This document shows positions 1-64,000 of a DNA stretch of 64,000 bases, one piece after another. Positions within the stretch are counted from its first letter, which is position 1, and each line of letters starts with the position of its first letter. The position numbers and the translations under genes were made by a program. The notes under the pieces are model-generated. The model ran no database searches. It was not told where the DNA came from and saw only the letters and a list, made by a program, of their open reading frames with translations. The DNA comes from Methanobacteriota archaeon (GTDB taxonomy: Archaea > Thermoplasmatota > Poseidoniia > Poseidoniales > Poseidoniaceae), in contig JAAZXA010000068.1 of the NCBI GenBank assembly GCA_014240385.1, forward strand, positions 29,090-93,089. The letters run 5' to 3'.

Positions 1-152
1 TTTCCAGTTATGGTCGGTAGGTCTACTCGTTCCAACGGAGTCCATTCTGGTTTCCTGCGCTGTAATTCATTGATGAGGTGTTCATCTGAGTATCTTTTCA
101 ATCTCTTCCGGTCACCCTGACTGAGACCTCTAATTTTGTGCTGTTTAGTCAT
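1..152 (-). CDS. hypothetical protein, N-terminal part only (C-terminus lies beyond window start)
   Basis: PM-ATG at 150-152; frame MTKQHKIRGLSQGDRKRLKRY... stays open to position 1. Confidence 0.6.
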   Translation of the reverse strand, partial: MTKQHKIRGLSQGDRKRLKRYSDEHLINELQRRKPEWTPLERVDLPTITG

Positions 153-163
153 GAGCGGTTCAA

Positions 164-379
164 TCATTCAGGGGAGATGGTCTTTGCCCAGCGGATTAGT
201 GCAAGTTCTCTTGCAACTTTGTCGCTGAGTAACATGCACCCAATGTATTGGTCTAGGGCTTGAAATTCCTCTTTTGCTTTTTCACAAAATAATTCATTTT
301 CCTTATTGCCTGCACAGATCGTTCTTATTTTGTGTAGGCTGTAGCGTAAATCAATCACTTCTTCCTCGATTTCCTTCAT
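164..379 (-). CDS. hypothetical protein (71 aa)
   Basis: track ORF 164..625 trimmed to PM-ATG at 379. Confidence 0.7.
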   Translation of the reverse strand: MKEIEEEVIDLRYSLHKIRTICAGNKENELFCEKAKEEFQALDQYIGCMLLSDKVARELALIRWAKTISPE

Positions 380-387
380 GAGCGGTT

Positions 388-1104
388 TCAATTGGGTTTC
401 ATTTGAATCCAATTGTAGAGTCTCAAGAACTCGTACATCACATTTCCAGTTGGGTTTTCTGGATCGTGTGTTGAGGTTCCTTTGATTCCAAAATATTTCT
501 TCACATCCTTCACCCTCCAATTTGAGTTTGGTTGGATATGTGGCCCACCTGGACGGATTTCCTCCGTTTTGGGGTCGTAGCCAGTCCATAGGGACAGGTC
601 TCGGTGACTGATTATGAGGTTCCACATGGCTCCCCCCATTGGGTTGCCATTGACGGAAAGGATGTCTTCGCCGTTTTGACGGGCTATCATTTCCTTTTCG
701 AACTGTTCCATGAAAGGGCTTACGCGCATTTCATGGGTTAGGGGTGTTGCATCATCTTCTTCTCGGGGATCTTTCCCGTTAAAGTGATATTCAATGTGTT
801 CATCCGTTAGTTCGTCGTAGAAATCGTAGGTTCTCCATGTTGCTGTAATTACCAGCCCCATGAACCACCCATCTTTTTCGTCATCATAACATTCATGTTC
901 CCACCAAGTAATGAGATTCTTCCGATACAGACAACTTAGAATTGTGTCCATCTGTTCTTCGGTTTTGTTCATATTGGTAGGCATATCGTGACCGAAGACA
1001 TCGGAGTAATAGGGTTCTCCGATGCCCCAGTTGTACCATCCTGTCTCCTTGAGCCAATCTAGTGTTTCTTTTTCTGCTTCCGTAAGGTGCATTTTGTTTT
1101 TCAT
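388..1104 (-). CDS. hypothetical protein (238 aa)
   Basis: track ORF 388..1329 trimmed to PM-ATG at 1104 (MKNKMHLTEAEKE...). Confidence 0.75.
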   Translation of the reverse strand: MKNKMHLTEAEKETLDWLKETGWYNWGIGEPYYSDVFGHDMPTNMNKTEEQMDTILSCLYRKNLITWWEHECYDDEKDGWFMGLVITATWRTYDFYDELTDEHIEYHFNGKDPREEDDATPLTHEMRVSPFMEQFEKEMIARQNGEDILSVNGNPMGGAMWNLIISHRDLSLWTGYDPKTEEIRPGGPHIQPNSNWRVKDVKKYFGIKGTSTHDPENPTGNVMYEFLRLYNWIQMKPN

Positions 1105-1231
1105 GAGCGGTTTGTTGATAGACCGGCTACCTTTGTTGAAGGTTGCCGGATATAATGTCACCTCCAAGTGAAGGGGGGCAGGGGGATTTCCGGTGAGGCT
1201 TGGGTGGCCTCCCTCTACCCCCTGTCTCCAC

Positions 1232-1429
1232 TTATTCTTCATAGCGTTCTTCATAATCATGAATCTTCCAAGAGCCAACGGTATTTCCGTTGATATCTTT
1301 GATTCTTCCTTCCCCGTGTCCGTTGGCAATCATATCGCAGATGTCTGCGAAAATGCGCCTTGTCTCTGGTAAAGGGGTTTCATTGAACGCTGCGTTGTCT
1401 ATGTTGTATTCGATTTCAATTTTCGACAT
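1232..1429 (-). CDS. hypothetical protein (65 aa)
   Basis: track ORF; PM-ATG at 1429. Confidence 0.7.
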   Translation of the reverse strand: MSKIEIEYNIDNAAFNETPLPETRRIFADICDMIANGHGEGRIKDINGNTVGSWKIHDYEERYEE

Positions 1430-1601
1430 GAGCGGTGGATGGTGTGTAGGTCTGACATGAAGACAAATGTTCCCATACTATCTTCAATATTTTGATTTTC
1501 ATTTCTTTCCTGATGGATCTGTTATTCTGGACATAGTCTCGAATCTCATCCCATCTGCTTTCGTTTTTCCCTAGTTTGTTTCTAGCGTGTTGTTCTAGCA
1601 T
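1416..1601 (-). CDS. hypothetical protein (61 aa)
   Basis: track ORF 1416..1667 trimmed to PM-ATG at 1601 (variant CATGAGCGGA). Confidence 0.65.
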   Translation of the reverse strand: MLEQHARNKLGKNESRWDEIRDYVQNNRSIRKEMKIKILKIVWEHLSSCQTYTPSTAHVEN

Positions 1602-1608
1602 GAGCGGA

Positions 1609-1773
1609 TTAGACATCCCAACAAAGGGGCGTTCGGTTCTCCTTTGCAATTCTCCTGCAAGTTGCACAGGGGATTTTTCCCCCGTCTTTGACTATCTTTC
1701 GTTCCTTCTTGCTAAGATATGAAGTAAACGGTTTCTCTCTGTTGCATATTGAACAGTTGTACCATCGTGGCAT
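1609..1773 (-). CDS. zinc-ribbon protein (54 aa), below track cutoff
   Basis: PM-ATG at 1773; MPRWYNCSICNREKPF...CATCRRIAKENRTPLCWDV; two CxxC pairs; stop abuts next PM. Confidence 0.6.
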   Translation of the reverse strand: MPRWYNCSICNREKPFTSYLSKKERKIVKDGGKIPCATCRRIAKENRTPLCWDV

Positions 1774-2011
1774 GAGCGGTAATGATGGATCGACTTGTCA
1801 TGAAGGAGATCGCAGCGTTTAAGGGTTGCAGACTATCCGATTGTCATAGGCTTCTCGAATAGTCGAGAGCGAATCATCTTCTTGGCCCTCCTTTCCTTGA
1901 CTTAATATCCTGCATCTTACCCAGCTACTAATTACTGAGATTACTCGCTTTGGTGTCGTCCAAGGATTGGACACCTATTGCTTCAATCCGTTCATATTCG
2001 CTGTGAGCGGT
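1774..2011 (-). ncRNA. non-coding island A (candidate structured RNA or operon boundary)
   Basis: no ORF; opens with TGA-ACACCGCTCACAG (2003-2011), conserved hairpin at 1952-1975, closes with PM-ATG at 1773. Confidence 0.4.
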
Positions 2012-2013
2012 GT

Positions 2014-2382
2014 TCAGATGTAGTCATCTGAACCTTCTTCTCTGATGCCCCATCGACCAACTTCAATCTTAATTGAAGGTAGGTAATGTTCATGGCAATT
2101 CTGTATCTCGAATGCAAGCATTCCATCGGGTTCGGAATCATAAGCACCATATTTGCGCCAGACAGACAATAATGCTCGCATTTGTGTCTGTAGGCTCTTT
2201 GCAAGAAGTATTGCATTCTCTGTGTCGATATCATATCCCAAGTTGGTGGTTGCCTCGCTGTAGGTGTCCTTCGCCATGATGGTGAAAGATTCACTCAACA
2301 TTGCTCCTACTGTTTCACAATCCATGCTTGCAGTATACAGTTGCCATGTTTGGGCATCTAGTTTACACTTGTAGTGTTTCAT
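2014..2382 (-). CDS. hypothetical protein (122 aa)
   Basis: track ORF; PM-ATG at 2382. Confidence 0.75.
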   Translation of the reverse strand: MKHYKCKLDAQTWQLYTASMDCETVGAMLSESFTIMAKDTYSEATTNLGYDIDTENAILLAKSLQTQMRALLSVWRKYGAYDSEPDGMLAFEIQNCHEHYLPSIKIEVGRWGIREEGSDDYI

Positions 2383-2393
2383 GAGCGGTGTTG

Positions 2394-2900
2394 TTATGGT
2401 CCTTCCACATCAACTGTGTCGTTCCAAGTGCAACTGGTAATGTGGTCCCATTCAACTCTTTCAGCGTCTTCACCATCAACATTCCAGGTATGCTCCGTTA
2501 GAGCATTTCTGAAATCGTAGGATGCATACGATAGAGCGTTGTAAGCTTCTTCGGTAGCATCGCTGTTGGCTTTCACGCCTTTGGCGTTCGCATCTCCACT
2601 GCAGTACAGGCGACTTAACGCCCTGAATAGTAAGATTTCCAACGGTGATGGTGTCCAACTCATTGCTCGTTGGATCTCTTCTTCTATCTCTAACTCTGCT
2701 TCGTTGCGGCTGTGCGGTGAGCCTGTTTCGTTGTGGGCGACATGCAGTTGCCAGTCGTTGAGCGCCTCTAGCGCATCAGCGGGTCTATCTTTTTCTCCTA
2801 AGATGTCGCTTAATCTGTTCAAGGCCTCAGTCAAACTTGGAATCGTATGATTCGCAAGATGTTGTCCTGCCCTTGTGTTTAACCAATTTCTATTAGTCAT
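2394..2900 (-). CDS. hypothetical protein (168 aa)
   Basis: track ORF 2394..2957 trimmed to PM-ATG at 2900. Confidence 0.75.
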   Translation of the reverse strand: MTNRNWLNTRAGQHLANHTIPSLTEALNRLSDILGEKDRPADALEALNDWQLHVAHNETGSPHSRNEAELEIEEEIQRAMSWTPSPLEILLFRALSRLYCSGDANAKGVKANSDATEEAYNALSYASYDFRNALTEHTWNVDGEDAERVEWDHITSCTWNDTVDVEGP

Positions 2901-2908
2901 GAGCGGTT

Positions 2909-3856
2909 TCATGTGGGTCCATTGGATTCTCCGTATGCGCCACTTGGTAGAGTCCATCCTCCCCTGGAACGAATCAATTGTCTTTCTTCAATCCATGCCT
3001 CGACGAGGTATGTGACGCCTTCGTATGGTGTTCCTTTCTCTACCAATTCTCGGACACTCACGCCTTGCTTGATTGTAAAACCGAATTCTTCTTCGTATTT
3101 CGCAATCTTCTCCACCATTGCTGGATAGAGTTCGGCGGCTGATGCCCATTGATTCGCATTTCCGAATATGCAGGTAATGCATGACAGTCTGCCCCATCCT
3201 AGCCAGTATGCTGGATGAGCCATGATTCTGTGTTTTTCCATGATTTCCCACACTTGTTTTTCTGTCCAATCGTGAATTGGCCTCCAATGATGCACCGTTC
3301 TCAATTTTCCATGACAACGGTGATTCTCGAAGGTGTTGTAGTTGGATCGTGATTTGCTTTCTCCTGCTCTCTCACCAGTCACAACAAGGGTCTTCTTGCC
3401 CTTGAATCGTTCTTGGTTGTTGATTGCTGCGCTCATCACATCGATTTTCAAATAGGCACTGCACCATCTTACCCGCAGATCTGCGGAGACTTGTGGAAAC
3501 TTGCGCCTTGTACCATCAGGGCCTTTACCCCCTGATGAATCGATTGTTCCGTCTGGGTTCTCCCAGAACACCTTGCCTGTCGGGCTGTTATCTCGTAGCA
3601 TCTCTTGCTCGAATCCGCCATCTCTCCAACTGAAGTAGATGGGAACATTGAATTCCTTTGCGAATTCCCGACAGTAATCTTCTGTTATCGGCCAATCCAT
3701 GAATGGATCGCTTCCTGGCGCACCATCAATGAGATGGTGCCACAGTTCTATTTTCTCTTTGTCAACACCGTTGTCTAGCAGGTCAAGGAAACAAGCTGTT
3801 GAGTCCTTTCCTCCGCTAAAGGCAACGATGATGTAATCGTATTCATTTAGGTTCAT
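2909..3856 (-). CDS. PAPS reductase-family PP-loop ATPase
   Basis: PM-ATG; N-terminal PP-loop IIVAFSGGKDSTACFL; C-terminal Cys pair LSCITCIFG typical of the phage PAPS-reductase-like family. Confidence 0.75.
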   Translation of the reverse strand: MNLNEYDYIIVAFSGGKDSTACFLDLLDNGVDKEKIELWHHLIDGAPGSDPFMDWPITEDYCREFAKEFNVPIYFSWRDGGFEQEMLRDNSPTGKVFWENPDGTIDSSGGKGPDGTRRKFPQVSADLRVRWCSAYLKIDVMSAAINNQERFKGKKTLVVTGERAGESKSRSNYNTFENHRCHGKLRTVHHWRPIHDWTEKQVWEIMEKHRIMAHPAYWLGWGRLSCITCIFGNANQWASAAELYPAMVEKIAKYEEEFGFTIKQGVSVRELVEKGTPYEGVTYLVEAWIEERQLIRSRGGWTLPSGAYGESNGPT

Positions 3857-3892
3857 GAGCGGTTCATTCCGACAAGGGAATTTCCTTGTTGG

Positions 3893-4126
3893 TTATTGTA
3901 GTTGTGAAACTGTTGTTACTGCGCGTTCGCCTTTAATCACCTTCTGTAAAGCATGAAGGCTGATTACAAGGGGGATGTAGGTTTGCCCATCCCCTGTTGT
4001 GTATGTTTCACAGTTTCCCATTTCGTTTACATTGATGGAGATCTTGATTGCTCCACCTTGGTTGCTTCTTCGGGCGTAGCCCACTAGCCTAGCGGGTGCC
4101 GTATCATCTTTTTCTTCAATAGACAT
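3893..4126 (-). CDS. hypothetical protein (77 aa)
   Basis: track ORF 3893..4165 trimmed to PM-ATG at 4126. Confidence 0.7.
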   Translation of the reverse strand: MSIEEKDDTAPARLVGYARRSNQGGAIKISINVNEMGNCETYTTGDGQTYIPLVISLHALQKVIKGERAVTTVSQLQ

Positions 4127-4136
4127 GAGCGGTAAA

Positions 4137-4586
4137 TCACATTTCGAATTTAGTGATGCCATCATCTTCCGATAATCTCACTTTACGGCCAATCATTGTA
4201 GCCTGTTTTCGAAGTGCTTTGATTTTAGCGTGTTGTTCTAGCAGTCCTTCTCCATCTAGCATTGCTATGATTTGGAAGGCTTTTTTGTGCGAACGAATAC
4301 TATCCAGAATATCGTCAATCTTCGACAATAGTTCCCACATCTCGGGGCTTATCGTCATCTTGACTGCAGTTCTGTAATCGTCTGCACAGAATCCCTTTCC
4401 ATTAGTTTCTCTTCCTTTGACGAAGTGTCCGTGGCCGATGTGACCGGGGACTGGGAGTTTCGCAAAAATATTCTCTCTAAGGGTTGAGTCGTTTCTGCAT
4501 ATACAGAGGGGATTAGCCCTCATTCTCTCTCTCCCGCCAATACTCCAAGAAGCGGGGGAGAACTGTAGTGTAAATTCAGTTTTCAT
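4137..4586 (-). CDS. hypothetical protein (149 aa)
   Basis: track ORF; PM-ATG at 4586. Confidence 0.75.
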   Translation of the reverse strand: MKTEFTLQFSPASWSIGGRERMRANPLCICRNDSTLRENIFAKLPVPGHIGHGHFVKGRETNGKGFCADDYRTAVKMTISPEMWELLSKIDDILDSIRSHKKAFQIIAMLDGEGLLEQHAKIKALRKQATMIGRKVRLSEDDGITKFEM

Positions 4587-4597
4587 GAGCGGTCCCT

Positions 4598-4849
4598 TTA
4601 GGCTAGGGGATTTAATCCTTCTTTCCTGATTATTTCAGTCACTTGAAATTGGTGCCGGTGTTTGGTACAGGTTTCGTTAAGAAGGGGTTCCCAATGGGGT
4701 GCTAAAAGGGCGTTTTTGTTTCCTGGACATACTCCAGTATGTCCTTTGGTAATATTCTCTAATTCTTCCTCTGTTGCCCAGCCTTCTTCGGGCCAGGTGT
4801 GCTCTGCTTTACAGAACTTGCATCGGAAGATTGCTTTTATCTCTGCCAT
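4598..4849 (-). CDS. Cys-containing small protein (83 aa)
   Basis: track ORF; PM-ATG at 4849; CKFCKAEH...CPGN. Confidence 0.7.
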   Translation of the reverse strand: MAEIKAIFRCKFCKAEHTWPEEGWATEEELENITKGHTGVCPGNKNALLAPHWEPLLNETCTKHRHQFQVTEIIRKEGLNPLA

Positions 4850-4856
4850 GAGCGGT

Positions 4857-5087
4857 TCAATTTGTTACTTGCCAAATTGATTCTTTCCATCGTCGGCCTC
4901 TGTCGTAACATCTCTTTGTTTCGACCTTGACGAACTCTGGGTTCTTTCCCAAGACATTGTTCAATGTTTGGATTGAGGTTCCTTCTTTGGTATTCATATT
5001 GATGTGCTCAAGTATCTCATGTGTTGAGGCATTTCCTTTCTCTTGCACATACTCTATTGCCATTTTCTTGATTCTAATGGAGACCAT
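4857..5087 (-). CDS. putative winged-helix DNA-binding protein (76 aa)
   Basis: track ORF 4857..5156 trimmed to PM-ATG at 5087; wHTH call is pattern-level only. Confidence 0.6.
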   Translation of the reverse strand: MVSIRIKKMAIEYVQEKGNASTHEILEHINMNTKEGTSIQTLNNVLGKNPEFVKVETKRCYDRGRRWKESIWQVTN

Positions 5088-5095
5088 GAGCGGTT

Positions 5096-5251
5096 CTATT
5101 CGGGCTGTAGAATTTTGTATTGTAACAGGCCCACTTTCAGGAAGTGCCTGATACAATCTGATCTAGATAACCCGTGCGTATCTGCGATTTCATCAATTTG
5201 TTTCAATTGACCTTTGCTTATTCTGAGACTCACCATCCCTTTTGTTGTCAT
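5096..5251 (-). CDS. ribbon-helix-helix (CopG/Arc-like) protein (51 aa), below track cutoff
   Basis: PM-ATG at 5251; MTTKGMVSLRISKGQLKQIDEIADTHGLSRSDCIRHFLKVGL fits a strand-helix-helix pattern. Confidence 0.55.
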   Translation of the reverse strand: MTTKGMVSLRISKGQLKQIDEIADTHGLSRSDCIRHFLKVGLLQYKILQPE

Positions 5252-5260
5252 GAGCGGTGT

Positions 5261-5470
5261 TCAGGAAAAGTCTGCTCCGCAATTGTAGCATTGATCTATT
5301 CCTGTGTTTGCATGGTGGTCGCAACATTTCGGGCAGATTTCATTTTCTGCACAAGGGCAACCGTTCAAGATTCTTCGCATCTCTTTAATCCAGCAATTTA
5401 CCAAATAGCGTTGGGTTTCTGTAGTAAAGGTGTCGATGTTGTTTTCCATGTCTTCAAGTATTGTTTCCAT
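5261..5470 (-). CDS. Cys-rich zinc-finger protein (69 aa)
   Basis: track ORF 5261..5494 trimmed to PM-ATG at 5470; CPCAENEICPKCCDHH...CYNCG. Confidence 0.7.
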   Translation of the reverse strand: METILEDMENNIDTFTTETQRYLVNCWIKEMRRILNGCPCAENEICPKCCDHHANTGIDQCYNCGADFS

Positions 5471-5478
5471 GAGCGGTT

Positions 5479-6354
5479 TCAAACTGGAACCCATAGTTTC
5501 CTGCCATTAGATGAACAGGCTCGGACTAGAGAGGCTGCAGCACTTGGAGAATTGAAGGTCACATCTCGAGTAAATCGTAAATGTTTGCCGTCTTCAATTA
5601 TTGCTCCTTTTTCAAGGAGTTCTTTTCTCCATCTTTGCTCGCTTAACCTCCATGAGTCTCGGGGTTGCTTGTTTGCTGTAGATCCACGAAATACCACGAA
5701 CTTCTCGTTGCGGTATTGGCCTGTTGCTTCAACACCATTTGTTAGTGCAAGCTTCAGCATATCGTTGTCCCAGTATTCTTCTGATAGCCAGTTTCCCTTG
5801 TTATCCATGCATAGAACCTGCTTACCGCCGGCTCCTTCCCATGGACTGTTTGAAAATACGACTGATACTGACGGCCATCTTGACGCTCCGCCCTTAACAT
5901 GTGCAGGGCCGGTGAAGTCAAGTCTCCCTTTGAAGAAAACCAAATGCGAAGCATGAGGAAAAATCCAATTATGCCACATCAGGGTTTCACAGTTGGTAGG
6001 TCGGATTAGCAAGACGACGATTTCTGCATCGCCATTCTGCACAGAATCAAATGCCTTCTTTACGAACGGTTTGATTCCGTGGCTTGTTTTGCTGGAGTAT
6101 GGCGGGTTGCACCATACTATTCCTTCCCACTTCTGTTCTAGGGAGTCCATCTCAATATCGTAGTAATTCTCGCATAGGGCGTTTTCTTCGCTTGCAGCCG
6201 CATCCAATGTGAATGGGCCGAATCTGGCATTTAGAGAATCGAATATTGCTGTCGGAGTGCGCATGTCGTTTTCATCGCTATTCTTCTGCTTTCGATTCTT
6301 ATGCCAGGAGCGAACTTCCTCTGGCGTCATTTCAATTGATATCTTTTCAGACAT
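5479..6354 (-). CDS. DNA N6-adenine methyltransferase (phage Dam family) with extra C-terminal domain
   Basis: PM-ATG; FTLDAAASEENALCENYY...VWCNPPYS signature; C-terminal FNSPSAAASLVRACSSNGRKLW resembles a DUF4357-type domain (from memory). Confidence 0.8.
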   Translation of the reverse strand: MSEKISIEMTPEEVRSWHKNRKQKNSDENDMRTPTAIFDSLNARFGPFTLDAAASEENALCENYYDIEMDSLEQKWEGIVWCNPPYSSKTSHGIKPFVKKAFDSVQNGDAEIVVLLIRPTNCETLMWHNWIFPHASHLVFFKGRLDFTGPAHVKGGASRWPSVSVVFSNSPWEGAGGKQVLCMDNKGNWLSEEYWDNDMLKLALTNGVEATGQYRNEKFVVFRGSTANKQPRDSWRLSEQRWRKELLEKGAIIEDGKHLRFTRDVTFNSPSAAASLVRACSSNGRKLWVPV

Positions 6355-6361
6355 GAGCGGT

Positions 6362-6652
6362 TCAAGGAGGGGAAGGCCATGTTGGGCAATGTTCTCTCAA
6401 CATTGCTGCCAATATCTCAGTAGCCTCTGAAGCTACTTCTCGGCTAATCCCTCGTTCAGTCCATTGGTCGTAATTGCCTTCTAGATTTTCGTAGTCCAGA
6501 AGTTTCAAGCATTCGTATGCTGCAATTGCAACGCTTTGATCATATTTGCATGTACCCTGTAATCCACAGCATGGACAACAGACGCACATTCCTTCACCAC
6601 CATTCCATGTGGCTGCTCCGCAAGTGCAGGGGTATGTTTTCTTTTTTGTCAT
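6362..6652 (-). CDS. Cys-rich protein (96 aa)
   Basis: track ORF; PM-ATG at 6652; CTCG...CVCCPCCG. Confidence 0.7.
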   Translation of the reverse strand: MTKKKTYPCTCGAATWNGGEGMCVCCPCCGLQGTCKYDQSVAIAAYECLKLLDYENLEGNYDQWTERGISREVASEATEILAAMLREHCPTWPSPP

Positions 6653-6758
6653 GAGCGGTGTCCTCGATTATGAGGATGATTTCGGTTATTTCTCCGTTGT
6701 TGTCTCTCTTTACATCATGTGGTGTGCAAAGTCCGTATTTGGGGTGCATGTAATGCAT
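6594..6758 (-). CDS. possible small protein (54 aa) reading through the next PM
   Basis: PM-ATG at 6758; frame runs across the PM at 6650 out of frame and overlaps the next gene by 59 nt. Confidence 0.35.
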   Translation of the reverse strand: MHYMHPKYGLCTPHDVKRDNNGEITEIILIIEDTAHDKKENIPLHLRSSHMEWW

Positions 6759-6766
6759 GAGCGGTT

Positions 6767-7237
6767 TCATTCATCGAATGAAAGTTTGTCAAAACCGAAG
6801 TTCATCGTGTAGTAGTAACCATCATAAATCTCACCATATCCCTCGATGACAACTATGTCACCAATGGACATTGATGTGTGTCCGACTTCGTTTTCACTCA
6901 TCCAGTTCTGTCCGAATCTTGGATTATCTGGTTCGAGCGGTATTGCGTTGTCGAACTCGTCATAGCAGTTAATCCTGCCTTTGCCGTCCCAATTACGATA
7001 TTCTTCTGCAAGTGGGTTTGTTGCGTATGAGTTCATTCTTCGGAAGATGGCTTCAAGGGTGATTTTTGGTTCGTTATCCTGTGAAGGAACCAAGCACAAG
7101 CCGTCTTCCTCAAGGTTGAATACGACCCAACTGGGCAACTCAGCCCATTGTTCTTCGATTTCTTGCTTTGTTTGTAGTTTCCTGTCTCGGAACATAAATT
7201 CACAGTTCCTCTTTCCGTACAAGATCTTAATCTTCAT
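6767..7237 (-). CDS. hypothetical protein (156 aa)
   Basis: track ORF; PM-ATG at 7237. Confidence 0.75.
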   Translation of the reverse strand: MKIKILYGKRNCEFMFRDRKLQTKQEIEEQWAELPSWVVFNLEEDGLCLVPSQDNEPKITLEAIFRRMNSYATNPLAEEYRNWDGKGRINCYDEFDNAIPLEPDNPRFGQNWMSENEVGHTSMSIGDIVVIEGYGEIYDGYYYTMNFGFDKLSFDE

Positions 7238-7246
7238 GAGCGGTAT

Positions 7247-8152
7247 TCAGTCTCGGTAATTCGGGAACTTGTAGTACATAAGCCACCATGTTCCTCTAAT
7301 CTCATCGCCACAATTACTGCAGCATTGAGCCTTGCCGATACTTTTCTTCGTTTGTGTTCCGTAACAGTAATCGATTGGTTCTCCTGCTTCGCTACGGAAT
7401 AGTTTCTCGATAACTGACTTTGGAATATCATTTTCAGCCCATTTGAACACAAGTGTTCCATTGGTTTTCAATAATCTCCATAGTTCTCGGAATCCCTTAG
7501 CGAGGTTTTCTTGCCAATCATGTCCTAGATACCCATACTTCATTGTGATGAATCCTGTGCCTTTCTTTTTCACATGGGGTGGATCCCATACGATGTGATT
7601 GAAGGTCTCGTCATCAAATTGAGGTAAGTAGGTGAAGTCCCCCAGAATATCTGGTTTGCATTCCCATCCGGGTTGGGATGGTATAGGCACACCGTCTGGG
7701 TCTTTTCGAGGCATCATTACTCCTTGAGAGCCTTCGCCTTTGACTTCTATCCTTTGATCTAGGAACAATACATTCGGATTGTTTTTGTGGTTTTTGTGCC
7801 AAATCGACCTTGAACCTGCTGTTGCATCGAGGATCAATAATTCATTGGCAGTTGGTATAATGGTTGAGTTGATGGTGATTCTCCACCATCCTCTGTCTAA
7901 ACCATCTTTTTCCACATCTCCTTTTCCTTTCAAGGAACCAAGTGCTGTTCTTACTCGGTGTTTCCATTCGGGTTGATTAGTTCCACATGTGCAGCATTGG
8001 CTGCAGAGATAATCGTCATCGCATAGGTGAGGGAAAGAATCCTTCACATATTCGTAAATGACGGTTATTTTGTGGATTCCCTCTGGAACCACTTTCGTTA
8101 TTCCACCGTCCATTAGTTCCTTTTGCAATTTTCTGTGTTGCAATTGTTGCAT
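7247..8152 (-). CDS. DNA methyltransferase (N6-A/N4-C type) with Cys-rich N-terminal domain
   Basis: track ORF 7247..8209 trimmed to PM-ATG at 8152; motif I ILDATAGSRS and motif IV VWDPPH. Confidence 0.7.
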   Translation of the reverse strand: MQQLQHRKLQKELMDGGITKVVPEGIHKITVIYEYVKDSFPHLCDDDYLCSQCCTCGTNQPEWKHRVRTALGSLKGKGDVEKDGLDRGWWRITINSTIIPTANELLILDATAGSRSIWHKNHKNNPNVLFLDQRIEVKGEGSQGVMMPRKDPDGVPIPSQPGWECKPDILGDFTYLPQFDDETFNHIVWDPPHVKKKGTGFITMKYGYLGHDWQENLAKGFRELWRLLKTNGTLVFKWAENDIPKSVIEKLFRSEAGEPIDYCYGTQTKKSIGKAQCCSNCGDEIRGTWWLMYYKFPNYRD

Positions 8153-8162
8153 GAGCGGTTCC

Positions 8163-9002
8163 TCAGTTCCATCGCATTGCAAACCTGATAAGGTACTTGC
8201 GTTTTGCACATGAGGTCCTTATTGTAACAAACATAGTTCCATATCCGTTAGGATGGCCGTCGTTGACGGTTAGGTCTGTTGGACAATAGATTTCGATTCG
8301 GGCATTGTTCAATACCCAATTCGGCATTTTTGCTAATTGATCTAAGCGGTAAGCTTCTAGCGTCCCCGACATCTTAATTCCCCCTGGGTTATCAATGGGA
8401 ATAATGACGGTGTTGCTTTCCGATTCGCCTGCGGTTCTGCTTAATTTGAATTCGTTCTCATCAATTGCAAATTGTGTTTGCTGGAATGATTGTGCCAATG
8501 ATTTCAATTTCATCTTCAAGTTTTTGTCTTGGATAGTGAAATTCCTATTAGGCCCCCTCATCCTCTCGAGTTTGGGGTTCATCAAGGATTGAGATGAAAA
8601 ATCGTTGCGGGAATTTTTCCATTTGGAGTTGTTTCCCCAACGCATGGTGAATTCACCATCTTCATCTTCTAATTCAACGGTTGATTTGCCTGCAATTGAG
8701 GCTCCACTCATTCCTTTGAATGTTTTCCATTGCGTCTTGGAGAAATTTCTTCCAACTTCTCCATTGGCAATTTCGTGATTAGAATAGTCAATCCGGTTCA
8801 AACTGAGAAGTGGCATTATCTCTTCATTGCCTATACTCCACCATTCATGCTCCTGTGAATTGGGGTCAATTACAGGTGCCGTTGATGAAAGGAGGAGGCC
8901 TTGTTCACAAAATCCGATTCTAATCGAATCCTCGTTTCCAATTAAGCGATTGGCTATGCCAATTATCTGTCTATTTGCTGTAGCATCTAGTGTTGCTTTC
9001 AT
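8163..9002 (-). CDS. hypothetical protein (279 aa)
   Basis: track ORF; PM-ATG at 9002. Confidence 0.75.
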   Translation of the reverse strand: MKATLDATANRQIIGIANRLIGNEDSIRIGFCEQGLLLSSTAPVIDPNSQEHEWWSIGNEEIMPLLSLNRIDYSNHEIANGEVGRNFSKTQWKTFKGMSGASIAGKSTVELEDEDGEFTMRWGNNSKWKNSRNDFSSQSLMNPKLERMRGPNRNFTIQDKNLKMKLKSLAQSFQQTQFAIDENEFKLSRTAGESESNTVIIPIDNPGGIKMSGTLEAYRLDQLAKMPNWVLNNARIEIYCPTDLTVNDGHPNGYGTMFVTIRTSCAKRKYLIRFAMRWN

Positions 9003-9008
9003 GAGCGG

Positions 9009-9107
9009 TCAAATGATTTTTCCACATTTCTGACAAGACTGGGGGTGAACCCCTGAATGTCTAGGACATGGGTTTTCGCAAATACAATCTTCTGATTCAT
9101 CAGTCAT
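9009..9107 (-). CDS. Cys-rich micro-protein (32 aa)
   Basis: PM-ATG at 9107; MTDESEDCICENPCPRHSGVHPQSCQKCGKII; stop TGA directly precedes the next PM. Confidence 0.5.
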   Translation of the reverse strand: MTDESEDCICENPCPRHSGVHPQSCQKCGKII

Positions 9108-9133
9108 GAGCGGTTTAGGATTACGAGTGTATT

Positions 9134-9376
9134 TCAACTCTTGGGGCGAAAATGTGCCTCGACTCCAGCCCAAATCCATACGGTTTCATGATCTCCATAA
9201 GTGACGATTACTATGTCTTGGGGTTTGTACCCGTCTTGCAATAAATGCTCAATGTTTTCGTCTGGTCCGCTTGAGGCGAACATTTTGAATCCAGGGTAGG
9301 GTGGATCTAGTTCATCTCTTGCGTTCCATAAGACGGTTTCACAAAACCAGCCTTCTACTCTATCTATTTCGGTCAT
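9134..9376 (-). CDS. hypothetical protein (80 aa)
   Basis: track ORF; PM-ATG at 9376. Confidence 0.7.
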   Translation of the reverse strand: MTEIDRVEGWFCETVLWNARDELDPPYPGFKMFASSGPDENIEHLLQDGYKPQDIVIVTYGDHETVWIWAGVEAHFRPKS

Positions 9377-9384
9377 GAGCGGTC

Positions 9385-9951
9385 CTATTGTTCAATCCAA
9401 TGCCCATCAGAATCGTATTCCTTTGGGTCAATGGTTGTCTTTTCATAGGCTTTGTGTGGGTTGATGTACCAGAATGATTCTTTGTTGATGTAAATCACGG
9501 CTTGTTCTAGTTGCCTTCCTTTCTCAGAGTTTCCTCGTAAGATTTCTTCCGGCCTCCAGGTATGTCCATGTTCATCAACCATAGAATCATCACCATGTTT
9601 CGAACGGTGGTCTGAAAGTAAATGGTAGCTTAGGTTCACGGCAAATTGCATTTCACTATGCCAACCTGCAGCGTTTGTGCTCCATCCTGCTTCTTTCATT
9701 CTTTCAATCAATTCGATGGTGACGAATTCTGGTAGTTTCTGTCCTTCACCAAAAGTTGGTGATTCCTTATCGTAATCTTTGTTGAAGTTAGGCCAAACAA
9801 TCTTGAGTCTGTTCAAAAACACAAGAGGGTCTCGGCAGTCCCCGCAACCTGTTACTGCACTGACGCTTCCAAGAGTATATCCGCAAGCGAATCCAATTTC
9901 TTCGTCAGTAAAGTTTTCTTTATCCATATAGTATCCTACTAGTAGTGGCAT
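9385..9951 (-). CDS. hypothetical protein (188 aa)
   Basis: track ORF; PM-ATG at 9951. Confidence 0.75.
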   Translation of the reverse strand: MPLLVGYYMDKENFTDEEIGFACGYTLGSVSAVTGCGDCRDPLVFLNRLKIVWPNFNKDYDKESPTFGEGQKLPEFVTIELIERMKEAGWSTNAAGWHSEMQFAVNLSYHLLSDHRSKHGDDSMVDEHGHTWRPEEILRGNSEKGRQLEQAVIYINKESFWYINPHKAYEKTTIDPKEYDSDGHWIEQ

Positions 9952-9958
9952 GAGCGGT

Positions 9959-10222
9959 TTATTCGTGGATCCAGAATACCCTGATTATGTGCGTTTCTGC
10001 ACTTGTTTCATCTGGTTCAAGGTGTATCTTGGTTATTGTCCTCATTCTTTTGGTTCTCTTTGCTCCTGAATATGTTTCAAGTGACTTTTCTTCCATGTGA
10101 ATAATTTTCCAACGGGAATAGATGTCGAGAAGCCCGTGCTTCTTGCTGCTCATCTTTTTCCTTAGAGTGCTTGAAGCTACCTTTCCTCCAATTTTGGGGT
10201 TTTTCAGTGGTTCAATCTTCAT
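9959..10222 (-). CDS. hypothetical basic protein (87 aa)
   Basis: track ORF; PM-ATG at 10222. Confidence 0.7.
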   Translation of the reverse strand: MKIEPLKNPKIGGKVASSTLRKKMSSKKHGLLDIYSRWKIIHMEEKSLETYSGAKRTKRMRTITKIHLEPDETSAETHIIRVFWIHE

Positions 10223-10409
10223 GAGCGGTTTCTCCTAAATCTATTATTCCAAGTTCGACTGCAGCAAGTTCAATTGCCACATCTAGCGGCAGTATGTTGC
10301 CGCCTACGCAGTGTCTGTTGTGTTCCATGTAAATGGAGACAACTCGTGAACTGAATTCTGGGGTGTGATTTTCTTCAACTAATTTTCTTGCTTTTGTTGC
10401 TAAATCCAT
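10212..10409 (-). CDS. hypothetical protein (65 aa)
   Basis: track ORF 10212..10475 trimmed to PM-ATG at 10409. Confidence 0.65.
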   Translation of the reverse strand: MDLATKARKLVEENHTPEFSSRVVSIYMEHNRHCVGGNILPLDVAIELAAVELGIIDLGETAHED

Positions 10410-10422
10410 GAGCGGTTTCTTT

Positions 10423-10593
10423 TCAGTAGTCCCAATACCACCTATCATTGCCTGCCGCCAGATATTCTGCGCCACGCACAGCCGTATCGAACTTTCGTTC
10501 TAATTCGATTATCCGTTCTTCTAGTTTTTGGATTAAGGCGAGTAATTGGGTTTCTCTATCAATATCTTGCTTTTCAGCATGTTTTGATTTCAT
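10423..10593 (-). CDS. hypothetical coiled-coil protein (56 aa)
   Basis: track ORF 10423..10608 trimmed to PM-ATG at 10593. Confidence 0.65.
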   Translation of the reverse strand: MKSKHAEKQDIDRETQLLALIQKLEERIIELERKFDTAVRGAEYLAAGNDRWYWDY

Positions 10594-10600
10594 GAGCGGT

Positions 10601-10807
10601 TTATTCACTTCGGACGAAGGAGTCGCCTCCCATGATGCCGAATACCCATTTGGGTGGACACCACGAACCGTTTTCTTCTGATTCTGGCTTCAATAGCAAA
10701 TACATCTGCATTGCGCCTACAAGGAAATCGGCTTCACTAACAAGTGAGCCGTTCTTGTGCCTTGCAGACAATACTTCGATGATTTTTTCTTGTATTTCTT
10801 GTTCCAT
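10601..10807 (-). CDS. hypothetical protein (68 aa)
   Basis: track ORF 10601..10825 trimmed to PM-ATG at 10807. Confidence 0.65.
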   Translation of the reverse strand: MEQEIQEKIIEVLSARHKNGSLVSEADFLVGAMQMYLLLKPESEENGSWCPPKWVFGIMGGDSFVRSE

Positions 10808-10814
10808 GAGCGGT

Positions 10815-11144
10815 TCATTCCGCATTCCAAAGATGGGGGTTTCCTGAACGAATTATCGTCAGTATTTCCCACCTTTGGAATGTTATGTCGTTAATTGTTA
10901 GTTGTTCGGGTATCTTCTTCATGTCTGGCCTGTATGTAGGAACAGTTCCATTTTCCAACCTTGTCCGAGTCATTAGATCTCCAAAGTGTTCTTCTGCGAA
11001 ATTCTTCCTAATCGCACCGTTCCTTGCGGAACGATAGTATAGGGTTTCGTCTGAATCTCGCATTTTTCCCATTAGAGTTGTCCAATATTCAGGATCGTTC
11101 CAGACTTCAATGTCCATTCCGAGTTCTCTGTTAATTAGAGTCAT
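10815..11144 (-). CDS. hypothetical protein (109 aa)
   Basis: track ORF; PM-ATG at 11144. Confidence 0.75.
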   Translation of the reverse strand: MTLINRELGMDIEVWNDPEYWTTLMGKMRDSDETLYYRSARNGAIRKNFAEEHFGDLMTRTRLENGTVPTYRPDMKKIPEQLTINDITFQRWEILTIIRSGNPHLWNAE

Positions 11145-11389
11145 GAGCGGTTAGGCCATTTACATCTCTTCCTTCTGTCCATGTTTCTCTGAACTCAAAC
11201 TCCTACCATCAGGTCGTCCGAACTGCGGATTTGCTCCTGTCTCGTTCAATGTAGGTTCTCAAGCAAAGGCCATTTTGGACTAGGTAATTATGTTCCATTG
11301 GCCGTCCCCCGGCTACTTGTTGACTTTGCGTTGGTGCCGTCCAAGGATAGGACACCTTTTGCTTATCGTCGTATTGAGCCGTGAGCGGT
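11145..11389 (-). ncRNA. non-coding island B
   Basis: opens with ACCGCTCACGG (11381-11389), conserved hairpin at 11333-11356, closes with PM-ATG at 11144; only shadow ORFs. Confidence 0.4.
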
Positions 11390-11405
11390 TGGCCGAAGTT
11401 GATAT

Positions 11406-11702
11406 TCAAGCCATAGGTGGCGAGACAATCTTGTTGCACTTCGCCGGTATCTTCGTGCAGCGCAAAAAGTCAACATTCTTCTCGGGCATCATAAAGGGGG
11501 CTGTCGTATATGTTGTGCGCTTGTATTCCTTCACGCCATCATGTCCGATGATTAATGCTCCCTCTTCGTTCTTATGCTTCTCAAACCATTCTTTGCATTT
11601 TGCTTCCAATGTCTTGATGTCTTCTTCCATTGCTTTCTTAGCTTCTTTCATTTTTGCCAAATGTACGAATTTATCTCGTATTCTTTTAGGTGCTTTTGCC
11701 AT
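11406..11702 (-). CDS. hypothetical Lys-rich protein (98 aa)
   Basis: track ORF 11406..11789 trimmed to variant PM ACCCCTC-ATG at 11702 (MAKAPKRIRDKF...). Confidence 0.65.
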   Translation of the reverse strand: MAKAPKRIRDKFVHLAKMKEAKKAMEEDIKTLEAKCKEWFEKHKNEEGALIIGHDGVKEYKRTTYTTAPFMMPEKNVDFLRCTKIPAKCNKIVSPPMA

Positions 11703-11780
11703 GAGGGGTGGGAGACAGGTGGATCCTATAGGGATGGGATGCCAACAGGAGGTTGTGAACACCTGTCCCCCGTGAGCGGT
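11703..11780 (-). promoter_or_regulatory. structured leader (long stem-loop between ACCGCTCAC and the start codon)
   Basis: GGGAGACAGGTG (11710-11721) pairs with CACCTGTCCCCC (11760-11771), one mismatch, 38-nt loop; the stem abuts the start codon. Confidence 0.5.
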
Positions 11781-11785
11781 TTCTA

Positions 11786-12142
11786 TCACAACTTCATCAA
11801 CTTTCCCCGAAGGGATTCGAATTTGATGATCCTTTTGATAGCGTTTTGAAATTCCTTGTTCAGTTTTTCATCATCTGATTCAGATAGATGGAATTCAGGG
11901 TTTTTCATATTCAGTAATTTGTATCTCATCACAGAATTGACGAGGAATTTCTGTTCTTCTTCACTCAATTCAGACCTTGGGCGGTTGATTTTGTAATTGT
12001 TAATCAGCCGTTCCAGAACAAACATTTGTTCTCTATGGTCGTATGAGCATGTTTCAAGCCATTGTTTTGCTTCGATTCGTAATTGCTTTCGAAGATCAAT
12101 AACCCTTTCAGTTTTTTTCCTCAAGTGGGTTAGGTTCGTCAT
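11786..12142 (-). CDS. hypothetical protein (118 aa)
   Basis: track ORF; variant PM ACCACTC-ATG at 12142. Confidence 0.7.
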   Translation of the reverse strand: MTNLTHLRKKTERVIDLRKQLRIEAKQWLETCSYDHREQMFVLERLINNYKINRPRSELSEEEQKFLVNSVMRYKLLNMKNPEFHLSESDDEKLNKEFQNAIKRIIKFESLRGKLMKL

Positions 12143-12419
12143 GAGTGGTTAAGTCCCATACGCACACTTGATATCCACCTGATAGGATTCCTCCTCTAAA
12201 GGCGGAACCAACCTTCTTGAAACGCTTGTCTTTGGACAAACAGTTGCCGAGTTGTTGGCTTGTCGTCCCGTGCCTCATGGTTTCATTGATGTAATCTTGA
12301 ATTGCATAAGTTGGCTGGGGGCCGTTATCTTCTAGGTACTGGACTATCTTGATTCGTATTCTTTGTGTCTTCATGGAAATCACCCTACGGGGGTTCCCTT
12401 GATGAAGTCTTTGCTTCAT
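12108..12419 (-). CDS. putative winged-helix protein (103 aa)
   Basis: track ORF 12108..12473 trimmed to PM-ATG at 12419; IVQYLEDNGPQPTYAIQDYINE-type helix pattern. Confidence 0.6.
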   Translation of the reverse strand: MKQRLHQGNPRRVISMKTQRIRIKIVQYLEDNGPQPTYAIQDYINETMRHGTTSQQLGNCLSKDKRFKKVGSAFRGGILSGGYQVCVWDLTTHDEPNPLEEKN

Positions 12420-12429
12420 GAGCGGTAAT

Positions 12430-12684
12430 TTATGCCAGCATTCCTCCCAGCATCTTATCGAGTTCCATATCATCTTTCACAGTAACCCAATGGGCTGATT
12501 CTGTGCAGTATCTCTTGAGTACATTGGTTGGATAGCCGATTATGTCTACAATCTTCCATTTCGGTCCATCAAAATTTACCCAGAATAGAGCTTCTTCCGC
12601 ATCTATTCTGGTTTTGATGGCTTTTCCCGAAGGGAGTGTGTAGATCATTTGGTTTCCATTTGAGATTGCATACTTTGCTTTCAT
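12430..12684 (-). CDS. hypothetical protein (84 aa)
   Basis: track ORF; PM-ATG at 12684. Confidence 0.7.
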   Translation of the reverse strand: MKAKYAISNGNQMIYTLPSGKAIKTRIDAEEALFWVNFDGPKWKIVDIIGYPTNVLKRYCTESAHWVTVKDDMELDKMLGGMLA

Positions 12685-13075
12685 GAGCGGTGTTTTTTAC
12701 CTCATGGTAATAGATGATGTAATGCTCTGCGTAAAGCATCAATTCACCTTTCTTCCAAGACTCGTATTCATCTTTTGTTGGCTCCATCCATCCTCCGTTT
12801 TGGGCTTCGGAATGGTCTGCAACTGTTTTTGTTGTCTGTAAAGTCCAGCGTTCGAATTCGTCGTCTTCCTTTTGTTTATCTTGATGATAGTCTACGAGTT
12901 CATCGGACAAGTTGTGGTGTGCTTTCAGATATGTAAGCATCGTTGGGATGTTGGGGAAATTTCTCCCAATTGCCCAAGTTGCTCCGCATCCCGTGTACTT
13001 TCCTTCTCCTTCTTCCCATGTGTCTTCGTAAATTTCAGACATTATGCTAGTGCAATGAAATAATTTCTTTTCCAT
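12569..13075 (-). CDS. hypothetical protein (168 aa) reading through the next PM
   Basis: track ORF 12569..13111 trimmed to PM-ATG at 13075; no stop before the PM at 12682, overlaps the next gene by 116 nt. Confidence 0.6.
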   Translation of the reverse strand: MEKKLFHCTSIMSEIYEDTWEEGEGKYTGCGATWAIGRNFPNIPTMLTYLKAHHNLSDELVDYHQDKQKEDDEFERWTLQTTKTVADHSEAQNGGWMEPTKDEYESWKKGELMLYAEHYIIYYHEVKNTAHESKVCNLKWKPNDLHTPFGKSHQNQNRCGRSSILGKF

Positions 13076-13082
13076 GAGCGGT

Positions 13083-13268
13083 TTAATCGTATTCAAGTTC
13101 GTAATAGCCATGTTCTTTGATCTTCTCGAAGATGATTTTCAACTTCTTGACTTCTCTGCGAACATCGTGATAATCTTGTTTGGATAGAATACGACCATAG
13201 TACATTCTTGCTACTACTTCGAAGAGTATCTCAAAAGCCTCTTCTTCCGTAGGTATTTCTTCATCCAT
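13083..13268 (-). CDS. hypothetical protein (61 aa)
   Basis: track ORF; PM-ATG at 13268. Confidence 0.7.
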   Translation of the reverse strand: MDEEIPTEEEAFEILFEVVARMYYGRILSKQDYHDVRREVKKLKIIFEKIKEHGYYELEYD

Positions 13269-13280
13269 GAGCGGTTCCCA

Positions 13281-13733
13281 TCAAATGTGGGGGGACTGTG
13301 TATCTCCATCGATTGGCATCGGTTGAATGCTAATCCATTTCTCAGTCCTGTAATGCATGTGGTCGTATAGCCATTCTTTCAATGGCGTAATACCTTTGCC
13401 GTAGACTGAAAGGGAATATTGTTGCAAGATAAATCGCTTGCGTTCCTCTGCAGCCTTGAGGTCTGGCAGTAATTCGTTCCAGTAGCCAGCCTTCGCATCA
13501 CCCCATTCGAGGATGTAACCTCCAAATGGTTTGTCGATACGCCAGGCTACAATTCGAGTCCACATATTCCCAAATTCATGTTCGTTGTTTTCAATAGTAA
13601 ATATCACTGGACCCTCGACATCGTGGCCTCCTTCTCTTAGTGTTCGAAGTTCTGTATCTCGCAGATTGAGGTTTTCGTCTGGTGTTCCTGTGTATTCGTT
13701 TATTTCCATCGGTTTATTTGGTCTTTTAACCAT
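13281..13733 (-). CDS. hypothetical protein (150 aa)
   Basis: track ORF; PM-ATG at 13733. Confidence 0.75.
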   Translation of the reverse strand: MVKRPNKPMEINEYTGTPDENLNLRDTELRTLREGGHDVEGPVIFTIENNEHEFGNMWTRIVAWRIDKPFGGYILEWGDAKAGYWNELLPDLKAAEERKRFILQQYSLSVYGKGITPLKEWLYDHMHYRTEKWISIQPMPIDGDTQSPHI

Positions 13734-13740
13734 GAGCGGT

Positions 13741-13923
13741 TCAATAACATCTACATATAATGCATGTAGTTGAAAAATATTCGACTACTGGGCATTCAGG
13801 TAAGCATCTTTGCTCATCTGCGTTTAGATTGCCCCAGCAGTGTTCTTCTGCATATTCTAGGACTGTTTCGTAGTCATATCCCTCATCTCCATTAATGATG
13901 AGCCAGTCGTCTTTGTTTTGCAT
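13741..13923 (-). CDS. hypothetical Cys-containing protein (60 aa)
   Basis: track ORF 13741..13953 trimmed to PM-ATG at 13923. Confidence 0.65.
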   Translation of the reverse strand: MQNKDDWLIINGDEGYDYETVLEYAEEHCWGNLNADEQRCLPECPVVEYFSTTCIICRCY

Positions 13924-13931
13924 GAGCGGTT

Positions 13932-14006
13932 TCATTCGTAGGCACAATCGCATGTAGGATATCCTTCATCGTCGTACTCTTCTTCGCAGATTAGGCACCA
14001 GACCAT
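13932..14006 (-). CDS. Cys-rich micro-protein (24 aa)
   Basis: PM-ATG at 14006; MVWCLICEEEYDDEGYPTCDCAYE; stop TGA abuts the next PM. Confidence 0.45.
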   Translation of the reverse strand: MVWCLICEEEYDDEGYPTCDCAYE

Positions 14007-14015
14007 GAGCGGTGT

Positions 14016-15149
14016 TCAACTTGTCGAGACCCGATGAAAATTGGTAATCAGTCCTGCTTGAGAACTCCCTGTTCGAGCGTTCCAAGCCTTCTCTAATATC
14101 TTCTTATTCATTGAATGGTGGTAACTTGTCCTGTTCCATTGTTTCATGATGTGCTTGTAAAGCCCATCCGGGTCGTCATTGTAAGTTGAGAGTTCAAGAG
14201 CATCTTGATCCTGTTCCCAGACATTGTGTAATCCCCTGGCACTAGTTCCCCCAGCACCATCGGAACGAAGTAAATCCATCATTTCCTTGAAGGTAAATCC
14301 TGCAGCCTTACTGAATGGGTATGAATCTGTATTCCAGACCTTCTTCATGTGGTTTGCTGCCCAAGGCTTGTGTAGGTTGTTTTTCTTTCCAACTTTGATA
14401 AATCTTCCAGATTCACAATCCATAAGTTGCCGTAGCATGGCATTGAGTCTCCAACTAGTTGCATCTACGCATTTAGCACCAAGCATTGATGCTACCTTGG
14501 TTGCGTTCATTCCACCTGCGCCAAGAAGGAAGAAGTCTTTGTCTGCTTCTCTTAATTCTTGACTGGTGTTTAGAACGACATTCCAAAGTTTCGCCTTTGA
14601 GACGATGGTAGTTTCATTCTTGATGTCGGCATTTCCAATGCGATCCATTACTCTAAAAGTTGATTGAGCCAAATTACTACCGTAGCCAACCATAATGTCG
14701 TTGTCTATGTCGTATTGGTTCAAATGATGGATTGCTTCTTCTGCGTTCCTTCCGTGAATTACGGGTATTGTCTGCGGAATCTCTTCGTGCATCTCGCTAA
14801 ACCAGTCGCAACTTGTCTGTTGCCGTTCCACTACCTCATTTTCGGTGAGGCCTGTGAATCTCGGTATCGGGAAATCTGCTGCAATGATGATGTCATTGTC
14901 TTTGATTCCGATTCTCCTATGGTTTGCGACTAGATCTTCAACTTTGAATGTTGAAGCTAGTTCGGGATTCTGTAGGAAATTGAATCCTCCTGAATCCTTA
15001 GCGACTTGATGCTTTGTTGTGAACTCTTGATGGCTAAAGCCATCTCCGATTCTATCATTTATTGTGATGAGCATACTGTCGGTCAATTCCCTAACATCGT
15101 AGGGTCGTTTACCGATGTATTCTGCGTTTTCACTTGTAAAATTCTGCAT
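14016..15149 (-). CDS. tRNA-guanine transglycosylase-fold protein (DpdA-like, candidate DNA 7-deazaguanine transglycosylase)
   Basis: PM-ATG; FFLLGAGGMNATKVASMLGAKCVDATSWRLNA aligns by eye to the TGT motif LMGVGKPEDL..GIDMFDCV.PTRNA; IPVIHGRNAEEAI matches the TGT I.QG pattern. Confidence 0.55.
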   Translation of the reverse strand: MQNFTSENAEYIGKRPYDVRELTDSMLITINDRIGDGFSHQEFTTKHQVAKDSGGFNFLQNPELASTFKVEDLVANHRRIGIKDNDIIIAADFPIPRFTGLTENEVVERQQTSCDWFSEMHEEIPQTIPVIHGRNAEEAIHHLNQYDIDNDIMVGYGSNLAQSTFRVMDRIGNADIKNETTIVSKAKLWNVVLNTSQELREADKDFFLLGAGGMNATKVASMLGAKCVDATSWRLNAMLRQLMDCESGRFIKVGKKNNLHKPWAANHMKKVWNTDSYPFSKAAGFTFKEMMDLLRSDGAGGTSARGLHNVWEQDQDALELSTYNDDPDGLYKHIMKQWNRTSYHHSMNKKILEKAWNARTGSSQAGLITNFHRVSTS

Positions 15150-15157
15150 GAGCGGTA

Positions 15158-15550
15158 TTATTGTTCATACACGATCCATTCGTTCTGTTCTGTAGACCAA
15201 ACCCAATACTGGCCGTAGCCCTGCATGTGCCATTGCCCTGAACCGGGCGGCATTTCAAAGGGTTCCCCCCAACCTGTCTGTCCAACTGTCGAAGGTTGTT
15301 CGAACTGTTGCGCAGGTGCAGGGGTTAGATCTACTGTTCTTCGGCTTGGTATTGTTACTAGTACTGGTAGCCAGCACCAGACCGTTATCAACAGGTAAAC
15401 TCCGTAGAATACAGGAGAATGAACCCATTGGGGTAGGTCGAATTGTGGTATGTTGTAATTTTGTGTGTTTGCATAGTAGTATGCAATTCCGAGCAACACC
15501 AATATGATGCCCGATATTCTGCGAACTGCCATTCCAATTATGTTCGTCAT
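15158..15550 (-). CDS. membrane protein (130 aa, 2-3 TM)
   Basis: track ORF; PM-ATG at 15550; hydrophobic ILVLLGIAYYYA and VFYGVYLLITVWCWLPVLV segments. Confidence 0.7.
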   Translation of the reverse strand: MTNIIGMAVRRISGIILVLLGIAYYYANTQNYNIPQFDLPQWVHSPVFYGVYLLITVWCWLPVLVTIPSRRTVDLTPAPAQQFEQPSTVGQTGWGEPFEMPPGSGQWHMQGYGQYWVWSTEQNEWIVYEQ

Positions 15551-15576
15551 GAGCGGTGCGGGGTGGTTCGACTACT

Positions 15577-15912
15577 TCAAACCCCTGCGATTGCTTCTTG
15601 TATCAACTCCATTCTTTCAGCGAGGAGTTCTCTTGCGTCTATATCCACAATTGCTGATACATCGACCTTGCCACCTTCAACTATTGTTAATCTGGTTCTC
15701 GGTTTGATGTACAGTTTTTCGTCATCGTTTATTTCAACATGGAAATCACCTGATGTCGTCAATAATGCAATTGCTTGTTTCTTGTTATTCGCTAGGTCTT
15801 CAAACTCAAAGCGGATGTCGGTTCCGCAAGTAGATAGAAGGTATTCTTGCAGTTCCCTTTCGGAACCGTTCCATTCAATGATTTCGTCTCCTTCGATGTA
15901 TTTCAAGTCCAT
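15577..15912 (-). CDS. hypothetical protein (111 aa)
   Basis: track ORF 15577..15963 trimmed to PM-ATG at 15912. Confidence 0.7.
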   Translation of the reverse strand: MDLKYIEGDEIIEWNGSERELQEYLLSTCGTDIRFEFEDLANNKKQAIALLTTSGDFHVEINDDEKLYIKPRTRLTIVEGGKVDVSAIVDIDARELLAERMELIQEAIAGV

Positions 15913-15919
15913 GAGCGGT

Positions 15920-17191
15920 TCATTCCAGTATTTTCTGCATCTCCTTTTCGAGCAAAGCATCATTTCTTCGTGCTATGTGCTCTTTCATGGAGTATCGCAG
16001 ACCGTCATACTTGAGGCTGTTCAGCGTAGCCTTGCCAAGATTGGCAACAGGCTTACGCTCATACCAGTCTTTTCGCTTCATCATCTCGCCTGTAACGGGA
16101 TGAGGAACGATTTCATTTCCTTCTGGGCTTTCAGCGAGTTTCAACCATTGGAAGGGCATCAATTTCCATGCGCCTATCTTCTCAGTATATGGCTTGAATT
16201 CTTTCTTGTAGCCCGAAAGTCCTGATTTCTTATCGGGTTCTGGTGTCATCTTGTAAACATGAGTACAGTTAGGATCTTCGCACCATCCACTAGCCATAGG
16301 AGTCCTATGGTAGCCTCGGTTGCATCTACCTCCCTTGTTGAGAGGCATTCCATCTCTGTGCCATTTCTCATGCTTGTCTTCTGAGTAGAAGCGTTCTTCG
16401 ATTCCTAGAGCTTCTTGCAGCCCTATACCATCAGCGTCAATCAAACGGTCAACTTCCCATTCTTTGCAGAATGGACACCACATGCATGAACTCTTCTGGA
16501 CTGGGGAGCCATCTCCCCTGTAATCCCATCCAAGTATCTGCAACATGGCGAGGCATTCTTTCCTATTCATGTCCAATTCCTGGAGAGGATAGGAGTATTC
16601 ATGCCCTTTGACTTTGTTTTGACCGTGGTTTGCTGTGAATCTGTCAGTTCTTCCACCTTCGTTGGCTTCGATGCCAAGCATCCACCATTTTTCCGATACA
16701 GTATGGTCTCCAAAGGTTTCTTCTGCCCATTTCTGTTGGACATTTCCCTTGAATCTCATGCTGCAGGTATGTTGTTGTCCTCCAATTACTGGAAGCATTC
16801 CTCCATCCATCAACCATTCATAGATCTTGTAGACCTTTTCTCCCTTGGTGTAATCATCCTTCTCTGATTTGGGCAAACTTCTCCATTCTTCATAGCGGAG
16901 TTCTTCGCCTGTATCATTGTGATGATAAACGGGGATTGTGTGTCTAACGGTAACTACTGGCAAGCCTACTTCTGCGCATCGCTTCTCTGCGTATGCAAGG
17001 TTTTCGTAGGTTTCAGGCCATTCGCTACCGGGATCCGAGAATACGGCTGCAACGAATGGAGGAAACTTTTCGTCTAGTTCTTGTCGAGTTATCCCCAACG
17101 CTTCGGCTGAGGTGTCTCTGTCTAAGTGCATGGCTAGAAGGGCTGTTGAATCAACCCCTACGCCAAATGATAACAAGTCTATTCGTTTCAT
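15920..17191 (-). CDS. PAPS reductase-like protein with degenerate PP-loop (423 aa)
   Basis: track ORF trimmed to PM-ATG at 17191; LLSFGVGVDSTALL in place of SGGKDS; SSCMWCPFC Cys cluster as in phage PAPS-reductase/DndC-like proteins. Confidence 0.55.
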   Translation of the reverse strand: MKRIDLLSFGVGVDSTALLAMHLDRDTSAEALGITRQELDEKFPPFVAAVFSDPGSEWPETYENLAYAEKRCAEVGLPVVTVRHTIPVYHHNDTGEELRYEEWRSLPKSEKDDYTKGEKVYKIYEWLMDGGMLPVIGGQQHTCSMRFKGNVQQKWAEETFGDHTVSEKWWMLGIEANEGGRTDRFTANHGQNKVKGHEYSYPLQELDMNRKECLAMLQILGWDYRGDGSPVQKSSCMWCPFCKEWEVDRLIDADGIGLQEALGIEERFYSEDKHEKWHRDGMPLNKGGRCNRGYHRTPMASGWCEDPNCTHVYKMTPEPDKKSGLSGYKKEFKPYTEKIGAWKLMPFQWLKLAESPEGNEIVPHPVTGEMMKRKDWYERKPVANLGKATLNSLKYDGLRYSMKEHIARRNDALLEKEMQKILE

Positions 17192-17198
17192 GAGCGGT

Positions 17199-17954
17199 TT
17201 ATTCCATAGATGCAATCTTTTGCTCTATGGCTGTGTGCTTTCGAAAGATGCTTAGGCATCTAATTCGTGTGTTTGGGCCACAGGTGATTGATACCACACC
17301 ACATCTTGTTGCCCCTTTGGGCTGAATGTAAACCAAATGGTGTAAGGCGAGGAGATATCCTCCTGGCTTTAGCACCCTGATGGCTTCTTTGACCCATGAA
17401 TAGGGCTTGATGTATTCTGTTTTCCATAACTTGTCGGAGTAATCTATCTTGACTCCGTCTGTTGTTTGCATGTCGTAAGGTGGATCTGCAATAACCATGT
17501 CGTATGAATCAGTTTCAATAGGGAACTGTTGTCTGGCATCAGCTACGAATGTAGGATTATTCGCTTCGCTAATGTCCATTGTGTCTTCATTCTCCCTTCC
17601 TTGGATGCTTCCCGAGAATAGGTGTAATACCTTGGTTTCATCGGTGACTTCCATTAGGGCGTCTACTCTACGAAGGAACCCATTTGGGTAGGCTCCCTTG
17701 TATTTCGCCATTGGTCGGCCACAAGCCCACCCTAGACGGAGTGATTTTTCCGTCATGTGGGTCAATGAGGCGTCTTTCTGTTTCAATTTGTTGTAATGCC
17801 TAGCGATTCGATGAATCGTCCCTTTCGAAACTGTTTCACCAATCCTATCGCCTGCCATCTTAGCAGCATCGTCATACGAGTTATTGCTAAGATCGTTGAT
17901 TACTTGCATATGGTCTAGCAATTCAACCTTTCTTCCTTTCAATGTTAAGGACAT
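17199..17954 (-). CDS. DNA methyltransferase (N6-A/N4-C type) with N-terminal HTH
   Basis: PM-ATG; motif I VLHLFSGS, motif IV MVIADPPYD. Confidence 0.75.
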   Translation of the reverse strand: MSLTLKGRKVELLDHMQVINDLSNNSYDDAAKMAGDRIGETVSKGTIHRIARHYNKLKQKDASLTHMTEKSLRLGWACGRPMAKYKGAYPNGFLRRVDALMEVTDETKVLHLFSGSIQGRENEDTMDISEANNPTFVADARQQFPIETDSYDMVIADPPYDMQTTDGVKIDYSDKLWKTEYIKPYSWVKEAIRVLKPGGYLLALHHLVYIQPKGATRCGVVSITCGPNTRIRCLSIFRKHTAIEQKIASME

Positions 17955-17961
17955 GAGCGGT

Positions 17962-18249
17962 TCAGTCTTTCATATCTTCGACTGCTGCTATCATTTGATA
18001 GAAGCGAGCATTCCTTTGATTGGGGCTCCCCATACCATACTCGTGTCCGTAGATTAGAGGGGTACAGGCCTTGTGCGTATCAGTTAGATGTTTTTCAATT
18101 TCATCAAGAGATACCCCTGCTTCCAATAGGAACTCGGTCCAGTTGCTAAATCTTTCATAACCATCGTGCTTTCTCAACATTCTCAATGATTGTTTCCATC
18201 GTTTCAGATCTGCTTCTTTGTCATCTGTCGTCATTTCTATTTCTGCCAT
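17962..18249 (-). CDS. hypothetical protein (95 aa)
   Basis: track ORF; PM-ATG at 18249. Confidence 0.7.
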   Translation of the reverse strand: MAEIEMTTDDKEADLKRWKQSLRMLRKHDGYERFSNWTEFLLEAGVSLDEIEKHLTDTHKACTPLIYGHEYGMGSPNQRNARFYQMIAAVEDMKD

Positions 18250-18256
18250 GAGCGGT

Positions 18257-18532
18257 TCAGTAATATTTTCTGTTTTGTATCAACCATTCCCATACGAGGG
18301 GTATTCTTTCCCTCATTTGTGGGTTTTTGCCGAATTTAGCGAGGTATTCAATGTATTCTTCAAGGTATGGGATTAGGTCGCTTCTTTCAATCCCTGCGTC
18401 TTGTAGAAGTTCCTCTACTCCTTCCAATATTGTGATTAGTGATTTGTAGCATCCCACTTGTTTCAAGTAGGTAATTGCCTTCTTTGTCTCACCAACCGGT
18501 TTAATGGTTGCTGCGGTCATAAATTCTGCCAT
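18257..18532 (-). CDS. hypothetical protein (91 aa)
   Basis: track ORF 18257..18679 trimmed to PM-ATG at 18532. Confidence 0.7.
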   Translation of the reverse strand: MAEFMTAATIKPVGETKKAITYLKQVGCYKSLITILEGVEELLQDAGIERSDLIPYLEEYIEYLAKFGKNPQMRERIPLVWEWLIQNRKYY

Positions 18533-18543
18533 GAGCGGTGGGG

Positions 18544-19476
18544 TTATTCTGTTCCACATTGGTTCGGGCATACCCCGCAAGTTGTTACGCATCCGATAGC
18601 CCATGAGTCCTTCTCTCGATAGGGATCCCCATGGAAATACAATGCTCCTGCGGTTTCTTTCCGACTTTTCTTGCTCCAATCCGCATAACTGTGGGCCTTA
18701 TCGTAGGCAGTTTTGTCTACATACGGCCATCTTGGGTCATTAGGTTCCATCTTCCATGGTGTTTCAATAATTCTCCAATTGTTCTTCTTTGCGGTGTCTG
18801 CAAAATATTCCTGTGCTTCCCAGAGTAGCCTTCCTTCTTCTTGATTTGCATCGAATAAGAAGGTACACAATCTAATGAAAGTGTTTTCGTGTTTTGTCAT
18901 TCGATTGAACTTCTGCAGTGTCTGGATAATTCGCCTTGATCTCGATGAGACTTCGGGGTGTTCATCATATCCAGGAATGACCGACCAGTGTATTTTTACA
19001 CCTGCGATAGCCATTCGTGTCAATGTTTCTTCCGAGGGTATTTTCCAAAATTTTGTGATTACAACGGGAGTTAACCCAGTCTCGGCAATTATTTCTGCCG
19101 TTGCTGCGGTCAAGTCCCAATCAAATGATGGATCACCCATTACCCCGATTCTAACCCATCGGATTTTCGGTTCGTTCCAAATTAACTGCATACAATCCCA
19201 TCGAAGTAAGGCGGGATTCAGGATTTGCGATACTGGTATGTCGAAATCAATTCTCCCGAACATTACTCCTTGAGAATTCTTTGCGTAACAACCAGAACAT
19301 CTTCCTGCGCATCCCTTAACCGTATCACAGATGTTGGCATCTGTCTTTGTGTTGCCCCCAAGTCTGATTTCCTTTGCTTCATAGGGCCGTAGTGGCGCTC
19401 CTGTTGAAGTGTGGGTTTTTCTTGGACTGAGGGCAATTTTCGGTCCAAATCTTCGTTTGGTTTTCTGTATAGCCAT
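18544..19476 (-). CDS. CxxxCxxC (radical-SAM-like) enzyme (310 aa)
   Basis: PM-ATG; VKGCAGRCSGCYAKN carries C-x3-C-x2-C; family assignment not verifiable here. Confidence 0.45.
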   Translation of the reverse strand: MAIQKTKRRFGPKIALSPRKTHTSTGAPLRPYEAKEIRLGGNTKTDANICDTVKGCAGRCSGCYAKNSQGVMFGRIDFDIPVSQILNPALLRWDCMQLIWNEPKIRWVRIGVMGDPSFDWDLTAATAEIIAETGLTPVVITKFWKIPSEETLTRMAIAGVKIHWSVIPGYDEHPEVSSRSRRIIQTLQKFNRMTKHENTFIRLCTFLFDANQEEGRLLWEAQEYFADTAKKNNWRIIETPWKMEPNDPRWPYVDKTAYDKAHSYADWSKKSRKETAGALYFHGDPYREKDSWAIGCVTTCGVCPNQCGTE

Positions 19477-19491
19477 GAGCGGTTTGTTGGT

Positions 19492-19716
19492 TCAGCAATG
19501 GACATAGCCCTTGCGAACCTTTTCCTCTACTTTCTTCTCGATGAAGCTGAGAGCTTCTTCTGCAGTTCCGAAGTTTCGGGGTTTGGCCTTTTGGCCTTTG
19601 CTGCCGATTCTCCCCCATGATACCCACACAATATCTTCGAGTGTGGTTTCATTGTCTGCTTGCCAGAACTTGTGGGAGTTCTCTTCTTCATCATGGTATT
19701 CCATGTATACTCGCAT
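19492..19716 (-). CDS. WGR-domain protein (74 aa)
   Basis: PM-ATG; HKFWQADNE...VWVSWGRIGSKGQKAKPRNFGTAEEALSFIEKKVEEKVRKGY matches the WGR pattern (FW...WGRIG..GQ...A...F....K..KGY). Confidence 0.6.
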   Translation of the reverse strand: MRVYMEYHDEEENSHKFWQADNETTLEDIVWVSWGRIGSKGQKAKPRNFGTAEEALSFIEKKVEEKVRKGYVHC

Positions 19717-19768
19717 GAGCGGTGTCGATTCTCATTATTACTGAGTTGCAATAGTGCCATGAGCGGGC

Positions 19769-20035
19769 TTAATCATCGTAGCCTCTATCTGAATTGTAAA
19801 TGCTAGCGAACTCGCTGAATATTCTTTCGGTATCTCCTAGATCTCCAAAGTGCATCAGCAAGTTCCATGCATTCCATACTTCACCTGAAGGAGAATTGTT
19901 GATTGCTCCCCCAATTTGTTTTACTTCGATTTCGCCATTCTCGGCTGCTTTGATGCCAGCCGCTAGAAAGTCCTCGACCAAATCAACGGCTTTCTCTAGC
20001 GAATCCTCTTCCAATTTTCCAATGTTCAATGACAT
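19769..20035 (-). CDS. hypothetical protein (88 aa)
   Basis: track ORF; PM-ATG at 20035. Confidence 0.7.
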   Translation of the reverse strand: MSLNIGKLEEDSLEKAVDLVEDFLAAGIKAAENGEIEVKQIGGAINNSPSGEVWNAWNLLMHFGDLGDTERIFSEFASIYNSDRGYDD

Positions 20036-20045
20036 GAGCGGTGAT

Positions 20046-20486
20046 TCATTTGCGAATCAGCCAGTTGAAGAATAACTTCTCGTCGTCTGCCAAGTGATAT
20101 TGGCATACGGTGAGGAATCTGTCGTGTCCTTCAAACCATCTTCGATATTGTTCTTGAATCCAAGTGTCAGAAGCGCAAGCGATAATTTCGCTTCGGTTCT
20201 GCTTTGCGTATTTCCAAAGATTCTTGGGTTTCATGTCCACGAAGTTATCGTCTGTTATCATAATCACGATTTCAGCGAATGGAAAGAGTGTTAGGGATTT
20301 AATGCTTACCATTTCCTCGAGTGTTCGTTCATCAAATCGGCAGGCTGGGTGAGTTGCATAGAACTCAGCAAAACCAGCCGAACCATTATTCATGTGCCAT
20401 TTCTCAATGAGCATTTCTAACGACTTGTAGATTACTCTGTCGAGCAGTTTTCCTGCTTCTTGTATTTGTTCAACGAATGTTGTCAT
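20046..20486 (-). CDS. hypothetical protein (146 aa)
   Basis: track ORF 20046..20516 trimmed to PM-ATG at 20486. Confidence 0.75.
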   Translation of the reverse strand: MTTFVEQIQEAGKLLDRVIYKSLEMLIEKWHMNNGSAGFAEFYATHPACRFDERTLEEMVSIKSLTLFPFAEIVIMITDDNFVDMKPKNLWKYAKQNRSEIIACASDTWIQEQYRRWFEGHDRFLTVCQYHLADDEKLFFNWLIRK

Positions 20487-20512
20487 GAGCGGTTGTTTTT
20501 GCCGAGGGTATT

Positions 20513-21271
20513 TCAAGCCTTCTTCTCAACCCAGTTAGCGAGTTCACGCATCATTTCGTTCCTAACGCTGTTCAGGGCGGCATTTACCACCCTGATTCCG
20601 GTTTTCAAACTCTTCCGGTGCGCCTCGCTGTTAAATGTGTTATCTGCAGCCTGTAGTTGAGTTTCAAGAACTCTTGATATTTGGGACTCCAAAGCCCCAT
20701 TGAGTGTTGAGTACCCTTGGGCTTCGTAAGTTGAGCCAAAGGGGTTTACTTCTTCTCGGTTTTCCCTAACACGAAATGTGGCTTCCTTACGATTTCTACT
20801 GATTTCTTGTTTGATCCAGTCTATATCGTTGTACCAAACATCTCGGTTTTGCCTGCCATTAATGAACAGGCGAGGGTACCAACGGTGGCCGTATTGTGAT
20901 ATTATTTCAACTTCACAATATTCTCGGTGGTTTTCGTTGTTTTTATCATAGCCCCACCTTTTCCATTCTTTTCGGAAATTGGGTAGGTGTCTGCTGACAC
21001 CCCCTCCAAAACCTGAGTCTTTGGTTGAATAGGATAGGCTGCTCAAATATCGTTCTTGATCCGTTCTAGCCACGCTAATTCTGGCGTAGTTAGAGCGGCC
21101 AAATGATTTTGGGTATTTGATTTCGTAAACATCCGGGTTCAGGTAAACACCATGCTTGTTGTAGGTATGGTATTTCGTATTCGTACAACCTTCCTCTTTC
21201 AAATTCTTTTCGAAAGGGCAGGTGTATGGGATTACTCCCTCAACCGGTAATTTCCATTGCATTTCTGCCAT
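20513..21271 (-). CDS. hypothetical protein (252 aa)
   Basis: track ORF; PM-ATG at 21271. Confidence 0.75.
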   Translation of the reverse strand: MAEMQWKLPVEGVIPYTCPFEKNLKEEGCTNTKYHTYNKHGVYLNPDVYEIKYPKSFGRSNYARISVARTDQERYLSSLSYSTKDSGFGGGVSRHLPNFRKEWKRWGYDKNNENHREYCEVEIISQYGHRWYPRLFINGRQNRDVWYNDIDWIKQEISRNRKEATFRVRENREEVNPFGSTYEAQGYSTLNGALESQISRVLETQLQAADNTFNSEAHRKSLKTGIRVVNAALNSVRNEMMRELANWVEKKA

Positions 21272-21280
21272 GAGCGGTGT

Positions 21281-21832
21281 TTATTCCTCTTTTGAGAGGA
21301 TTGTTGTTGTTGAGTTCACCCAGTCTTGCCAGTTGTCGTCAAAAACGACTGTTCTCTCGACTGCGTTAACACAAACATATCCGTGAACGCTTGATTCTGT
21401 AGCGAATCCTCCGTATTCAGCGTAGATTTGTTGTGCAAACAAGTTTCTAACCTCCGTGGGTTCTTCCATTTCTTCTGGTGGAATTTTTCTGTAAGAGCCA
21501 TTCTCACCGTTGAAATCGTATGTGCGAACTGCTCCGTTGTCTTCATCATAGTCATCAGTTCCAATTAGAATCACCAAGTCTTGCTTGAGTGTTGGCATTC
21601 CATCTTTCTGTTCCCATTTCTTAGTCTCGGGGTTTAGATATGTTCCTTCTCCAACGACCAAGCCCTCTTTGAAGGTCTTGTGACCTTTGCCGATTATAGC
21701 TTGGATGTCGTCACAATATCCTTCATCGTGACCTCCGTTGAAATTAACGGTTATCTGTTCGTAGCCTAATTCTGTCATTCTGTCCATTAGGGCATTCCAA
21801 TCTTCTTCTGGTATCACACTTTTTGTGTTCAT
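21281..21832 (-). CDS. hypothetical protein (183 aa)
   Basis: track ORF 21281..21856 trimmed to PM-ATG at 21832. Confidence 0.75.
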   Translation of the reverse strand: MNTKSVIPEEDWNALMDRMTELGYEQITVNFNGGHDEGYCDDIQAIIGKGHKTFKEGLVVGEGTYLNPETKKWEQKDGMPTLKQDLVILIGTDDYDEDNGAVRTYDFNGENGSYRKIPPEEMEEPTEVRNLFAQQIYAEYGGFATESSVHGYVCVNAVERTVVFDDNWQDWVNSTTTILSKEE

Positions 21833-21842
21833 GAGCGGTGTC

Positions 21843-22385
21843 TCATCCAAAGACAACTTTTCCCATTGTTATGCATTGAAGCATTACATCGGAAGTAATT
21901 GCATCGCCAGATTCGCTGACGAAATCTTCGAAGTGCCTTTGGTAACTTTCAGACATTGTTTGAAGTCCAGATTCAATGGTCTGTTGATTGACAACTCCGA
22001 GAACCTCTGCGTATATCCAGTCATCCTTCTCTTCACTCCATTCTCTCGATTCTAAGTCGTAAATGGTGATCTCGCCTCCCAAGAATGGGATTTGGTGATG
22101 GTAGATGTATCGCTTATTTTCTCTAAGCCAGTCGAAATCTTCTTCACACTTCTTTCCGTAAGGTAAGAAATTAGTTTCTTGGTGGTGTGAATTTTTATGC
22201 TCAACTAATCGTCTTGCGTTCTCCTCTTTGATTAGAGGGTCTCCATGATTGATTCGTGCGCATCCTGCGTGGTTTGTTACGCTTGATCTAGCCCAGTAAC
22301 CTGAGCCTCCTTCAAACGCACCACTAAGGCACGACCATGTATCTCTGTCTTCAACTTCTTTTTCGATAGTAACATTGTACTTCAT
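21843..22385 (-). CDS. hypothetical protein (180 aa)
   Basis: track ORF; PM-ATG at 22385. Confidence 0.75.
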   Translation of the reverse strand: MKYNVTIEKEVEDRDTWSCLSGAFEGGSGYWARSSVTNHAGCARINHGDPLIKEENARRLVEHKNSHHQETNFLPYGKKCEEDFDWLRENKRYIYHHQIPFLGGEITIYDLESREWSEEKDDWIYAEVLGVVNQQTIESGLQTMSESYQRHFEDFVSESGDAITSDVMLQCITMGKVVFG

Positions 22386-22400
22386 GAGCGGTATATGGTT

Positions 22401-22904
22401 TCATTCTGTGTTTGGTTCCCAATCGTCGAAGGTAACCTTTGTCGGTTGGCTTTCGCTCCATGATTCACCATGAACCTCAATCTTGATATCTTCAATCTTG
22501 ATATGTTCTAGGTTTGATTGGACGCACCAAACACCGTGGACTCCCATGTTCTCCGTGATACTGACTCTCCACAATTTATTGTGTAGTTTCACAATGTATT
22601 CGTAGGATTCGTGTATTGAATCTTCAACTGGGGGGAATCTGTCTGTGCTTGTGAAGCTTAGACTGCTTTCGCAGTTCCATGCGTTGTGTAGCACAAGGAA
22701 CTCTTCTTCACCGATATTATCGGATGATGAGAAGGTCCAAGGTATGAGTTCATCATATTCTTCTCCTGCCCACTCCCATTCTGGGTCATTTTTTTCATAT
22801 GGGTTGGGGCATCCCTCATACCATATCTTTCCTTCATGTCGGTAGTGGGTTCTTCCCGGGTAGTATTCGTTCAGAAGTTCTTCTTCTGCTGGTGTATATT
22901 CCAT
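22401..22904 (-). CDS. hypothetical acidic protein (167 aa)
   Basis: track ORF; PM-ATG at 22904. Confidence 0.75.
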   Translation of the reverse strand: MEYTPAEEELLNEYYPGRTHYRHEGKIWYEGCPNPYEKNDPEWEWAGEEYDELIPWTFSSSDNIGEEEFLVLHNAWNCESSLSFTSTDRFPPVEDSIHESYEYIVKLHNKLWRVSITENMGVHGVWCVQSNLEHIKIEDIKIEVHGESWSESQPTKVTFDDWEPNTE

Positions 22905-22948
22905 GAGCGGTGTTATTTGGATCAGTTATTCTAGATCTTCGGTGGTTC
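22902..22948 (-). repeat. 47-nt gene-junction repeat, copy 1
   Basis: CATGAGCGGTGTTATTTGGATCAGTTATTCTAGATCTTCGGTGGTTC; near-identical to 27797-27843. Confidence 0.85.
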
Positions 22949-23137
22949 CAGCCCGTACACTACATGAGTAATCCTGATTTGGATTTCTCCTTCACAGTTG
23001 TTGCAGAAGTAGTAGTAGGTGTCGTGTTCGACGCTCTCCGTGTCTAGATCGCCGTCATCTTTGCACCAGGGGCATTCTCCGAATCCTTGCGGATCCAGTT
23101 CTTCTCCCACTTTGATGCTAATCTCTTTTGATGTCAT
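22931..23137 (-). CDS. zinc-ribbon protein (68 aa)
   Basis: track ORF; PM-ATG at 23137; CPWC...CNNC. Confidence 0.7.
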   Translation of the reverse strand: MTSKEISIKVGEELDPQGFGECPWCKDDGDLDTESVEHDTYYYFCNNCEGEIQIRITHVVYGLEPPKI

Positions 23138-23160
23138 GAGCGGTGTTTTGAGTCTAAACT

Positions 23161-23349
23161 CTAAACAATGTAGGTGCCTAGGGCTACTGCTGCAGTAAGT
23201 ACAACGAAATTTATCGCTACCATGAGGGCGAGAAACGATCCACTTCGGGCTGTCTTCTTTTCCTCAATGTACTCATTCAATGCTGTTGTGTTTCCCTTCA
23301 CGATTAGGTTGAAGGTTTCTGTTGGCATACAAACTGTTTTGTCAGTCAT
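23161..23349 (-). CDS. small membrane protein (62 aa, C-terminal TM)
   Basis: track ORF 23161..23370 trimmed to PM-ATG at 23349; FLALMVAINFVVLTAAVALGTYIV. Confidence 0.65.
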   Translation of the reverse strand: MTDKTVCMPTETFNLIVKGNTTALNEYIEEKKTARSGSFLALMVAINFVVLTAAVALGTYIV

Positions 23350-23366
23350 GAGCGGTAGTCGTCCCG

Positions 23367-24494
23367 TCACTTGAGTTCGGTTACAGCGTGAAGGCTGACC
23401 GTGTTCAAATTTGTAGTTTCATGGTACAATATTAGTTGCTTCGATTTGAAGCCTAACCATAATTGTCCCTTTCTGTCTGTAGGGGCGATTAAATCATTCA
23501 GCGTGTCTGTACACACGGACAACGATGAAACCTTCTTTCTGATGGCAACTTCGTCGGTGTCGAATTTCAATCTGAATACTTCGCCATCCTTCTTGCTGCC
23601 ATTGTAGGCTACCATTGTAAGTTCTCCGTTTTGTGTTCCCTCGAAGTAAACCCTCGAGGTCAAGGACGCTGCTGTTTTCACATGTCCAGCAAATTCTTTC
23701 AAATCAAGGATTTCAACATTGTAATCCTCTTCGTCAAATGTTGGAATTTCAACCCTATAGCCCTTATTGGCGTAGGTTGTCGAGTAAGGTTCATATTTGA
23801 CCTTCTCTGATTCCATCGAAAAAGTGTATTCGATTCTGTCGCCGGTTTCCTCTTTGAGGTGGAATGTCAATTCCTTTGAGTTCCTGGCAGCTTCAGCAAT
23901 TTTCTTGTTGCTTGATTCTGCGCCGGTACTTAACCGGAATGGCATGTTTTCAATAACAACGGGTGTGCTATCCTCTGCCGCACATGTTAATCTCCACTCA
24001 AGTGCTGATGTGGATCTGTAGTGCGATGTCTTGGATTGCTTCCCAATGCCATTGAAGTCCATTATTGAATCTGCGGCGTATTCTCCTGCGGATAATTTCT
24101 TATCAATGATTGTGAATCGTTTAACCGATTCGGAATCGAGTGTTATTGCGAATGATTTGGTTGAATTAGGGGTCATCCCGGCACTATCCCTACGGGCGGC
24201 GGCGGGGTGTTTTGGTCTATATTCAACCGGTTCTTCGTCATCCTCTTCATCCTCTTCATCATCTTCTTCATAGATGTCTGAGTCATTGATTTGTTCCCAT
24301 TCTTCATCCGTGATTAATATTGAGTCATCTTCTTCATGTTCATCATCTTCTTCGGATAAGGAGTCATTAACTCCTGTGAATGATTCTGGATCTGTGTCCT
24401 GTTCTGTCTCTGATTCACTTGCGCCCAGTTTCTCTTCCGATACTCCTAGTGATTCGGCAAGTAATCTTCGGGTTGTTTCCCAATCTAGAGTCAT
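23367..24494 (-). CDS. hypothetical protein with poly-acidic N-terminal region (375 aa)
   Basis: track ORF 23367..24587 trimmed to PM-ATG at 24494; EEDDEEDEEDDEE run. Confidence 0.75.
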   Translation of the reverse strand: MTLDWETTRRLLAESLGVSEEKLGASESETEQDTDPESFTGVNDSLSEEDDEHEEDDSILITDEEWEQINDSDIYEEDDEEDEEDDEEPVEYRPKHPAAARRDSAGMTPNSTKSFAITLDSESVKRFTIIDKKLSAGEYAADSIMDFNGIGKQSKTSHYRSTSALEWRLTCAAEDSTPVVIENMPFRLSTGAESSNKKIAEAARNSKELTFHLKEETGDRIEYTFSMESEKVKYEPYSTTYANKGYRVEIPTFDEEDYNVEILDLKEFAGHVKTAASLTSRVYFEGTQNGELTMVAYNGSKKDGEVFRLKFDTDEVAIRKKVSSLSVCTDTLNDLIAPTDRKGQLWLGFKSKQLILYHETTNLNTVSLHAVTELK

Positions 24495-24705
24495 GAGCGG
24501 TACAGTATCTTTCCCCCGGTTGCGCAGGACATATTTCCAATTCAACCGTGTCGGTATCAAATCTGTGTTCTCTGCCACAATGTCCACATTCCAAACGCCA
24601 GTCTACATCGTAGATTTCAGCTCCCAGTATTCTTGGGTGTTTGATTTTGGATAATGGCACCCATATTGTAGGAAGTCTTGCTTGCAGGATATCTAATTTG
24701 TCCAT
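24415..24705 (-). CDS. zinc-ribbon protein (96 aa) reading through the next PM
   Basis: track ORF; PM-ATG at 24705; CGHCGREH; overlaps the next gene by 80 nt. Confidence 0.6.
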   Translation of the reverse strand: MDKLDILQARLPTIWVPLSKIKHPRILGAEIYDVDWRLECGHCGREHRFDTDTVELEICPAQPGERYCTAHDSRLGNNPKITCRITRSIGRETGRK

Positions 24706-24717
24706 GAGCGGTGCGTG

Positions 24718-25596
24718 TTAAACGCGTCTTTTGATAGCCTCATTAACTGACTTCAACCTTTCAAGGAAAGTGTCGAGGTTTTCGATTGTGTCGTCAAATT
24801 CGTTCACAATCTCGATAATTTTCCTCTCCATCTTTTTCTCCTTTACGAAGATGCTTACCATTTCAGGGGGGTCTTCACTTTGCTGGACTTGTGCTGGCAC
24901 AGGTCCTGTGGATTTCTTTCCCTTTTCTTTGCGGTGTTCAGTAAACGGTTCTATTCCGTCTTCATCTACCCAAATGGTTTCCTTCTCGGTATGCAGGATA
25001 TCCGTTTCAATGAGTCCTTCGTACATCGGCTTTTCATCGTCGTATTCTTCGATTAACTCATTTTGTAGTTCGGATTCTAATACATCCACGAAGTTTGAAT
25101 CTAATTCACGAACTTCTGTGGTTTCTTCGGTTTCCTCTGCATCTGGAACGGGTTCGGAGCAATCGAAATTACTTGAGATGTAGTCTAGCATTGCTTGTTT
25201 GGGGTCTTTCCCCTCAGCAATTGCTTTTCCTGCTACATCGAAAATATTCTCTGAATTCTCTAGTACCTGTTCGTTGTCCTTGACCCATTCCAATGCCAAT
25301 ACTTCTTGCATTAATTCTACAATGTCGGCTGGAGGGTCTTCGGGCTCTTCGGTAGTAGGTTCCTCTTCGGTTTCAGTCTCAACCTTGACTTTTGGTTCTG
25401 AAAACTTGGCTGTAAGGTAGGACGCCATTTCAAATCTCCTCTTCTGGGATGAATCGATGTCGTTAAACTGTCCTCCATCGATTGCATTGTTGAGGTAATC
25501 TTCGGCGGCTACCATGTGCCGGTCTCTCCACCCTTCGTCTGTTAGGTCGGTTAATTTGTTTATCACATAGTTCATATCATCTATGATCTCTTGCAT
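24718..25596 (-). CDS. hypothetical highly acidic protein (292 aa)
   Basis: track ORF; PM-ATG at 25596. Confidence 0.75.
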   Translation of the reverse strand: MQEIIDDMNYVINKLTDLTDEGWRDRHMVAAEDYLNNAIDGGQFNDIDSSQKRRFEMASYLTAKFSEPKVKVETETEEEPTTEEPEDPPADIVELMQEVLALEWVKDNEQVLENSENIFDVAGKAIAEGKDPKQAMLDYISSNFDCSEPVPDAEETEETTEVRELDSNFVDVLESELQNELIEEYDDEKPMYEGLIETDILHTEKETIWVDEDGIEPFTEHRKEKGKKSTGPVPAQVQQSEDPPEMVSIFVKEKKMERKIIEIVNEFDDTIENLDTFLERLKSVNEAIKRRV

Positions 25597-25606
25597 GAGC
25601 GGTTCA

Positions 25607-25813
25607 TTATTCCATTATCCTCACGAAACTTCCGAATGGTTTGCGGCATTTAGCGTGAATCCAAAGGTTCTTGGTGATGCTCAATTGGCTTCCGGGCTTA
25701 TTCTTCATTGAAATTGCCCTTTCTCCTTTTGTCATCAATTCTCCACACCATACGCAAATTTGTTGTTCTGTTTGTGAGGTTCTCCATACAATTCTGTCGT
25801 GTATTTGGGTCAT
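25607..25813 (-). CDS. zinc-finger protein (68 aa)
   Basis: track ORF 25607..25879 trimmed to PM-ATG at 25813; CVWCGE...HAKC. Confidence 0.65.
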   Translation of the reverse strand: MTQIHDRIVWRTSQTEQQICVWCGELMTKGERAISMKNKPGSQLSITKNLWIHAKCRKPFGSFVRIME

Positions 25814-25823
25814 GAGCGGTTGT

Positions 25824-26096
25824 CTATGGCAATGGTGCAACCATTTGAGCCATAGGTGGGCTTGGCGGAACAATCTCAATTAATCCTTCAATGCCTGTTG
25901 CAAGGGCTAAGAGGACCTTTCGGTGGATGGTTAAGCGGTGGATTAATTCGTCCAATACATCTGCGCCTTCCAACTCTGCTATGTTTTCCGCCAGACCATT
26001 AGTTGGATTCCACCTGTCTTGGTGCTTTTCCATTAGGTCTGCTTCGTATTTCACTAGGTCAATTCCTAGTAATTCGTGTTGATATTCTTCTAACAT
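25824..26096 (-). CDS. hypothetical protein (90 aa)
   Basis: track ORF; PM-ATG at 26096. Confidence 0.7.
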   Translation of the reverse strand: MLEEYQHELLGIDLVKYEADLMEKHQDRWNPTNGLAENIAELEGADVLDELIHRLTIHRKVLLALATGIEGLIEIVPPSPPMAQMVAPLP

Positions 26097-26340
26097 GAGC
26101 GGTTCTTTTCATTCCAGCGGGGGATGTTTCGTCACCTTGAACTTGAGCCGACCCCCATCACTTGATTCTTGCCTACAAGCAGTGGGGAGGTATCTTTCAG
26201 TGGTGGGCGAGTATCGAGCCCCTTGTTTCAAAGAACCCGGTTATATCATTGGTTGTCTCCTTTCGAGTTTCTTCGGTGTCGTCCAAGGATTGGACACCTA
26301 CTTTCTCTACTTTGGACTGCAATAAGTCCCCGTGAGCGGT
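26097..26340 (-). ncRNA. non-coding island C
   Basis: opens with TGA-ATACCGCTCACGG (26332-26340), conserved hairpin at 26275-26298, closes with PM-ATG at 26096. Confidence 0.4.
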
Positions 26341-26342
26341 AT

Positions 26343-26711
26343 TCACAAATCTCTGTCCAGCAGTAAGGACCTTAATTCACTCCAACAGTCTTGGATTGCT
26401 CCAGGGTCGGTATGTCCTTCAATTGGCCTTACTTCTGCTAAGATTGTGCTGATTAGGTCTCTTACTCGTTCATAATCTACAGTTTTGATTTCATTGTATG
26501 CATCGGCAATCTCATTTTGAATCGACTCATCGATAAACGATGATGTTGCGTCCATAGCGAGCGTTTGCAATATTATCTCTGCTGCTGATTCGGGTAAAAT
26601 CCAAATCGTTTTGGCGTGTCTTTTGCCGAGGTCGATGTAATCGACTCCTTCCTCTAGTTCATCTAGTCTTTTGGCAAATTCTTTTCCATCTACAAGATCT
26701 TCTCTTGGCAT
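26343..26711 (-). CDS. hypothetical protein (122 aa)
   Basis: track ORF 26343..26750 trimmed to PM-ATG at 26711 (CATGAGCGGA). Confidence 0.7.
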   Translation of the reverse strand: MPREDLVDGKEFAKRLDELEEGVDYIDLGKRHAKTIWILPESAAEIILQTLAMDATSSFIDESIQNEIADAYNEIKTVDYERVRDLISTILAEVRPIEGHTDPGAIQDCWSELRSLLLDRDL

Positions 26712-26753
26712 GAGCGGATTACACAAGTTAGGTGTTTCAAACTGGGGCATCGT

Positions 26754-27338
26754 TCATCCTCCACGGATGCACTCCAGTTCGCACCTTTCCCATGCTTTCT
26801 CTGAGATTCCGAGTTCCATAGCCTTCTTTCGGCTCTTTTCCTCATCCATCTCCCATTCATCTTCGTTGTGCCATACGATGTAATCTGACATGTTTCCGTC
26901 TTCTACTTCTTCTCCGTTTACCCACCAACCCCAGAAATCCATGCCGGCTTCCATAAAGGAAGCATCGACTTCGAATCCGTTGTTGTATAGGTGTTCATAG
27001 ATTGGGAAGGTAGGACTCCATGCTGAATCAAATCTGATTTCCAGTATGTTTTCGTCTGGGTCTAAATGGCAATGAGTCCGTCCGTAGTTGTTTTCGTCAA
27101 CTTCTGCGGGTATGGCCCATTTGGTTCCCCAATTGTTCACATTCCAATTTCTCCACCAAGTCGGGTCGCTATGAAGCTCCTGCTGTGATGTTTCATATTC
27201 ATCACGGTAAGCAGGTGTGTCCGGCGGTGGGATTAGGAATTGGAACAATCCAGTTTCCTTTGTTGCTTTTTCTATTTCAATTAATTTCTGTCTATCATCG
27301 TGTTTGATGATGACATGGTTGTTTGTCCAATTAGGCAT
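26754..27338 (-). CDS. DUF1281/Api92-like protein (194 aa)
   Basis: PM-ATG; MPNWTNNHVII...NWGTKWA pattern recalled from the MPNW...WGTKW plasmid/phage family (from memory). Confidence 0.55.
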   Translation of the reverse strand: MPNWTNNHVIIKHDDRQKLIEIEKATKETGLFQFLIPPPDTPAYRDEYETSQQELHSDPTWWRNWNVNNWGTKWAIPAEVDENNYGRTHCHLDPDENILEIRFDSAWSPTFPIYEHLYNNGFEVDASFMEAGMDFWGWWVNGEEVEDGNMSDYIVWHNEDEWEMDEEKSRKKAMELGISEKAWERCELECIRGG

Positions 27339-27346
27339 GAGCGGTT

Positions 27347-27799
27347 CTAAATGATGAGTTCTGCAATTTTGATAATTTCATGTTGTAAATCAACTTGATT
27401 GTTGATTTCCAAGACTTCTTCCTCGTGAATTATTCGGTCAGTCTTTGCTTTGAGGGCTTGAAGGGATTGGTCTGCTAAAACCAAACCAATCTTCAAAGCC
27501 TCAACTTCTGGGAATCCATATTCCTTCAAGTAGCCTGTAATCCAAACGACACTTCGGTTGAGGTCGTGATTTAGAGAATTGCAATAAACCATATCTGAGT
27601 ATTGTTCTAGGGATAGGTTCAAAGCTTCTCTTTTTGACAGACAGACATCTTTCATGATGAGTTCACCATCAATTATGTCATCTTCCTCTGTGTGCATGAT
27701 TTTCTCATTCCAGTAATCTTGGTAGTTTTCTTCGCCTTTTTCGTGTAAGCCGATCCAAGCGCCATACCATTCATCGATTTCTCCGGTTTCGTTTTCCAT
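27347..27799 (-). CDS. hypothetical protein (150 aa)
   Basis: track ORF; PM-ATG at 27799. Confidence 0.75.
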   Translation of the reverse strand: MENETGEIDEWYGAWIGLHEKGEENYQDYWNEKIMHTEEDDIIDGELIMKDVCLSKREALNLSLEQYSDMVYCNSLNHDLNRSVVWITGYLKEYGFPEVEALKIGLVLADQSLQALKAKTDRIIHEEEVLEINNQVDLQHEIIKIAELII

Positions 27800-27843
27800 G
27801 AGCGGTGTATTTGGATCAGTTATTCTAGATCTTCGGTTGGTTC
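27797..27843 (-). repeat. 47-nt gene-junction repeat, copy 2
   Basis: CATGAGCGGTGTATTTGGATCAGTTATTCTAGATCTTCGGTTGGTTC; covers the stop region in a different reading frame from copy 1. Confidence 0.85.
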
Positions 27844-28146
27844 GATTTCTACGATGTAGATTTCGATGCCTTTGGCCTCCAACCAGTCTAATGTGTCGTC
27901 AAAACTCCGATGGTCTTGTTTGAACTCTTCTGTCAAATCAACCATCATGCCTTGCATACATTCATGTGCAATTGCATCAGAGTTGAACGACCAATCCATA
28001 TCTCTCCAACCCATTCCGAATCCAGAACCACCATCGGTCATGTATTCGTCATATTTGTTGGCTATCTCATCCATTCGTTTGCTACGGTTGCTGAAAGTCT
28101 CGATGTTTCCATCGTCCTTCCATCTGAGCATTACTCTGTATTCCAT
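27820..28146 (-). CDS. hypothetical protein (108 aa)
   Basis: track ORF; PM-ATG at 28146. Confidence 0.75.
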   Translation of the reverse strand: MEYRVMLRWKDDGNIETFSNRSKRMDEIANKYDEYMTDGGSGFGMGWRDMDWSFNSDAIAHECMQGMMVDLTEEFKQDHRSFDDTLDWLEAKGIEIYIVEIEPTEDLE

Positions 28147-28155
28147 GAGCGGTTT

Positions 28156-28443
28156 TTAGAACTCGTTTGTAGTTCCTGTTTTGAGTAATGTGATGATTAT
28201 CCGATTAACGGCAATCATCCTATTTGTAATCGCCTTATCGTCAAAATTCTCAAAGTAAGCCATGAGCATTTCATAGTGAGGCATGTTCCATTGATGTGTC
28301 GGTAAAATAAGTTTTTCAACTGCTTCTACATCTGTTGGTTTCAAATTGTCTGATTGTCTGAGGATAGTTGAAGGGAGTTGTCCTGTTTGGTCGTTGAAAC
28401 CCCATGTTGCTTCTAACATCTTTCTAATCCATTTATCTTCCAT
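28156..28443 (-). CDS. hypothetical protein (95 aa)
   Basis: track ORF; PM-ATG at 28443. Confidence 0.7.
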   Translation of the reverse strand: MEDKWIRKMLEATWGFNDQTGQLPSTILRQSDNLKPTDVEAVEKLILPTHQWNMPHYEMLMAYFENFDDKAITNRMIAVNRIIITLLKTGTTNEF

Positions 28444-28449
28444 GAGCGG

Positions 28450-28515
28450 TTAATCCTCTTCGTATTCTTCGAAGATGTATTCTTCTGTTTCAATGCGTAA
28501 TATCAATGTCGGCAT
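28450..28515 (-). CDS. acidic micro-protein (21 aa)
   Basis: PM-ATG at 28515 (CATGAGCGGC); MPTLILRIETEEYIFEEYEED; stop TAA abuts the next PM. Confidence 0.4.
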   Translation of the reverse strand: MPTLILRIETEEYIFEEYEED

Positions 28516-28530
28516 GAGCGGCTCAAACCA

Positions 28531-28797
28531 TCAAGATGGTTTGTAGCAGTTTGATTCGTTTGTTGTTATTCTGATTGTTGAATCTGATATTGACTCGAGC
28601 AATACATCTCCATCATCCTTGACCTTAATTACTATGCAGAAATCTCCGGGCTCGATTATCTCGTCCTCGCTATTTGTTTCTGCAGCATAAAGGCTCACGA
28701 AGTCTCCGACTTCGAAGTTGTTTTGTGAAGTTGTGTAGTTCTGTTCGTATGCGTCTTCAATCAGTTTCTTTAACCGGGTTGCTACTCTTCTTCCCAT
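28531..28797 (-). CDS. hypothetical protein (88 aa)
   Basis: track ORF; PM-ATG at 28797. Confidence 0.7.
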   Translation of the reverse strand: MGRRVATRLKKLIEDAYEQNYTTSQNNFEVGDFVSLYAAETNSEDEIIEPGDFCIVIKVKDDGDVLLESISDSTIRITTNESNCYKPS

Positions 28798-28806
28798 GAG
28801 CGGTGT

Positions 28807-29073
28807 TCATTCTTCTTCAAGATCATCCCAGTGGATAAAATCTCTTTTCATTGTCCTTCTTTTGAATTTAGGGGTGTTTTCTACAAATGGGTCGGGTATT
28901 GTATTTGTCTCTTCTGGTTTGCCAAAAATATAGGCGAACCAGAAATACATCAATATCCCCATAAGAATTATCGTATAGGGGTCTTGCAGCCATTCGTAGA
29001 TGAGTGCGCATAGCAATCCTGTGCAAATTGCTGCTAGTGCGTTTCTTACATTCAATTCAATGTATTGTTCCAT
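28807..29073 (-). CDS. membrane protein (88 aa, 2 TM)
   Basis: track ORF; PM-ATG at 29073; AAICTGLLCALIY and IILMGILMYFWFAYIF. Confidence 0.7.
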   Translation of the reverse strand: MEQYIELNVRNALAAICTGLLCALIYEWLQDPYTIILMGILMYFWFAYIFGKPEETNTIPDPFVENTPKFKRRTMKRDFIHWDDLEEE

Positions 29074-29378
29074 GAGCGGTTTGTACCGGCATACTCTTGC
29101 TTAGACTGTTCGCTGGACAGTTGGCCTGTGAATCTAACTGCAACACTCCGTCTTCCCGTTTCTGTCTCCGTAGATACAATTGAGGGAAGCTGCGGGTTTG
29201 TCAATTGACTCGATGGCATCGTGGCCGAAGCCGCAGGATGCCCTAAGCAGTATCTTACCGTAGGTACTTACCCGACTCGCCAATTAGGGGTCACACCATC
29301 CATGACTGTTGGTGCCGTCCAAGGATTGGACACCGTAAGCGTATTGGTTCTGCCCCGGTTAGGTCTGTCGTGAGCGGT
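29074..29378 (-). ncRNA. non-coding island D
   Basis: opens with TAA-ACCGCTCACGA (29370-29378), conserved hairpin at 29311-29334, closes with PM-ATG at 29073. Confidence 0.4.
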
Positions 29379-29585
29379 TTAATCATTTCTAACAAGGTTG
29401 TAGACATATTCGAATAAATCTCTTCCTTGTTCTGTGAAGCCAGATGGATCATCGTCGTTTTCAACGATGTTTCCTTCTGCATCTAGGTTGTATAGTAACT
29501 TGCGTTCAATAAGTCCTTCATCAATTAAATATTCGATTACTGAATCTCCTGCATCGCAAGCTTCTCCTATGTTGTTTTCTTCCAT
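29379..29585 (-). CDS. hypothetical acidic protein (68 aa)
   Basis: track ORF; PM-ATG at 29585. Confidence 0.7.
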   Translation of the reverse strand: MEENNIGEACDAGDSVIEYLIDEGLIERKLLYNLDAEGNIVENDDDPSGFTEQGRDLFEYVYNLVRND

Positions 29586-29592
29586 GAGCGGT

Positions 29593-30459
29593 TTATGTCC
29601 AAAGACTCCTCGTCATCCTCCATATCCCTGCTTTTGCGAAGTCAGGGTGTTTTTCTATCCCTACTGCGTGTCGCCCTGTGAGCATCGCAGCCAATCCTAG
29701 GCTGTATGATCCTGCAAACGGGTCGAGCACTACATCTCCAGGATAAGTGGAGAAGCGAATAAGTTCAATCAAGAGTTCAACAGGCTTTTCTGTCTGGTGA
29801 ACCTTCTTCCTACCCATCATTCTAGAGTGGGTTTGAACATCTGCTATGCTGTTATTGATTCTTCTGCGCTTCCCTTTCGAGAAGAACAGAATTAGTTCGT
29901 GTCGTGGCCGACCATTGTAGCCAAGTGATATGACTTTCTTATCCCATACCCATTGGCTATTGAATGTGAAACCTGCGGCTTCTGCAATCTTGATTTGATT
30001 GTAGATGTAGTCGTAGGTGTCGTGCTTTGCTGCAGGCATGAAGCAAAAGAAGTGTCCATTGGGCTTCAAGACCCTAAGCATCTCCGAATACAAATCCGAA
30101 TCGATGTCTTTGGTCTCAAAATCCCATCCCTTCTTGAGATTCCTTGCTCGGGTAGTTCCCGTCTGCATTTGAGCATTCAAGATTGAATACGGAGGATCTG
30201 TGATGATAGCATCGAAGCTGTTATCTTCTAACTTTGCTAATTCATCCCAACTGTCTCCTTCAATCAAAGCGCATTGTGTGTCGCCAACTGTGGCGATGTA
30301 TATGCCTCTTGATACTCTGCGAAAGCACTTGTCTATGTTTTCATTGAGTCTTCCACGAATTGTTGTTTCCTTTTCATCAGGCAATGCTTCGTATATCTCC
30401 TTGAGATTCGATTCATTGTCTGCTAGAAATTCAACCAATCTTTCTTTCAATGTTTTCAT
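29593..30459 (-). CDS. DNA methyltransferase (beta-class N4-C/N6-A, DPPY) with N-terminal wHTH
   Basis: track ORF 29593..30480 trimmed to PM-ATG at 30459; IITDPPYS then C-terminal VVLDPFAGSYS. Confidence 0.8.
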   Translation of the reverse strand: MKTLKERLVEFLADNESNLKEIYEALPDEKETTIRGRLNENIDKCFRRVSRGIYIATVGDTQCALIEGDSWDELAKLEDNSFDAIITDPPYSILNAQMQTGTTRARNLKKGWDFETKDIDSDLYSEMLRVLKPNGHFFCFMPAAKHDTYDYIYNQIKIAEAAGFTFNSQWVWDKKVISLGYNGRPRHELILFFSKGKRRRINNSIADVQTHSRMMGRKKVHQTEKPVELLIELIRFSTYPGDVVLDPFAGSYSLGLAAMLTGRHAVGIEKHPDFAKAGIWRMTRSLWT

Positions 30460-30480
30460 GAGCGGTTCAGTTTGGGTCAA

Positions 30481-30774
30481 CTAATCTTCAGTTTGATGAG
30501 ACCAGTTTTCGGGTTGTTTGAGCCAAAGTCCAAAAAGCACCTGGGCTCCGTAGTAGGTTCCGAAAGTTTCCAAATCCGATTCCTCGTAGCCGTCTTTTGA
30601 TTCGTGAATGACATAGAACAATTGTTCCATGGTTAGATCTTCTGGTATTTTCCATTCATCTCCGTAATCGTCATTACATTCCAACAAATCGTCGTTTGCG
30701 ATTTTATCTGAGGGTGCTTCCTTAACGATTCCCGATATTGGGTTCCAGAAAGTTCCTGATATTGTTTTAGTCAT
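30481..30774 (-). CDS. hypothetical protein (97 aa)
   Basis: track ORF; PM-ATG at 30774. Confidence 0.7.
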   Translation of the reverse strand: MTKTISGTFWNPISGIVKEAPSDKIANDDLLECNDDYGDEWKIPEDLTMEQLFYVIHESKDGYEESDLETFGTYYGAQVLFGLWLKQPENWSHQTED

Positions 30775-30783
30775 GAGCGGTGT

Positions 30784-30858
30784 TCAAATTTCGTGACAAC
30801 AAGCCATGCACTTGTTTCTGCACATGGCGTATAGTCTGCATACTCTGCATTGTTCCAT
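30784..30858 (-). CDS. Cys-rich micro-protein (24 aa)
   Basis: PM-ATG at 30858; MEQCRVCRLYAMCRNKCMACCHEI; stop TGA followed by the next PM. Confidence 0.45.
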   Translation of the reverse strand: MEQCRVCRLYAMCRNKCMACCHEI

Positions 30859-30865
30859 GAGCGGT

Positions 30866-31207
30866 TTATTCACCATGATGCCATTTGAGAGCCTTTTCAT
30901 CCCAAGGCCCCCAATGCAGGTGATTTAGTACATTCTCAATTACTTCTTCATAGGTGTATTCAATAATCTCATCGGGATTGATTTTTCCTCGTCTGAAGTA
31001 AATCTCCCATGCCATCTTCACCATTCCATTTGGCCCCGATGGGTCAAAAACCCATTCGGTTAGCCATTCATCTGTGAATCTGACAAAGGCGTGGCCGTAT
31101 CGAATTCCTTCGATTTCTCCCTCGCCTGTTACTTCGGCGTGGACTAATCGGTATTCTGGATTCTCTTGAGCCAATTGAGCTGCTAATCGATAGCATTCTC
31201 CTTTCAT
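30866..31207 (-). CDS. hypothetical protein (113 aa)
   Basis: track ORF; PM-ATG at 31207. Confidence 0.75.
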   Translation of the reverse strand: MKGECYRLAAQLAQENPEYRLVHAEVTGEGEIEGIRYGHAFVRFTDEWLTEWVFDPSGPNGMVKMAWEIYFRRGKINPDEIIEYTYEEVIENVLNHLHWGPWDEKALKWHHGE

Positions 31208-31214
31208 GAGCGGT

Positions 31215-31502
31215 TCAGAATGGAAGATCTAATGCAATCTGCTTTGCGTGTTCTGGTGCATGTTTCGCTATTACTTCCCAAAATGGGCTTTCTGTAATTG
31301 CGTCTTTGCCTCCCGTATCACTCCAAGTTGGAGGAAGGGTTGTTTGGTTTCCATTCTTGTCGAGAAGCCATGCTTGAATGAAATAACTTGTTTCGCCTGT
31401 TATTCCCCCACGGTCAAATCCGTAGGCGAGGTTCCAGTTTTGCTGTTCTTCTATGTTTTTCAATACATTCAGGTTCTCTGCATATCCTAGATATCTAGTC
31501 AT
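31215..31502 (-). CDS. hypothetical protein (95 aa)
   Basis: track ORF 31215..31571 trimmed to PM-ATG at 31502. Confidence 0.7.
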   Translation of the reverse strand: MTRYLGYAENLNVLKNIEEQQNWNLAYGFDRGGITGETSYFIQAWLLDKNGNQTTLPPTWSDTGGKDAITESPFWEVIAKHAPEHAKQIALDLPF

Positions 31503-31509
31503 GAGCGGT

Positions 31510-31581
31510 TCATTGGTTCGGGCATTTGCCGCATCCATTGTCTGGACAATCGTTGCATGTCCTTGCTTCATCTTCTTCCAT
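31510..31581 (-). CDS. Cys-rich micro-protein (23 aa)
   Basis: PM-ATG at 31581; MEEDEARTCNDCPDNGCGKCPNQ; stop TGA abuts the next PM. Confidence 0.45.
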   Translation of the reverse strand: MEEDEARTCNDCPDNGCGKCPNQ

Positions 31582-31589
31582 GAGCGGTT

Positions 31590-32003
31590 TTACCAGTCAT
31601 ACACCTCAATGATGTTCTTGACTGCGTGTGATTTCATCGTTGTGAAACTGTTTGGGTCAAGATTCTCTTCAAGTGTTTCGACCAATAATCCAAGTAGTTT
31701 GTTGGTGTCCTCTCTCAACTTGTTACTGCGTCTTTTGAGAGCAATATTGATTTCGTCAATCTCATGTTGAGGGCGTGGCCTCCATGCTTGTGCCTTTCTG
31801 AGTTGTTCCTTGAGCGACTCGACTTCAACTTGTAGTTCGTAAATCGGGTTGCCTTCGTCCAACGGTTCACCGTAGTTTTGAGTTGTTAGTTTCTCTTCGA
31901 GCCTTTGCTCAGCGTCTTCAACCCAACTTGGATCTTCTTCCTTTTGGCCTAATGCATTTGCATCAGGGTTTAGTCCTTCAATCTGTTCTTTCAATGATTG
32001 CAT
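31590..32003 (-). CDS. hypothetical coiled-coil protein (137 aa)
   Basis: track ORF; PM-ATG at 32003. Confidence 0.75.
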   Translation of the reverse strand: MQSLKEQIEGLNPDANALGQKEEDPSWVEDAEQRLEEKLTTQNYGEPLDEGNPIYELQVEVESLKEQLRKAQAWRPRPQHEIDEINIALKRRSNKLREDTNKLLGLLVETLEENLDPNSFTTMKSHAVKNIIEVYDW

Positions 32004-32011
32004 GAGCGGTT

Positions 32012-32368
32012 CTAAGGCGTCAACTCTATTTTCTTTGAGAGTTTTTCTGCACCATTAGTCATCCAAGGTTCAGGTTTGACTGATTGTAGCCACTTATCGG
32101 GAGTTGGAATGAATCCAAAGTCTTCCATAAGGTGCTGTTCAACAATCAACCTCGTCAATACCTGCTTGCCGTTGCTGTTTTCGATTGTTAATCCGAATAT
32201 AGCTTCAGCGTCTCCTATCGCTAAGGTGCTGTGCCTAAATATTCTAGACACGAAATGCCATCTGTGTTCTTTGGGAGCATCTATCCATTTGTGGATATCG
32301 ATGTAATCTTCCATTTTTCCTCCGTATTTTCTTGCTGATGATTCAGCATGATGTACATAAGTTGCCAT
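32012..32368 (-). CDS. hypothetical protein (118 aa)
   Basis: track ORF 32012..32509 trimmed to PM-ATG at 32368. Confidence 0.7.
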   Translation of the reverse strand: MATYVHHAESSARKYGGKMEDYIDIHKWIDAPKEHRWHFVSRIFRHSTLAIGDAEAIFGLTIENSNGKQVLTRLIVEQHLMEDFGFIPTPDKWLQSVKPEPWMTNGAEKLSKKIELTP

Positions 32369-32726
32369 GAGCGGTAAATAGGCATTACACCATTGCGCCA
32401 GCACAAGGCCTGCACTTATCCTAGACTTTCTGAGATGTTGAGGCCAAACCGACCAGTTCATCATCGAGGGCTTTCGGGGGGGCGTGTCGACTTCCTTGCT
32501 TGGAGCCACTTTACCCTAGCCCACCGATTTGGGAACGGTATGTCCTGTTCATGCCTTTAGCCGTCCAAATGGAACTAACTGCCGATCCGTAGATGGGTCT
32601 GGGCTTTGGCAATCCTTTGGATTCCGTCATTCCACTCAGCGTGGGTCTAGTGAGAGGTAAGTTGGGGGAAACCAAAAAGAAAACCCAACCGCCGTTGCAG
32701 TTGGGTTTGTTTGATTTGTGAGCGGC
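32369..32726 (-). ncRNA. non-coding island E (terminator plus about 300 nt of unassigned sequence)
   Basis: opens with GCCGCTCACAA (32718-32726), then a terminator-like hairpin; lacks the conserved 24-nt hairpin; closes with PM-ATG at 32368. Confidence 0.35.
32669..32716. terminator. hairpin with T-rich tails on both strands
   Basis: AACCCAAC (32682-32689) pairs with GTTGGGTT (32700-32707); minus-sense tail TTTTCTTTTTGG; shares a CCCAACCGC core with the 37463 hairpin. Confidence 0.55.
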
Positions 32727-32735
32727 TCTTATGCC

Positions 32736-33203
32736 TTATGCCATTATCTCGCTTGGGTCGTCTTCCCATCGGTTACTCATCGCAATGATTCCTTCAAGAG
32801 GAACGCCATGGACATTTGACTCGAATAAGAATTGGTCTGTAATGTCGTGGCCTTGTTTCTTCCTGTATTGGTTCGTGTTGACGATTTTCACTCGATAGTC
32901 AAAGATCTTAGCGAGTTTAGCGTGATTTTCATATTCCCATCTTTGAGTGTTGGTGTTGTCTACAACGATGTATTCGTCGCCAGAGGCTAGAGCATCGATG
33001 AAGGAGCCCCAACATGATTGATGGGCCATAGGGATTTGCCAGGGGACAAAGTTGTAATTGCCGTCCTTGTCCTCGAAATAGAAATCTGCAGAATGCCAAC
33101 TGGTAGTTGCATTTGCTAGGTCTGTTTTCAAGCGCAAGTAGTGTTTAGCGTAGTAACTTTTGCCGGTTCCGGGTTTTCCCCTAAGAATTAATACTTCTTT
33201 CAT
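32736..33203 (-). CDS. P-loop kinase (AAA_33 / polynucleotide-kinase-like)
   Basis: PM-ATG; Walker A LRGKPGTGKSYYA; IVVDNTNTQRWEY motif typical of PNK-type kinases. Confidence 0.6.
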   Translation of the reverse strand: MKEVLILRGKPGTGKSYYAKHYLRLKTDLANATTSWHSADFYFEDKDGNYNFVPWQIPMAHQSCWGSFIDALASGDEYIVVDNTNTQRWEYENHAKLAKIFDYRVKIVNTNQYRKKQGHDITDQFLFESNVHGVPLEGIIAMSNRWEDDPSEIMA

Positions 33204-33228
33204 GAGCGGTTCTTATCGGGTGTTTGCA

Positions 33229-33525
33229 CTATTCGAATTGTGCAATCAAGTTGGTAAACCCATCATTCTGATCCCCATCAACAGTCCTTACGGCGTTGAT
33301 GAATCGTAGTCCACAAGATTGAGCATACCAATCCTTCAATTGTAGGAGGGCTGATTCAACACCAATAGATTCGATGCGAATCAAGGGATCATAACCGTAT
33401 GATTCCATCTGTTGATGTTGTCCTTCGTCCTGTAAGACATAGATCTTGTGACATGTATCGAATGCTATCGATACAGCGTCTTCCAATGTCTTTTCAATTG
33501 CTTTCCAAGTTTTCTTGTTTGGCAT
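33229..33525 (-). CDS. hypothetical protein (98 aa)
   Basis: track ORF 33229..33573 trimmed to PM-ATG at 33525. Confidence 0.7.
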   Translation of the reverse strand: MPNKKTWKAIEKTLEDAVSIAFDTCHKIYVLQDEGQHQQMESYGYDPLIRIESIGVESALLQLKDWYAQSCGLRFINAVRTVDGDQNDGFTNLIAQFE

Positions 33526-33535
33526 GAGCGGTAAA

Positions 33536-33910
33536 TTATATCCACGACATGTGGTTATTCTCAACCCATTCAAACAAAACCGAGTTATGCGGACCTTCTA
33601 ATCCGTCTAAGTCGGTGGCCTTTACGCCGTGTCTGATGTCGTTGATTCCAATCCAAGCCGGGGTTTTGTCATCTCGGGTCAGCATAACTGACCTGAGAAC
33701 TAGCCTGACTTGGCTATGATAGCCTCCGATGTCGATTCTGTCGGCTACGACTCGTTGCCCTATTGAAAGGGCCGCATCCAGGGGATGTGCTTCGTATACG
33801 ACTTTCTTTTGTTCCGAATCCCATCTCTTTGAGCCGGTGTAGCGGAGAGTAAATCTCCCTTCATGGCGTCCAATCTGGTGTCCGAATGCTTCTACAATGT
33901 TTGTAGTCAT
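33536..33910 (-). CDS. hypothetical protein (124 aa)
   Basis: track ORF; PM-ATG at 33910. Confidence 0.75.
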   Translation of the reverse strand: MTTNIVEAFGHQIGRHEGRFTLRYTGSKRWDSEQKKVVYEAHPLDAALSIGQRVVADRIDIGGYHSQVRLVLRSVMLTRDDKTPAWIGINDIRHGVKATDLDGLEGPHNSVLFEWVENNHMSWI

Positions 33911-33919
33911 GAGCGGTTC

Positions 33920-34651
33920 TCAGAAGTTCAACTTCGAGATTCGTCCGTGTTCATCGCATTGCTGCTTGATACGGAGCAATTCGCAGGCACCACGCCTTAT
34001 CCAAGCGTAGGCCTTCTTGCCCATACTCTCGCCATGAGGGATGTCAAGTTCACTCCACTCAGGCCAGTCCCAAGCGTCAAGTCCTTCGACTTGCGGCTTT
34101 AGGAAATCTGGTATGGTGGTTTTTCCTTGTTCATCCATAGCTGAAAGTTGGTGAGCATTCATGTGCTCCGCTACAATCCAAAGGATTGCATCGTACCCTG
34201 AAGAATCATCTCCGAGGTGTTCTAATGCTTCCTCAAGCATCTTTGCAGATGCCTTGTCGTGTCCAAATGCAGTGCTTTGTGGCGTTCCATCCGGCCATGT
34301 CTTCTTCGGGCTGTCCTTTAATGTGGACAACTTTCCAAGATCCGACCAGAAAATAGCCATCTCAAGAATGTGGTATTTACTCCACTCATTATCCATAAGG
34401 ATAACAGGCGTATCTTCCAGATGTTGAAGCATCCCGATGATGTGGTTGTAAAGCCAACCTTCCTCGTGGTGCTCGTTGTTCTGGAAACAGTAGAGCGTCT
34501 CGGTGTCAAACACCAATCCGTCAATACTTGCCTTTCCGTTCTCGAGTAAGACGATCTCAGTAGTGTGTAGGTGCTTGTTGATAGCACCAATCACTTCTTC
34601 GATTTCTGTTCTTTCAATTCTGCCCGTAGGCAGACAATTTTTTTCTAACAT
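33920..34651 (-). CDS. possible HD-type phosphohydrolase-like protein (243 aa)
   Basis: PM-ATG; TAFGHDKASAKMLEEALEHL...ILWIVAEHMNAH resembles the GHD...H helical region of HD/CCA-enzyme C-terminal domains; weak. Confidence 0.4.
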   Translation of the reverse strand: MLEKNCLPTGRIERTEIEEVIGAINKHLHTTEIVLLENGKASIDGLVFDTETLYCFQNNEHHEEGWLYNHIIGMLQHLEDTPVILMDNEWSKYHILEMAIFWSDLGKLSTLKDSPKKTWPDGTPQSTAFGHDKASAKMLEEALEHLGDDSSGYDAILWIVAEHMNAHQLSAMDEQGKTTIPDFLKPQVEGLDAWDWPEWSELDIPHGESMGKKAYAWIRRGACELLRIKQQCDEHGRISKLNF

Positions 34652-34681
34652 GAGCGGTCTTTTTGCGTAGTCCTATTTGAA

Positions 34682-34882
34682 CTATGCAAGATATCCTCGT
34701 CCCATGAAATGCTTTCTACAGCCTCGAAAGCCGCACTTGTGGCATTCGCCAGGGTCGTGGGTATCTGGCTCTTGAGTTCCTTTTGGGACGAGTGGATCAT
34801 CATCATTGTGAATTGTAATGTTCTGCGTCCCGCAATGGGGGCAGTGCATTCTTGGTGGTTCGATGAATATTATCTGATTCAT
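34682..34882 (-). CDS. zinc-ribbon protein (66 aa)
   Basis: track ORF 34682..34894 trimmed to PM-ATG at 34882; CPHCG...CHKCG. Confidence 0.7.
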   Translation of the reverse strand: MNQIIFIEPPRMHCPHCGTQNITIHNDDDPLVPKGTQEPDTHDPGECHKCGFRGCRKHFMGRGYLA

Positions 34883-34890
34883 GAGCGGTT

Positions 34891-35118
34891 TCAATTCTTG
34901 ATAGGCATCAGCTTAAATCTGCAGCCTAGCATCAATTCATACATTACACCCCAATAAGGATGGGGTCTCCGTAGAGTCCACCATATATCGCAAAAGCGTT
35001 CAACCCCGACTGATTCAAGCCACTTTATTGCGGCTTTGCTGTTCTTGAATTTCGGGGATTTGAATCGGATTCTCTTTCGATCCTTGTAAAGGTGGATTGT
35101 GTATCTCTTTTCGGGCAT
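34891..35118 (-). CDS. hypothetical basic protein (75 aa)
   Basis: track ORF; PM-ATG at 35118. Confidence 0.7.
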   Translation of the reverse strand: MPEKRYTIHLYKDRKRIRFKSPKFKNSKAAIKWLESVGVERFCDIWWTLRRPHPYWGVMYELMLGCRFKLMPIKN

Positions 35119-35126
35119 GAGCGGAT

Positions 35127-35408
35127 TTAATCCAGTGGATGTTCAGCCTTCGTGTTAAGGATCCATTCCAGCGTCTTGACTACGCCCCGAAGGGCATTGT
35201 AGTTTCGGACTGCTTCGCTGAATTTCTTCTCACGGGGGCTTACTCTCATCTCTTTCAGTTTATGGAGGTGGTTCAACCACCAATCCCTTCGTTCCTTCGC
35301 TTCGTGATACATTTCAATAATGTCATCCCAATTGCGATTAAAATCGAAGGGTGAACTTACTTGGGTCAGTCTGGGAGTTGTCATCATGGGTGGCGCATCA
35401 ATTCTCAT
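35127..35408 (-). CDS. hypothetical protein (93 aa)
   Basis: track ORF 35127..35441 trimmed to the first ATG (35408), 7 nt downstream of ACCGCTCAC (35416-35424). Confidence 0.6.
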   Translation of the reverse strand: MRIDAPPMMTTPRLTQVSSPFDFNRNWDDIIEMYHEAKERRDWWLNHLHKLKEMRVSPREKKFSEAVRNYNALRGVVKTLEWILNTKAEHPLD

Positions 35409-35428
35409 ATTTGATGTGAGCGGTGTGT

Positions 35429-35842
35429 TCACGACCAGCAATTAAACTGGTCGATGCGAACACGCTTTTGGTCCTTATCGGCTCCACGCCCGATAGAATC
35501 GGGTGTGGGGACAGTCGAAACAACAGGGTAGCCATAGGCTTCTGCTGCGACTGCTGAACCAACTACAAGTACTCCTTCGGGGACAGTTGCTAGGAAAGCA
35601 AGTCCATCCTCTCGGGGTAGCTTCGTTGGTGTTACGAAATCGACATCCACTTCAACCTCAAGGTCGAGCGGGTTCCCTCCAAAATCTGCATTCAGCATAA
35701 CTCCAGAAGGCTCTACTTCGGTTTCATCCTCAAAGATGAACGAATGCCATGTTGTGCTAAGCACTTTGACTCCGTTACTCAAGGTGTAAACCATGCTGTC
35801 GTCGTATTCGTTTGTTTTCTCCATATTATTGTCTGTTGACAT
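35429..35842 (-). CDS. hypothetical protein (137 aa)
   Basis: track ORF 35429..35896 trimmed to PM-ATG at 35842. Confidence 0.75.
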   Translation of the reverse strand: MSTDNNMEKTNEYDDSMVYTLSNGVKVLSTTWHSFIFEDETEVEPSGVMLNADFGGNPLDLEVEVDVDFVTPTKLPREDGLAFLATVPEGVLVVGSAVAAEAYGYPVVSTVPTPDSIGRGADKDQKRVRIDQFNCWS

Positions 35843-35865
35843 GAGCGGTATATTCCTTTCGGAAT

Positions 35866-36765
35866 TCAACTGAACACAGTCAAGAGTTCCTTCCACTCCT
35901 TTGGAGCACCCATTCTTAGCCGAATTGCCCTGTCGAGGGTTCGGAATGTAACGGCATCGCCATTGGCGTGAGTCTCTTTCAAATGTTTCAATACGCCCCT
36001 TTTGATGTTAATATCAACGCCAGGGTACATATTGGGTAGAATTGTGTTCATTCGTTCAAAAACCTCTGTAGTTGTAAGAACAACAGGGACCAACCAAGAC
36101 CTGTCGACCAGGGGTTGAGGCATTTCATGTTCCATCTTGTTTGTGATGAAGATTACCTGTCCCTTGAAATCGAACTTTCTCGGTAGTCCGTTGTTATCAG
36201 CCCATGAACTGTTCCATGAGATGACTCTTTGTCCATATGAGTCAAGTGCAGCCTTGCACAGTTCCATCATAGTCTCCCCAGACCAGATATCCACATCGTC
36301 TAGCACTAGCACTCCACCTTCTTGGCGGTCGTGCATAGCGGTGTAGACTCCGGTAGGAGCAATGTGTCCGGCAACCCAAGTGAATCCTTGCTTGCCTTTC
36401 TTGTCCTCTACGAGGTTCATTCGCTTGAGTGCTTCCTTTACCATGTGAGATTTTCCTAGTCCGCCTGTTCCACAGACGATTACTGAGGGACTAAATCTTC
36501 GAATTACCATCAACACAATTGATTCCATCATTTCGAATCTTTTGTTGACTGAGTGTTTGCTCATTTTATCGGTAATCGATTGGTTTCGCGCTTTCATTTC
36601 TCGGATTTTGGTATTTTCCTCGATTGATTGCGTTTCTGCTGTTGTTGCTGTACTTGCAATTGGTGTTACAACTTCGTTAGTCACACTTGAGGGGTTCGTA
36701 AAATTGATGTTCTCAAGTGTGCCGTTTTTGATATTTGTTTCTCCTTGCAAGTTATTCGTTTGCAT
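35866..36765 (-). CDS. P-loop NTPase (AAA/SF3-helicase-like)
   Basis: PM-ATG; Walker A VIVCGTGGLGKSH, Walker B GGVLVLDDVD. Confidence 0.6.
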   Translation of the reverse strand: MQTNNLQGETNIKNGTLENINFTNPSSVTNEVVTPIASTATTAETQSIEENTKIREMKARNQSITDKMSKHSVNKRFEMMESIVLMVIRRFSPSVIVCGTGGLGKSHMVKEALKRMNLVEDKKGKQGFTWVAGHIAPTGVYTAMHDRQEGGVLVLDDVDIWSGETMMELCKAALDSYGQRVISWNSSWADNNGLPRKFDFKGQVIFITNKMEHEMPQPLVDRSWLVPVVLTTTEVFERMNTILPNMYPGVDINIKRGVLKHLKETHANGDAVTFRTLDRAIRLRMGAPKEWKELLTVFS

Positions 36766-36776
36766 GAGCGGTGTGT

Positions 36777-37151
36777 TTAGAACACGGGGCAGTCATTCCA
36801 TTCTGCCCAAAAGGCAGACGATTCATCCTTTGCCAGCACAGGGCCGACTAGGACTTTGAATATCTCAAAGCGCATTCCCTCCAATTTTAATGGCAGGGTA
36901 ACATACCTGAGTATTGGAATTGCCTCACGGCCTTCATTCAGGGTATACCTTCTTTGAATAGCCATTAGTGATGATATCAACACTCGGCCTACAACCTTAG
37001 ATGCCGATTCATCGCTGGTGCTGCTTTGATGGGCAGTCCACGCTTTCCAAATCGGGATCCATAGGTAGTCATCCGTGTGTTCATCTGGTTGTATTGACCT
37101 CAACTTAGAGAAGAGGCTGTCTGCAACCGGGTCATTTGTTTGTTCTTGCAT
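36777..37151 (-). CDS. hypothetical protein (124 aa)
   Basis: track ORF 36777..37169 trimmed to PM-ATG at 37151. Confidence 0.7.
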   Translation of the reverse strand: MQEQTNDPVADSLFSKLRSIQPDEHTDDYLWIPIWKAWTAHQSSTSDESASKVVGRVLISSLMAIQRRYTLNEGREAIPILRYVTLPLKLEGMRFEIFKVLVGPVLAKDESSAFWAEWNDCPVF

Positions 37152-37162
37152 GAGCGGTTGGA

Positions 37163-37429
37163 TTAGCAAATTTCAAGCCATGCTTGTGTAGCCATTTCGG
37201 CTTCCTTTTTGCTAATCGCTATCCGGTTTCCACCCTTTGTGGTGGATGTGAGGACTGTTCCTCCTTTAGCCCATTCTTGGGCCTGTCTTTGTGCGTTTTT
37301 CTTGGCCTTTCGACCTCGTTTTCCATTTTCATGGATTTGTGTTGCTGTATCTTCGTAATATTGAGTCGTTCTGTTGAAATCTATTGAGCCTGTTTTGCGG
37401 CTGATTTTCCACGGAAAGATCCTAGACAT
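37163..37429 (-). CDS. hypothetical basic protein (88 aa)
   Basis: track ORF; variant PM ACCCCTC-ATG at 37429, first gene after a terminator. Confidence 0.65.
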   Translation of the reverse strand: MSRIFPWKISRKTGSIDFNRTTQYYEDTATQIHENGKRGRKAKKNAQRQAQEWAKGGTVLTSTTKGGNRIAISKKEAEMATQAWLEIC

Positions 37430-37447
37430 GAGGGGTGCAAAATGGGT

Positions 37448-37497
37448 AATTCAAAACAAAACGCCCAACCGCATTGTCGCGGTTGGGCTTTTTGAAT
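37448..37497. terminator. 10-bp GC-rich hairpin with T-rich tails on both strands
   Basis: GCCCAACCGC (37463-37472) pairs with GCGGTTGGGC (37479-37488); plus-sense tail TTTTTG, minus-sense tail GTTTTGTTTTG. Confidence 0.65.
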
Positions 37498-37695
37498 ATG
37501 ACTTTGCGTGGGGGGTGCTCGAGATTTTTACTAGCCGCCTGCCTGCTGTATGGCTCTCGAGGGTCCGTGAGGACACGGCTCCTAACACAACTGATTTCCT
37601 TCTTCAAGATCCAGTTGGCCTCATCCCTGAATTAGGGATTACATTCCTCATTACCTATTGAAGCCGTTTCCGGCCTCTGCTGTAATTTTTTCGTA

Positions 37696-37782
37696 CATGT
37701 GGGGTTATCGTTATGTCCATCTCGATTCATGGCTCCATTGCCGACCTCTAATAGGCGGAGCGGGATTTTTTTCGGTGTGTTG
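37696..37782 (-). repeat. 87-nt promoter/leader-like repeat, copy A
   Basis: near-identical to 40303-40390 (2 substitutions plus a 1-nt indel); ends in ACCCCACATG; contains an A7 run and CCTATTAGAGG. Confidence 0.85.
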
Positions 37783-37788
37783 AAAGGT

Positions 37789-38067
37789 TCAACGCTTTGC
37801 CTTGAGCATTTCTAGTTGCTGCAAGTGCTGGTTGTCTCTGAGTTGTTGCGCTGCATCCTTCATAACGAGTATTGTTGTCTGGGCATTTCCAATCACTCTA
37901 TCGATTGCTGCCTTTGACGCCTCGTCAATGAGAAGTTGCTCAACGCAATTACTTGCTTCCCTTGCTATCATCTTAATCTCTGATTTTTCACAGTTTTTGA
38001 TGTTTCGGGGGCGACGGTTTCGCTGGTTTCCTTTTCCTTTTCTTGGTTTTATACATTTATCGTGCAT
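37789..38067 (-). CDS. hypothetical basic protein (92 aa)
   Basis: track ORF; PM-ATG at 38067. Confidence 0.7.
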   Translation of the reverse strand: MHDKCIKPRKGKGNQRNRRPRNIKNCEKSEIKMIAREASNCVEQLLIDEASKAAIDRVIGNAQTTILVMKDAAQQLRDNQHLQQLEMLKAKR

Positions 38068-38082
38068 GAGCGGTTTGCTTTG

Positions 38083-38128
38083 GAACGGGAGCCCCGCTCA
38101 ATATCCGCAGATATTGGGCGGGGCGTTC
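38083..38128. promoter_or_regulatory. 14-bp-arm inverted repeat inside an operon
   Basis: CCCCGCTCAATATC (38092-38105) / GATATTGGGCGGGG (38110-38123), one mismatch, flanked by GAACG/CGTTC. Confidence 0.6.
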
Positions 38129-38144
38129 TAGATTTTGAACTCGT

Positions 38145-39071
38145 TCATACTCCGACGGATTTTGCTTTCTTGCTGTTTGTGATTGTTACAGCCAAGTTTG
38201 GTAATCCATCTTCATCTGTGCGTAGGTCAATGAAGTAGCCACGGATGCTTTCGTTGCAATCTAATGCTAAACGCCAGACACTTTGTTTTCCTGTTGGAGG
38301 TGCGGCAATTGGTATGCCTGCTCCCTCAACTAGGGTGTGAACAGAGTAATCAGCCTCATTCATTGGGTTTGAAGCTGCTCGTCCGGACAAGATGTAACCA
38401 GGGGTGATTCCCTGTCCATCATGGCGGGTTAGGCTCATCAAGTTGGCTGGACCGTTTAGGTCGCCAAGAAAGTTGATGAGCCCGATTCCGATTTGTCCTC
38501 GAGTAACTTTCCCATTTGATTGTGGGGTTGAGTCCTGTCCTTCCATGAAAAATGGAATAGATCTGATGCGTAGAGCACTATTGATTAGTGCAACGAATCC
38601 TTGAACCATGTTCAGACTGTTGGAGTTGTAAAGCTGCCATCTGCTGAGGCCATCCACTGATGGGGTAGGCCAGTAGTCCAATTTTTCGTGATACTCACAT
38701 TCTGCCATTCGCACGAATACCGTGTTCAGCCCGATGATTGTTGGGCTTGGTGCGGTTACGATGTCTGAGATGATTCCTGCATCTTTGAGGATGCTGAGTT
38801 CATCAACGAGGGCTTGCTTATCAAGTCCGAAGGCCAGCATGTCGCATCTGACTTCGTAGACTGGTCCGTCTCCGTCAGTATTTGGGACATAGATGAAGCG
38901 AGTTCCACCGTTTACAATGTATCGGGTGAAGTTCTTCTTTCCTTTTTGCTTGGTCTTCCTTGTGACTTCTACTCCTTCCAAGTGTTGTTCTGCTGCTTGG
39001 AGGGTATTGATTAAGTCCTCTGGGTCTATCTTTTCGTTCGTTTTGGTTTCTGTTTGCATGTTTGTTTGCAT
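38145..39071 (-). CDS. hypothetical protein (308 aa)
   Basis: track ORF; PM-ATG at 39071. Confidence 0.75.
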   Translation of the reverse strand: MQTNMQTETKTNEKIDPEDLINTLQAAEQHLEGVEVTRKTKQKGKKNFTRYIVNGGTRFIYVPNTDGDGPVYEVRCDMLAFGLDKQALVDELSILKDAGIISDIVTAPSPTIIGLNTVFVRMAECEYHEKLDYWPTPSVDGLSRWQLYNSNSLNMVQGFVALINSALRIRSIPFFMEGQDSTPQSNGKVTRGQIGIGLINFLGDLNGPANLMSLTRHDGQGITPGYILSGRAASNPMNEADYSVHTLVEGAGIPIAAPPTGKQSVWRLALDCNESIRGYFIDLRTDEDGLPNLAVTITNSKKAKSVGV

Positions 39072-39095
39072 GAGCGGTTGATAGTTGAGTTAAAC

Positions 39096-39422
39096 TCAAC
39101 GGTATGCACCATACTTCAAACCGGGGATTGGGTGGTTTCCGGCTCCACGACGCCTCATTGTGGCAATCATGGAATGAAGGACTTGGTTCGCACGGAACGC
39201 AAGTTCATTTGGTCCCTTTGAAGGATCCAAATTTCCTTTGAAGTCGAATGCACCTGCTTCTTGAATGTCTGTCTCGCATAGGAGGCAGAGCCATTCAGGA
39301 GCTTTTCCAATTGTTAGCACCTTGCGGTGTCCAACAGAGGAGAACTCCTCGCTGTTCAGGTTGCAGTTGCATATAGCGCATGTTCTTGTTATCAATTTCT
39401 GCTTCGTTTGTGTTTGTAGCAT
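39096..39422 (-). CDS. zinc-finger protein (108 aa)
   Basis: track ORF; CAICNCN...CLLCE; start context CACACCACACATG (no exact PM). Confidence 0.65.
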   Translation of the reverse strand: MLQTQTKQKLITRTCAICNCNLNSEEFSSVGHRKVLTIGKAPEWLCLLCETDIQEAGAFDFKGNLDPSKGPNELAFRANQVLHSMIATMRRRGAGNHPIPGLKYGAYR

Positions 39423-39821
39423 GTGTGGTGTGTGCGGTTTGGGTTCTGGCAGAGCATTACCTTCACCTACTACGGTCTCGATTCTCCCTTGTTTCTCAAA
39501 TCCTAACCGGAAAGTCCGGTAGTCGGGTAGGTTAAATCCACCTATGATGGTGAATTAGTCCTCTTAATTGAGAATCGGCCTGCGTGGAACTCTGCTTCCT
39601 CTACGGCCATGGGGGAGTCGGCTCTAAGCAACATCAAGTCAAAGTAAGCATCCCCGATGGATTGCTCCATCTTCGTCTGCTTAGATCATGCTATGATATC
39701 GTTCGTAGCGACGCTTTGACTTGAATCGGCTTCGAGCTATCGATTCAGTAGTTGGTGGCCTCTACCACTGCTCGCTATCCGTTAAGGATGAGCATGTGGT
39801 TTTGGCCGTTATACGAGCGGT
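39423..39821 (-). ncRNA. non-coding region F (about 400 nt, structured, unassigned)
   Basis: follows the stop of 39841..40305; opens with AACCGCTCGTA (39815-39821 core); several local hairpins, e.g. ACCGGAAAGTCCGGT; no credible ORF. Confidence 0.3.
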
Positions 39822-39840
39822 TGCGTAAACATTGGCAATC

Positions 39841-40305
39841 TCATTGAGCGACCTGCCGCTTTCGTCTTGCTAAAGGAACTGGTGTTCTTTTGGGCTTGAC
39901 GGTTTTAGCGGCAGGTTGTACTCGGCTTCTGGACGCCTGATTAAACAGGTTAGTCGCAGATGATGTTCTTGCCTTATTCTTCTGCCCCTTGAACTGGGAT
40001 TTCTTGGCATGTGGCTTTGACGCCTTTGCCTTGACAGTTTTCATGTGCTTTCTCCAAGCCTTGATGTGATTATCATAGATTGGATCTGCGAAAACTGCTT
40101 CTGGCACATACCGAGAGACCATACTTCCGATTCGATTCCAGCCACCAAAACTCAATGAATCATTCATTGCGTTTTTGATTTTGGAAACATAGGATGCTGG
40201 AGCATTCTTATTCAGTTTGCTCCAGTGTTCGGAACCCATCTTGGTAACCCAAGTTGGGATGTAGAGTTCTTGCGGGGTTTCGATGTTCTTATTTTGCATA
40301 TTCAT
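39841..40305 (-). CDS. hypothetical protein with Lys/Arg-rich C-terminal tail (154 aa)
   Basis: track ORF; start follows the 88-nt repeat copy B. Confidence 0.7.
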   Translation of the reverse strand: MNMQNKNIETPQELYIPTWVTKMGSEHWSKLNKNAPASYVSKIKNAMNDSLSFGGWNRIGSMVSRYVPEAVFADPIYDNHIKAWRKHMKTVKAKASKPHAKKSQFKGQKNKARTSSATNLFNQASRSRVQPAAKTVKPKRTPVPLARRKRQVAQ

Positions 40306-40390
40306 GGGGGGTTATCGTTATGTCCATCTCGAATCATGGCTCCATTGCCGACCTCTAATAGGCGGAGCGGGATTTTTTTCGGTAGTGTTG
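40303..40390 (-). repeat. 87/88-nt promoter/leader-like repeat, copy B
   Basis: near-identical to 37696-37782; ends at the start codon of 39841..40305. Confidence 0.85.
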
Positions 40391-40400
40391 ATGGGAGAAT

Positions 40401-40778
40401 TTAGTCCTCAGCGATTGTGGGATCTTGAAGCGAATCATTTGCTTCTGCTGTTCCCTTTGCTGGGGACAGAACTTTGGACTCATTGAAGGTCCAACCTAAT
40501 TCCATCATCATGGATAGAATCCATTCAGGTGCTTGACTCCAGTTGCCATGGAACTTGATGTTGCACATGTTGGCGAATTCAATTATCTCGCTTTCTAATG
40601 TGCTTTGTGTTTTGCCATGGGTTGCTGCTGTCGCTGCAATTGCCTGATTAATGGATGCTCCAGATGCTTCTACTTCGAGCAATACTGTGTCCCAAAGGGT
40701 CATCATTGCTGAGTATAGGCTCAGGTATATTCGTTCTGCCATCGTGCTTGTTTGCTTGCTAACTTGTGTGTGTTGCAT
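40401..40778 (-). CDS. hypothetical protein (125 aa)
   Basis: track ORF; start context ACCCCACATG preceded by hairpin GGAAGAC-AAA-GTCTTCC and repeat module copy 1. Confidence 0.7.
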   Translation of the reverse strand: MQHTQVSKQTSTMAERIYLSLYSAMMTLWDTVLLEVEASGASINQAIAATAATHGKTQSTLESEIIEFANMCNIKFHGNWSQAPEWILSMMMELGWTFNESKVLSPAKGTAEANDSLQDPTIAED

Positions 40779-40800
40779 GTGGGGTATGGGAAGACTTTGT

Positions 40801-40841
40801 CTTCCTCATTAGCATAGGTCATAGGGGCCGTAGGCCCTGAC
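40801..40841 (-). repeat. 41-nt promoter-like module, copy 1
   Basis: CTTCCTCATTAGCATAGGTCATAGGGGCCGTAGGCCCTGAC; contains the GGGCC-GTA-GGCCC hairpin and, in minus sense, CCCTATGACC. Confidence 0.8.
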
Positions 40842-41034
40842 CGTTTTAGTCATGTTTTGGTGCTAAGTTTTATTCTACCTCTCGATAGAAACGGCGCAAA
40901 GCAACCTTTGGACTCCTCCCGTAAAGGGTGGTGTGTGTGGTGTTACGGGTGTCCATGGGTCTCTCTCGCCAATAAAGCGAGTTGTAGGCGTACTCCAACG
41001 CCTCGTTGTTCGTCAATGATTTGACTACACCTCA

Positions 41035-41168
41035 TGGTGGACCGTGCTGGATTCGAACCAGCGGCCTCCTAAGACAGACAACTTCGACTCCTTCCGTCCT
41101 GCCCGGGACAGTTCGGTTTTTGTCTTATTCTGTTTCTTAGGCGCTCTTCCTGACTGAGCTAACGGCCC
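41035..41168 (-). tRNA. tRNA-like gene with a 57-nt insertion in the anticodon loop and encoded CCA; identity unresolved
   Basis: reverse complement folds as GGGCCGT/TA/GCTC-AGTCAGGAA-GAGC/G/CCTAA-[64 nt]-TTAGG/AGGCC/GCTGG-TTCGAAT-CCAGC/ACGGTCC/A/CCA. Confidence 0.75.
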
Positions 41169-41193
41169 GTAACGGTGTTTTGAGGAAGTATTT

Positions 41194-41234
41194 CTTCCTC
41201 ATTGGTATAGGTCATAGGGGCCGTAGGCCCTGAC
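41194..41234 (-). repeat. 41-nt promoter-like module, copy 2 (upstream of the tRNA)
   Basis: CTTCCTCATTGGTATAGGTCATAGGGGCCGTAGGCCCTGAC; 3 mismatches to copy 1; followed in minus sense by hairpin GAGGAAG-AAATA-CTTCCTC. Confidence 0.8.
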
Positions 41235-41376
41235 CCATTTGTGTGTGGTTTTTGTGTGTTTGTGAGCGGTTTAGCCTGATTTCCAATCCATACTGACGAA
41301 CTTCCTCGTAAACCAATTCTGGCCTTTCGGCACTCTCGGTTTGCGTAAGAGAGCGAGATCGTTCCCCGTGAGGGGC

Positions 41377-41646
41377 TTAGATCTTCGTAGCTCGCCTTCT
41401 GTTCACCTGGAACCATTGCTGGTACAGGTGCTCTCCAATAACTACTGCTGCAGGGTCGAGCATCGGGTTTCCGCTTGCTAGTGGACGGTCAAAAGACCAA
41501 TCCATGTGCTTACGGTGTTGCCGATATTGCTGTCGCCTGTAACTCAAATAGGGGTGTCCTTCACCGTCAAAGCGGTGTCGGTAACGATATTTTCTTATTT
41601 TTCCCCTCTTCCCAGCATTGGAAATCGTTTGTTGGCTAATTTGCAT
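41377..41646 (-). CDS. possible very basic protein (89 aa)
   Basis: track ORF only; Arg/Tyr/Gln-rich; no PM or SD seen. Confidence 0.4.
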   Translation of the reverse strand: MQISQQTISNAGKRGKIRKYRYRHRFDGEGHPYLSYRRQQYRQHRKHMDWSFDRPLASGNPMLDPAAVVIGEHLYQQWFQVNRRRATKI

Positions 41647-42044
41647 TTATCATACAAGCCCTGAACTACCTCATGTCCGTGGGGCTAATCCACATTGTCC
41701 TTTCGGAGCGTAGAATCACCTAAGCAGCAACCAGCCGCTTTTGCTTCGTAACATATCGGACCAACTGACTAATGCCAGTAGTGATTAAGTCACCAACGAG
41801 GTCTTTTCGTCAATGTTACGGTTTTCGGTGGACTACATGGGAAAGGAGCGATGATAGTCGCTACTTTCTCTCAATGTATATCCGTTAGCCGAGAAGAGGC
41901 ACCAAAAGGTGCGGGTATCTCTATTTCTCGACCCGGTGTCTCGGTGAAGTCCTCTTTCGAGGGATCCTCCGCCTTATCCCCTATCTCTAGGGTTTAGCAG
42001 ATACTTCGTGTAGGCCCTTGAGCCAACCGAGAGAGGGCATTCCT

Positions 42045-42084
42045 GTCCTCATTAGATGAGGTCATAGGAGCCCTAGGCCTTGCC
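42045..42084 (-). repeat. 41-nt promoter-like module, degenerate copy 3
   Basis: GTCCTCATTAGATGAGGTCATAGGAGCCCTAGGCCTTGCC; faces the ORF-free 41650-42040 stretch. Confidence 0.6.
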
Positions 42085-42097
42085 GTAGCAAGGTGGT

Positions 42098-42563
42098 GTG
42101 TGGTATAATTTCTTCGTGGTTTTAGGCCACAGGAGGTATATGAATAGGCCCTTTTACTCTCTTTCCTTTGGATCTAGAGGCCTCAAGCTGCTACTCTTGG
42201 CCTCTTTCTCTAGAAAGAGTGTATTTTGGGTATTTCTTCATGTTCTCCACTGTATTGTGCCACAGGGGGTATATGAATAGGCCACTTGCAGTCAATTTCA
42301 AGATCGCTGAAAGGGCATGATTAGCTTCTCATGCCTTCGCTTTCAATTATTGCTTCAATATGGGTATTTCTTCATGTTCTCCACTGTATTGTGCCACAGG
42401 GGGTATATGAATAGGCCATATTTCGGTAACATCTCCAGATCTCTCCTTCGAAAGCTACTCCTGGCATGGCCGTAGGCCAAACAGGGTGAAATATGGGTAT
42501 TTCTTCATGTTCTCCACTGTATTGTGCCACAGGTGTTATTTGGCAAGGCCGTTTCCGTTAACC
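42098..42563 (+). promoter_or_regulatory. four tandem promoter-like repeats at about 133-bp phasing; the last drives the TFB-like gene
   Basis: TGGGTATTTCTTCATGTTCTCCACTGTATTGTGCCACAGGGGGTATATGAATAGGCC at 42227 and 42360; degenerate copy at 42098; copy at 42493 ends GGTGTTATTTGGCAAGGCC, 28 nt before ATG 42564. Confidence 0.75.
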
Positions 42564-43694
42564 ATGGCGAGTAATGACGATACGGCCAATCAGATGGGGG
42601 CGACTGCTGATTTTTCGTCAATATCGTCTGTCCTTTGTCCTGCATTCGAACAGCCGCCTGGGTGTGCCGTCTCCCTTGCCAAGCAACAAAACTTTGATTC
42701 TTTGTCAGTCGACTCTATGACTGGGAGGGCGTATTGCGGATCATGCGGCGTGGAATTCGTTGTTGACCGTTATCAGGTTAGTCATGAGCAGAAAAAGAGT
42801 GATGATGGGATAGAAACCTACGGATCTGTTCTCTCCAAGTCTGGGAAGCAACGGAATAGGGAACAATCCTTTGACCGCCTGGGCTATCTTTGTATTAGCA
42901 AGTTGGACTTATCTCAAAGTGTGTTGGCACAAGCTACCCGCTACCTGTACGATATGATGGAAGGTGGAGCCGCTAAAGGAGGTCGGGGTTTTCCCCAACT
43001 CGAAGTGGTTGCGGCTTATGTGGCAGGTAGAATGCATAATCAATCCCTTACTCTCGAACATGTTGTTAATATCCATCGAGATTGGATTACAGAAGAAGGG
43101 GAGTTCAAATCGATAAAGGCGGCATCTATGAAATCAGTTAATCGATTGCTGCAGAATATGACTAGGGAAAACATTCTGCCTTACCCCCGCCCTTCTGCAG
43201 ATGATATCATTGGTTCTAATTCGTGGTGCTTGGCTAATCTAGATGAAGTCATTATTCAGAATGCTAAGGAGTTGTCTAATTGCGGAGTCCAAGGTTCCCC
43301 CGATTCTATTGCTGCAGCATCGGTGATGGTGGCTGCGAAGAATAAGCGTGTTGTGAAACCCGGAGATGACTTATCGCGGCCACGAACACAAATGGCCGGA
43401 GAGGAAGATGGGCAGCGTTTAACGCTCGAAGTGATTGCCAAATTGTTTCCTGGCACTACTGCTAGAACTGTAAGGCGAAGAATGAAAGAGATTAGGGATG
43501 TTTTGGAACTTAGGCTACCTCTAACACGAGAGCAAGTAGAGGTTCTTGAAAATCCTGATCCCCGCAAGGTGCGTGTCCGTAATACTGTTGAGGAAGTATT
43601 CAGTCAATTGGATTCGGAATTGGAAGGAAAGATACCATTGACTTCTAAGGATGTAGCAATTCTACGAAAATTGAAAGATTCAAACAAGAGGTAA
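42564..43694 (+). CDS. TFB/TFIIB-like transcription factor (376 aa)
   Basis: track ORF 42486..43694 trimmed to MASNDD. N-terminal Cys pairs (CPAF..GC, CGSCG). Two cyclin-like repeats: RGFPQLEVVAAYVAGRMHNQSLTLEHV and GSPDSIAAASVMVAA...LTLEVIAKLFPGTTARTVRRRMKEI. Confidence 0.7.
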   Translation: MASNDDTANQMGATADFSSISSVLCPAFEQPPGCAVSLAKQQNFDSLSVDSMTGRAYCGSCGVEFVVDRYQVSHEQKKSDDGIETYGSVLSKSGKQRNREQSFDRLGYLCISKLDLSQSVLAQATRYLYDMMEGGAAKGGRGFPQLEVVAAYVAGRMHNQSLTLEHVVNIHRDWITEEGEFKSIKAASMKSVNRLLQNMTRENILPYPRPSADDIIGSNSWCLANLDEVIIQNAKELSNCGVQGSPDSIAAASVMVAAKNKRVVKPGDDLSRPRTQMAGEEDGQRLTLEVIAKLFPGTTARTVRRRMKEIRDVLELRLPLTREQVEVLENPDPRKVRVRNTVEEVFSQLDSELEGKIPLTSKDVAILRKLKDSNKR

Positions 43695-44135
43695 TGTGAT
43701 TTCCCTTTTGGTTTTCTTGGAATCTTTTCTGTATTGCAACAGAACATAATGGATGTCTCTGCGATTGTAGCTTCCGTTTTCATCTGGTTCTGCGGACCAA
43801 CAGGCATACCTTAGTGAGCGGTTTTCTTCCTGCATTAGTTCCAACATGGTTTCAGGGCCAACGCTGTACACTTCCTTGACTTCTCTGAGAGATAATTGCT
43901 CATCTGGAACTAATCGCCAAAGTGTTCGTCTGTATTCTCCTGTTCCATCCTTTGTTCTTTCAACACCTGCTGGATCAAACCTTTCTGGGTATGATGAAAG
44001 GATCCCAGCAATTACTGATTTCCGTTCTTTACCCATTTTGTCTAGTATTCGGTCAAAAGGGAGAATTTCATCTTTGGACTCATGGAAGATTTTCTCAATC
44101 TTTGGGACAAGGCGGTTTTTTGCCTTCCTTGCCAT
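43680..44135 (-). CDS. putative winged-helix protein (151 aa)
   Basis: track ORF; GAGG-type SD upstream of ATG 44135; contains an internal sense-strand AAACCGCTCAC at 43814-43822. Confidence 0.6.
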   Translation of the reverse strand: MARKAKNRLVPKIEKIFHESKDEILPFDRILDKMGKERKSVIAGILSSYPERFDPAGVERTKDGTGEYRRTLWRLVPDEQLSLREVKEVYSVGPETMLELMQEENRSLRYACWSAEPDENGSYNRRDIHYVLLQYRKDSKKTKREITLPLV

Positions 44136-44428
44136 CAGGCCTCATCCCCCTCGTCCTTCCTAAGTTGTGTGAGTTCTTGCACCAGCCGCCAGACTATGTC
44201 GTCCATTGTCTCGCCCCTGTTGCCGAGGCTATTCAAGATTTCATGCGTTCTTTGCTTAACATTGATGTGTTTCAACTTTGAGCCGTCTGCCGCAATGTTC
44301 CCCATGAGACCAACTGTGTGTATCTGTCGTATAAGCGACTCGGAGGGATTGGGATGGGATGTGAAAGGCTGTGATACTTGGGCAAGAGGGGAGAGAGTTT
44401 ATGCACCGTGCGCTGAAAGGCGCCCATA

Positions 44429-44635
44429 ATGAAAGCAGAAGATCCTCTAGTGCAAACCTTACTCAAGACCCTGATGGAGTTAGAAAAGGTGGATGAAAAA
44501 GACTTGAGACACATGATTGAAGTTGCTGGACAACTATGTACCCAACTCGAGCGGCCGGAGAGTATTGCGGCCTTGATGTTTCAGGTGATGGATGTTTCCA
44601 AAGCGGTTGATTCCTCGATTACTGGTTATGCCTGA
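44429..44635 (+). CDS. hypothetical protein (68 aa)
   Basis: track ORF; TTTATGCACC box begins 31 nt upstream of the ATG (leaderless-type spacing). Confidence 0.6.
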   Translation: MKAEDPLVQTLLKTLMELEKVDEKDLRHMIEVAGQLCTQLERPESIAALMFQVMDVSKAVDSSITGYA

Positions 44636-44639
44636 ATCC

Positions 44640-44654
44640 TTCATACGACTGAAC
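44640..44654 (+). promoter_or_regulatory. promoter-like box P1 TTCATACGACTGAAC
   Basis: ATACGACTGAAC begins exactly 27 nt before ATG 44670. Confidence 0.6.
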
Positions 44655-44669
44655 ACCTTCGGCTCTCAC

Positions 44670-47111
44670 ATGAGAGTAGGTTTTCTCCTGTTAGGCAACG
44701 CCCCGTTTTACTTGACTGGGTATGGTACGCAATTGAAAATTCTAGGCGACAAATTAATTGAAGAGGGTTACCCTGTAGGTCATGTTGTTGACTTTGGATA
44801 TGCTGGACAACATATGGAATGGGAAGGGCGAACTGTTTACCCCCATGATAAGTTGCCAGGAACTCTGACTGCTGATACAATGAAATCGCACATCCTGTCT
44901 TTTCAACATAAACACGGTTTAGATCAAGTCGTTGTTTGGTCTTTGGGTGATACATGGAAATTGAGTAAGTTGAATCAAGCCATCAAGCACCCGTATTGGA
45001 TTTGCATGACTCCTGTTGATTCGGATAGGATGGATGGCGGTTCAATTACCGCTCACAATAATTCATGGTTGCAAGCCGCAATATCGAAACATGGTGTTGA
45101 AATTATGAGGGCTGCTGGATTAACTGGCATCAATTACCTCCCCCACATGGTCGGAGATTCCTTTGTGCCAATAAATCAAGAGTATGCTAGAGCCGCATGT
45201 GGTTTGCCTCAAGATCCCTTTGTCGTTGGTTTCTTTGGAGACATGAGTATGCGTAAATGCCCTCATGAGAATCTAGAGGCTTTTGCAATTTTCAAGCAGT
45301 CCGTACCGAACTCCCTCCTCTTCATCAAGACTAGTAACCATGTCCAACAGGTTCAATTCCATGAATTAATTCATAGGCTGGGTTTGCAGAATTCGGTTAT
45401 CACAATTCCCCCCTATGATTCCCTTCTAGGGCTAACGGATTATGAGATGGCACGAGCCCTCTCCAGTTTGGATGTGCTTCTTCATGTGAGTTCCCAAGAG
45501 GGTTTTGGAATCATACAAGTTGAAGCCCAAATGTGCGGAGTACCTGTTATCAACATGGATTTTGGTTCCCAAAGAGAGCTTCAAGGAAATCCCGAACTGT
45601 TGGTTCCTGTGGAACAGATGAATCGTGTTGATGGTGGAATGAAGGTTCCATTTGCGGCACCTGAGAAGATAGCGGAGAAGTTGATGTCTGTTTACAACCA
45701 TCTCAATAAAGTCAGCAGTCTTTCCGATGGTTTTATCGTCAAAAGGGCAATCGAACATGCAGAAACATACAGGGTTGATAAGGTGTGGGACGAGTATTAC
45801 AAGCCATTCCTCAAAGGGATGATTGGATCTATTGATGCGGTTTCTAGAGTTGTTATTCCCCCCCGTTCATTGAAGAAGGTGGGCATTGTTTCTACATTCG
45901 ATACTGAATGTGGAATTGCTACTTACACCCACATGCTTGCTACAAAATTGGTAGAGCAGGGAATGGAAGTTGTTGTCTTTTCGGAAACAGACGGTGAGTT
46001 TGAAGAAGTTCTTGAACATGAAGGTATTCGGCACCATCGATGTTGGAATCGAATGAATCCAAACACCAAATTATTCCGTGAACTTGTTGAGAGGGAGGGT
46101 TGCGATATTATCCACTTCCAGCACGAATGGCAGTTGTTCAAGAGTACGGGGTTGATTGAGGAACTTCGAGATGTACAAGTTAAGAAAGCCATCACATATC
46201 ATACCCCTCAGCCCGACCAAATGCGTAAATTGCTAAGGATTACTGATTCAACCGTTGATGCCCACATAACGCACTGGCCGGAGACTACCCAGTTGTTGCC
46301 AATGGTTTGTGAACATGGGATGTTGAATGGTGTCCAAACCATCAAACATGGTGTCCTTGAGCATTCACTTGTCCAGGACAAGTCTGTTCTGGGCATTCCT
46401 GAAAAGGTTCCAGTATTCTTCACCTTTGGTTTTGCTTCTTCAAGCAAGGGGTTGGATTATTTCATTGATGCGGCCATCCAAGCTTCTAAGAATCCAAATT
46501 GCCGGTACTTCGAAGTTGTAATTGCAATGTCCTATCATCCCGATTGGGATATGAGCGACTTGGCGAAGGAGATTAGAGCGAAGGCTGGTTCTGTTGATTT
46601 CATTACGCTTATTGAAGGATGGATGGATGATGATTCACTTGATGTTCATGCGGCTGCTAGTGACTACCTTGTTTTCCCCTACCGTTGGTACCAACAGATC
46701 CATAGTGCGTCTGGCGCAGTTAGACGCGTTTTGGGTCATGGTAAGCCCGTCTTGGTTACAGATGAGGGAAGGCTTCGAGATTTGACTGGAGGCGTACACG
46801 GTTGGAAGTTCGGCCAATACGATGTAGATGGCTTCGCTGCTGCTATTGTTGATGCGTCTTCATTACTTGGCAGTCCTCGGTATCAAAAGATGGCCCAAGC
46901 GGTCAAGGATTACTCTTCTTTGACCTCGTGGGATAATATTGCTGCGCAACACATTCAACTTTACGATAAGGTCTGTGGCTTGTGGTCGGTGGTTCCAGAG
47001 GGTATGTCACGAGCCCAAAGAGTTGAGATTGATTTACCATTCCCAGAATTACTTGATTCGGATGTTCAAGTGGATCGTTGGCATTTGCATAGGGGTGACG
47101 AAGAAGAATGA
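44670..47111 (+). CDS. large two-domain glycosyltransferase (GT-B, GT4-like; 813 aa)
   Basis: track ORF 44592..47111 trimmed to MRVGFLLLG; VSSQEGFGIIQVEAQMCGVPVI E-x7-E region; second Rossmann-like half begins KVGIVSTFDTECGIATY. Confidence 0.8.
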   Translation: MRVGFLLLGNAPFYLTGYGTQLKILGDKLIEEGYPVGHVVDFGYAGQHMEWEGRTVYPHDKLPGTLTADTMKSHILSFQHKHGLDQVVVWSLGDTWKLSKLNQAIKHPYWICMTPVDSDRMDGGSITAHNNSWLQAAISKHGVEIMRAAGLTGINYLPHMVGDSFVPINQEYARAACGLPQDPFVVGFFGDMSMRKCPHENLEAFAIFKQSVPNSLLFIKTSNHVQQVQFHELIHRLGLQNSVITIPPYDSLLGLTDYEMARALSSLDVLLHVSSQEGFGIIQVEAQMCGVPVINMDFGSQRELQGNPELLVPVEQMNRVDGGMKVPFAAPEKIAEKLMSVYNHLNKVSSLSDGFIVKRAIEHAETYRVDKVWDEYYKPFLKGMIGSIDAVSRVVIPPRSLKKVGIVSTFDTECGIATYTHMLATKLVEQGMEVVVFSETDGEFEEVLEHEGIRHHRCWNRMNPNTKLFRELVEREGCDIIHFQHEWQLFKSTGLIEELRDVQVKKAITYHTPQPDQMRKLLRITDSTVDAHITHWPETTQLLPMVCEHGMLNGVQTIKHGVLEHSLVQDKSVLGIPEKVPVFFTFGFASSSKGLDYFIDAAIQASKNPNCRYFEVVIAMSYHPDWDMSDLAKEIRAKAGSVDFITLIEGWMDDDSLDVHAAASDYLVFPYRWYQQIHSASGAVRRVLGHGKPVLVTDEGRLRDLTGGVHGWKFGQYDVDGFAAAIVDASSLLGSPRYQKMAQAVKDYSSLTSWDNIAAQHIQLYDKVCGLWSVVPEGMSRAQRVEIDLPFPELLDSDVQVDRWHLHRGDEEE

Positions 47112-47335
47112 CTGAATGGAAGAAGGAAGATGTTGGCAAGGAAACTCCCGTTTTTATCGAGGGAGTGAAGGTGATTGATATGATTGTTGAAGTAATGTTG
47201 CCAGATGGGCAGGTTATTATTGGGCCTCAATTGGCGTGTGCTCATATTTTTGCTCGTTATTCAATGGTTCCTGCAATGGAGATGGTTAGCGAAGCTACAC
47301 AGAAAACAATTGAAAGCATGGAGGGGGATGCATGA
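47108..47335 (+). CDS. hypothetical protein (75 aa)
   Basis: track ORF; ATGA overlap with the glycosyltransferase stop. Confidence 0.65.
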   Translation: MTEWKKEDVGKETPVFIEGVKVIDMIVEVMLPDGQVIIGPQLACAHIFARYSMVPAMEMVSEATQKTIESMEGDA

Positions 47336-47418
47336 CGCCAGGAGTGGTATACAAGTGTGTGAAATGTGGTGTTTGGAGTATGGGTACTCACAAATGCGTT
47401 CAAGAGGAGGAAGAGTAG
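47332..47418 (+). CDS. zinc-ribbon micro-protein (28 aa)
   Basis: MTPGVVYKCVKCGVWSMGTHKCVQEEEE; GGAGGGGGA SD; ATGA overlap upstream, stop abuts ATG 47419. Confidence 0.45.
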   Translation: MTPGVVYKCVKCGVWSMGTHKCVQEEEE

Positions 47419-48177
47419 ATGTTATCCGTAATCTGTTGTACTGCCCGTCAAGAGGCAGGTATCAAAGAGATGTTGAAGAGTTTGGAAAAGCAGACGCATA
47501 CTGATTTCGAGTTTGTTTTGGTTGATAAGGCATGGGAATCTCGCAACGGGGCTTTCATCCTGATGCTGGATAATTCGTCGGTTAATTGCAAATACATCAA
47601 AGACGAATCCAAACATGGATTTGTTTCGATTGCCTCTGCTCGGAACCTAGCAGTTGAGTCCTCCGATGGAGATTGGATCGTTTCAGTTGATGATAGGACG
47701 CTGTTCTACCCCGATACCTTGGAACTACATGCGCAAGCATTTGAGGAAGGTTGGGATGGTATGGCGGGTTTTTCTGATTTCCACCACGAAGGCGTTTTTG
47801 CTGAGAAAGAACCAGACAAAGAGGATGAGAGGGGAGATAACCCCCAGTCAGGACATGGGAAATATGCATCAAGTAATTTCTTTGGCTATCACATGGGGTT
47901 CTCGAAGAAGGCTTGGGCTAAGGTCCGGGGTTTCGATGAGAACTATGATGGTGTTTACGGGTGGGAAGATTGTGATTTTGGTTTGAGGCTCGGTAATGCG
48001 GGAGCGGTTGTGAAATTGGGAACCCAATGTCGTGTGCTGCAGATTCGAGACGCTGCACATGGCGAGGTTTTCCAGAAGGATGATGCGCCACATGCAATTA
48101 CTGGAGGTCACATCAGATGGCGTAATGACCGAATGTATAGGCTCACATTAATGAACAGGGGCAGGTGCAGGTGGTAA
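47419..48177 (+). CDS. family-2-like glycosyltransferase (252 aa)
   Basis: track ORF; LSVICCTARQEAGIKEMLKSLEKQTHTDFEFVLVD N-terminal GT-A pattern, VSVDD acidic motif; GAGGAGGAAG SD. Confidence 0.7.
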   Translation: MLSVICCTARQEAGIKEMLKSLEKQTHTDFEFVLVDKAWESRNGAFILMLDNSSVNCKYIKDESKHGFVSIASARNLAVESSDGDWIVSVDDRTLFYPDTLELHAQAFEEGWDGMAGFSDFHHEGVFAEKEPDKEDERGDNPQSGHGKYASSNFFGYHMGFSKKAWAKVRGFDENYDGVYGWEDCDFGLRLGNAGAVVKLGTQCRVLQIRDAAHGEVFQKDDAPHAITGGHIRWRNDRMYRLTLMNRGRCRW

Positions 48178-48178
48178 T

Positions 48179-48313
48179 ATGAAAACAAATGGACGCAGAT
48201 ATCGCAGATTAATGGCGGCTTGGAAGAAGAATAGAAGAGGGCGTTCGAAGCCTGTAGCTTCTAAGCGTCAAGGCCGTCCGGTAAGCAAGAAGAGAACCCC
48301 TCGGAGGAGATGA
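48179..48313 (+). CDS. highly basic micro-protein (44 aa)
   Basis: MKTNGRRYRRLMAAWKKNRRGRSKPVASKRQGRPVSKKRTPRRR fills the gap between neighbouring genes exactly. Confidence 0.45.
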   Translation: MKTNGRRYRRLMAAWKKNRRGRSKPVASKRQGRPVSKKRTPRRR

Positions 48314-48314
48314 A

Positions 48315-48950
48315 ATGGTTGATGGTCTTCTGCAGCATGATGAATATTCTGATGTTTGTCCAATCTGCAAGGAAATTGTCACCGAAGAAGAATGGCCTGT
48401 GCCGATTTCGAGAATGGAAGAACGGACAGGGCAGAAGTTTCCCCCTTGCGTAGTATGTGGTTCTGATGAAGACATCCATTACAATTACCTGACTATGCCT
48501 CAGAAGGATGGAAGAGGATTCAATCACAATCTTTTGCTGTGGTGCGAATCCTGCGGAAGTGGTACGCAACATGATGGGTTTGATGTATTGACAGGTAAGC
48601 CCAAGATCGCCCTGCGATTACCGAATGAGTTTTCCAATGATTCGATGGAGAAGGCGAAGGAACGGCTTGAAGCGGCTTTGGCCGCAGGTGAACAGGATGA
48701 AGAACTCGCCCAGGAGATCCAAGCAATGTTAGTCATGCGTGGTTTTTTCCGAGTCCACCATTACCCTTGCTTAGATGATGGTTGGGATGCGATGGGGCAT
48801 GGAGTCCGACCACTAGAAAGAAACGAGATTATGAAGAGGTTCTATGAATGGTCTAATGATGAGGCCATAGGTGTGGCCGAACTGTCTGACAATCCTTTGA
48901 CGAAGAATAAATCTCCTAGGACTCGAAAGCGTGGGAAGCGTTGGTGGTAA
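48315..48950 (+). CDS. multi-zinc-finger protein (211 aa)
   Basis: track ORF; GGAGGAG SD; CPICKE, CVVCGS, CESCGS. Confidence 0.7.
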   Translation: MVDGLLQHDEYSDVCPICKEIVTEEEWPVPISRMEERTGQKFPPCVVCGSDEDIHYNYLTMPQKDGRGFNHNLLLWCESCGSGTQHDGFDVLTGKPKIALRLPNEFSNDSMEKAKERLEAALAAGEQDEELAQEIQAMLVMRGFFRVHHYPCLDDGWDAMGHGVRPLERNEIMKRFYEWSNDEAIGVAELSDNPLTKNKSPRTRKRGKRWW

Positions 48951-48958
48951 CGAACTGA

Positions 48959-48973
48959 TTATATGACTGAACC
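48959..48973 (+). promoter_or_regulatory. promoter-like box P2 TTATATGACTGAACC
   Basis: ATATGACTGAAC begins exactly 27 nt before ATG 48988. Confidence 0.6.
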
Positions 48974-48987
48974 ACTTGAACCAAATC

Positions 48988-49146
48988 ATGCGAGACCCAA
49001 CCTACAAAATCGCCCTAGTCTTTGAAGATGCAGAAGGAAACAATGTTACTCTGGCAACAGATGTACCTGAGAACCAAGTCGGATTGGCACATGCTTCAAT
49101 GTTGAAGCTTGCTGCTGGACTCAAAGGCAAGAGCGACGACGAGTGA
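48988..49146 (+). CDS. hypothetical protein (52 aa), below track cutoff
   Basis: MRDPTYKIALVFEDAEGNNVTLATDVPENQVGLAHASMLKLAAGLKGKSDDE; start positioned by box P2. Confidence 0.5.
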   Translation: MRDPTYKIALVFEDAEGNNVTLATDVPENQVGLAHASMLKLAAGLKGKSDDE

Positions 49147-49189
49147 TTAAAAGCGTAAATGCTAAGGGGCAGAGCCTCTTCGCCTGTTC

Positions 49190-49729
49190 ATGCTCAGCCA
49201 ACCGCATTCTGCTGTAAATCACATGAATTACAGTATTCTTGGTTCACATACTGTTCAAGATGCGGCCAATAATGCGAAGAATAATTTCTCTCCTTCGCAG
49301 AGATCTAGACATGCTCGAACCGCATATCAGAATAATCATCAGAATCTAATGCAACCGGCTATTGCTAACAATCCTCATCTTGCAGATGTTTTGAGAGGTT
49401 CTCAAGATCCAATGGGCGCCTCTTGGAATACTGGCGCTTTTCTCATCGCCGCAGGCGTGGGTGGGTTATTGTCGGTGGTGTCGTCGTCGAAGGACTTGAA
49501 GAGTTTTGGGAAATCGAAGAAGACACAAAGGAGAAACATTACCATTGGTACTATGATTGCTGCTTGTGGGCTGCTTGCAGTTGGATATTCGAAGAATTCT
49601 GAATTAATTCCCGCAGGTATCGGACTTCTTTCTGGCAATGTGGTTGGCAACAACTTGTGGTCTATCGGCTCCCGCGATTCTGGATTCGACTTTACGCCTT
49701 CGAAGTCCCTATTTGAGTTGGACTACTAG
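49190..49729 (+). CDS. membrane protein (179 aa; start uncertain, alternative ATG 49223)
   Basis: track ORF; TM segments GAFLIAAGVGGLLSVV and IGTMIAACGLLAVG. Confidence 0.65.
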   Translation: MLSQPHSAVNHMNYSILGSHTVQDAANNAKNNFSPSQRSRHARTAYQNNHQNLMQPAIANNPHLADVLRGSQDPMGASWNTGAFLIAAGVGGLLSVVSSSKDLKSFGKSKKTQRRNITIGTMIAACGLLAVGYSKNSELIPAGIGLLSGNVVGNNLWSIGSRDSGFDFTPSKSLFELDY

Positions 49730-49739
49730 ATGGGAATGG

Positions 49740-49754
49740 TTCAAACGGCTGAAC
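49740..49754 (+). promoter_or_regulatory. promoter-like box P3 TTCAAACGGCTGAAC
   Basis: AAACGGCTGAAC begins exactly 27 nt before ATG 49770. Confidence 0.6.
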
Positions 49755-49769
49755 CGGCTGGCATTGTCT

Positions 49770-50195
49770 ATGTCGGCAGAAGATGACTCGCACACATTAC
49801 GCATCTTTGGGTTACTTTTCGTAAACTCATTTCTGATTGGTGCGGCAGTTGGGATCCACCAGCAGGGGCTTTGGTTCCCTGAAGAAAGTAATTGGGCTAA
49901 GATTGCAGGCCTCTATATGATGAGTGCTACATTTATTCAAATGGTTGCATTTATGATTTACAAATTGTTCTTCCAGGAGCGACTTGAAGATCAATCGTAT
50001 ATTCAAGGGCTTCATTCCTCTATGCGTCGTAGTATGAAGAAAATTAATGCGGAGACTCAACAATTCCAAGTGGGTCTCGAATTGGAAGCTAAGAGAGCCC
50101 AACAGCAGAAGCAGATGCAATTGCTACGAAATAAGGTCATGGAAGATGATGATGAGTCTGGCCTTAGCGAGAAGATGATGATTGAACTTCGGTGA
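49770..50195 (+). CDS. membrane protein with C-terminal coiled coil (141 aa)
   Basis: track ORF 49638..50195 trimmed to the ATG set by box P3; TM segments LLFVNSFLIGAAVGI and LYMMSATFIQMVAFMIY. Confidence 0.65.
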   Translation: MSAEDDSHTLRIFGLLFVNSFLIGAAVGIHQQGLWFPEESNWAKIAGLYMMSATFIQMVAFMIYKLFFQERLEDQSYIQGLHSSMRRSMKKINAETQQFQVGLELEAKRAQQQKQMQLLRNKVMEDDDESGLSEKMMIELR

Positions 50196-50204
50196 GGCTA
50201 CCTT

Positions 50205-50414
50205 ATGCGAGGGCTTCTTTTTCCAAGTGAATCTGCTCATCAAGCAGAGATAATGGCTGAGGCTTTTGCCAATAAATCGATATGGGACATGCGATGGTAC
50301 AAATTCAAACTTTGGTTCTACACTAGCGTAACTGCTTTCATCTTCATGTTCTTTACATCCCTTATTGAATGGTTCTTTGATTTCAGTCTTTTCAAGTGGA
50401 TGTTCGGGCTGTAG
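50205..50414 (+). CDS. small membrane protein (69 aa)
   Basis: track ORF; GGTGAGG SD; TM segment FYTSVTAFIFMFFTSLIEWFF. Confidence 0.65.
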   Translation: MRGLLFPSESAHQAEIMAEAFANKSIWDMRWYKFKLWFYTSVTAFIFMFFTSLIEWFFDFSLFKWMFGL

Positions 50415-50416
50415 GT

Positions 50417-50431
50417 TTCATACGGCTGAAC
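50417..50431 (+). promoter_or_regulatory. promoter-like box P4 TTCATACGGCTGAAC
   Basis: ATACGGCTGAAC begins exactly 27 nt before ATG 50447. Confidence 0.6.
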
Positions 50432-50446
50432 CGTCTCACATTGTCC

Positions 50447-51211
50447 ATGACGCTAAGCGGATTCATTGCAATGCCTCGAAAACCGGGGAAAACAAAGATT
50501 GGGCAGATCCTCAAGAATATTGGATTCAAGGATAAGGGAGCAGCAGGAAATATGTGGGTCTTTGGTAAGACTCGGTTCCGTGTAGATGTGGTTGATTTTA
50601 GGGATGATTTGAGAGATCATGACGCTGAATGGGTTGAAGAAGTTGGATGGGATGATAATTGGGCCGTCCGTATTGCTGTCAATCATTCTAACAGAACAGA
50701 TGAAAATTACATCTTGTGGCATTCGATTCTAGTCATAGCCGCTGAGTGCTTAGGCGTTAGAGAAATTTGGTTAGATGGCGGCACAGGCATTCCACAGCAA
50801 CCGTACACACTTCGAGAGTTGTTTCCTGAATTGAAATCTGATGAAGGAGAAGACTTGATTGAAGAATCCGAAGCCGCCCCTGTTCTAGTCGACAAGGCAG
50901 AAGTCTTGGAGCTTCCAGATATTGAAACACCTGCTGAGCCTGTTTTGGTTCCATCTGAGCCTGAGCCTGAGCCTGAGCCTGAACCTGTGCCTGAGCCTCA
51001 AACAGAATCGTCCGAAGAGGATTACGATTCCTGGGGATGGGATGAGGATGAGGATGAGGATGAGGATGAGGATGAGGATGAGGACGATTCATGGAATGAG
51101 GATGAGGATGAGGATGAGGATGAGGATGAGGACGAGGATGAATCCGAAGAAGAGAATGAATCCGAAGAGAATGAATCCGAAGAAGGTGTTGATGTAATCA
51201 CTGAATGGTGA
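50447..51211 (+). CDS. protein with (EP)n and (DE)n low-complexity C-terminal half (254 aa)
   Basis: track ORF 50396..51211 trimmed to the ATG set by box P4. Confidence 0.7.
   Translation: MTLSGFIAMPRKPGKTKIGQILKNIGFKDKGAAGNMWVFGKTRFRVDVVDFRDDLRDHDAEWVEEVGWDDNWAVRIAVNHSNRTDENYILWHSILVIAAECLGVREIWLDGGTGIPQQPYTLRELFPELKSDEGEDLIEESEAAPVLVDKAEVLELPDIETPAEPVLVPSEPEPEPEPEPVPEPQTESSEEDYDSWGWDEDEDEDEDEDEDEDDSWNEDEDEDEDEDEDEDESEEENESEENESEEGVDVITEW
50957..50998 (+). repeat. hexanucleotide tandem repeat (GAGCCT)x7, imperfect
   Basis: read directly; encodes EPEPEPEPEPVPEP. Confidence 0.9.
51041..51142 (+). repeat. two runs of (GATGAG)n hexanucleotide repeat
   Basis: 51041-51085 and 51096-51142; encode DEDEDE... 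tracts. Confidence 0.9.
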
Positions 51212-51948
51212 GTTCTTTGGTTGAAGGGGGTGCAATGGCGTGGGGAGGCCTCCTTTACCTCAAGCACCTTTGGGATTCTTGGAAAAGTCACCGAATAGGA
51301 ATATATGGCCTGTGGGCGTGTGGTAAGACCACCCTGAATCGTTATTTGAATACCTCTGGGGATCTCGAAGAAGATACTGCCCGTATGACTAGCACCGCTC
51401 ACCCCTATGATAAGAAGAAGAAGCAGTATGTTCCACCAAATGCAACCCGCAAGAGAATTCATGTTTTGTCCGAAGCAAATCAGTCATTCCGTAGAACCAT
51501 TCTCTCGTCTGATATTGGAGGCCAGTCCGAATATTTCAATCTCTGGGTTCGAGATTTGGTGTTGCGTGATGTTGAAGTAATCATCTATCTGGTTGATTCA
51601 AGGGATGATCCAGATGGGCTTCAAGAGGCAACATTTCGAGACTTTACGAGAATTATTGCCGAGAGAGATTTCCGTTTTACTGAACGAAAATTGAGGAAAA
51701 AGGCCAGAAATTATCAGCCGAAGGTGGTAGCCCTTGTTGCCAATAAATCGGACCTTTGGCTCAATCCAGACGAACGGGCGTATTACGAGGGGTCTGGCAT
51801 TGGCAGGCATCCAATTTTTGATGCTTACAGGCCGCACTTGGTACGGCTACAGAGAGCCGGTATTCCTACTTTGAAGCGAAGTATTTCAGCCCTCCATGGG
51901 TATGATGTGGAGCGATTAATATGGGATTGCTTGAAGGCGAAGTCGTGA
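51205..51948 (+). CDS. Arf/Arl/Sar-like small GTPase (247 aa; alternative start ATG 51235)
   Basis: G1 GLWACGKTT, G3 DIGGQSEYFNLW...IIYLVDSRD, G4 ANKSD, G5 SAL; hydrophobic N-terminal helix MAWGGLLYLKHLWDSW, as in Arf. Confidence 0.75.
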   Translation: MVSSLVEGGAMAWGGLLYLKHLWDSWKSHRIGIYGLWACGKTTLNRYLNTSGDLEEDTARMTSTAHPYDKKKKQYVPPNATRKRIHVLSEANQSFRRTILSSDIGGQSEYFNLWVRDLVLRDVEVIIYLVDSRDDPDGLQEATFRDFTRIIAERDFRFTERKLRKKARNYQPKVVALVANKSDLWLNPDERAYYEGSGIGRHPIFDAYRPHLVRLQRAGIPTLKRSISALHGYDVERLIWDCLKAKS

Positions 51949-51959
51949 TATGACTAAAC
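51945..51959 (+). promoter_or_regulatory. promoter-like box P5 GTGATATGACTAAAC
   Basis: ATATGACTAAAC begins exactly 27 nt before ATG 51975. Confidence 0.55.
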
Positions 51960-51974
51960 CACTTGGCAACTACC

Positions 51975-52748
51975 ATGTCGATGTTTGGCGATGAGGCTTC
52001 GAGTGGTCTGGAGGATTCTCATTTTATGTCGAATGTGAGGTTCACCTTCGATGACAATCCGGATCCATACAAACGAAGAAAGATAAATATGAAAAACGCG
52101 TATGGCGTTTTGAAACCAAAGCGTAGATGGAGGATTGGTTCCCCCGTCCATAACAATGCAGGACAATGTTGTGTTACTGGTATTGATTTGAGGGCTTTGG
52201 GTGCTGAAGCTTACAACAGGGCTTTACTTGACCCGCATACCCTGCAGCCTGTGGATGATGGTCGAACATTGATGACTGAGTTCTTTCTAGATCATTTGAC
52301 GGGCAAACCAGTTCAGTTTGCGGCTCAATCTGGAGTTACTACTGGTTTGCCGCTTCGTTCGTCTTATTGTCCAGGATTATTGCAGATTTATTGGTTGTAT
52401 ACTCAATGGAAATATGAAACCGATATGGAAGAACAGGGTAGGAATAGTTCATTCCTTAGAAGTAGAGGTATTGAATTAAAGCCTTTGAGAAGAAAGGATG
52501 TCAAAAAGCGCAATAGACCCTTGTTAGTCGATGAAATTGAGCCTTTTTTTGCTAAGGTCAAAATGCATGAAGGGCAGGGCATAACCATTGTTGAGTATTC
52601 TAATCCTGATGAAAATTCTAACTTCTTCGGAGAGATTGATTTAGTACACATAACATTGGATTTGCGGAAGATGCGAAGCGAGGAATTAAATAGGGAAAAG
52701 ACAAAGGGGGGCAACCCCTCCGATAATCAAAGCGAGGTTATACCATGA
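51975..52748 (+). CDS. hypothetical protein (257 aa)
   Basis: track ORF 51963..52748 (TTG) trimmed to the ATG set by box P5. Confidence 0.7.
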   Translation: MSMFGDEASSGLEDSHFMSNVRFTFDDNPDPYKRRKINMKNAYGVLKPKRRWRIGSPVHNNAGQCCVTGIDLRALGAEAYNRALLDPHTLQPVDDGRTLMTEFFLDHLTGKPVQFAAQSGVTTGLPLRSSYCPGLLQIYWLYTQWKYETDMEEQGRNSSFLRSRGIELKPLRRKDVKKRNRPLLVDEIEPFFAKVKMHEGQGITIVEYSNPDENSNFFGEIDLVHITLDLRKMRSEELNREKTKGGNPSDNQSEVIP

Positions 52749-53449
52749 GCTTCTACAATCCAAACCCCACACCACAAAATACGAACGCTAATGTCGGTAA
52801 TCCGTTCTCTAAGGCACCTCCAGTGCCAACTGGAGCACCAATGGGTATGCAGGGTATGCAGCCAATGGGACAACAAAACCCCTATGGTATGTATCAACCA
52901 ACGCCACAGGCTTTGTGGGCTCAACTTGGTTATCAAACCGAGCCCTCTTTGGTTGAACTCATTCGAGATTTAGTTGTACAGAATTCTTTGGATTCTGCGC
53001 GATTCGCCGTTGAGGGGGGTTTCTTCGCTGATATTGCAATTATGGAGCAACTGATTGATTATCGCTTGAAGGAGTTCTTCACCAATTTCCGATTAGAAAT
53101 ACACCAAGACGCTACGCAAGAAGGTGCTATGTTCATCAAACCTGCTCCAGAGCAGCCTACGGATGAAGGAAAGAGATTGGCAACCCTCACCCAAAGTGAT
53201 TTGACTGCGAAGGTTGAGGAAATCAAGGGTGCAATTCGAGATAATCTATTGCAGACTGCGGATCAGAAAATTGAGTTGCATATCCAGGCGTCTGCTTTGG
53301 CTACGCAACAAGGATTCATGGGCTCTCTTCTAGCAGAGGACGCTAATGGGCAAAGAGGCGGCATTCTTTCTGCTACTGCAGGAGTTGCAGGAGGCATTCT
53401 AAGATCTGCTGCAGGTCTTCCACCTGCGCCAAAACCACCGGGGGCTTGA
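52745..53449 (+). CDS. hypothetical protein with Q/P/M/N-rich N-terminus (234 aa)
   Basis: track ORF; GAGGT SD; ATGA overlap with the upstream stop. Confidence 0.7.
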   Translation: MSFYNPNPTPQNTNANVGNPFSKAPPVPTGAPMGMQGMQPMGQQNPYGMYQPTPQALWAQLGYQTEPSLVELIRDLVVQNSLDSARFAVEGGFFADIAIMEQLIDYRLKEFFTNFRLEIHQDATQEGAMFIKPAPEQPTDEGKRLATLTQSDLTAKVEEIKGAIRDNLLQTADQKIELHIQASALATQQGFMGSLLAEDANGQRGGILSATAGVAGGILRSAAGLPPAPKPPGA

Positions 53450-53453
53450 TTAA

Positions 53454-53753
53454 ATGAGTGTTGAAAGAGTTGATGAATTGCTAACAGAGATGGCGTCCGG
53501 TTCGAAGTCAAGAAAGAAAGAAATAGATGTTTATTCGATTATGGATGATTGGTTTCAACCTAAATCAGAATTGATGAAGCATGTGATTATTATTCAAATG
53601 ATTGCTTGTATTATCGTATCGATGTTCCTTTTGATTACTGTCGGAGATTCTCTGAGTAGTGAGGGCTTGCTCTTTGCAGTCATGGCTTTCATGTTGTTTG
53701 TTGGCGGATCCTTCCAATTTTACAATCGAATGACGGGTGGAGGGAGATACTGA
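53454..53753 (+). CDS. membrane protein (99 aa, 2 TM)
   Basis: track ORF; VIIIQMIACIIVSMFLLITV and LLFAVMAFMLFVGG. Confidence 0.65.
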   Translation: MSVERVDELLTEMASGSKSRKKEIDVYSIMDDWFQPKSELMKHVIIIQMIACIIVSMFLLITVGDSLSSEGLLFAVMAFMLFVGGSFQFYNRMTGGGRY

Positions 53754-53914
53754 TGCCTTCGGCTAACCATCCTGCATTGTTGATTCCCAAGGTTGCACCA
53801 GTAGCACCTATGAGCCTTTCACTATACTACCTCTACAAACGACCATCAGATTGGAAGGTTGCAGTATCTACGCTGATATTTTCATCGGCCTTGTTGGTTG
53901 CAGGTCTAAGGTGA
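53753..53914 (+). CDS. small membrane protein (53 aa), below track cutoff
   Basis: GGAGGGAGA SD; TGATG overlap; MPSANHPALLIPKVAPVAPMSLSLYYLY...STLIFSSALLVAGLR. Confidence 0.5.
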   Translation: MPSANHPALLIPKVAPVAPMSLSLYYLYKRPSDWKVAVSTLIFSSALLVAGLR

Positions 53915-53918
53915 GGTT

Positions 53919-54029
53919 TTGATACATTGTACCCAAGTTTGCCCTGAATGTGGCAAAGTTGCATGTGTTGGGCATATGCGATGTCATTCATGCGGGTATT
54001 TTCTTCGCGTTGAAGATCTAGTTCGGTAG
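53919..54029 (+). CDS. possible zinc-ribbon micro-protein (36 aa, TTG start)
   Basis: GGTGAGG precedes the TTG; CPECG...CHSCG; overlaps a convergent gene end; weak. Confidence 0.3.
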   Translation: MIHCTQVCPECGKVACVGHMRCHSCGYFLRVEDLVR

Positions 54030-54995
54030 TCCATATTCCAGAACTTCATCTAGAAGCTTCTCGTAATCAGCATCATACTCTTCTGCGTCTGGCCTTCCCT
54101 TTCTGCCGCTATTGACGAAATACACACCGTAAGGAACACGGCCTTGAGATACCATGTATTCTGCGACTCTGTGATTAGAGAGCAGCAAAGCAAATGAATG
54201 TGTTAAACCCGCATTGCGTCCCATCGTTTTATTGAAGCGAGGGCCTTTTGGCCGTCCCCTTGTATTTTTCTCCAACTTACGAACCCAATTTTGGTATGAA
54301 GTGTAACGAACATAGGGAATCCCTCGTTCTTTGATCTGCTCAATCACTTCCCAACAAGAGCCAAAACCATGATTTGAGACTCGGGTATCATCATAACCGT
54401 AAGTAACTGAAAAATCATTCCGCCCAGGGGCTATCTCAATGTTAGAATTCAAAACTTGACCGCCATGAGTTCTGGATTCAACTTTGACCCATTCTCCCTT
54501 AATTTGCTTTGGACGGCCATGAGCAGTCCAACACCACAACGAAAAAGGAGTCCTATGCATTTCATTGATACTTGGATCTCTTTTGTAATCCTTCCAATCC
54601 TTGAATCTGCAAAGAACGGTGATGTCGCCCCCATTGACCGCTCTATCAAACGAGTTTGCTTGAATAGAGATTAACGCCCGAGTAAATCCGAGTTCTTCTT
54701 CATATCGAGGCGTAGTTCTTGGTTCTCGATTATTGAATGGCCCCCGATTAAGTCGAACTGGGTGCTCATCAGGAAGATGGCCGATGAAATTTGATGCTTC
54801 CACATCAGGTTTGAGCAACATGGATATTGTACCCACGCGCTTGTTGATTTCCAATCTCACTTTTTCTTCGCCATCCCATGTAGGGTTGCGCTTAGGACAA
54901 CAGTAGCAAGCAACAGTGGCTCTACTCAGCCCGTCCAAACACCATTCAAATTCCCAATCGTCATTTCCTTCTAATTCACGCACTATTACTCGCAT
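54018..54995 (-). CDS. hypothetical protein (325 aa)
   Basis: track ORF; minus-sense TTTATGAGCC box (55019-55026) begins 31 nt upstream of the ATG. Confidence 0.7.
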   Translation of the reverse strand: MRVIVRELEGNDDWEFEWCLDGLSRATVACYCCPKRNPTWDGEEKVRLEINKRVGTISMLLKPDVEASNFIGHLPDEHPVRLNRGPFNNREPRTTPRYEEELGFTRALISIQANSFDRAVNGGDITVLCRFKDWKDYKRDPSINEMHRTPFSLWCWTAHGRPKQIKGEWVKVESRTHGGQVLNSNIEIAPGRNDFSVTYGYDDTRVSNHGFGSCWEVIEQIKERGIPYVRYTSYQNWVRKLEKNTRGRPKGPRFNKTMGRNAGLTHSFALLLSNHRVAEYMVSQGRVPYGVYFVNSGRKGRPDAEEYDADYEKLLDEVLEYGLPN

Positions 54996-55190
54996 AAGGA
55001 AAATAAGGGTGGTCTCGGCTCATAAACCCCACGATGGGGGAAGACTAAACCGAATGATCCCCGTAGGGCCAAGTGGACGGCAGGAGGGGCATCGGAGAGG
55101 TCGACACACGCAAATGTGCAGACTCCGATACTCCTGTCGTCCACCTGAGCATTAGAAATAAATGGCGGCGGTATATGTGATCTTCGCTGA

Positions 55191-55200
55191 CCCCCCCCCC
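55191..55200. repeat. C10 homopolymer tract in an intergenic region
   Basis: read directly (gctga cccccccccc atgaaag). Confidence 0.9.
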
Positions 55201-55297
55201 ATGAAAGTGAAAGTGTTGAATATGAATTGAGCCCCGGCGATACTGAGGGTATATGAACTATGCATAGTGGAAGAATTTCCTTGCGGCAGTAATGAAG

Positions 55298-55371
55298 CGG
55301 CCCCACGGGGATTTGAACCCCGGTTACTGGTTCCGCAAACCAGTGTGATATCCAAGCTACACTATGGGGCC
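55298..55371 (-). tRNA. tRNA-Arg (anticodon GCG), no encoded CCA
   Basis: GGCCCCA/TA/GTGT..TCAC/A/CTGGT-TTGCGGA-ACCAG/TAAC/CGGGG-TTCAAAT-CCCCG/TGGGGCC/G. Confidence 0.85.
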
Positions 55372-55839
55372 TTAATCTTCCCATTCATCTTCTCTGTAGT
55401 GGCATTCTACGGAATAGTTGTCCATTTCTATGTCGTCGATCTCCGCCTTCTCGCGTTCCTCTACCAATTTTTGCGTTAGGGCTACGGCCAATACGCCATC
55501 ATCCATAGAGAATCTCCAGAACATTGTTACAAGGCTTACCTTTCCCGGCCCTCCAACCATAGGTACAAGTTCTAGATTGTGTCCTTCGTATTGTTCTTCC
55601 CACCCTGGCACTAATTTCTGAATTTCACCCATTACAGATTCAGCATTGCCGAGGCCGTCAACTTCGAAGGTCACTTCAACCATCCAACATCTTAGGTTGG
55701 AAAGTTCCTCTTGTACAATTTCTGCTAATTCATTAGACAGTTTTTCATTATCTATCTTAATCTCGGTTGAGTCGCAGTTCGGACATTCCTTTTGTCCATC
55801 GACCCATGGTTTTCCACATATTGCACATTTCTTTTTCAT
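55372..55839 (-). CDS. protein with N-terminal zinc ribbon (155 aa)
   Basis: track ORF; CAICGK...CPNC; its stop codon (55372-55374) directly abuts the tRNA-Arg 5' end. Confidence 0.7.
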   Translation of the reverse strand: MKKKCAICGKPWVDGQKECPNCDSTEIKIDNEKLSNELAEIVQEELSNLRCWMVEVTFEVDGLGNAESVMGEIQKLVPGWEEQYEGHNLELVPMVGGPGKVSLVTMFWRFSMDDGVLAVALTQKLVEEREKAEIDDIEMDNYSVECHYREDEWED

Positions 55840-55840
55840 C

Positions 55841-55966
55841 TTAATCCGCCTCGTATTGGTGGTGTCCGCATTGGAGGCAGATTACAATTACCCCCGCCCC
55901 ACAGAACTGGTTGCTCGGAACCTCATTCATAATTACATCCATTGATTCGCACTCCCTACACCGCAT
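55841..55966 (-). CDS. zinc-ribbon micro-protein (41 aa)
   Basis: MRCRECESMDVIMNEVPSNQFCGAGVIVICLQCGHHQYEAD fills the gap between neighbouring genes exactly. Confidence 0.5.
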   Translation of the reverse strand: MRCRECESMDVIMNEVPSNQFCGAGVIVICLQCGHHQYEAD

Positions 55967-55971
55967 TGGGA

Positions 55972-56559
55972 TCACGACTTCATCAATTTCTTGATTTCTC
56001 GTACCCCATCTTCCATGTTATGAGGTTCCCAATCGCCATATTTCCATGTGAAGTCTTTCACTATGGCCCCTTGACGATTTCTCTTGTCCACCTTGACCCA
56101 GAGGATCTTAGCGAAGCAGAAGGGGTATTTTCCGTATTCTTCGAAATATTTACTGATGTACCAGAAAGCAGTCTCTGGGTCTTTGGTGATAGCTTCGATG
56201 CCGAAGTTCACGCCTTCTCTCCTGGTAGGACATTTTTTCAAATGACAATATACAGGTAGATTGTGATTGTAGACAATGAATAAATTGTCGGTTTTTCGTC
56301 TGAATATCGCTTTCCAAAACGGCATCTTTGGGGCTTCTTCCTTCATGCCATCGAGCGCATTCTGTAGTTCTCTTTTGTGAAAATCTTTGAGTTTTCGGAT
56401 TTCCCGCTCATGGCTATTTTTCATTTCTTGGTCTCTTTTTTGCAGGGCCATTTCTCTTTCGAGAGATGTTCCGTCATTCACCAATGGAAGGTTTGCCTTC
56501 GCTTTTTCGTTCATATCTCTATGTTTTTGTTTTCTGCCTTCGGAACGCTTTTCGCCCAT
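55972..56559 (-). CDS. hypothetical protein (195 aa)
   Basis: track ORF; GAGGTGA SD 5 nt upstream. Confidence 0.7.
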   Translation of the reverse strand: MGEKRSEGRKQKHRDMNEKAKANLPLVNDGTSLEREMALQKRDQEMKNSHEREIRKLKDFHKRELQNALDGMKEEAPKMPFWKAIFRRKTDNLFIVYNHNLPVYCHLKKCPTRREGVNFGIEAITKDPETAFWYISKYFEEYGKYPFCFAKILWVKVDKRNRQGAIVKDFTWKYGDWEPHNMEDGVREIKKLMKS

Positions 56560-56568
56560 TTCTTCACC

Positions 56569-56739
56569 TCATTTTCTTTGTGTTAGCAAGTCGGTTACAG
56601 TAAGAGCAACAAGGCCGAATCCGAATACCACTAGGGATCTTTGCATGATTCCTGTTTCCAACATCATGCCCAATCCTGCGCAGAGCATTCCAATTAGTGC
56701 TGCCCTTCTCTTGAATGCGTTTTCTATTGTTTCAATCAT
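56569..56739 (-). CDS. small membrane protein (56 aa, 2 TM), below track cutoff
   Basis: AGGTGGGACA-ATG SD; MIETIENAFKRRAALIGMLCAGLGMMLETGIMQRSLVVFGFGLVALTVTDLL. Confidence 0.55.
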   Translation of the reverse strand: MIETIENAFKRRAALIGMLCAGLGMMLETGIMQRSLVVFGFGLVALTVTDLLTQRK

Positions 56740-56747
56740 TGTCCCAC

Positions 56748-57239
56748 CTATTGGAATTTCTTGTCCCAGTCTCGAATCTCTACAGTCTTAACGAACTTGG
56801 TTCCTTTGCCCTTGCATACATGGCATGAGCCCTTGTAATGTTGGTGGCCTTTGCATTCAGGATAGGTTGAGCATACGAATACCTTCTTTACAGTCCACAC
56901 TGGTTCTTGGTATTCTTTGAAAGCCATGGGCAATAATAGAAATGCCCATTGGTTGCCAAAGAAATCTTTGTGTTCATCGTTAAGATCTGATGGCGGCATT
57001 GTTCGGGCGTGTGTTGAGCGTTCAAAGGGGCCGAATGCTGCCTCTTTCCGTTCTAAATGGCCCAATGTAGAGATGCCGTATGGGGTTTTCTTGCTTATTT
57101 CATCAACTATTTCTTTCATCATCTTCTCTACATTCTCTACTGTTCTTTCGTCTGAATCTTCGATGGATTTGTTCAGGTTGATGGCCCAATGCATCTTCAA
57201 CTCAGGTTTTTCCTTTTGTTGGTTTTTTCTTACAGTCAA
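56748..57239 (-). CDS. protein with C-terminal DnaJ-type CxxCxGxG zinc finger (163 aa, TTG start)
   Basis: track ORF; GAGGAGGA SD 6 nt before the TTG; CHVCKGKG. Confidence 0.65.
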   Translation of the reverse strand: MTVRKNQQKEKPELKMHWAINLNKSIEDSDERTVENVEKMMKEIVDEISKKTPYGISTLGHLERKEAAFGPFERSTHARTMPPSDLNDEHKDFFGNQWAFLLLPMAFKEYQEPVWTVKKVFVCSTYPECKGHQHYKGSCHVCKGKGTKFVKTVEIRDWDKKFQ

Positions 57240-57547
57240 GCTTCATCCTCCTCTTGGTTTAGAACTTCTGTGTCGTTAAGTGTGATTTTCCCATCTCCAT
57301 CGTTGTCTTCAAGAGATAGTATGCCTGTTGGAGACCCCATCGTTAGACGCCATATTTTCTCATTTACAATAATATCCCCAGCAATGGTTGGCCCTTCGAA
57401 TATTGTGATAACCCACCAGCCTACGGTTCCTCCGATAATTATCAGTCCTAGGTAATTTATGGGCGTTGATGGGTCAAATATGATGAAACATAGCATCGTA
57501 GCAATAATTGAAGCGAATATTGGCCTACCTAGATCTCGGTTATTCAT
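57236..57547 (-). CDS. membrane protein with EF-hand-like Ca-binding loop (103 aa)
   Basis: track ORF; 2 TM segments; DNDGDGKITLND fits DxDxDGxIxxxD/E. Confidence 0.65.
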   Translation of the reverse strand: MNNRDLGRPIFASIIATMLCFIIFDPSTPINYLGLIIIGGTVGWWVITIFEGPTIAGDIIVNEKIWRLTMGSPTGILSLEDNDGDGKITLNDTEVLNQEEDEA

Positions 57548-57563
57548 GTGCTCACCGAACCTT

Positions 57564-58385
57564 CTACTCTTCCTCAGTCGCTTGATTGTTTTGGAAAGGA
57601 ATGGTTATTTCAGGTTCGGCCACAAGGGTTGGATGTATGCCTTCTACTACCTCTCCATCAACATCCATCATGCCATAGATGTACAAATTCTTTTTCTCGA
57701 GAATGTTCTTGATTGTCTGTCTGTGCCAGACCACCTTTCCCTTCCTTGTTTTGATGGCTTTTGTTGCTAGTTCATTGATTATGTCGGATATTGTGTAGCC
57801 TTGAGTTTCCATATTGAAGATTATGTTTACTACGCTTGCTTCTTCTTCGTTTGGTACAAGCAAACCTTTCTTGGATCTCTTTCCTGTATCATCGATTTCA
57901 ATATTCATGTCATACCCATAGGGGGGTGTTCCAAGCCAAATTCCTTTCAACTTTGCACCTGCCATGCCCATTTTGACTCTTTCTTTGATTTCATTTCGCC
58001 TTAGTTCAGCCAATGCTGCGAATACTATGTAGAAGAAGCGGCCTTGAACCGTTGTAGTGTCCATTTGTTCAGAGATACATGCAATATGGCAGTTGTTTGT
58101 ATCAATTGTGTTTACAAATTCAATTGCGTTCATGGTGTTGCGATGAAACCGGTCTAGTTTGTAACCAACTACTGCGTCCCATTCTTCGCCCATGGTTTCC
58201 ATCATCGCACCATATCCAGGCCTGTTGTCTGTGAATCCACCTGATCCTGTATCTGAGTAGCTTCGAATGTAAGTCCAACCTTGCATTTCGATGTAGTTCT
58301 GGCAAAGCCTCAACTGTTCCTCTAGGCTGTGGCCTTTTGCTTCTTGCTTCTCGGTTGAAACTCTTGTGTAGATTATTGCTCGCAT
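57564..58385 (-). CDS. serine recombinase (resolvase/invertase catalytic domain plus C-terminal extension)
   Basis: MRAIIYTRVSTEKQ...GHSLEEQ...YSDTGSGG...RPGY; canonical N-terminal Ser-recombinase motifs. Confidence 0.85.
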   Translation of the reverse strand: MRAIIYTRVSTEKQEAKGHSLEEQLRLCQNYIEMQGWTYIRSYSDTGSGGFTDNRPGYGAMMETMGEEWDAVVGYKLDRFHRNTMNAIEFVNTIDTNNCHIACISEQMDTTTVQGRFFYIVFAALAELRRNEIKERVKMGMAGAKLKGIWLGTPPYGYDMNIEIDDTGKRSKKGLLVPNEEEASVVNIIFNMETQGYTISDIINELATKAIKTRKGKVVWHRQTIKNILEKKNLYIYGMMDVDGEVVEGIHPTLVAEPEITIPFQNNQATEEE

Positions 58386-58703
58386 TTACTCTTCCTCTCC
58401 CCTGTCCCAATTTTGGAAGTCAACTGGAGCACCGTTTGATTCAATAAGGGGGGTGTCGGACTCGCTCTTGAAAACTGCTTGAAGGCGTAAATGTTGCCGC
58501 CATACCCTCATTTGGTCGTTTTCGATGGGTATAGGCTCATCACATTCACATTCAGGGGCAGGCACATCCAAATAGTCTGCTGTTGCCATCACGCAATCAG
58601 CGATTAGGTCAATTTTCCCGTTGATCTGGTCGATTGATGATTTGATTATCCAGAAAAAGATTGATGCAAAAATAATTGCAACTGTCAAGTGAATTTCGTG
58701 CAT
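58386..58703 (-). CDS. hypothetical protein with N-terminal TM (105 aa)
   Basis: track ORF; its stop TAA abuts the recombinase ATG. Confidence 0.65.
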   Translation of the reverse strand: MHEIHLTVAIIFASIFFWIIKSSIDQINGKIDLIADCVMATADYLDVPAPECECDEPIPIENDQMRVWRQHLRLQAVFKSESDTPLIESNGAPVDFQNWDRGEEE

Positions 58704-59082
58704 GGTTCGTTCACCATAACCTTGGTTAATTGTCGCTATGAAGGGTCAGTCGTATTACACCTTCGCCCTGTGAACCGAATTATCACCCGTTTAACACGCT
58801 ATTCCCCCCCACATAGGGGGTATGTTGACGATGAAGGAGTTCCTTTGCGCTCAACCCCCCCACCTTCATAGTCAAAAACGGGTATTTTTCACCTCATAAC
58901 TTCTCATTGAATCGCAAGTCCTCACATCACATCTCAATTGTAAGGTTGGGGTGGAATGAACCTCATGTGGTTCTGCGCTTCTAACCTTCGTTCACAGGCA
59001 ATTCCAATTCCTATCTACACATTAGGGGTGAATTACCTACTTCGTGCAACAAGGGATCTAGATGAAACAATAGGAAACAAGG

Positions 59083-59156
59083 CGGGTCATGCAGGGTTCG
59101 AACCTGCGGCCTACTGGTTAAGAGCCAGTCGCTCTACCTGACTAAGCTAATGACCC
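59083..59156 (-). tRNA. tRNA-Lys (anticodon CUU)
   Basis: GGGTCAT/TA/GCTT-AGTCAGGTA-GAGC/G/ACTGG-CTCTTAA-CCAGT/AGGCC/GCAGG-TTCGAAC-CCTGC/ATGACCC/G. Confidence 0.9.
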
Positions 59157-59263
59157 AGTTGTTAGTGTGGTGTCCGACTTCGCAGAAGTCATAGGGTTAG
59201 TATGGTGTGAGGACCGTTGTTCGCTCCATCGGACGGACCAAGCGAAGTGTTTTAGTCGGATAA

Positions 59264-59572
59264 TCATTTCCAAGGATTTAGGCTATTTATGTTGTAATCA
59301 ACCAACAGATCAGTCTTCTTCGAAGAGGATTTGTCGTTGATGTACCAACCGAGGGCGGTGCAAGCAAAGTCTCCAAGGATGTTTAGGGCTGTGTCTTTGG
59401 AGTTATCGGGGAATACGCTGCTGAGTTTTTCCTTGAGGTAGTAATTTTCAAGCAGTTCGAAGGCAGTATGGAGAACCAATGTGGTTCCAAGAGTTAGGCC
59501 TACCCCTCTGGCGATTACGCCCATGGCAGCGTGTCCGATTGAGTATGGATCAATGAAGCCCTGGTTGCTCAT
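59264..59572 (-). CDS. hypothetical membrane-associated protein (102 aa)
   Basis: track ORF 59264..59680 trimmed to the ATG with AAGGAGGGAGATTA SD (TAATG overlap with the upstream stop). Confidence 0.65.
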   Translation of the reverse strand: MSNQGFIDPYSIGHAAMGVIARGVGLTLGTTLVLHTAFELLENYYLKEKLSSVFPDNSKDTALNILGDFACTALGWYINDKSSSKKTDLLVDYNINSLNPWK

Positions 59573-60015
59573 TAATCTCCCTCCTTGAATTTCAATAATG
59601 GTGTACCGTAGGAGCTTTCCCGGAATACATCCAGGTCTTTGTGCCTCAGTAGTGCTCCACTGCCCATCTTGGAGTACCACATTCCCTCAATCTTTCTAGA
59701 TCCATGCTTTACCGTGATGTCGCCTATGGCGTTAATTTCTCCGTATATGCAAACTGTGGCTTTATCGTCCTCAAAGGTAGGGGTATAACCGTGTTTTTTG
59801 TAAAACCTGATGAACTCTAGATAAGATGATGTTCCATCTTTGTTAAGATCTATTTCATTCCATACCCATCTGTCCTTTACACCGATGGTGAATGCTATGC
59901 AATTGTAGGCTTTGGTGTATCTATCGATTACCTCGTATTTGAGGTGTGGGAATTGGTTTCTGTAAGTTGTGAGCAACCGGGGTCGATGTGGATGAGGCCC
60001 TCTCAGTTCATGCAC
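59572..60015 (-). CDS. hypothetical protein (147 aa)
   Basis: track ORF. Confidence 0.65.
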   Translation of the reverse strand: MHELRGPHPHRPRLLTTYRNQFPHLKYEVIDRYTKAYNCIAFTIGVKDRWVWNEIDLNKDGTSSYLEFIRFYKKHGYTPTFEDDKATVCIYGEINAIGDITVKHGSRKIEGMWYSKMGSGALLRHKDLDVFRESSYGTPLLKFKEGD

Positions 60016-60026
60016 TTAGAGGCCCC

Positions 60027-60656
60027 CTAGAATCCATACGGTTGCCCTAGTAGCCCTCTCGCATTACTGTGTCCGTCTAGGTTAGTGTATCTTCGTCTCG
60101 ATATCTCAACGAATTTCAAGAATATTGTTCCTGTTGTCTGGAGGTTTTGAACCTTCAAACGGATTCTATGCCTGTATGGCCTAAGACCTCGGAACATTGC
60201 TACTTTGAGTGTGGCTGTATCTTTCTTCAAGAACCAATTTCCATACTGCTCAGGCATTCCTAAATCAGATACATCTTCAAGGATGATTCCTTGGTATGAT
60301 GATGATGATGTCGTGTCGTAATGGCTTTCCAATCCGCCTTGAGCGAATCCGTCTAATTGTAAGAAGACTGCGAGTTTCTCAGGGTTTGCAGGGGTGCTTC
60401 CGTCTGGAAGGTCGCCTGCATCTGCTGTAGCTTGAATAATCACATAGTTCAATTCCCCGGATTCTCTGTCATCGAGAATTGTTAGGGTTTCGCCAGCCGC
60501 TATTTCGATTTTGTTTCTGCGGATGGTGATGTCTCGAAGATCTTGTTGGTCTGCTCTGCCGCCATCCATACCTGCCATCGGATCTATGATTAGAGGTATT
60601 TCCATTGGCGGTGCTGAGTCAATTATATCGCTAATTCCATCTGGTTCGTGTTCCAT
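60027..60656 (-). CDS. hypothetical (probably virion-associated) protein (209 aa)
   Basis: track ORF; TGATG overlap with the upstream fibre-like gene. Confidence 0.65.
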   Translation of the reverse strand: MEHEPDGISDIIDSAPPMEIPLIIDPMAGMDGGRADQQDLRDITIRRNKIEIAAGETLTILDDRESGELNYVIIQATADAGDLPDGSTPANPEKLAVFLQLDGFAQGGLESHYDTTSSSSYQGIILEDVSDLGMPEQYGNWFLKKDTATLKVAMFRGLRPYRHRIRLKVQNLQTTGTIFLKFVEISRRRYTNLDGHSNARGLLGQPYGF

Positions 60657-63511
60657 CAGTAATCCCTCCGATGTGTTGAGCGTGGGTCTCTGCGTTGTTT
60701 ATGCCTTCTCCTGGATGTGCCGTTAAGGATTACTTCTGTCTGAGGTGTTATTTGGTTCGTGGCATTGTCGAACTCTTGTTTGTTCATTGGAGTTCCTTTG
60801 TGGTTCCTTACATGCTCATGCCAACCCTCAGCAGGTCCAGCAGGCCCAGCAGTTCCTCTACCGAGTCCTTGTTTCTTGTATGCATCTAGAGCGTGTGGGA
60901 TTACTTCGTATTTGAATCCGCCAGATCTCTTAGTCATTCGTCTGACTTCTGGGTCTGGGACTGGTCGAAGTTTGTATTTGTAGCCAACAATGGTGAGCAC
61001 AGGATCTAAGATGTCTTCATCATTACCTGCAATCTGGAATTCGGGTAGGTTCTCTTCACCAACTCCGACCCAGAGCATGTAGGTTGGGTTCGGAGCAATT
61101 GCTGGAGATTCATTGGCTGTTATCCATCCTGTTTTGTTAATCATCAGGGCATCATTGTTATCCATTCCTACATCGTCTCTGAATGCTACTCCTTGAGCCG
61201 CGAACTTTGGTACTCCTTTTGGTTGGTATACTCGAAGTCTTGCGCTTGTGTAGCCAACGAATGTTTTCTGCATTTTCCCTCGAGTTGTTGTTGGTGCAGT
61301 CCAGTCGCATTGGTAGGCTGTTCCGTTGTCTGGTAGTTTACCAAGTTGGTCTCTCATGACACCTCCGAAATGCGTTGATTTAGGACCTGTTTCGGTAGTC
61401 CCAGCATTGAGGACAGTTAATTGTTCATCAGTATCAAAAAGGTATGTTGTTGGGGAGAAGGGTACATCGCTTCGGGTAGCCTTGGCGAAACCACCTGCTG
61501 CAGTAATGAATTTGGGTGTGTGATTCAAACCAACGCCTACATGATATACGACTGACTTGTCTTTTTTGGATAAGGTGTCCAATATTGTGGCTTGGAATTT
61601 GTTTAGCATTGTTTGCGTTCCTGCGGCTTCTGAACCAGCATGTCCAGGAATGAATTGGATTCGAACAGGATCTCCTGCTACGAATCCTTGGTGAGTAAGG
61701 GCTGCTGTGGTGAAAGTACCTTGTTTGTTGCTCAATGTAACTGCCCCTGTAATTTTTGCTACCTCACGGACGGCTCCGTTTTGCCCTCCAAATATGATGT
61801 CGGTTCCTACAGGTATTACGAGGCTGTCCCATGAGCTTCCAGCAATGGCCTCATTTTCTGTTACATTGATTACAAATGATGTCATCCCTACATTCAATGA
61901 AACCAATTCTGCCTCGAGACCCACTGGGAGTGCAACCGTCAATGAATCAACGCCGGTTACCCTGTGTAACCCTGCGCCCGTCATTACCAATTGTCCTGGC
62001 ATCAACTTCTGCGGGACTCTTCCTCCTTGAGCGAGGGCGGCTCCTGCTGGTTTTGTGTTGGGTGCGGTCTTCCTCGTTACTTTGATGGTTTGGAGACCTC
62101 CTCGAGTCACTACTGCATTCTTGTTGTAGTTGTTCAATGTTGAAGTGGCTGTTGCCTTGGTTGATGAGCCACCTCCAGTGAATGTGATTGGGGGCGGGGT
62201 TCCATAACCTGCTCCGGGATTGGTAATATCAACTGATTCAACAGTTGTTGAGGTTAATGTGGCGGTCATGGTTTCTGCGGCGCCACAGTTGGCTTGACCT
62301 GCTAGGAGCGCAGTAGATGAGGCAATTGCGTATGCTCCCGTTCCGCCTGAATCTGCTGCTATGGGAAGGACTGCTGCCCCGAACTGGTCGCAGAATGGAT
62401 CTGCTGGTAATACAGTTAATGTCGGGGGTGCGGTGTAACCTGCTCCTGGCGTTGATACTGTAACTGAAGCTATTGTGGTTGGAATGAGGCTGGCGACTGC
62501 AGTGGCACCGCTTCCTGCAAACCCCGTAAGGCCTGATAAGTCGATGGTGGGTGCTGATGTGTAACTTCCACCTGCTGATGTTATGGTTACTACTGTGATT
62601 GTATTGCCTGCGACATCTACTGTTGCAGTACCAGATCCACTTACTGTAATGCTTAGGCCGGTCCCATTGGTTAGGCCTGTTCCTGCATTGGTGATTGTAA
62701 TTCTTCCTAGAGTGGTTGCGGTTAATACTGGAACACATACTGCTGCAGTTGTTGGTGTGTCGTCATTTGACGGGGTGACTACGAGTGTTGGAACCTTCGT
62801 ATACTTCGCTGTAAGGGCGCTGCCCTCAGAACGGGCTACTGCTGAACCTGCTACGGCGACTGATGCTACGCTAGTGCCTGTTAATTTGGCAACTGCGGTA
62901 GCACCGCCCCCAGTATCAATCCAAGCCTCTGCTTCTGCTGAATAGGTTGGGTCACTTTGAGCACTACTGGAACCTGTTGAATCTGTAAGGGCGACCGTAG
63001 GCGGTGTTGTATACCCACTTCCTCGAGAATTGGCATCGGTTGTATCGCCTTGAGGGAATATGATTTGTTGGATTGTACCATTGCGAATGTAAGCAAATGC
63101 TAGGGCTCCAGAACCTGCGCCTCCGGAGAAGGCGATTTTAGGCCCGATTTCATACCTGCTAGTGGTATCGGGGTTTGTACCCCATGTAGACACCGTAGCA
63201 GACTTTGTAGCGCCCGTGTAATCCGTTATTTCACGGACTTGCCCTGCGCCCGTCCCAGATTCGATGTAAATGTATGCGCCATTGTAGTAATCGTCAGCGG
63301 CATTTGCTGTTCCTGCTAGAACTATTGTAGTTCCGCTTCCGCCTGTTGCCATTCCGTTTGTGTGATTGTCATAGATGAAGCGTCCTGCACCGCTTGAACC
63401 GTCATTGAGGATGTTCAATTTGGTTATGAAGCCCGAAACAACGGCAACTGTCGGAACAGTTTCATAACTGACTCCTGCGCCCGTTATTTCGATTGATTTT
63501 ATACCTGCCAT
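60656..63511 (-). CDS. large fibre/decoration-like structural protein with repeated GxGYTxxPxV modules (951 aa)
   Basis: track ORF. At least four G(S/A)GYT(T/A/S)(P/A)PT(V/L/I) repeats. ADDYYNGAYIYIESGTGAGQVREITDYTGATKSATVS motif common in phage fibre proteins. Gly/Thr/Ala-rich. Confidence 0.6.
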   Translation of the reverse strand: MAGIKSIEITGAGVSYETVPTVAVVSGFITKLNILNDGSSGAGRFIYDNHTNGMATGGSGTTIVLAGTANAADDYYNGAYIYIESGTGAGQVREITDYTGATKSATVSTWGTNPDTTSRYEIGPKIAFSGGAGSGALAFAYIRNGTIQQIIFPQGDTTDANSRGSGYTTPPTVALTDSTGSSSAQSDPTYSAEAEAWIDTGGGATAVAKLTGTSVASVAVAGSAVARSEGSALTAKYTKVPTLVVTPSNDDTPTTAAVCVPVLTATTLGRITITNAGTGLTNGTGLSITVSGSGTATVDVAGNTITVVTITSAGGSYTSAPTIDLSGLTGFAGSGATAVASLIPTTIASVTVSTPGAGYTAPPTLTVLPADPFCDQFGAAVLPIAADSGGTGAYAIASSTALLAGQANCGAAETMTATLTSTTVESVDITNPGAGYGTPPPITFTGGGSSTKATATSTLNNYNKNAVVTRGGLQTIKVTRKTAPNTKPAGAALAQGGRVPQKLMPGQLVMTGAGLHRVTGVDSLTVALPVGLEAELVSLNVGMTSFVINVTENEAIAGSSWDSLVIPVGTDIIFGGQNGAVREVAKITGAVTLSNKQGTFTTAALTHQGFVAGDPVRIQFIPGHAGSEAAGTQTMLNKFQATILDTLSKKDKSVVYHVGVGLNHTPKFITAAGGFAKATRSDVPFSPTTYLFDTDEQLTVLNAGTTETGPKSTHFGGVMRDQLGKLPDNGTAYQCDWTAPTTTRGKMQKTFVGYTSARLRVYQPKGVPKFAAQGVAFRDDVGMDNNDALMINKTGWITANESPAIAPNPTYMLWVGVGEENLPEFQIAGNDEDILDPVLTIVGYKYKLRPVPDPEVRRMTKRSGGFKYEVIPHALDAYKKQGLGRGTAGPAGPAEGWHEHVRNHKGTPMNKQEFDNATNQITPQTEVILNGTSRRRHKQRRDPRSTHRRDY

Positions 63512-63530
63512 CTAGATCACCTTCGTGATC

Positions 63531-64000
63531 TCAGACTGCGAAATCATCTTGCATTGTTCCTGCATGAGGCAGGCCGTAGTCCGTGATGATTTTGTAGTGT
63601 AGCTTCCCGTTGTTCGATGCCCTCATTTCTTCTACCTTTGCTCTGCTTAGAGGCGTTACGCGAATTTTGTAGCCTTCGAGATAGATGACTGGGTCGTAGC
63701 AAACTTCACCCGATACATTCAAAAATCTGAAATTTGGCAAATTGCTCTCGCCTTCGGAAATCCAAATACCAAACGCAGGGTTAGGGTCGTCCTGTGGACT
63801 GTTGTTTACATCAATCCATCCTGTCTTGTCGTCTCCGGGACTCTCATCAGCGGACCATCTTGGGATTCCAGAGGGATGCTGTAGGAAGCAACGGCCTGAG
63901 ATATCTCCGACCTTCATTCTCTGTGCTGCACCTACTGTCTTCAATGCTGCAGAAAGTGTGATTTCAGTTGTGTCGTTAGGGAATCCTACTCCGTTGTAAG
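63531..64000 (-). CDS. structural protein paralog, C-terminal part only (N-terminus beyond window end)
   Basis: frame open to 64000 upstream of the track TTG start; the last ~110 aa align with the C-terminal region of the 951-aa protein. Confidence 0.6.
   Translation of the reverse strand, partial: YNGVGFPNDTTEITLSAALKTVGAAQRMKVGDISGRCFLQHPSGIPRWSADESPGDDKTGWIDVNNSPQDDPNPAFGIWISEGESNLPNFRFLNVSGEVCYDPVIYLEGYKIRVTPLSRAKVEEMRASNNGKLHYKIITDYGLPHAGTMQDDFAV

Follow-up and report, generated by a model that had tools for sequence, protein, structure and literature searches.

In Cluster K mycobacteriophages, a 13-bp sequence (GGGATAGGAGCCC) known as the SAS lies 3-7 bp upstream of start codons, occurs 11-19 times per genome and contains the Shine-Dalgarno (SD) core AGGAG; Pope et al. 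(2011; PMC3203893) proposed that an RNA or protein of either the phage or its host reads it. The locus described here resembles the SAS system in that a short, asymmetric repeat that is absent from the host marks, always in the same orientation, the starts of non-structural genes, with a strong preference for ATG. It differs in that the word is only 7 nt long, abuts the ATG directly, lacks an SD core and stands before virtually all genes of its block (87 in 39 kb), while also heading non-coding modules and differing in sequence between related viruses. A second likeness is to the hyperplastic early regions of T4-type phages, where PeSLs, mobile promoter/stem-loop cassettes, were reportedly described by Arbiol and colleagues in 2010. 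A PeSL combines a promoter with a hairpin over tens of bases, and the genes retain their individual SDs. Both systems have long one-strand runs of small, mostly orphan early genes whose modules are shuffled at short conserved junctions, whereas the junction here is 10 nt long, includes the start codon and is accompanied by neither an SD nor a sigma-70-like promoter. Integron cassette arrays are similarly packed with small, often orphan ORFs in one orientation, with a short boundary core and cassette-wise gain and loss, but the junctions here have no attC inverted repeats (only 7-10 nt are conserved) and their core holds the start codon.

Leaderless mRNAs are common in archaea, actinobacteria, Deinococcus-Thermus and phages such as phiYS40 and P23-45, and a -10 or TATA element typically lies at a set distance upstream of such genes. 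As judged from sequence alone, the present genes share with them the missing SD, the strict use of AUG and a purine (A) at the would-be +1 position, but here nothing is conserved upstream of -7 and the genes lie about 8 nt apart. By analogy only, the arrangement also recalls the nidovirus TRS and the gene-start and gene-end signals of mononegaviruses, where a virus-specific word of 6-10 nt precedes every gene and is read by virus machinery. Those signals belong to RNA genomes and polymerase-level mechanisms, whereas the virus here has a DNA genome with bacterial-type terminators and SD-led late genes.

The window, by which we mean the whole stretch of 64,000 nucleotides that was analysed, is half the genome, of about 128 kb, of a tailed dsDNA virus that has not been cultivated. 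It contains a 39-kb block of about 90 small genes, mostly orphans and all on the minus strand (Table 1). The only recombinase in the window is a serine recombinase (57564..58385), and no IntI-type tyrosine integrase was seen within it. The word CCGCTCATG occurs 88 times in the window, where shuffled sequences predict 0.36, and all but one of these copies form the array in the block. The ATG of the motif is the start codon of the gene at 87/87 motif starts, and the genes end in TGA (49), TAA (26) or TAG (11; n = 86). Of the 87 copies, 82 have A at -1, and no conservation is seen farther upstream of it (nothing beyond -7). In contrast to the motif-less genes at 42-64 kb, which have GGAGG, GAGG or GGTGA 5-10 nt upstream, motif-headed genes have no SD sequence, and no sigma-70-like promoter was found at the motif junctions. 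The distance from stop codon to motif in the block is mostly 1-5 nt, and that from stop codon to AUG is 6-12 nt. Because genes that follow non-coding stretches of 230-950 nt start with the same motif, its function does not depend on translation upstream. In relatives with 45-70% protein identity, other heptamers occupy the same position, with CTGACC in L253 and L254, CTGAAC in L262, CTACCC in L258 and YCGCTC in L251; the related genomes compared also differ by gain or loss of entire modules at the motif, with alignment breakpoints inside it. Across 403 non-redundant motif intervals from the window and 12 related loci, 381 of which have an ATG after the core, an ORF fills 10/12 intervals of at most 110 nt, 31/36 of 111-200 nt, 147/173 of 201-400 nt and 123/160 longer ones. 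Throughout the family, the motif-ATG rule, by which an ORF fills the interval, applies to short intervals as much as to long ones.

The heptamer also heads non-coding modules, in which it is followed by AC. There are nine copies of A-CCGCTC-AC, with the first C at 2010, 11388, 11779, 26339, 29377, 32725, 35423, 41269 and 43821; all come after a stop codon, and within those headed at 35423 and 11779 lies an ORF that starts with ATG. A hairpin follows the copies at 2010, 11388, 26339 and 29377, where it is a conserved 24-nt element (GGTGTCCAATCCTTGGACGRCACC; at 1975, 11356, 26298 and 29334) that starts 32-43 nt past the motif, and also the copy at 32725, where it is an intrinsic terminator (32708..32681) 17 nt past the motif. 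The heptamer with AC follows the last stop of gene runs and lies immediately ahead of terminator-like hairpins, a placement more easily understood for a module boundary than for a signal that serves translation or transcription start alone.

Table 1. Features of the motif block, with coordinates in the window.
Feature	Coordinates	Strand	Details
Motif array	150..39077	-	87 exact copies of CCGCTCATG; full word A-CCGCTC-ATG; heads nearly every block gene
Non-coding module (example)	1780..2011	-	Head A-CCGCTC-AC
Orphan micro-gene, 54 aa	1609..1773	-	C7xxC10 and C36xxC39; 1 nt to next motif
RHH (CopG-like) repressor-type micro-gene, 51 aa	5096..5251	-	2 nt to next motif
ORF of 54 aa	6594..6758	-	True core about 33 aa (6660..6758); overlaps gene 6362..6652 by about 60 nt
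Cys/His-rich micro-gene, 32 aa	9009..9107	-	C-x-C-x3-C-x2-H-x3-H-x3-C-x2-C; 0 nt to next motif
Motif-headed gene, 56 aa	10423..10593	-	Absent from 60-aa track; tenth ORF <60 aa
ORF of 24 aa	13932..14006	-	MVWCLICEEEYDDEGYPTCDCAYE; 4 Cys; 2 nt to next motif
Cys-rich protein, 310 aa	18544..19476	-	CX3CX2C; ...CGVCPNQCGTE tail
WGR-domain gene, 74 aa	19492..19716	-	Pfam WGR, E 2.7e-18
Tandem motif pair	19714..19767	-	Copies at 19758 and 19714, 44 nt apart; second starts WGR gene
Acidic ORF of 21 aa	28450..28515	-	MPTLILRIETEEYIFEEYEED; no Cys; 0 nt to next motif; own motif has G at -1
ORF of 24 aa	30784..30858	-	MEQCRVCRLYAMCRNKCMACCHEI; 6 Cys and 1 His; 3 nt to next motif
ORF of 23 aa	31510..31581	-	MEEDEARTCNDCPDNGCGKCPNQ; two CxxC pairs; 1 nt to next motif

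The first-pass annotation had proposed that the motif exposes micro-ORFs missed by a track of ORFs of 60 aa or more, and it stands in part: the micro-ORFs and the motif hold, whereas the claimed fit of 6594 to its interval, the reading of the tandem pair and the zinc-ribbon tally do not. All eight micro-ORFs are present, with the peptide sequences it had quoted; because these exact sequences are absent from a collection of 15 billion proteins, they are unannotated. Its list of motif copies without an ORF in the track had left out 10423..10593, which is present in the protein collection, has clear homologues in L252/L261 (59% over 39 aa, E 1e-14) and L260, and differs from L267 at two positions, both synonymous. 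The exact filling of the gaps between motifs, which it had claimed throughout, is seen in seven of the eight, whose ORFs end 0-3 nt ahead of the next motif, with a chance in shuffles of 0.003-0.035 per interval and a product over the seven of 4e-10 under a stricter null (stop already present, frame 1/3, frame open). It is not seen at 6594..6758, which runs into the next motif (6650..6659) without meeting a stop and reads through it as T-A-H, nor at the tandem pair, which had been counted as a ninth copy lacking an ORF. The pair is real, but its first copy (19758, with C at -1) heads no plausible gene: the frame that it opens is 77 codons long, crosses the WGR gene in a different frame and scores as non-coding (log-likelihood ratio, LLR, -9.4, versus +21.5 for WGR). 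No stable RNA fold is found across the pair. This copy exemplifies that not every motif-ATG heads a functional gene.

That 9009..9107, the 6594 core, 5096..5251 and 1609..1773 are real genes is well supported, and for these and 10423..10593 comparison with related sequences demonstrates homology or purifying selection. Conservation of frame and Cys positions in relatives, proposed as a check on the micro-ORFs, is found for 9009..9107, which has a 33-aa homologue in L251 (11399..11500; 76% identical over 29 aa) that keeps 5/5 Cys and 2/2 His. With 63.5% nucleotide identity, pN of 0.26 and pS of 0.78, the synonymous rate between the two is saturated while the protein is conserved. This ORF is identical in strain contigs L267-L270 and weakly related to a 41-aa ORF of L258 and to 5261..5470 in the window. 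The 6594 core (codon LLR +10) belongs to a family of 30-35 aa in three viruses, with homologues at L209 4107 (30 aa) and L261 7397 (35 aa) that both end in ...ILxxED, a stop and then the motif; in strain L267 it carries one synonymous and one non-synonymous substitution, lacks 3 nt without loss of frame and ends in a different tail (TAHV*). The ribbon-helix-helix (RHH) pattern noted earlier in 5096..5251 is upheld by a near full-length match to PHROG 4738, 'transcriptional repressor' (E 4.2e-6), and by a match to Pfam RHH_1 (E 5.5e-4, 20.2 bits) just under the cut-off of 20.5. It differs from L267 by one synonymous change and would encode a small RHH repressor. For 1609..1773, all three nucleotide differences from strain L264 are third-position and synonymous (3/3), with no homologue among 1.84 billion representatives, an uninformative AlphaFold model (pLDDT 65), and sub-threshold matches to the zinc-ribbon parts of Elf1, HNH and Lar-like models. 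Micro-ORFs of 27 and 43 aa are also conserved between relatives.

The description of the micro-ORFs as mostly Cys-rich applies to five of the eight, the others being the RHH protein and two acidic peptides. Cys makes up 15% (19/124 residues) of ORFs of at most 35 aa versus 1.8% overall, an enrichment of about 8-fold (pooled P about 1e-11), and these Cys sit in CxxC or CxC pairs. The Cys-rich products of 9009, 13932, 30784, 31510 and 1609 may each enclose a metal ion to form a miniature zinc knuckle or ribbon; Cys spacing is the sole basis for the zinc binding that had been proposed, and no Cys-rich micro-ORF matches a curated zinc-ribbon model at threshold. The micro-ORF products resemble the small zinc-ribbon, zinc-knuckle and RHH (CopG/Arc-type) proteins of phages in size (30-60 aa), in the CxxC pairs of five micro-ORFs and in the profile match of 5096..5251, but three ORFs of 21-24 aa are shorter than typical zinc ribbons and would be single knuckle-type sites at most. 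The count of at least a dozen larger zinc-ribbon proteins was overstated, as about seven ORFs of at least 54 aa have at least two CxxC pairs; a loose Cys/CxxC count gives 15 motif ORFs, micro-ORFs included, none of which reaches a Pfam threshold. The products of 28450 and the 6594 core would be short acidic peptides, as would an unrelated 27-aa family seen only in relatives.

For the four ORFs of 21-24 aa, support as genes is indirect and comes from the family-wide motif-ATG rule, Cys enrichment and codon statistics. They are nucleotide-identical in every strain contig seen, an identity that says nothing about selection, and distant homologues were not found in the relatives compared. The 13932 ORF (codon LLR +7.6; probability of 4 or more Cys, 0.002) is identical in L271, L272 and L275, and the gene upstream of it is 7% diverged in L272. 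At 28450 (LLR +8.7; identical in L255) there is weak similarity to a 33-aa motif ORF of L253 (...EYIFE...; E 0.008 in a small database). The probability of 6 or more Cys at 30784 is 1e-5, with an LLR of -1.3, a statistic that is uninformative for Cys-rich sequence; this ORF is identical in L255-L257, although the modules on either side differ in L255, where an inserted 395-aa methylase ORF crosses the region in another frame. The last 7 codons of 31510..31581 (identical in L255 and L256) have 18/21 nt in common with the CGVCPNQ tail at the 3' end of 18544..19476, so that the ORF may be a fragment of a larger gene, with 18544..19476, which is conserved in L252/L261 and L260 and has no significant Pfam or PHROG family, the likely source of, or paralogue to, its end. 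Public annotation offers an alternative in which the downstream gene is longer, at 118 aa, and crosses the motif.

Some or all of these four could be non-functional in-frame remnants of module deletion or recombination at the motif, which we consider unlikely. Module turnover at the motif is frequent, the block does contain deletion remnants and read-through ORFs (1416..1601, a truncated read-through remnant of a gene with a 101-aa version in L264, and a 29-aa truncation in L274), the tandem copy heads nothing credible, and the four ORFs are without distant homologues or informative substitutions. However, random scars would stay in frame about one third of the time, against the 10/12 exactly filled among the shortest intervals. 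Strong Cys enrichment, with the residues in pairs, marks three of the four, and the codon scores of 13932 and 28450 indicate coding. Distant relatives also share conserved micro-ORFs of similar size (27, 30-35 and 33 aa), and none of the four is disrupted in any strain contig seen. It is also conceivable, but very improbable, that the micro-ORFs are translated only as coupling or leader ORFs that hand ribosomes to the next gene, so that their peptide sequence is irrelevant. The short stop-to-AUG distances across the block fit termination-reinitiation, as does the missing SD before every gene; against this, the amino acids of 9009 are conserved despite saturated synonymous sites, Cys enrichment serves no coupling role, 5096 is recognisable as an RHH protein, and the motif needs no upstream translation. 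That the short stretches are structured RNAs or protein-binding spacers with incidental open frames is scarcely credible: the heptamer does bound some non-coding modules, but their ACCGCTC-AC head has no ATG while every micro interval has one, no micro interval folds better than its shuffles (z -0.7 to +0.8), and the exact frame fit, Cys bias and homologues point to coding.

The reading we favour, and consider probable, is that of a virus block of modules joined by A-CCGCTC-ATG, in which the micro-ORFs are ordinary, independently initiated genes of 21-56 codons. We infer that the heptamer would stand in for the SD sequence, driving SD-independent initiation at the adjoining AUG via a putative virus-lineage-specific factor. 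The likeliest route would be leaderless or near-leaderless mRNAs, with transcription starting at CTC/A or RNA cleavage there, and the same word would act as the junction for module exchange between genomes. In this block, the motif reveals eight genes, of 21-54 codons, that had escaped annotation; the majority look like genuine mini-proteins, often rich in Cys.

At the sites listed in the first-pass annotation the plus strand reads CATGAGCGGT, equivalent to A-CCGCTC-ATG on the opposite strand. The window holds 88 copies of CCGCTCATG. All but one of them, 87 copies where shuffles expect 0.36, are on the minus strand from 150 to 39077, all at ORF starts and all confined to the block of small genes. 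When the bases are counted position by position over these 87 copies, nine are invariant, the preceding position (-1) is A in 82, and conservation is absent further upstream, so genes headed by the motif carry no Shine-Dalgarno (SD) sequence. The ATG opens a frame in every one of the 87 copies, and most frames stop 0-5 nt before the next copy. Because the frames abut in this way, the block can be described as a one-strand array in which a 10-nt word links some 90 small genes. The lone plus-strand copy (56404-56412) has C at -1, lies within the minus-strand ORF 55972..56559, and is probably there by chance. Genes outside the block (42000-64000) have GGAGG, GAGG or GGTGA 5-10 nt upstream and include some GTG and TTG starts, while those of the block lack an SD sequence and invariably start with ATG, such that two start-signal regimes coexist in one virus. 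Sigma-70-like promoters are not enriched in the block (23 found, 28.5 expected, in a scan of 24-43 kb), no promoter-like element is common to the ends of the intergenic modules, and no antisense RNA was found in the window. In the literature searched, by motif strings and by concept, a description of this word was not found; the searches gave primer noise and unrelated papers.

The first-pass annotation had used the motif to pick out a set of micro-ORFs missed by an ORF track with a 60-aa cut-off. All eight of the individual ORFs are present with the coordinates (Table) and sequences it gave, and are named here by their first coordinate. The list was incomplete, as a tenth ORF, 10423..10593 (56 aa), had been overlooked. 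Exact filling of the gaps between motifs, which had been claimed for the whole set, holds for seven of the ORFs, where the stop falls 0-3 nt before the next motif; 6594 instead reads through. For the seven, shuffling the interval interior gives a fit with a probability of 0.003-0.035 per interval, and under a stricter null, in which the stop is given and the frame must be open and in the right phase, single intervals have probabilities of 0.013-0.093, which multiply to 4e-10 for all seven. The ninth site was a tandem pair of motifs, at 19758 and 19714. Both copies exist, and the second starts a WGR-domain gene (Pfam E 2.7e-18). The first has an atypical C at -1, and its 77-codon frame, which crosses the WGR gene in another phase, scores as non-coding, with a codon log-likelihood ratio (LLR) of -9.4, compared with +21.5 for the WGR gene itself.

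Table. Micro-ORFs with their candidate metal-ligand residues, and junction features of the small-gene block.
Feature	Position (nt)	Strand	Detail
Micro-ORF	1609..1773	-	C7xxC10, C36xxC39
Micro-ORF	5096..5251	-	
Micro-ORF	6594..6758	-	
Micro-ORF	9009..9107	-	C8xC10, C14, H17, H21, C25xxC28
Micro-ORF	13932..14006	-	C4xxC7, C19xC21
Micro-ORF	28450..28515	-	
Micro-ORF	30784..30858	-	C4xxC7, C17xxC20, two further Cys, one His
Micro-ORF	31510..31581	-	C9xxC12, C17xxC20
A-CCGCTC-AC (not ATG), nine copies	first C at 2010, 11388, 11779, 26339, 29377, 32725, 35423, 41269, 43821	-	
Conserved 24-nt hairpin-forming element GGTGTCCAATCCTTGGACGRCACC	starts 1975, 11356, 26298, 29334	-	32-43 nt downstream of four AC-type copies
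Intrinsic terminators with U-tracts inside block	37488..37463 and 32708..32681	-	

Evidence that such short frames are genes comes from the window and its relatives together. Among 403 non-redundant motif intervals, 381 have ATG after the core. Those filled by their ORF number 10 of 12 at ≤110 nt, 31 of 36 at 111-200 nt, 147 of 173 at 201-400 nt and 123 of 160 longer ones; short intervals behave as long ones do. The ORFs of ≤35 aa contain 15.3% Cys versus 1.8% for the block (pooled P ~1e-11, individual values 1e-5 to 2e-3). Codon LLR favors the annotated frame in 13932 (+7.6), 28450 (+8.7), 6594 (+11.2) and 10423 (+12.0), and is neutral for the Cys-rich 9009 and 30784, a kind of sequence for which the measure is unreliable. 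A reading of the intervals as structured RNA was rejected, since none of six micro intervals folds better than shuffles. In two relatives, a 27-aa micro-ORF is motif-bounded in both (L252 5747-5830 and L155 3676-3759; MTPTF[ED][IL][KR]I.NSNDE..MPYIGEFIGE), and is 78% identical at the amino acid level with a dN/dS of about 0.25, in genomes of different GC content. A pair of 43-aa ORFs is likewise conserved between relatives, which also have ORFs of 41-45 aa with the classical two CxxC. None of the eight micro-ORF sequences is in a collection of 15 billion proteins, and in the public gene calls of a near-identical contig, the gene downstream of the 23-aa ORF has been extended through the motif to 118 aa.

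Conservation of the frame and of the Cys positions had been proposed as a check, and it holds for 9009. Its homologue in the relative L251 is a motif-bounded ORF of 33 aa with 76% identity over 29 residues, and although nucleotide identity is 63.5% (pN 0.26, pS 0.78), all five Cys and two His are kept. The first 33 codons of 6594 have counterparts of 30 aa in L209 and 35 aa in L261, both of which end ...ILxxED, stop, motif; in the strain contig L267, this core is kept, less 3 nt deleted in frame, and leads into a different read-through tail. For 5096, residues 4-46 match PHROG 4738 'transcriptional repressor' (E 4.2e-6), with a further match to the CopG-like phrog_7325, and its score for the Pfam ribbon-helix-helix (RHH) family RHH_1 (E 5.5e-4, 20.2 bits) is just below the 20.5 cut-off; a PDB sequence search gave no match. 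Between 1609 and its counterpart in strain L264, three sites differ, all third-position and synonymous, and an exhaustive HMMER search of 1.84 billion representatives returned 0 matches for this 54-aa ORF, which by that search is an orphan. Homologues of 10423..10593 are found at E 1e-14. The four ORFs of 21-24 aa are identical in all strains, with 0 substitutions in L255-257, L271, L272 and L275, a nucleotide identity that says nothing on selection, and no diverged homologues of them were found. One of the four, 31510, shares 18 of 21 nt, the final 13 exactly, with the CGVCPNQ tail of the 310-aa gene 18544..19476, and on this match may be a fragment or a domesticated mini-domain. The 310-aa protein (18544-19476, minus strand) is itself conserved across the family, with a CX3CX2C motif (CAGRCSGC) and a Cys-rich tail, CVTTCGVCPNQCG; it recalls radical-SAM enzymes, and has no match in Pfam or PHROG. 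Judged by sequence comparison, direct support is thus available for four of the eight micro-ORFs plus the overlooked 10423..10593, support for the four smallest is indirect, and most of the micro-ORFs are very likely real genes. Corrections apart, the initial observation is essentially correct.

The first-pass annotation had further called the micro-ORFs mini zinc-binding peptides, lying among at least a dozen larger zinc-ribbon proteins. That count was loose and overstated. None of the proteins reaches a Pfam threshold; no curated zinc-ribbon model scores above threshold for the micro-ORFs either, and the larger Cys-rich neighbors likewise fall below. The best Pfam match for 1609 is Zn_ribbon_Elf1 (E 0.012, 16 bits against a cut-off of 29.8), with PHROG matches only at E 0.003-0.08, and 9009, 13932, 30784 and 31510 have no Pfam match. 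No diverged homologues in which to check the ligands were found for 1609, 13932, 30784 or 31510, and an AlphaFold model of 1609 from its single sequence is weak and uninformative (pLDDT 65, pTM 0.41). Paired metal-ligand spacing is absent from 5096, 6594 and 28450. For 1609, 9009, 13932, 30784 and 31510, Cys spacing alone makes zinc binding a reasonable inference, and they may be regarded as putative zinc-binding peptides.

The same word also marks junctions that do not start a gene. AC-type copies each lie directly after the stop of the final gene in a run, and the word is followed by A in both classes. The modules that they head lack a motif-headed gene and are 230-390 nt long, or ~2.2-2.5 kb at 41269 and 43821; two of the short ones contain an internal ATG-started ORF, and one short module begins with an intrinsic terminator. 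The AC-type class is also present in the CCGCTC-type relatives L252, L261, L259 and L260, and the hairpin element, with which four of the short modules begin, is restricted to the lineage of the window together with its strain variants. When strain contigs are aligned with the window, whole modules differ, with the alignment breakpoints inside the 10-nt word. Whole genes are inserted, deleted or replaced in L255 (against 26.7-34.6 kb), L264 (0.1-5.1 kb), L267 (3.6-11.0 kb) and L272 (13.1-15.9 kb), contigs that are 92-98% identical to the window. Genes present in strains and absent from the window include a 395-aa methylase, a 147-aa gene, a 53-aa Cys-rich ORF and a 24-aa basic ORF, MGLLSNLKERARIALLLARKRHKK. 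In L255, the methylase module is inserted upstream of the 24-aa ORF 30784 and, having no stop, crosses it in another frame. ORFs without a stop before the motif (6594-6758 and 1416-1601 on the minus strand of the window, 3933-5120 in L255) translate it as ACC GCT CAT, or Thr-Ala-His, and overlap the next gene, with tails that are not conserved between strains; 1416..1601 is one example of a truncated read-through remnant, its L264 version having 101 aa.

Relatives were collected by scanning public collections for pairs of motif copies spaced 60-90 nt and by protein-based searches, and near-identical strain contigs (L255-257, L264-276; 92-100% identity) by exact-protein look-ups. Scanning genome and metagenome collections for motif pairs mostly gave chance matches or tandem repeats, with L005, L155 and L209 true relatives among the matches listed, and an exact-sequence look-up of the 60-aa and 95-aa neighbors matched no record. 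The true relatives comprise L005/L252/L261 (a 127.5-kb IMG/VR contig); L209, L155, L259 and L260; and L251, L253, L254/L263, L262 and L258, all alike in architecture, with proteins 41-70% identical to those of the window. The heptamer is A-CCGCTC in the window, L252, L209, L155, L259 and L260, N-YCGCTC in L251, A-CTGACC in L253 and L254, A-CTGAAC in L262 and M-CTACCC in L258, which gives a general form of A-C-Y-R-M-Y-C-ATG. Genomes of the five heptamer lineages are recorded as IMGVR_UViG_3300020446_000001, 3300017746_000001, 3300028196_000013, 3300031588_000005 and Ga0133547_10138469. Every lineage's heptamer abuts the ATG directly, and opposite-strand copies were never found in the relatives. 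Since the heptamer varies while its position, strand and architecture stay constant, a reader that co-evolves with it is suggested.

The window is from an uncultivated tailed dsDNA virus, which is contained in the samples ERZ23491082, ERZ23487621, ERZ23488322, ERZ23487860 and SRR28395889. One of its proteins has an identical copy on a 128,049-bp public contig. Megablast of positions 1-25000 against 50,697 phage records gave no match, and tblastn of the 423-aa and 951-aa proteins against phage records gave matches of 20-26% identity or none; on these searches the virus has no cultured relative. Products of the block include Dam and N6/N4 methylases, two PAPS-reductase-like proteins, a WGR protein and a putative RHH protein. 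In the right part of the window are genes for glycosyltransferases, a serine recombinase and the 951-aa protein, which has PHROG virion-structural matches, along with two tRNAs. The host is probably a bacterium; an archaeal host was set aside because the intrinsic terminators in the block are of bacterial type. On the plus strand, 42486-53449 forms an island of opposite GC skew. Its products include GT4 and GT2 glycosyltransferases, as well as proteins that match Pfam families weakly: Arf at E 1.6e-5 and, below cut-off, the TFIIB repeat at E 2.6e-4 (on 42486..43694), for which a PDB sequence search gave no support. At 41038-41168 (minus strand), an Rfam tRNA match of 48.9 bits has 64 nt in place of the 7-nt anticodon loop, an insert of ~57 nt, and could be an intron-containing tRNA or a tRNA-like RNA; ARAGORN made no call there. 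Towards the upstream end of the block, a ~49-nt repeat, ccgaaaaaaatcCCGCTCcgcctattagaggtcggcaatggagccatga, has two minus-strand copies (37763 and 40370) separated by 2.6 kb.

How the word might work can be narrowed by what it accompanies. Termination-reinitiation fails as the sole explanation, because the motif also heads genes that follow long non-coding stretches. Pairing with the host anti-SD sequence is excluded, as the spacing to the ATG is zero, complementarity is absent and the sequences are lineage-specific. The most economical reading is that the word would be a unit-boundary signal recognized by a virus-specific factor, which would generate leaderless or near-leaderless messages through initiation or cleavage at CTC|A, and that it may double as a microhomology or recognition site for module exchange. 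It can further be hypothesized, although we consider this unlikely in its full form, that this family of ~128-kb viruses relies on a private 'gene-start code' to express all of its early/accessory genes. The code would be a heptamer directly next to the AUG, and the virus would encode the factor that reads it. That factor could be a sequence-specific RNA endonuclease, a polymerase or a guide RNA, with a specificity that co-evolved with the heptamer (CCGCTC, CTGACC, CTGAAC, CTACCC); transcripts would be punctuated into leaderless messages, allowing efficient translation of peptides down to 21 residues, and the heptamer would also serve as the crossover point for module exchange. No candidate for such a trans-acting factor emerged from the analysis.

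The nearest described feature is the start-associated sequence (SAS) of Cluster K mycobacteriophages, a 13-bp consensus, GGGATAGGAGCCC, with an SD core, which lies 3-7 bp upstream of the start and occurs 11-19 times per genome, its reader being unknown (PMC3203893). Like the SAS, the window motif has one orientation, lies at the starts of non-structural genes and prefers ATG, and the structural-type and SD-led genes of the window lie outside the motif block; in contrast to the SAS, A-CCGCTC has no spacer before the ATG and no purine-rich core. Integron cassette arrays differ in that the window junctions are 7-10 nt, with conservation absent beyond -7 and no attC-type repeats; among the window proteins scanned, no tyrosine integrase was found, only a serine recombinase. 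Leaderless genes resemble the motif genes in their absence of an SD sequence and obligatory AUG. These two systems and the T4-type PeSL cassettes have some traits in common with the block, from which at least one defining feature of the cassette systems, and probably also of leaderless genes, is missing.

Genes such as these escape standard gene callers and cut-offs on length, and one has been absorbed into a wrongly extended neighbor. An invariant start word offers an independent sequence-level marker of true starts, with which viral proteins of 21-56 aa can be listed with some confidence and their role in host take-over can be asked about. The lineage-specific start/junction word is a more unusual result than the micro-ORFs it reveals, and may outweigh them: it is SD-less, abuts the AUG, differs by lineage, bounds mobile modules and coexists with SD-led genes. 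If it is true that a virus-encoded factor reads the word, this would be a new way to separate viral early translation from that of the host, and would provide a compact, portable expression signal.

Follow-up and report, generated by a model that had tools for sequence, protein, structure and literature searches.

In an uncultured virus or plasmid-like element of marine archaea, four non-coding islands, which we call A-D, most likely are cassettes for a folded non-coding RNA of ~230-300 bases, not described before. (The window is the whole stretch of DNA that we analysed, 64,000 nucleotides.) These elements exist, are non-coding, are conserved, and have covarying stems. On balance, we favor the view that they are four paralogous structured-RNA cassettes whose products would act in trans, after release from the surrounding train of genes, through a hairpin that is recognized by its sequence.

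Islands in a punctuated gene train

The gene train runs in one direction for ~40 kb. An earlier note on this DNA described five islands without open reading frames in the train, and we found all five where it placed them, each opening with CCGCTCAC and each ending at the next gene's ACCGCTCATG. The note also had every island open with a stop codon followed at once by the motif. All five do have a stop, then 1-17 nt, and then CCGCTCAC, but in island B the two do not abut, as 17 nt separate the upstream stop from the motif. The islands are indeed non-coding: the frame of the motif gives just 8-57 codons up to a stop. They are always in gene sense (the minus strand of the window) and are scattered along the train, although the start of the train has none. 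We count each unit as starting at the A of its opening motif and as ending one base short of the next CCGCTCATG:

1780-2004, minus strand: unit A, a 225-nt non-coding RNA cassette
11151-11382, minus strand: unit B, a 232-nt non-coding RNA cassette
26103-26333, minus strand: unit C, a 231-nt cassette that diverges most from the others
29080-29371, minus strand: unit D, a 292-nt non-coding RNA cassette
32375-32719, minus strand: island E, of a different kind (CCGCTCAC, then a terminator-like hairpin, then ~300 nt of non-coding sequence)
11709-11773, minus strand: a short sixth CAC unit, with a 12-bp hairpin (GGGGGACAGGUG...CACCUGUCUCCC) and then a gene starting with CCCCTCATG

Across the window, there are 96 copies of CCGCTCA on the minus strand and just 4 on the plus strand. 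The minus-strand sites comprise 87 gene starts with CCGCTCATG and 9 copies of CCGCTCAC. The motif is also found upstream of one tRNA and of terminators, so it fits punctuation at the RNA level better than a translation signal.

The shared 24-nt element and the fold around it

Islands A-D share a 24-nt element. The pattern given in the earlier note has exactly four matches, at the positions that it reported and with the element on the minus strand (there were no matches in 100 dinucleotide shuffles):

1952-1975, minus strand: 24-nt element of A, GGUGUCCAAUCCUUGGACGACACC, a pattern match
11333-11356, minus strand: 24-nt element of B, GGUGUCCUAUCCUUGGACGGCACC, a pattern match
26275-26298, minus strand: 24-nt element of C, a pattern match
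29311-29334, minus strand: 24-nt element of D, a pattern match

The element starts 26-37 nt past the A of the motif. Its sequence in B is identical in six orthologues of B. In D', the orthologue of D, it is AGUGUCCUAUCCUUGGACGACACA and the outer G-C pair is gone. Overall, 20 of the 24 positions are invariant, including 6 of the 7 loop bases, in copies whose flanks can no longer be aligned. The proposed geometry (helix, 3-nt bulge, 4-bp helix, 7-nt loop) has one or two near-isoenergetic rivals among the folds of the 24-mer; a competing fold has a 6-bp stem and a similar energy. As DNA, the 24-bp site reads GGTGTC-N12-GACACC; it begins and ends with 6-bp arms that form a perfect inverted repeat.

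In each unit, the element lies between the two strands of a stem, P1, which opens one base after the motif: bases +2 to +5 pair with the four bases preceding GGU. The P1 sequences are CAGC:GCUG, CGGC:GCCG, CGAC:GUCG, and CUGA:UUGG. In D', P1 is 10 bp long (CUGAACCGCA:UGCGGUUUGG). In unit C it is weak, at 3 bp (CGG:CCG), with an alternative in which UCCCCCG, close to the 3' end, is the partner of 5' CGGGGA. The P1 strands of A, B, and D, and the 3' rod of B, are:

2000-2003, minus strand: P1 5' strand of A (CAGC), which pairs with GCUG at 1922-1925; junction GGUAAG at 1916-1921
11378-11381, minus strand: P1 5' strand of B (CGGC), which pairs with GCCG at 11310-11313
29367-29370, minus strand: P1 5' strand of D (CGAC), which pairs with GUCG at 29273-29276; junction GGUAAG at 29267-29272
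11151-11303, minus strand: 3' rod of B, with closing stem GGCC(A):(U)GGCC within 11295-11303 and 11151-11159

In A, B, and D', inner stems P1.1 and P1.2 stack the 24-nt element onto a 5' rod of 95-125 nt, with the element at its tip. A single-stranded GGUAAG junction follows the 5' rod, except in C. (In B the junction is GGGGAC, at 11304-11309, and its orthologues have GGUAAA.) Then comes a second rod, which is specific to each paralogue and closes 3-6 nt ahead of the next ACCGCTCATG. Besides its closing stem, the 3' rod of B has the inner stems ACAU:AUGU, UCCA:UGGA, CCUUUGCUU:AAG..CAGAGG, and CCUAC:GUAGG, and the apical hairpin is variable.

This fold accounts for some of the looser similarities in the earlier note. 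The words AGTAGCYGGG (A and B) and GGGTAAG (A and D) are real, and P1 is formed by CAC(R)G on one side and AGTAGCYGGG on the other. These strands covary, with R=G alongside Y=C in B and R=A alongside Y=T in A. The note had also likened CCTATGAC in island A to a box upstream of the tRNAs. The word in island A lacks the ~50-nt repeat context that is present at 40818, 41211, and 42061, and it is probably a chance 8-mer.

Conservation and covariation in related elements

Among Tara/JGI contigs, we found orthologues of B (L135-L139 and L260) and of D (L260, 1287-1618), and none of unit C. The alignments, each of which rests on 2-6 distinct sequences, show conserved blocks and variable apical hairpins. 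The B orthologues differ by indels of 1 and 5 nt, which rules out a conserved reading frame. Of the 59 pairs in B, 96.5% are paired across the alignment and 6 changed on both sides, as compared to 1.6 in shuffles (0/500). When the partners were slid, there were 0-2 double changes. The closing stem of B is GGCU:AGCC in the orthologues, which amounts to two compensatory pairs. In the two-sequence alignment of D, 9 of 44 predicted pairs have a compensatory change. For instance, stem P2 is GUACC:GGUAC in D and GUGCG:CGCAC in its orthologue, and a hairpin changes from GGC-UUCG-GCC to GAC-UUCG-GUC. P1 covaries at 3 of its 4 pairs. So the compensatory changes that the earlier note suggested looking for are present in the surrounding stems (P1, P2, and internal hairpins), but not in the 24-nt hairpin, whose pairs show neither variation nor covariation across six distinct copies.

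A covariance model of the B family matched A over its full length (38.5 bits, E=2e-8). It also matched D' (E=7e-6) and D, and it matched the 5' domain only of C (22 bits, E=3.9e-4). Within 268 kb, the model had no further match. Two caveats are that the folding energies of single sequences are unremarkable (z of -0.3 to -1.8) and that, in the B alignment, the antisense strand folds as well as the sense strand (-46.1 versus -44.2 kcal/mol), so the strand is assigned from context only.

The genes flanking the islands are not paralogous, and in the relatives, where gene order is heavily shuffled, B and D have other neighbors than in the window. Hence, the islands are not untranslated regions of particular genes. 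Rather, the cassettes behave as genes of the train do: they are kept in related elements, with different neighbors. In distant lineages, there are islands with the same layout, in which CCGCTCAC is followed by a P1 of 5-7 bp (CUACC:GGUAG, CUGUCC:GGACAG, or UCACCCU:AGGGUGA) and the internal module is different.

The islands had no match in Rfam or in annotated phage records and no relative in GTDB genomes, and the papers that we consulted do not mention an island RNA. Among the 91 proteins of the window, we recognized no RNA-binding or RNA-processing protein.

Possible roles

Each unit starts at the A of ACCGCTCA, the punctuation ahead of every protein gene. The train may be transcribed into long RNAs that are then resolved at the motif, and each island would come free as a stable RNA of its own. 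Recognition of the invariant hairpin would depend on its sequence, most likely through a single viral or host protein that serves all the units, and the divergent rods could give each paralogue its own properties. We infer action as RNA rather than as single-stranded DNA, separate release, and a protein that reads the hairpin.

We considered several other explanations. That the islands are plain operon boundaries (a terminator plus a promoter), as the earlier note had allowed, or decayed genes is extremely improbable. Island E does fit the first idea: it has a strong intrinsic-terminator-like site (a 12-bp stem and a T run, 32708-32674), and its layout of motif, CACA, hairpin, and T run recurs in two other lineages (L261 at 3551 and L129 at 12371). 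Its non-coding tail of ~300 nt is conserved in blocks. But in islands A-D there is neither a G+C stem with a T run nor any other terminator-like site. Motif-led starts in the train, which is where we scanned, have no TATA/BRE-like signal ahead of them, and the genes downstream of islands open with the same motif as every other gene. Also, conservation of the islands goes along with compensatory changes, and decayed genes would lose the invariant 24-mer and the covarying stems. A-D are therefore discrete non-coding elements, most likely at the RNA level, and not simple terminator-promoter gaps. A cis-acting role in the long transcript, either in processive antitermination (as for HK022 put or lambda nut) or as barriers or entry sites for RNases, is unlikely but deserves more weight. 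The islands' constant gene sense within a 40-kb one-directional train would suit it, and shuffled neighbors are compatible with a cis role that does not depend on position. Two islands lie in tandem on contig L126. Each unit adjoins the next gene's motif, whose ACC could pair with the junction's GGU; this pairing is invariant and so uninformative. However, put and nut lie just downstream of a promoter, while the islands are spread out, with none at the start of the train. Conserved, paralogue-specific rods in 230-290 nt far exceed what a stability hairpin needs, and an island on L273 has the GGGUAAG word under another motif, CTGAAC.

The remaining explanations center on the 24-mer. It might be a decoy against host defence or host machinery, mimicking a host RNA (a CRISPR repeat, or a protein's site on rRNA or mRNA) and titrating that RNA's binding protein. 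A short, invariant hairpin present in several copies on otherwise divergent viral RNAs would fit, and 24 nt is within the size range of archaeal CRISPR repeats. Yet the copies are single rather than arrayed, Poseidoniales seldom carry CRISPR, Rfam gave no match, and the pattern GGTGTCCNNTCCTTGGACNNCACC has no match across 185,579 species (one genome each, from GTDB), so we consider decoys to be improbable. It is improbable, too, that the host's tRNA-splicing endonuclease (EndA) treats the hairpin as a relaxed bulge-helix-loop substrate, cutting it to process or circularize the island RNA. The host must possess EndA, since a tRNA on the virus or plasmid-like element has an intron of ~64 nt. The right stagger is present in one fold of the 24-mer, where a 3-bp helix is followed by a 3-nt bulge in the 3' strand and then by 4 bp of helix and a loop of 7 nt, and the tRNA intron contains UGUCC-N6-GGACGG, as the 24-mer does. 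Against this, the chance expectation for the intron match, a fifth, is ~0.15, the 6-bp-stem alternative is equally stable, the outer helix is only 3 bp (2 bp in D'), and a cut at the tip of the rod would remove ~11 nt, with no evident product. EndA recognizes shape and not sequence, which leaves the invariance of 20 of 24 positions unexplained, and the covariation is in the surrounding stems rather than in the hairpin's own pairs. The earlier note's link to this enzyme thus has no specific support. At the DNA level, a dimeric protein (a serine recombinase or ribbon-helix-helix protein) might bind the 24-bp site, or the islands might fold as single-stranded DNA and serve as priming or recombination sites. 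The inverted repeat, the equal folding of both strands, the shuffled gene order, and the presence of genes for a resolvase-type recombinase (57564-58385) and an RHH protein all point that way. But a duplex site needs neither a covarying P1 nor a place at the tip of P1, P1.1, and P1.2, as in A, B, and D'. Also, a 3-nt insertion makes the arm spacing asymmetric, the 20 bp between TGTC and GACA are shorter than known resolvase sites (25-34 bp), and all copies and unit borders follow the sense of transcription. We rate this idea as very improbable.

Trans-acting RNAs would place the cassettes alongside virus-borne non-coding RNAs such as adenovirus VA RNA, phi29 packaging RNA, and herpesvirus EBER/HSUR. 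These are also rod-like, 160-300 nt long, and frequently have paralogues, with a conserved protein-binding module (putative in our units) on a variable scaffold. Unlike them, the units have an archaeal host, are embedded in a train of protein genes whose start motif they use, and, as far as we could see, lack their own promoter or terminator (the promoter scan covered motif-led starts in the train); there is no relationship in sequence or in Rfam. Archaeal bulge-helix-bulge and bulge-helix-loop substrates resemble one fold of the 24-mer in the stagger of a 3-nt bulge, a 4-bp helix, and a loop, but that family is defined by shape alone and is found at exon/intron or processing-stem junctions, whereas the 24-mer is invariant in sequence and sits at the tip of a rod. 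Like the islands, put and nut are folded RNA signals in long viral transcription units, with a linear box and then a conserved hairpin. However, they are bacterial, promoter-adjacent, and 60-70 nt long, and CCGCTCA precedes every gene, not just the islands, and changes between lineages. RNA anti-CRISPRs and solitary repeat units also have an isolated short hairpin that is repeated in a viral genome, but the island hairpin matches no repeat in the 185,579 species genomes and is within a much larger conserved fold. Finally, in mitochondrial tRNA punctuation, as in this train, folded non-coding RNAs alternate with protein genes in one transcript with common boundaries, and the train has a motif-led tRNA as well. 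The mitochondrial boundary is the tRNA fold, while the boundary in the train is a 7-nt sequence word, a putative cleavage site.

Conserved non-coding cassettes with covarying stems

Islands A to D, gene-free stretches within a train of minus-strand genes, form a family of structured RNA cassettes that is new, real, and non-trivial; the element that carries them is marine, archaeal, and uncultured. Besides being conserved and non-coding, the cassettes have covarying stems and are independent of their neighbors. The coordinates in the earlier note were all correct. As it had described, each island runs from an opening CCGCTCAC to the next ACCGCTCATG, and islands A to D share a 24-nt element that matches four times in the window (versus 0 matches in 100 shuffles).

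Islands and their 24-nt elements
1780-2004, minus strand: island A, element at 1952-1975
11151-11382, minus strand: island B, element at 11333-11356
26103-26333, minus strand: island C, element at 26275-26298
29080-29371, minus strand: island D, element at 29311-29334
32375-32719, minus strand: island E

By scanning a metagenome collection with the degenerate 24-mer, we found five Tara contigs, each with an ortholog of B (B'). A protein-guided look-up led to another related locus (L260), which has orthologs of B, D, and E (B', D', and E'). The identity of B and B' is about 71%, with long identical blocks, and their indels of 1 and 5 nt leave no common reading frame. The hairpin at the apex varies (B', CCC-UUCG-GGG; B, UCCG-cagu-UCGGA). 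D and D' have in common the 24-nt hairpin, GGGUAAGU, and the block in which a UUCG hairpin lies. The neighbors of B' and D' are homologs of window genes that are distant from B and D, so the islands move as independent cassettes and are not UTRs of particular genes. There is no paralogy among the genes that flank the islands. Searching IMG/VR with exact and relaxed hairpin patterns gave either no match or chance matches in unrelated phages, and annotated phage records gave nothing by megablast, tblastn, or blastn.

For the B family, RNAalifold predicts a 5' stem that pairs the first bases after the motif with the bases before GGG and encloses the 24-mer. This is followed by a long 3' rod, with a variable hairpin at its apex and a closing stem that ends just 5' of the next motif. 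The earlier note had proposed looking for compensatory changes in homologous islands, and these are seen in B/B', in D/D', and in the 5' stem (P1) of the paralogs, in alignments that each contain few distinct sequences.

Base pairing and covariation by alignment
B family (A3, 5 sequences): 59 pairs, with 96.5% of cells paired; changes on both sides in 6 pairs, versus 1.6 in shuffles (0/500) and 0-2 with the partners slid
D and D' (A4, 2 sequences): 44 pairs, 9 compensatory; four of the 9 fall in the basal nine pairs of the 3' rod (GUACC:GGUAC versus GUGCG:CGCAC), and one is in GGC-UUCG-GCC versus GAC-UUCG-GUC
Paralogs (A13, 6 sequences, spliced): 11 pairs; P1 pairs changed on both sides in 3/4; hairpin pairs all invariant

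(A13 is a spliced, N-padded alignment, which we used because MAFFT misplaces P1 when aligning the 5' domains of the paralogs (A11). MAFFT likewise misplaces P1 in islands of the L126 type (A8).)

In the paralogs, P1 always joins positions +2 to +5 with the four bases preceding GGU (A, CAGC:GCUG; B, CGGC:GCCG; D, CGAC:GUCG; D', CUGA:UUGG). Its length ranges from 3 bp in C to 10 bp in D'. Three features define the proposed family. The motif plus C, followed by a P1 that runs from +2 to the bases preceding GGU, is found in A, B, D, B', and D' (4-10 bp). The core GUGUCC-N-AUCCUUGGACG-N-CAC lies between the P1 strands in all six distinct copies. And a 3' rod closes 3-6 nt 5' of the next motif, with compensatory changes in B/B' and D/D', and by eye in A; in C it is not clear-cut. 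Searching 268 kb with a covariance model built on the B family gives A at full length (E = 2e-8), D' (E = 7e-6), D, and C, and nothing else. The earlier note had described the rest of the islands as largely divergent, and indeed the alignment of A to D keeps only the motifs and the 24-mer; the shared words CAC(R)G and AGTAGCYGGG turn out to be strands of P1. The Rfam search that it had suggested gave no match for the islands: in the window, Rfam 15 reports only three tRNAs at the gathering score and nothing in the islands at E ≤ 1, and it reports nothing in four related loci that bear islands.

The start motif and the other islands

The train consists of ~90 tightly packed minus-strand genes, from ~41 kb down to 1 bp (1-41300). 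CCGCTCA, the motif that punctuates it, occurs 96 times on the minus strand of the window versus 4 times on the plus strand. In 87 of the 96 minus-strand copies, it forms ACCGCTCATG, with the ATG serving as the start codon, and the stop codon of the preceding gene is mostly 1-5 nt 5' of the motif. There is no TATA- or BRE-like signal before these 87 motif-led starts (information is at most 0.1 bit at -50 to -13), so the train does not as a rule rely on such a signal. Genes beyond the train are led by an ordinary Shine-Dalgarno sequence. The other nine minus-strand copies have C in place of TG.

Motif copies with C in place of TG, minus strand
1780-2004, 11151-11382, 26103-26333, 29080-29371, and 32375-32719: the five islands (A to E)
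11709-11773: a short hairpin unit
~95 nt 5' of 41038-41168: before an intron-bearing tRNA
A gene whose ATG is 9 nt 3' of the motif
Within an ORF: one copy, probably fortuitous

In distant relatives (L132-134 and L270-273), CTGACC or CTGAAC replaces CCGCTC before the ATG. In three lineages, a copy of the motif also follows the last stop codon and precedes the terminator. Since it heads a tRNA and precedes terminators, a role in processing or punctuation fits better than a purely translational one. More broadly, that non-coding units, one tRNA, and terminators are headed by the motif argues for action at the level of the transcript and not of translation alone. This suggests that these elements have an unusual expression program, unlike that of their Shine-Dalgarno-led genes. 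The cassettes would be released at the motif from long transcripts.

Two local arrangements of the motif are worth recording. 5' of gene 38073 (38067-38110, minus strand), an inverted repeat of the motif about 22 nt away could base-pair with it (GAGCGGGG ... CCGCTCA), which is possibly a gene-specific switch that hides the motif. And the short CCGCTCAC unit at about 11709-11779 (minus strand) is a 12-bp hairpin; the next gene starts with CCCCTCATG, a variant of the motif that differs by one base.

Island E combines an operon end with something else, and is outside the family of A to D. It begins with the motif, after which come a stretch rich in A and a 12-bp stem followed by a T run. This opening part is identical in L260, and the layout is repeated in two other relatives (L261 and L129). 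The ~300 nt after the terminator show block conservation with L260.

Relatives that use the CCGCTC motif (L126, L265-267, L268, and L261) have islands of the same layout, with CCGCTCAC and then a P1 of 5-7 bp. In place of the module of A to D, these carry another conserved one, GAUYAAGGUCUAG..GAAGAA. This second type of island (GAUYAAGGUCUAG..GAAGAAGUCYAGUUGC) is seen at L126 141-704, L265 2472-3041, and L261 17848-18280, with two tandem copies in L126. A third type has an identical 36-nt block, CGGGGAGGTCGACACACGCAAAAGTGCAGACCCCGA, in L261 (18728-19063) and L273 (9951-10320). The start motifs of these two loci differ, and the stems under the block differ throughout yet still pair (by eye). 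E (32375-32670) has GTCGACAC and GGGTAAAG in common with this third type, that is, with islands of other lineages.

The 24-nt hairpin and what the cassettes may do

The six distinct copies of the 24-mer differ only at positions 1, 8, 20, and 24. The base pairs of the hairpin never vary among them, and covariation is silent on its fold. In A, B, and D', the element caps the 5' rod, and in every unit it lies inside P1. That it is so invariant, 6 of the 7 loop bases included, while the scaffolds around it have diverged argues for a sequence-specific reader. Probably, the cassettes act as RNA in the sense of the genes, with the hairpin recruiting one common factor. Among the 91 proteins of the window, we recognized no candidate for this partner.

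The rivals to this reading are all less likely; in falling order of our confidence, they are a cis-acting element of the transcript, a decoy of a host RNA, a substrate of the archaeal splicing endonuclease (EndA), a site that acts at the level of DNA, and a plain operon boundary. Against a mimic of a host RNA or a CRISPR repeat, the degenerate 24-mer has 0 matches in 185,579 species genomes (the true host may be outside this collection). The EndA explanation was proposed in the earlier note from the bulge-helix-loop geometry. That geometry can be drawn (GGU:ACC, bulge GRC, GUCC:GGAC, and a 7-nt loop), and the tRNA intron, with UGUCC-N6-GGACGG, is a fifth match to the sub-pattern (~0.15 expected by chance). 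However, ViennaRNA gives at least three folds of the 24-mer within ~1.5 kcal/mol, and a 6-bp stem and UCCAA:UUGGA are of similar energy to the bulge-helix-loop. Given these competing folds, the site at the tip of a rod, and the invariant sequence, we see no specific support for EndA and consider it unlikely. Two cuts would presumably remove ~11 nt of loop and stem, and the hairpin offers no junction at which cleavage and ligation would give a defined product.

Two cautions apply to the predicted stems: the single-sequence folding energies of the islands are ordinary, and folding favors neither the sense nor the antisense strand. The second of these, together with the compensating changes in the stems, bears on a DNA-level site, which we rank lower. 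An operon boundary, the alternative in the earlier note, holds for E, with its terminator stem and T run, but not for A to D, which lack a terminator-like hairpin. In a terminator scan of 25000-34000, the only strong site was in E (32708-32681, 12 bp), with none in C or D, and direct reading of A and B shows no stem followed by a T run.

We can also imagine a broader scheme, which we think is unlikely: the islands would form the RNA part of an expression system specific to the virus, in which the hexamer that abuts every start codon and varies with lineage (CCGCTC, CTGACC, or CTGAAC) marks the sites at which long transcripts are split into leaderless mRNAs, tRNAs, and stable structured RNAs. 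The island RNAs, with their invariant apical modules, would be cofactors or regulators of this machinery. In that system, the islands could be scaffolds for a factor that reads the motif, for instance, or switches that hide the next motif by GGU:ACC pairing.

Several more specific identities were rejected. A kink-turn (L7Ae site) does not fit by direct reading: A-C is opposite G-G-U after the bulge, and there are no G.A pairs. For a retron (msr/msd), there is no reverse transcriptase domain among 91 + 20 window proteins, and the flanking genes are small ORFans. By eye, we rejected the kink-turn, the sarcin-ricin motif, a tRNA-like arm, and the retron as family-wide features; AGUA/GAA beside P1 is found only in A and B'. 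The islands are not guides complementary to the motif, as they lack GAGCGG. Complementarity of the loop to island E (AAGGAUUG) is expected ~2 times by chance, and the word is not kept in E'. Finally, copies of the 24-mer hold a Shine-Dalgarno-like GGUG with a UUG 8-9 nt downstream, which leads to ORFs of 7-29 codons that all start M-D-(D/G)-T. Coding was rejected because the peptides differ (MDGTNAKST... in B versus MDGTSEK in B') and because GGUG and UUG are buried in the stem.

The element and its relatives

The element is archaeal and is virus- or plasmid-like. Its tRNA at 41038-41168 (minus strand) has an intron of ~64 nt in the anticodon loop and an encoded CCA, and was detected by Rfam but missed by ARAGORN. 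About 95 nt 5' of this tRNA is CCGCTCACA. The gene content includes phage-type PAPS reductases, methylases, and a resolvase. The relatives come from marine metagenomes, as contigs no longer than 129 kb, and some have a protein of ~840 amino acids with RNA polymerase Rpb1 domain 5 (L129 12730-15255 and L132 13606-16125). (A window protein of the same length, at 44592-47111, is a double glycosyltransferase instead.) Neither the 24-mer nor a relative of the 377-amino-acid protein is present in the GTDB genomes, so these give no hint of a provirus or a host.

Group D of the magroviruses is described as having RNA polymerase A and a resolvase and no capsid gene (PMC5434244; PMC10160649). Our element is one of a group of marine, Poseidoniales-associated elements of ~129 kb that resemble magrovirus group D, and its features are consistent with group D. 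The papers we examined, these two among them, do not mention the motif or any non-coding RNA, and we found no structured RNA described in them for this group of elements.

Here, a multi-copy RNA family supported by covariation occupies the train much as an ordinary gene cassette would, under the same start signal as its genes. To our knowledge, archaeal viruses have yielded few structured RNAs. The host group is among the most abundant archaea of the surface ocean. The family is a concrete target for metatranscriptome mapping in the Tara Oceans data, and the partner of the hairpin, if found, might bring to light a new viral RNP or a mechanism of host takeover.

Compared with relatives that are 70-90% identical (L260, L136, and L138), the gene order of the window is thoroughly shuffled, down to single motif-bounded cassettes, RNA cassettes included. 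We also noticed a repeat of ~50 nt on the minus strand (GGSCCTASGGYYCCTATGACCT..CTAATGAGGA) at 40800-40860, 41190-41250, and 42040-42100, that is, 5' of gene 40778, 5' of the tRNA, and at 42061. Copies of CCTATGAC are found in island A and before tRNA-Lys, outside the context of this repeat.
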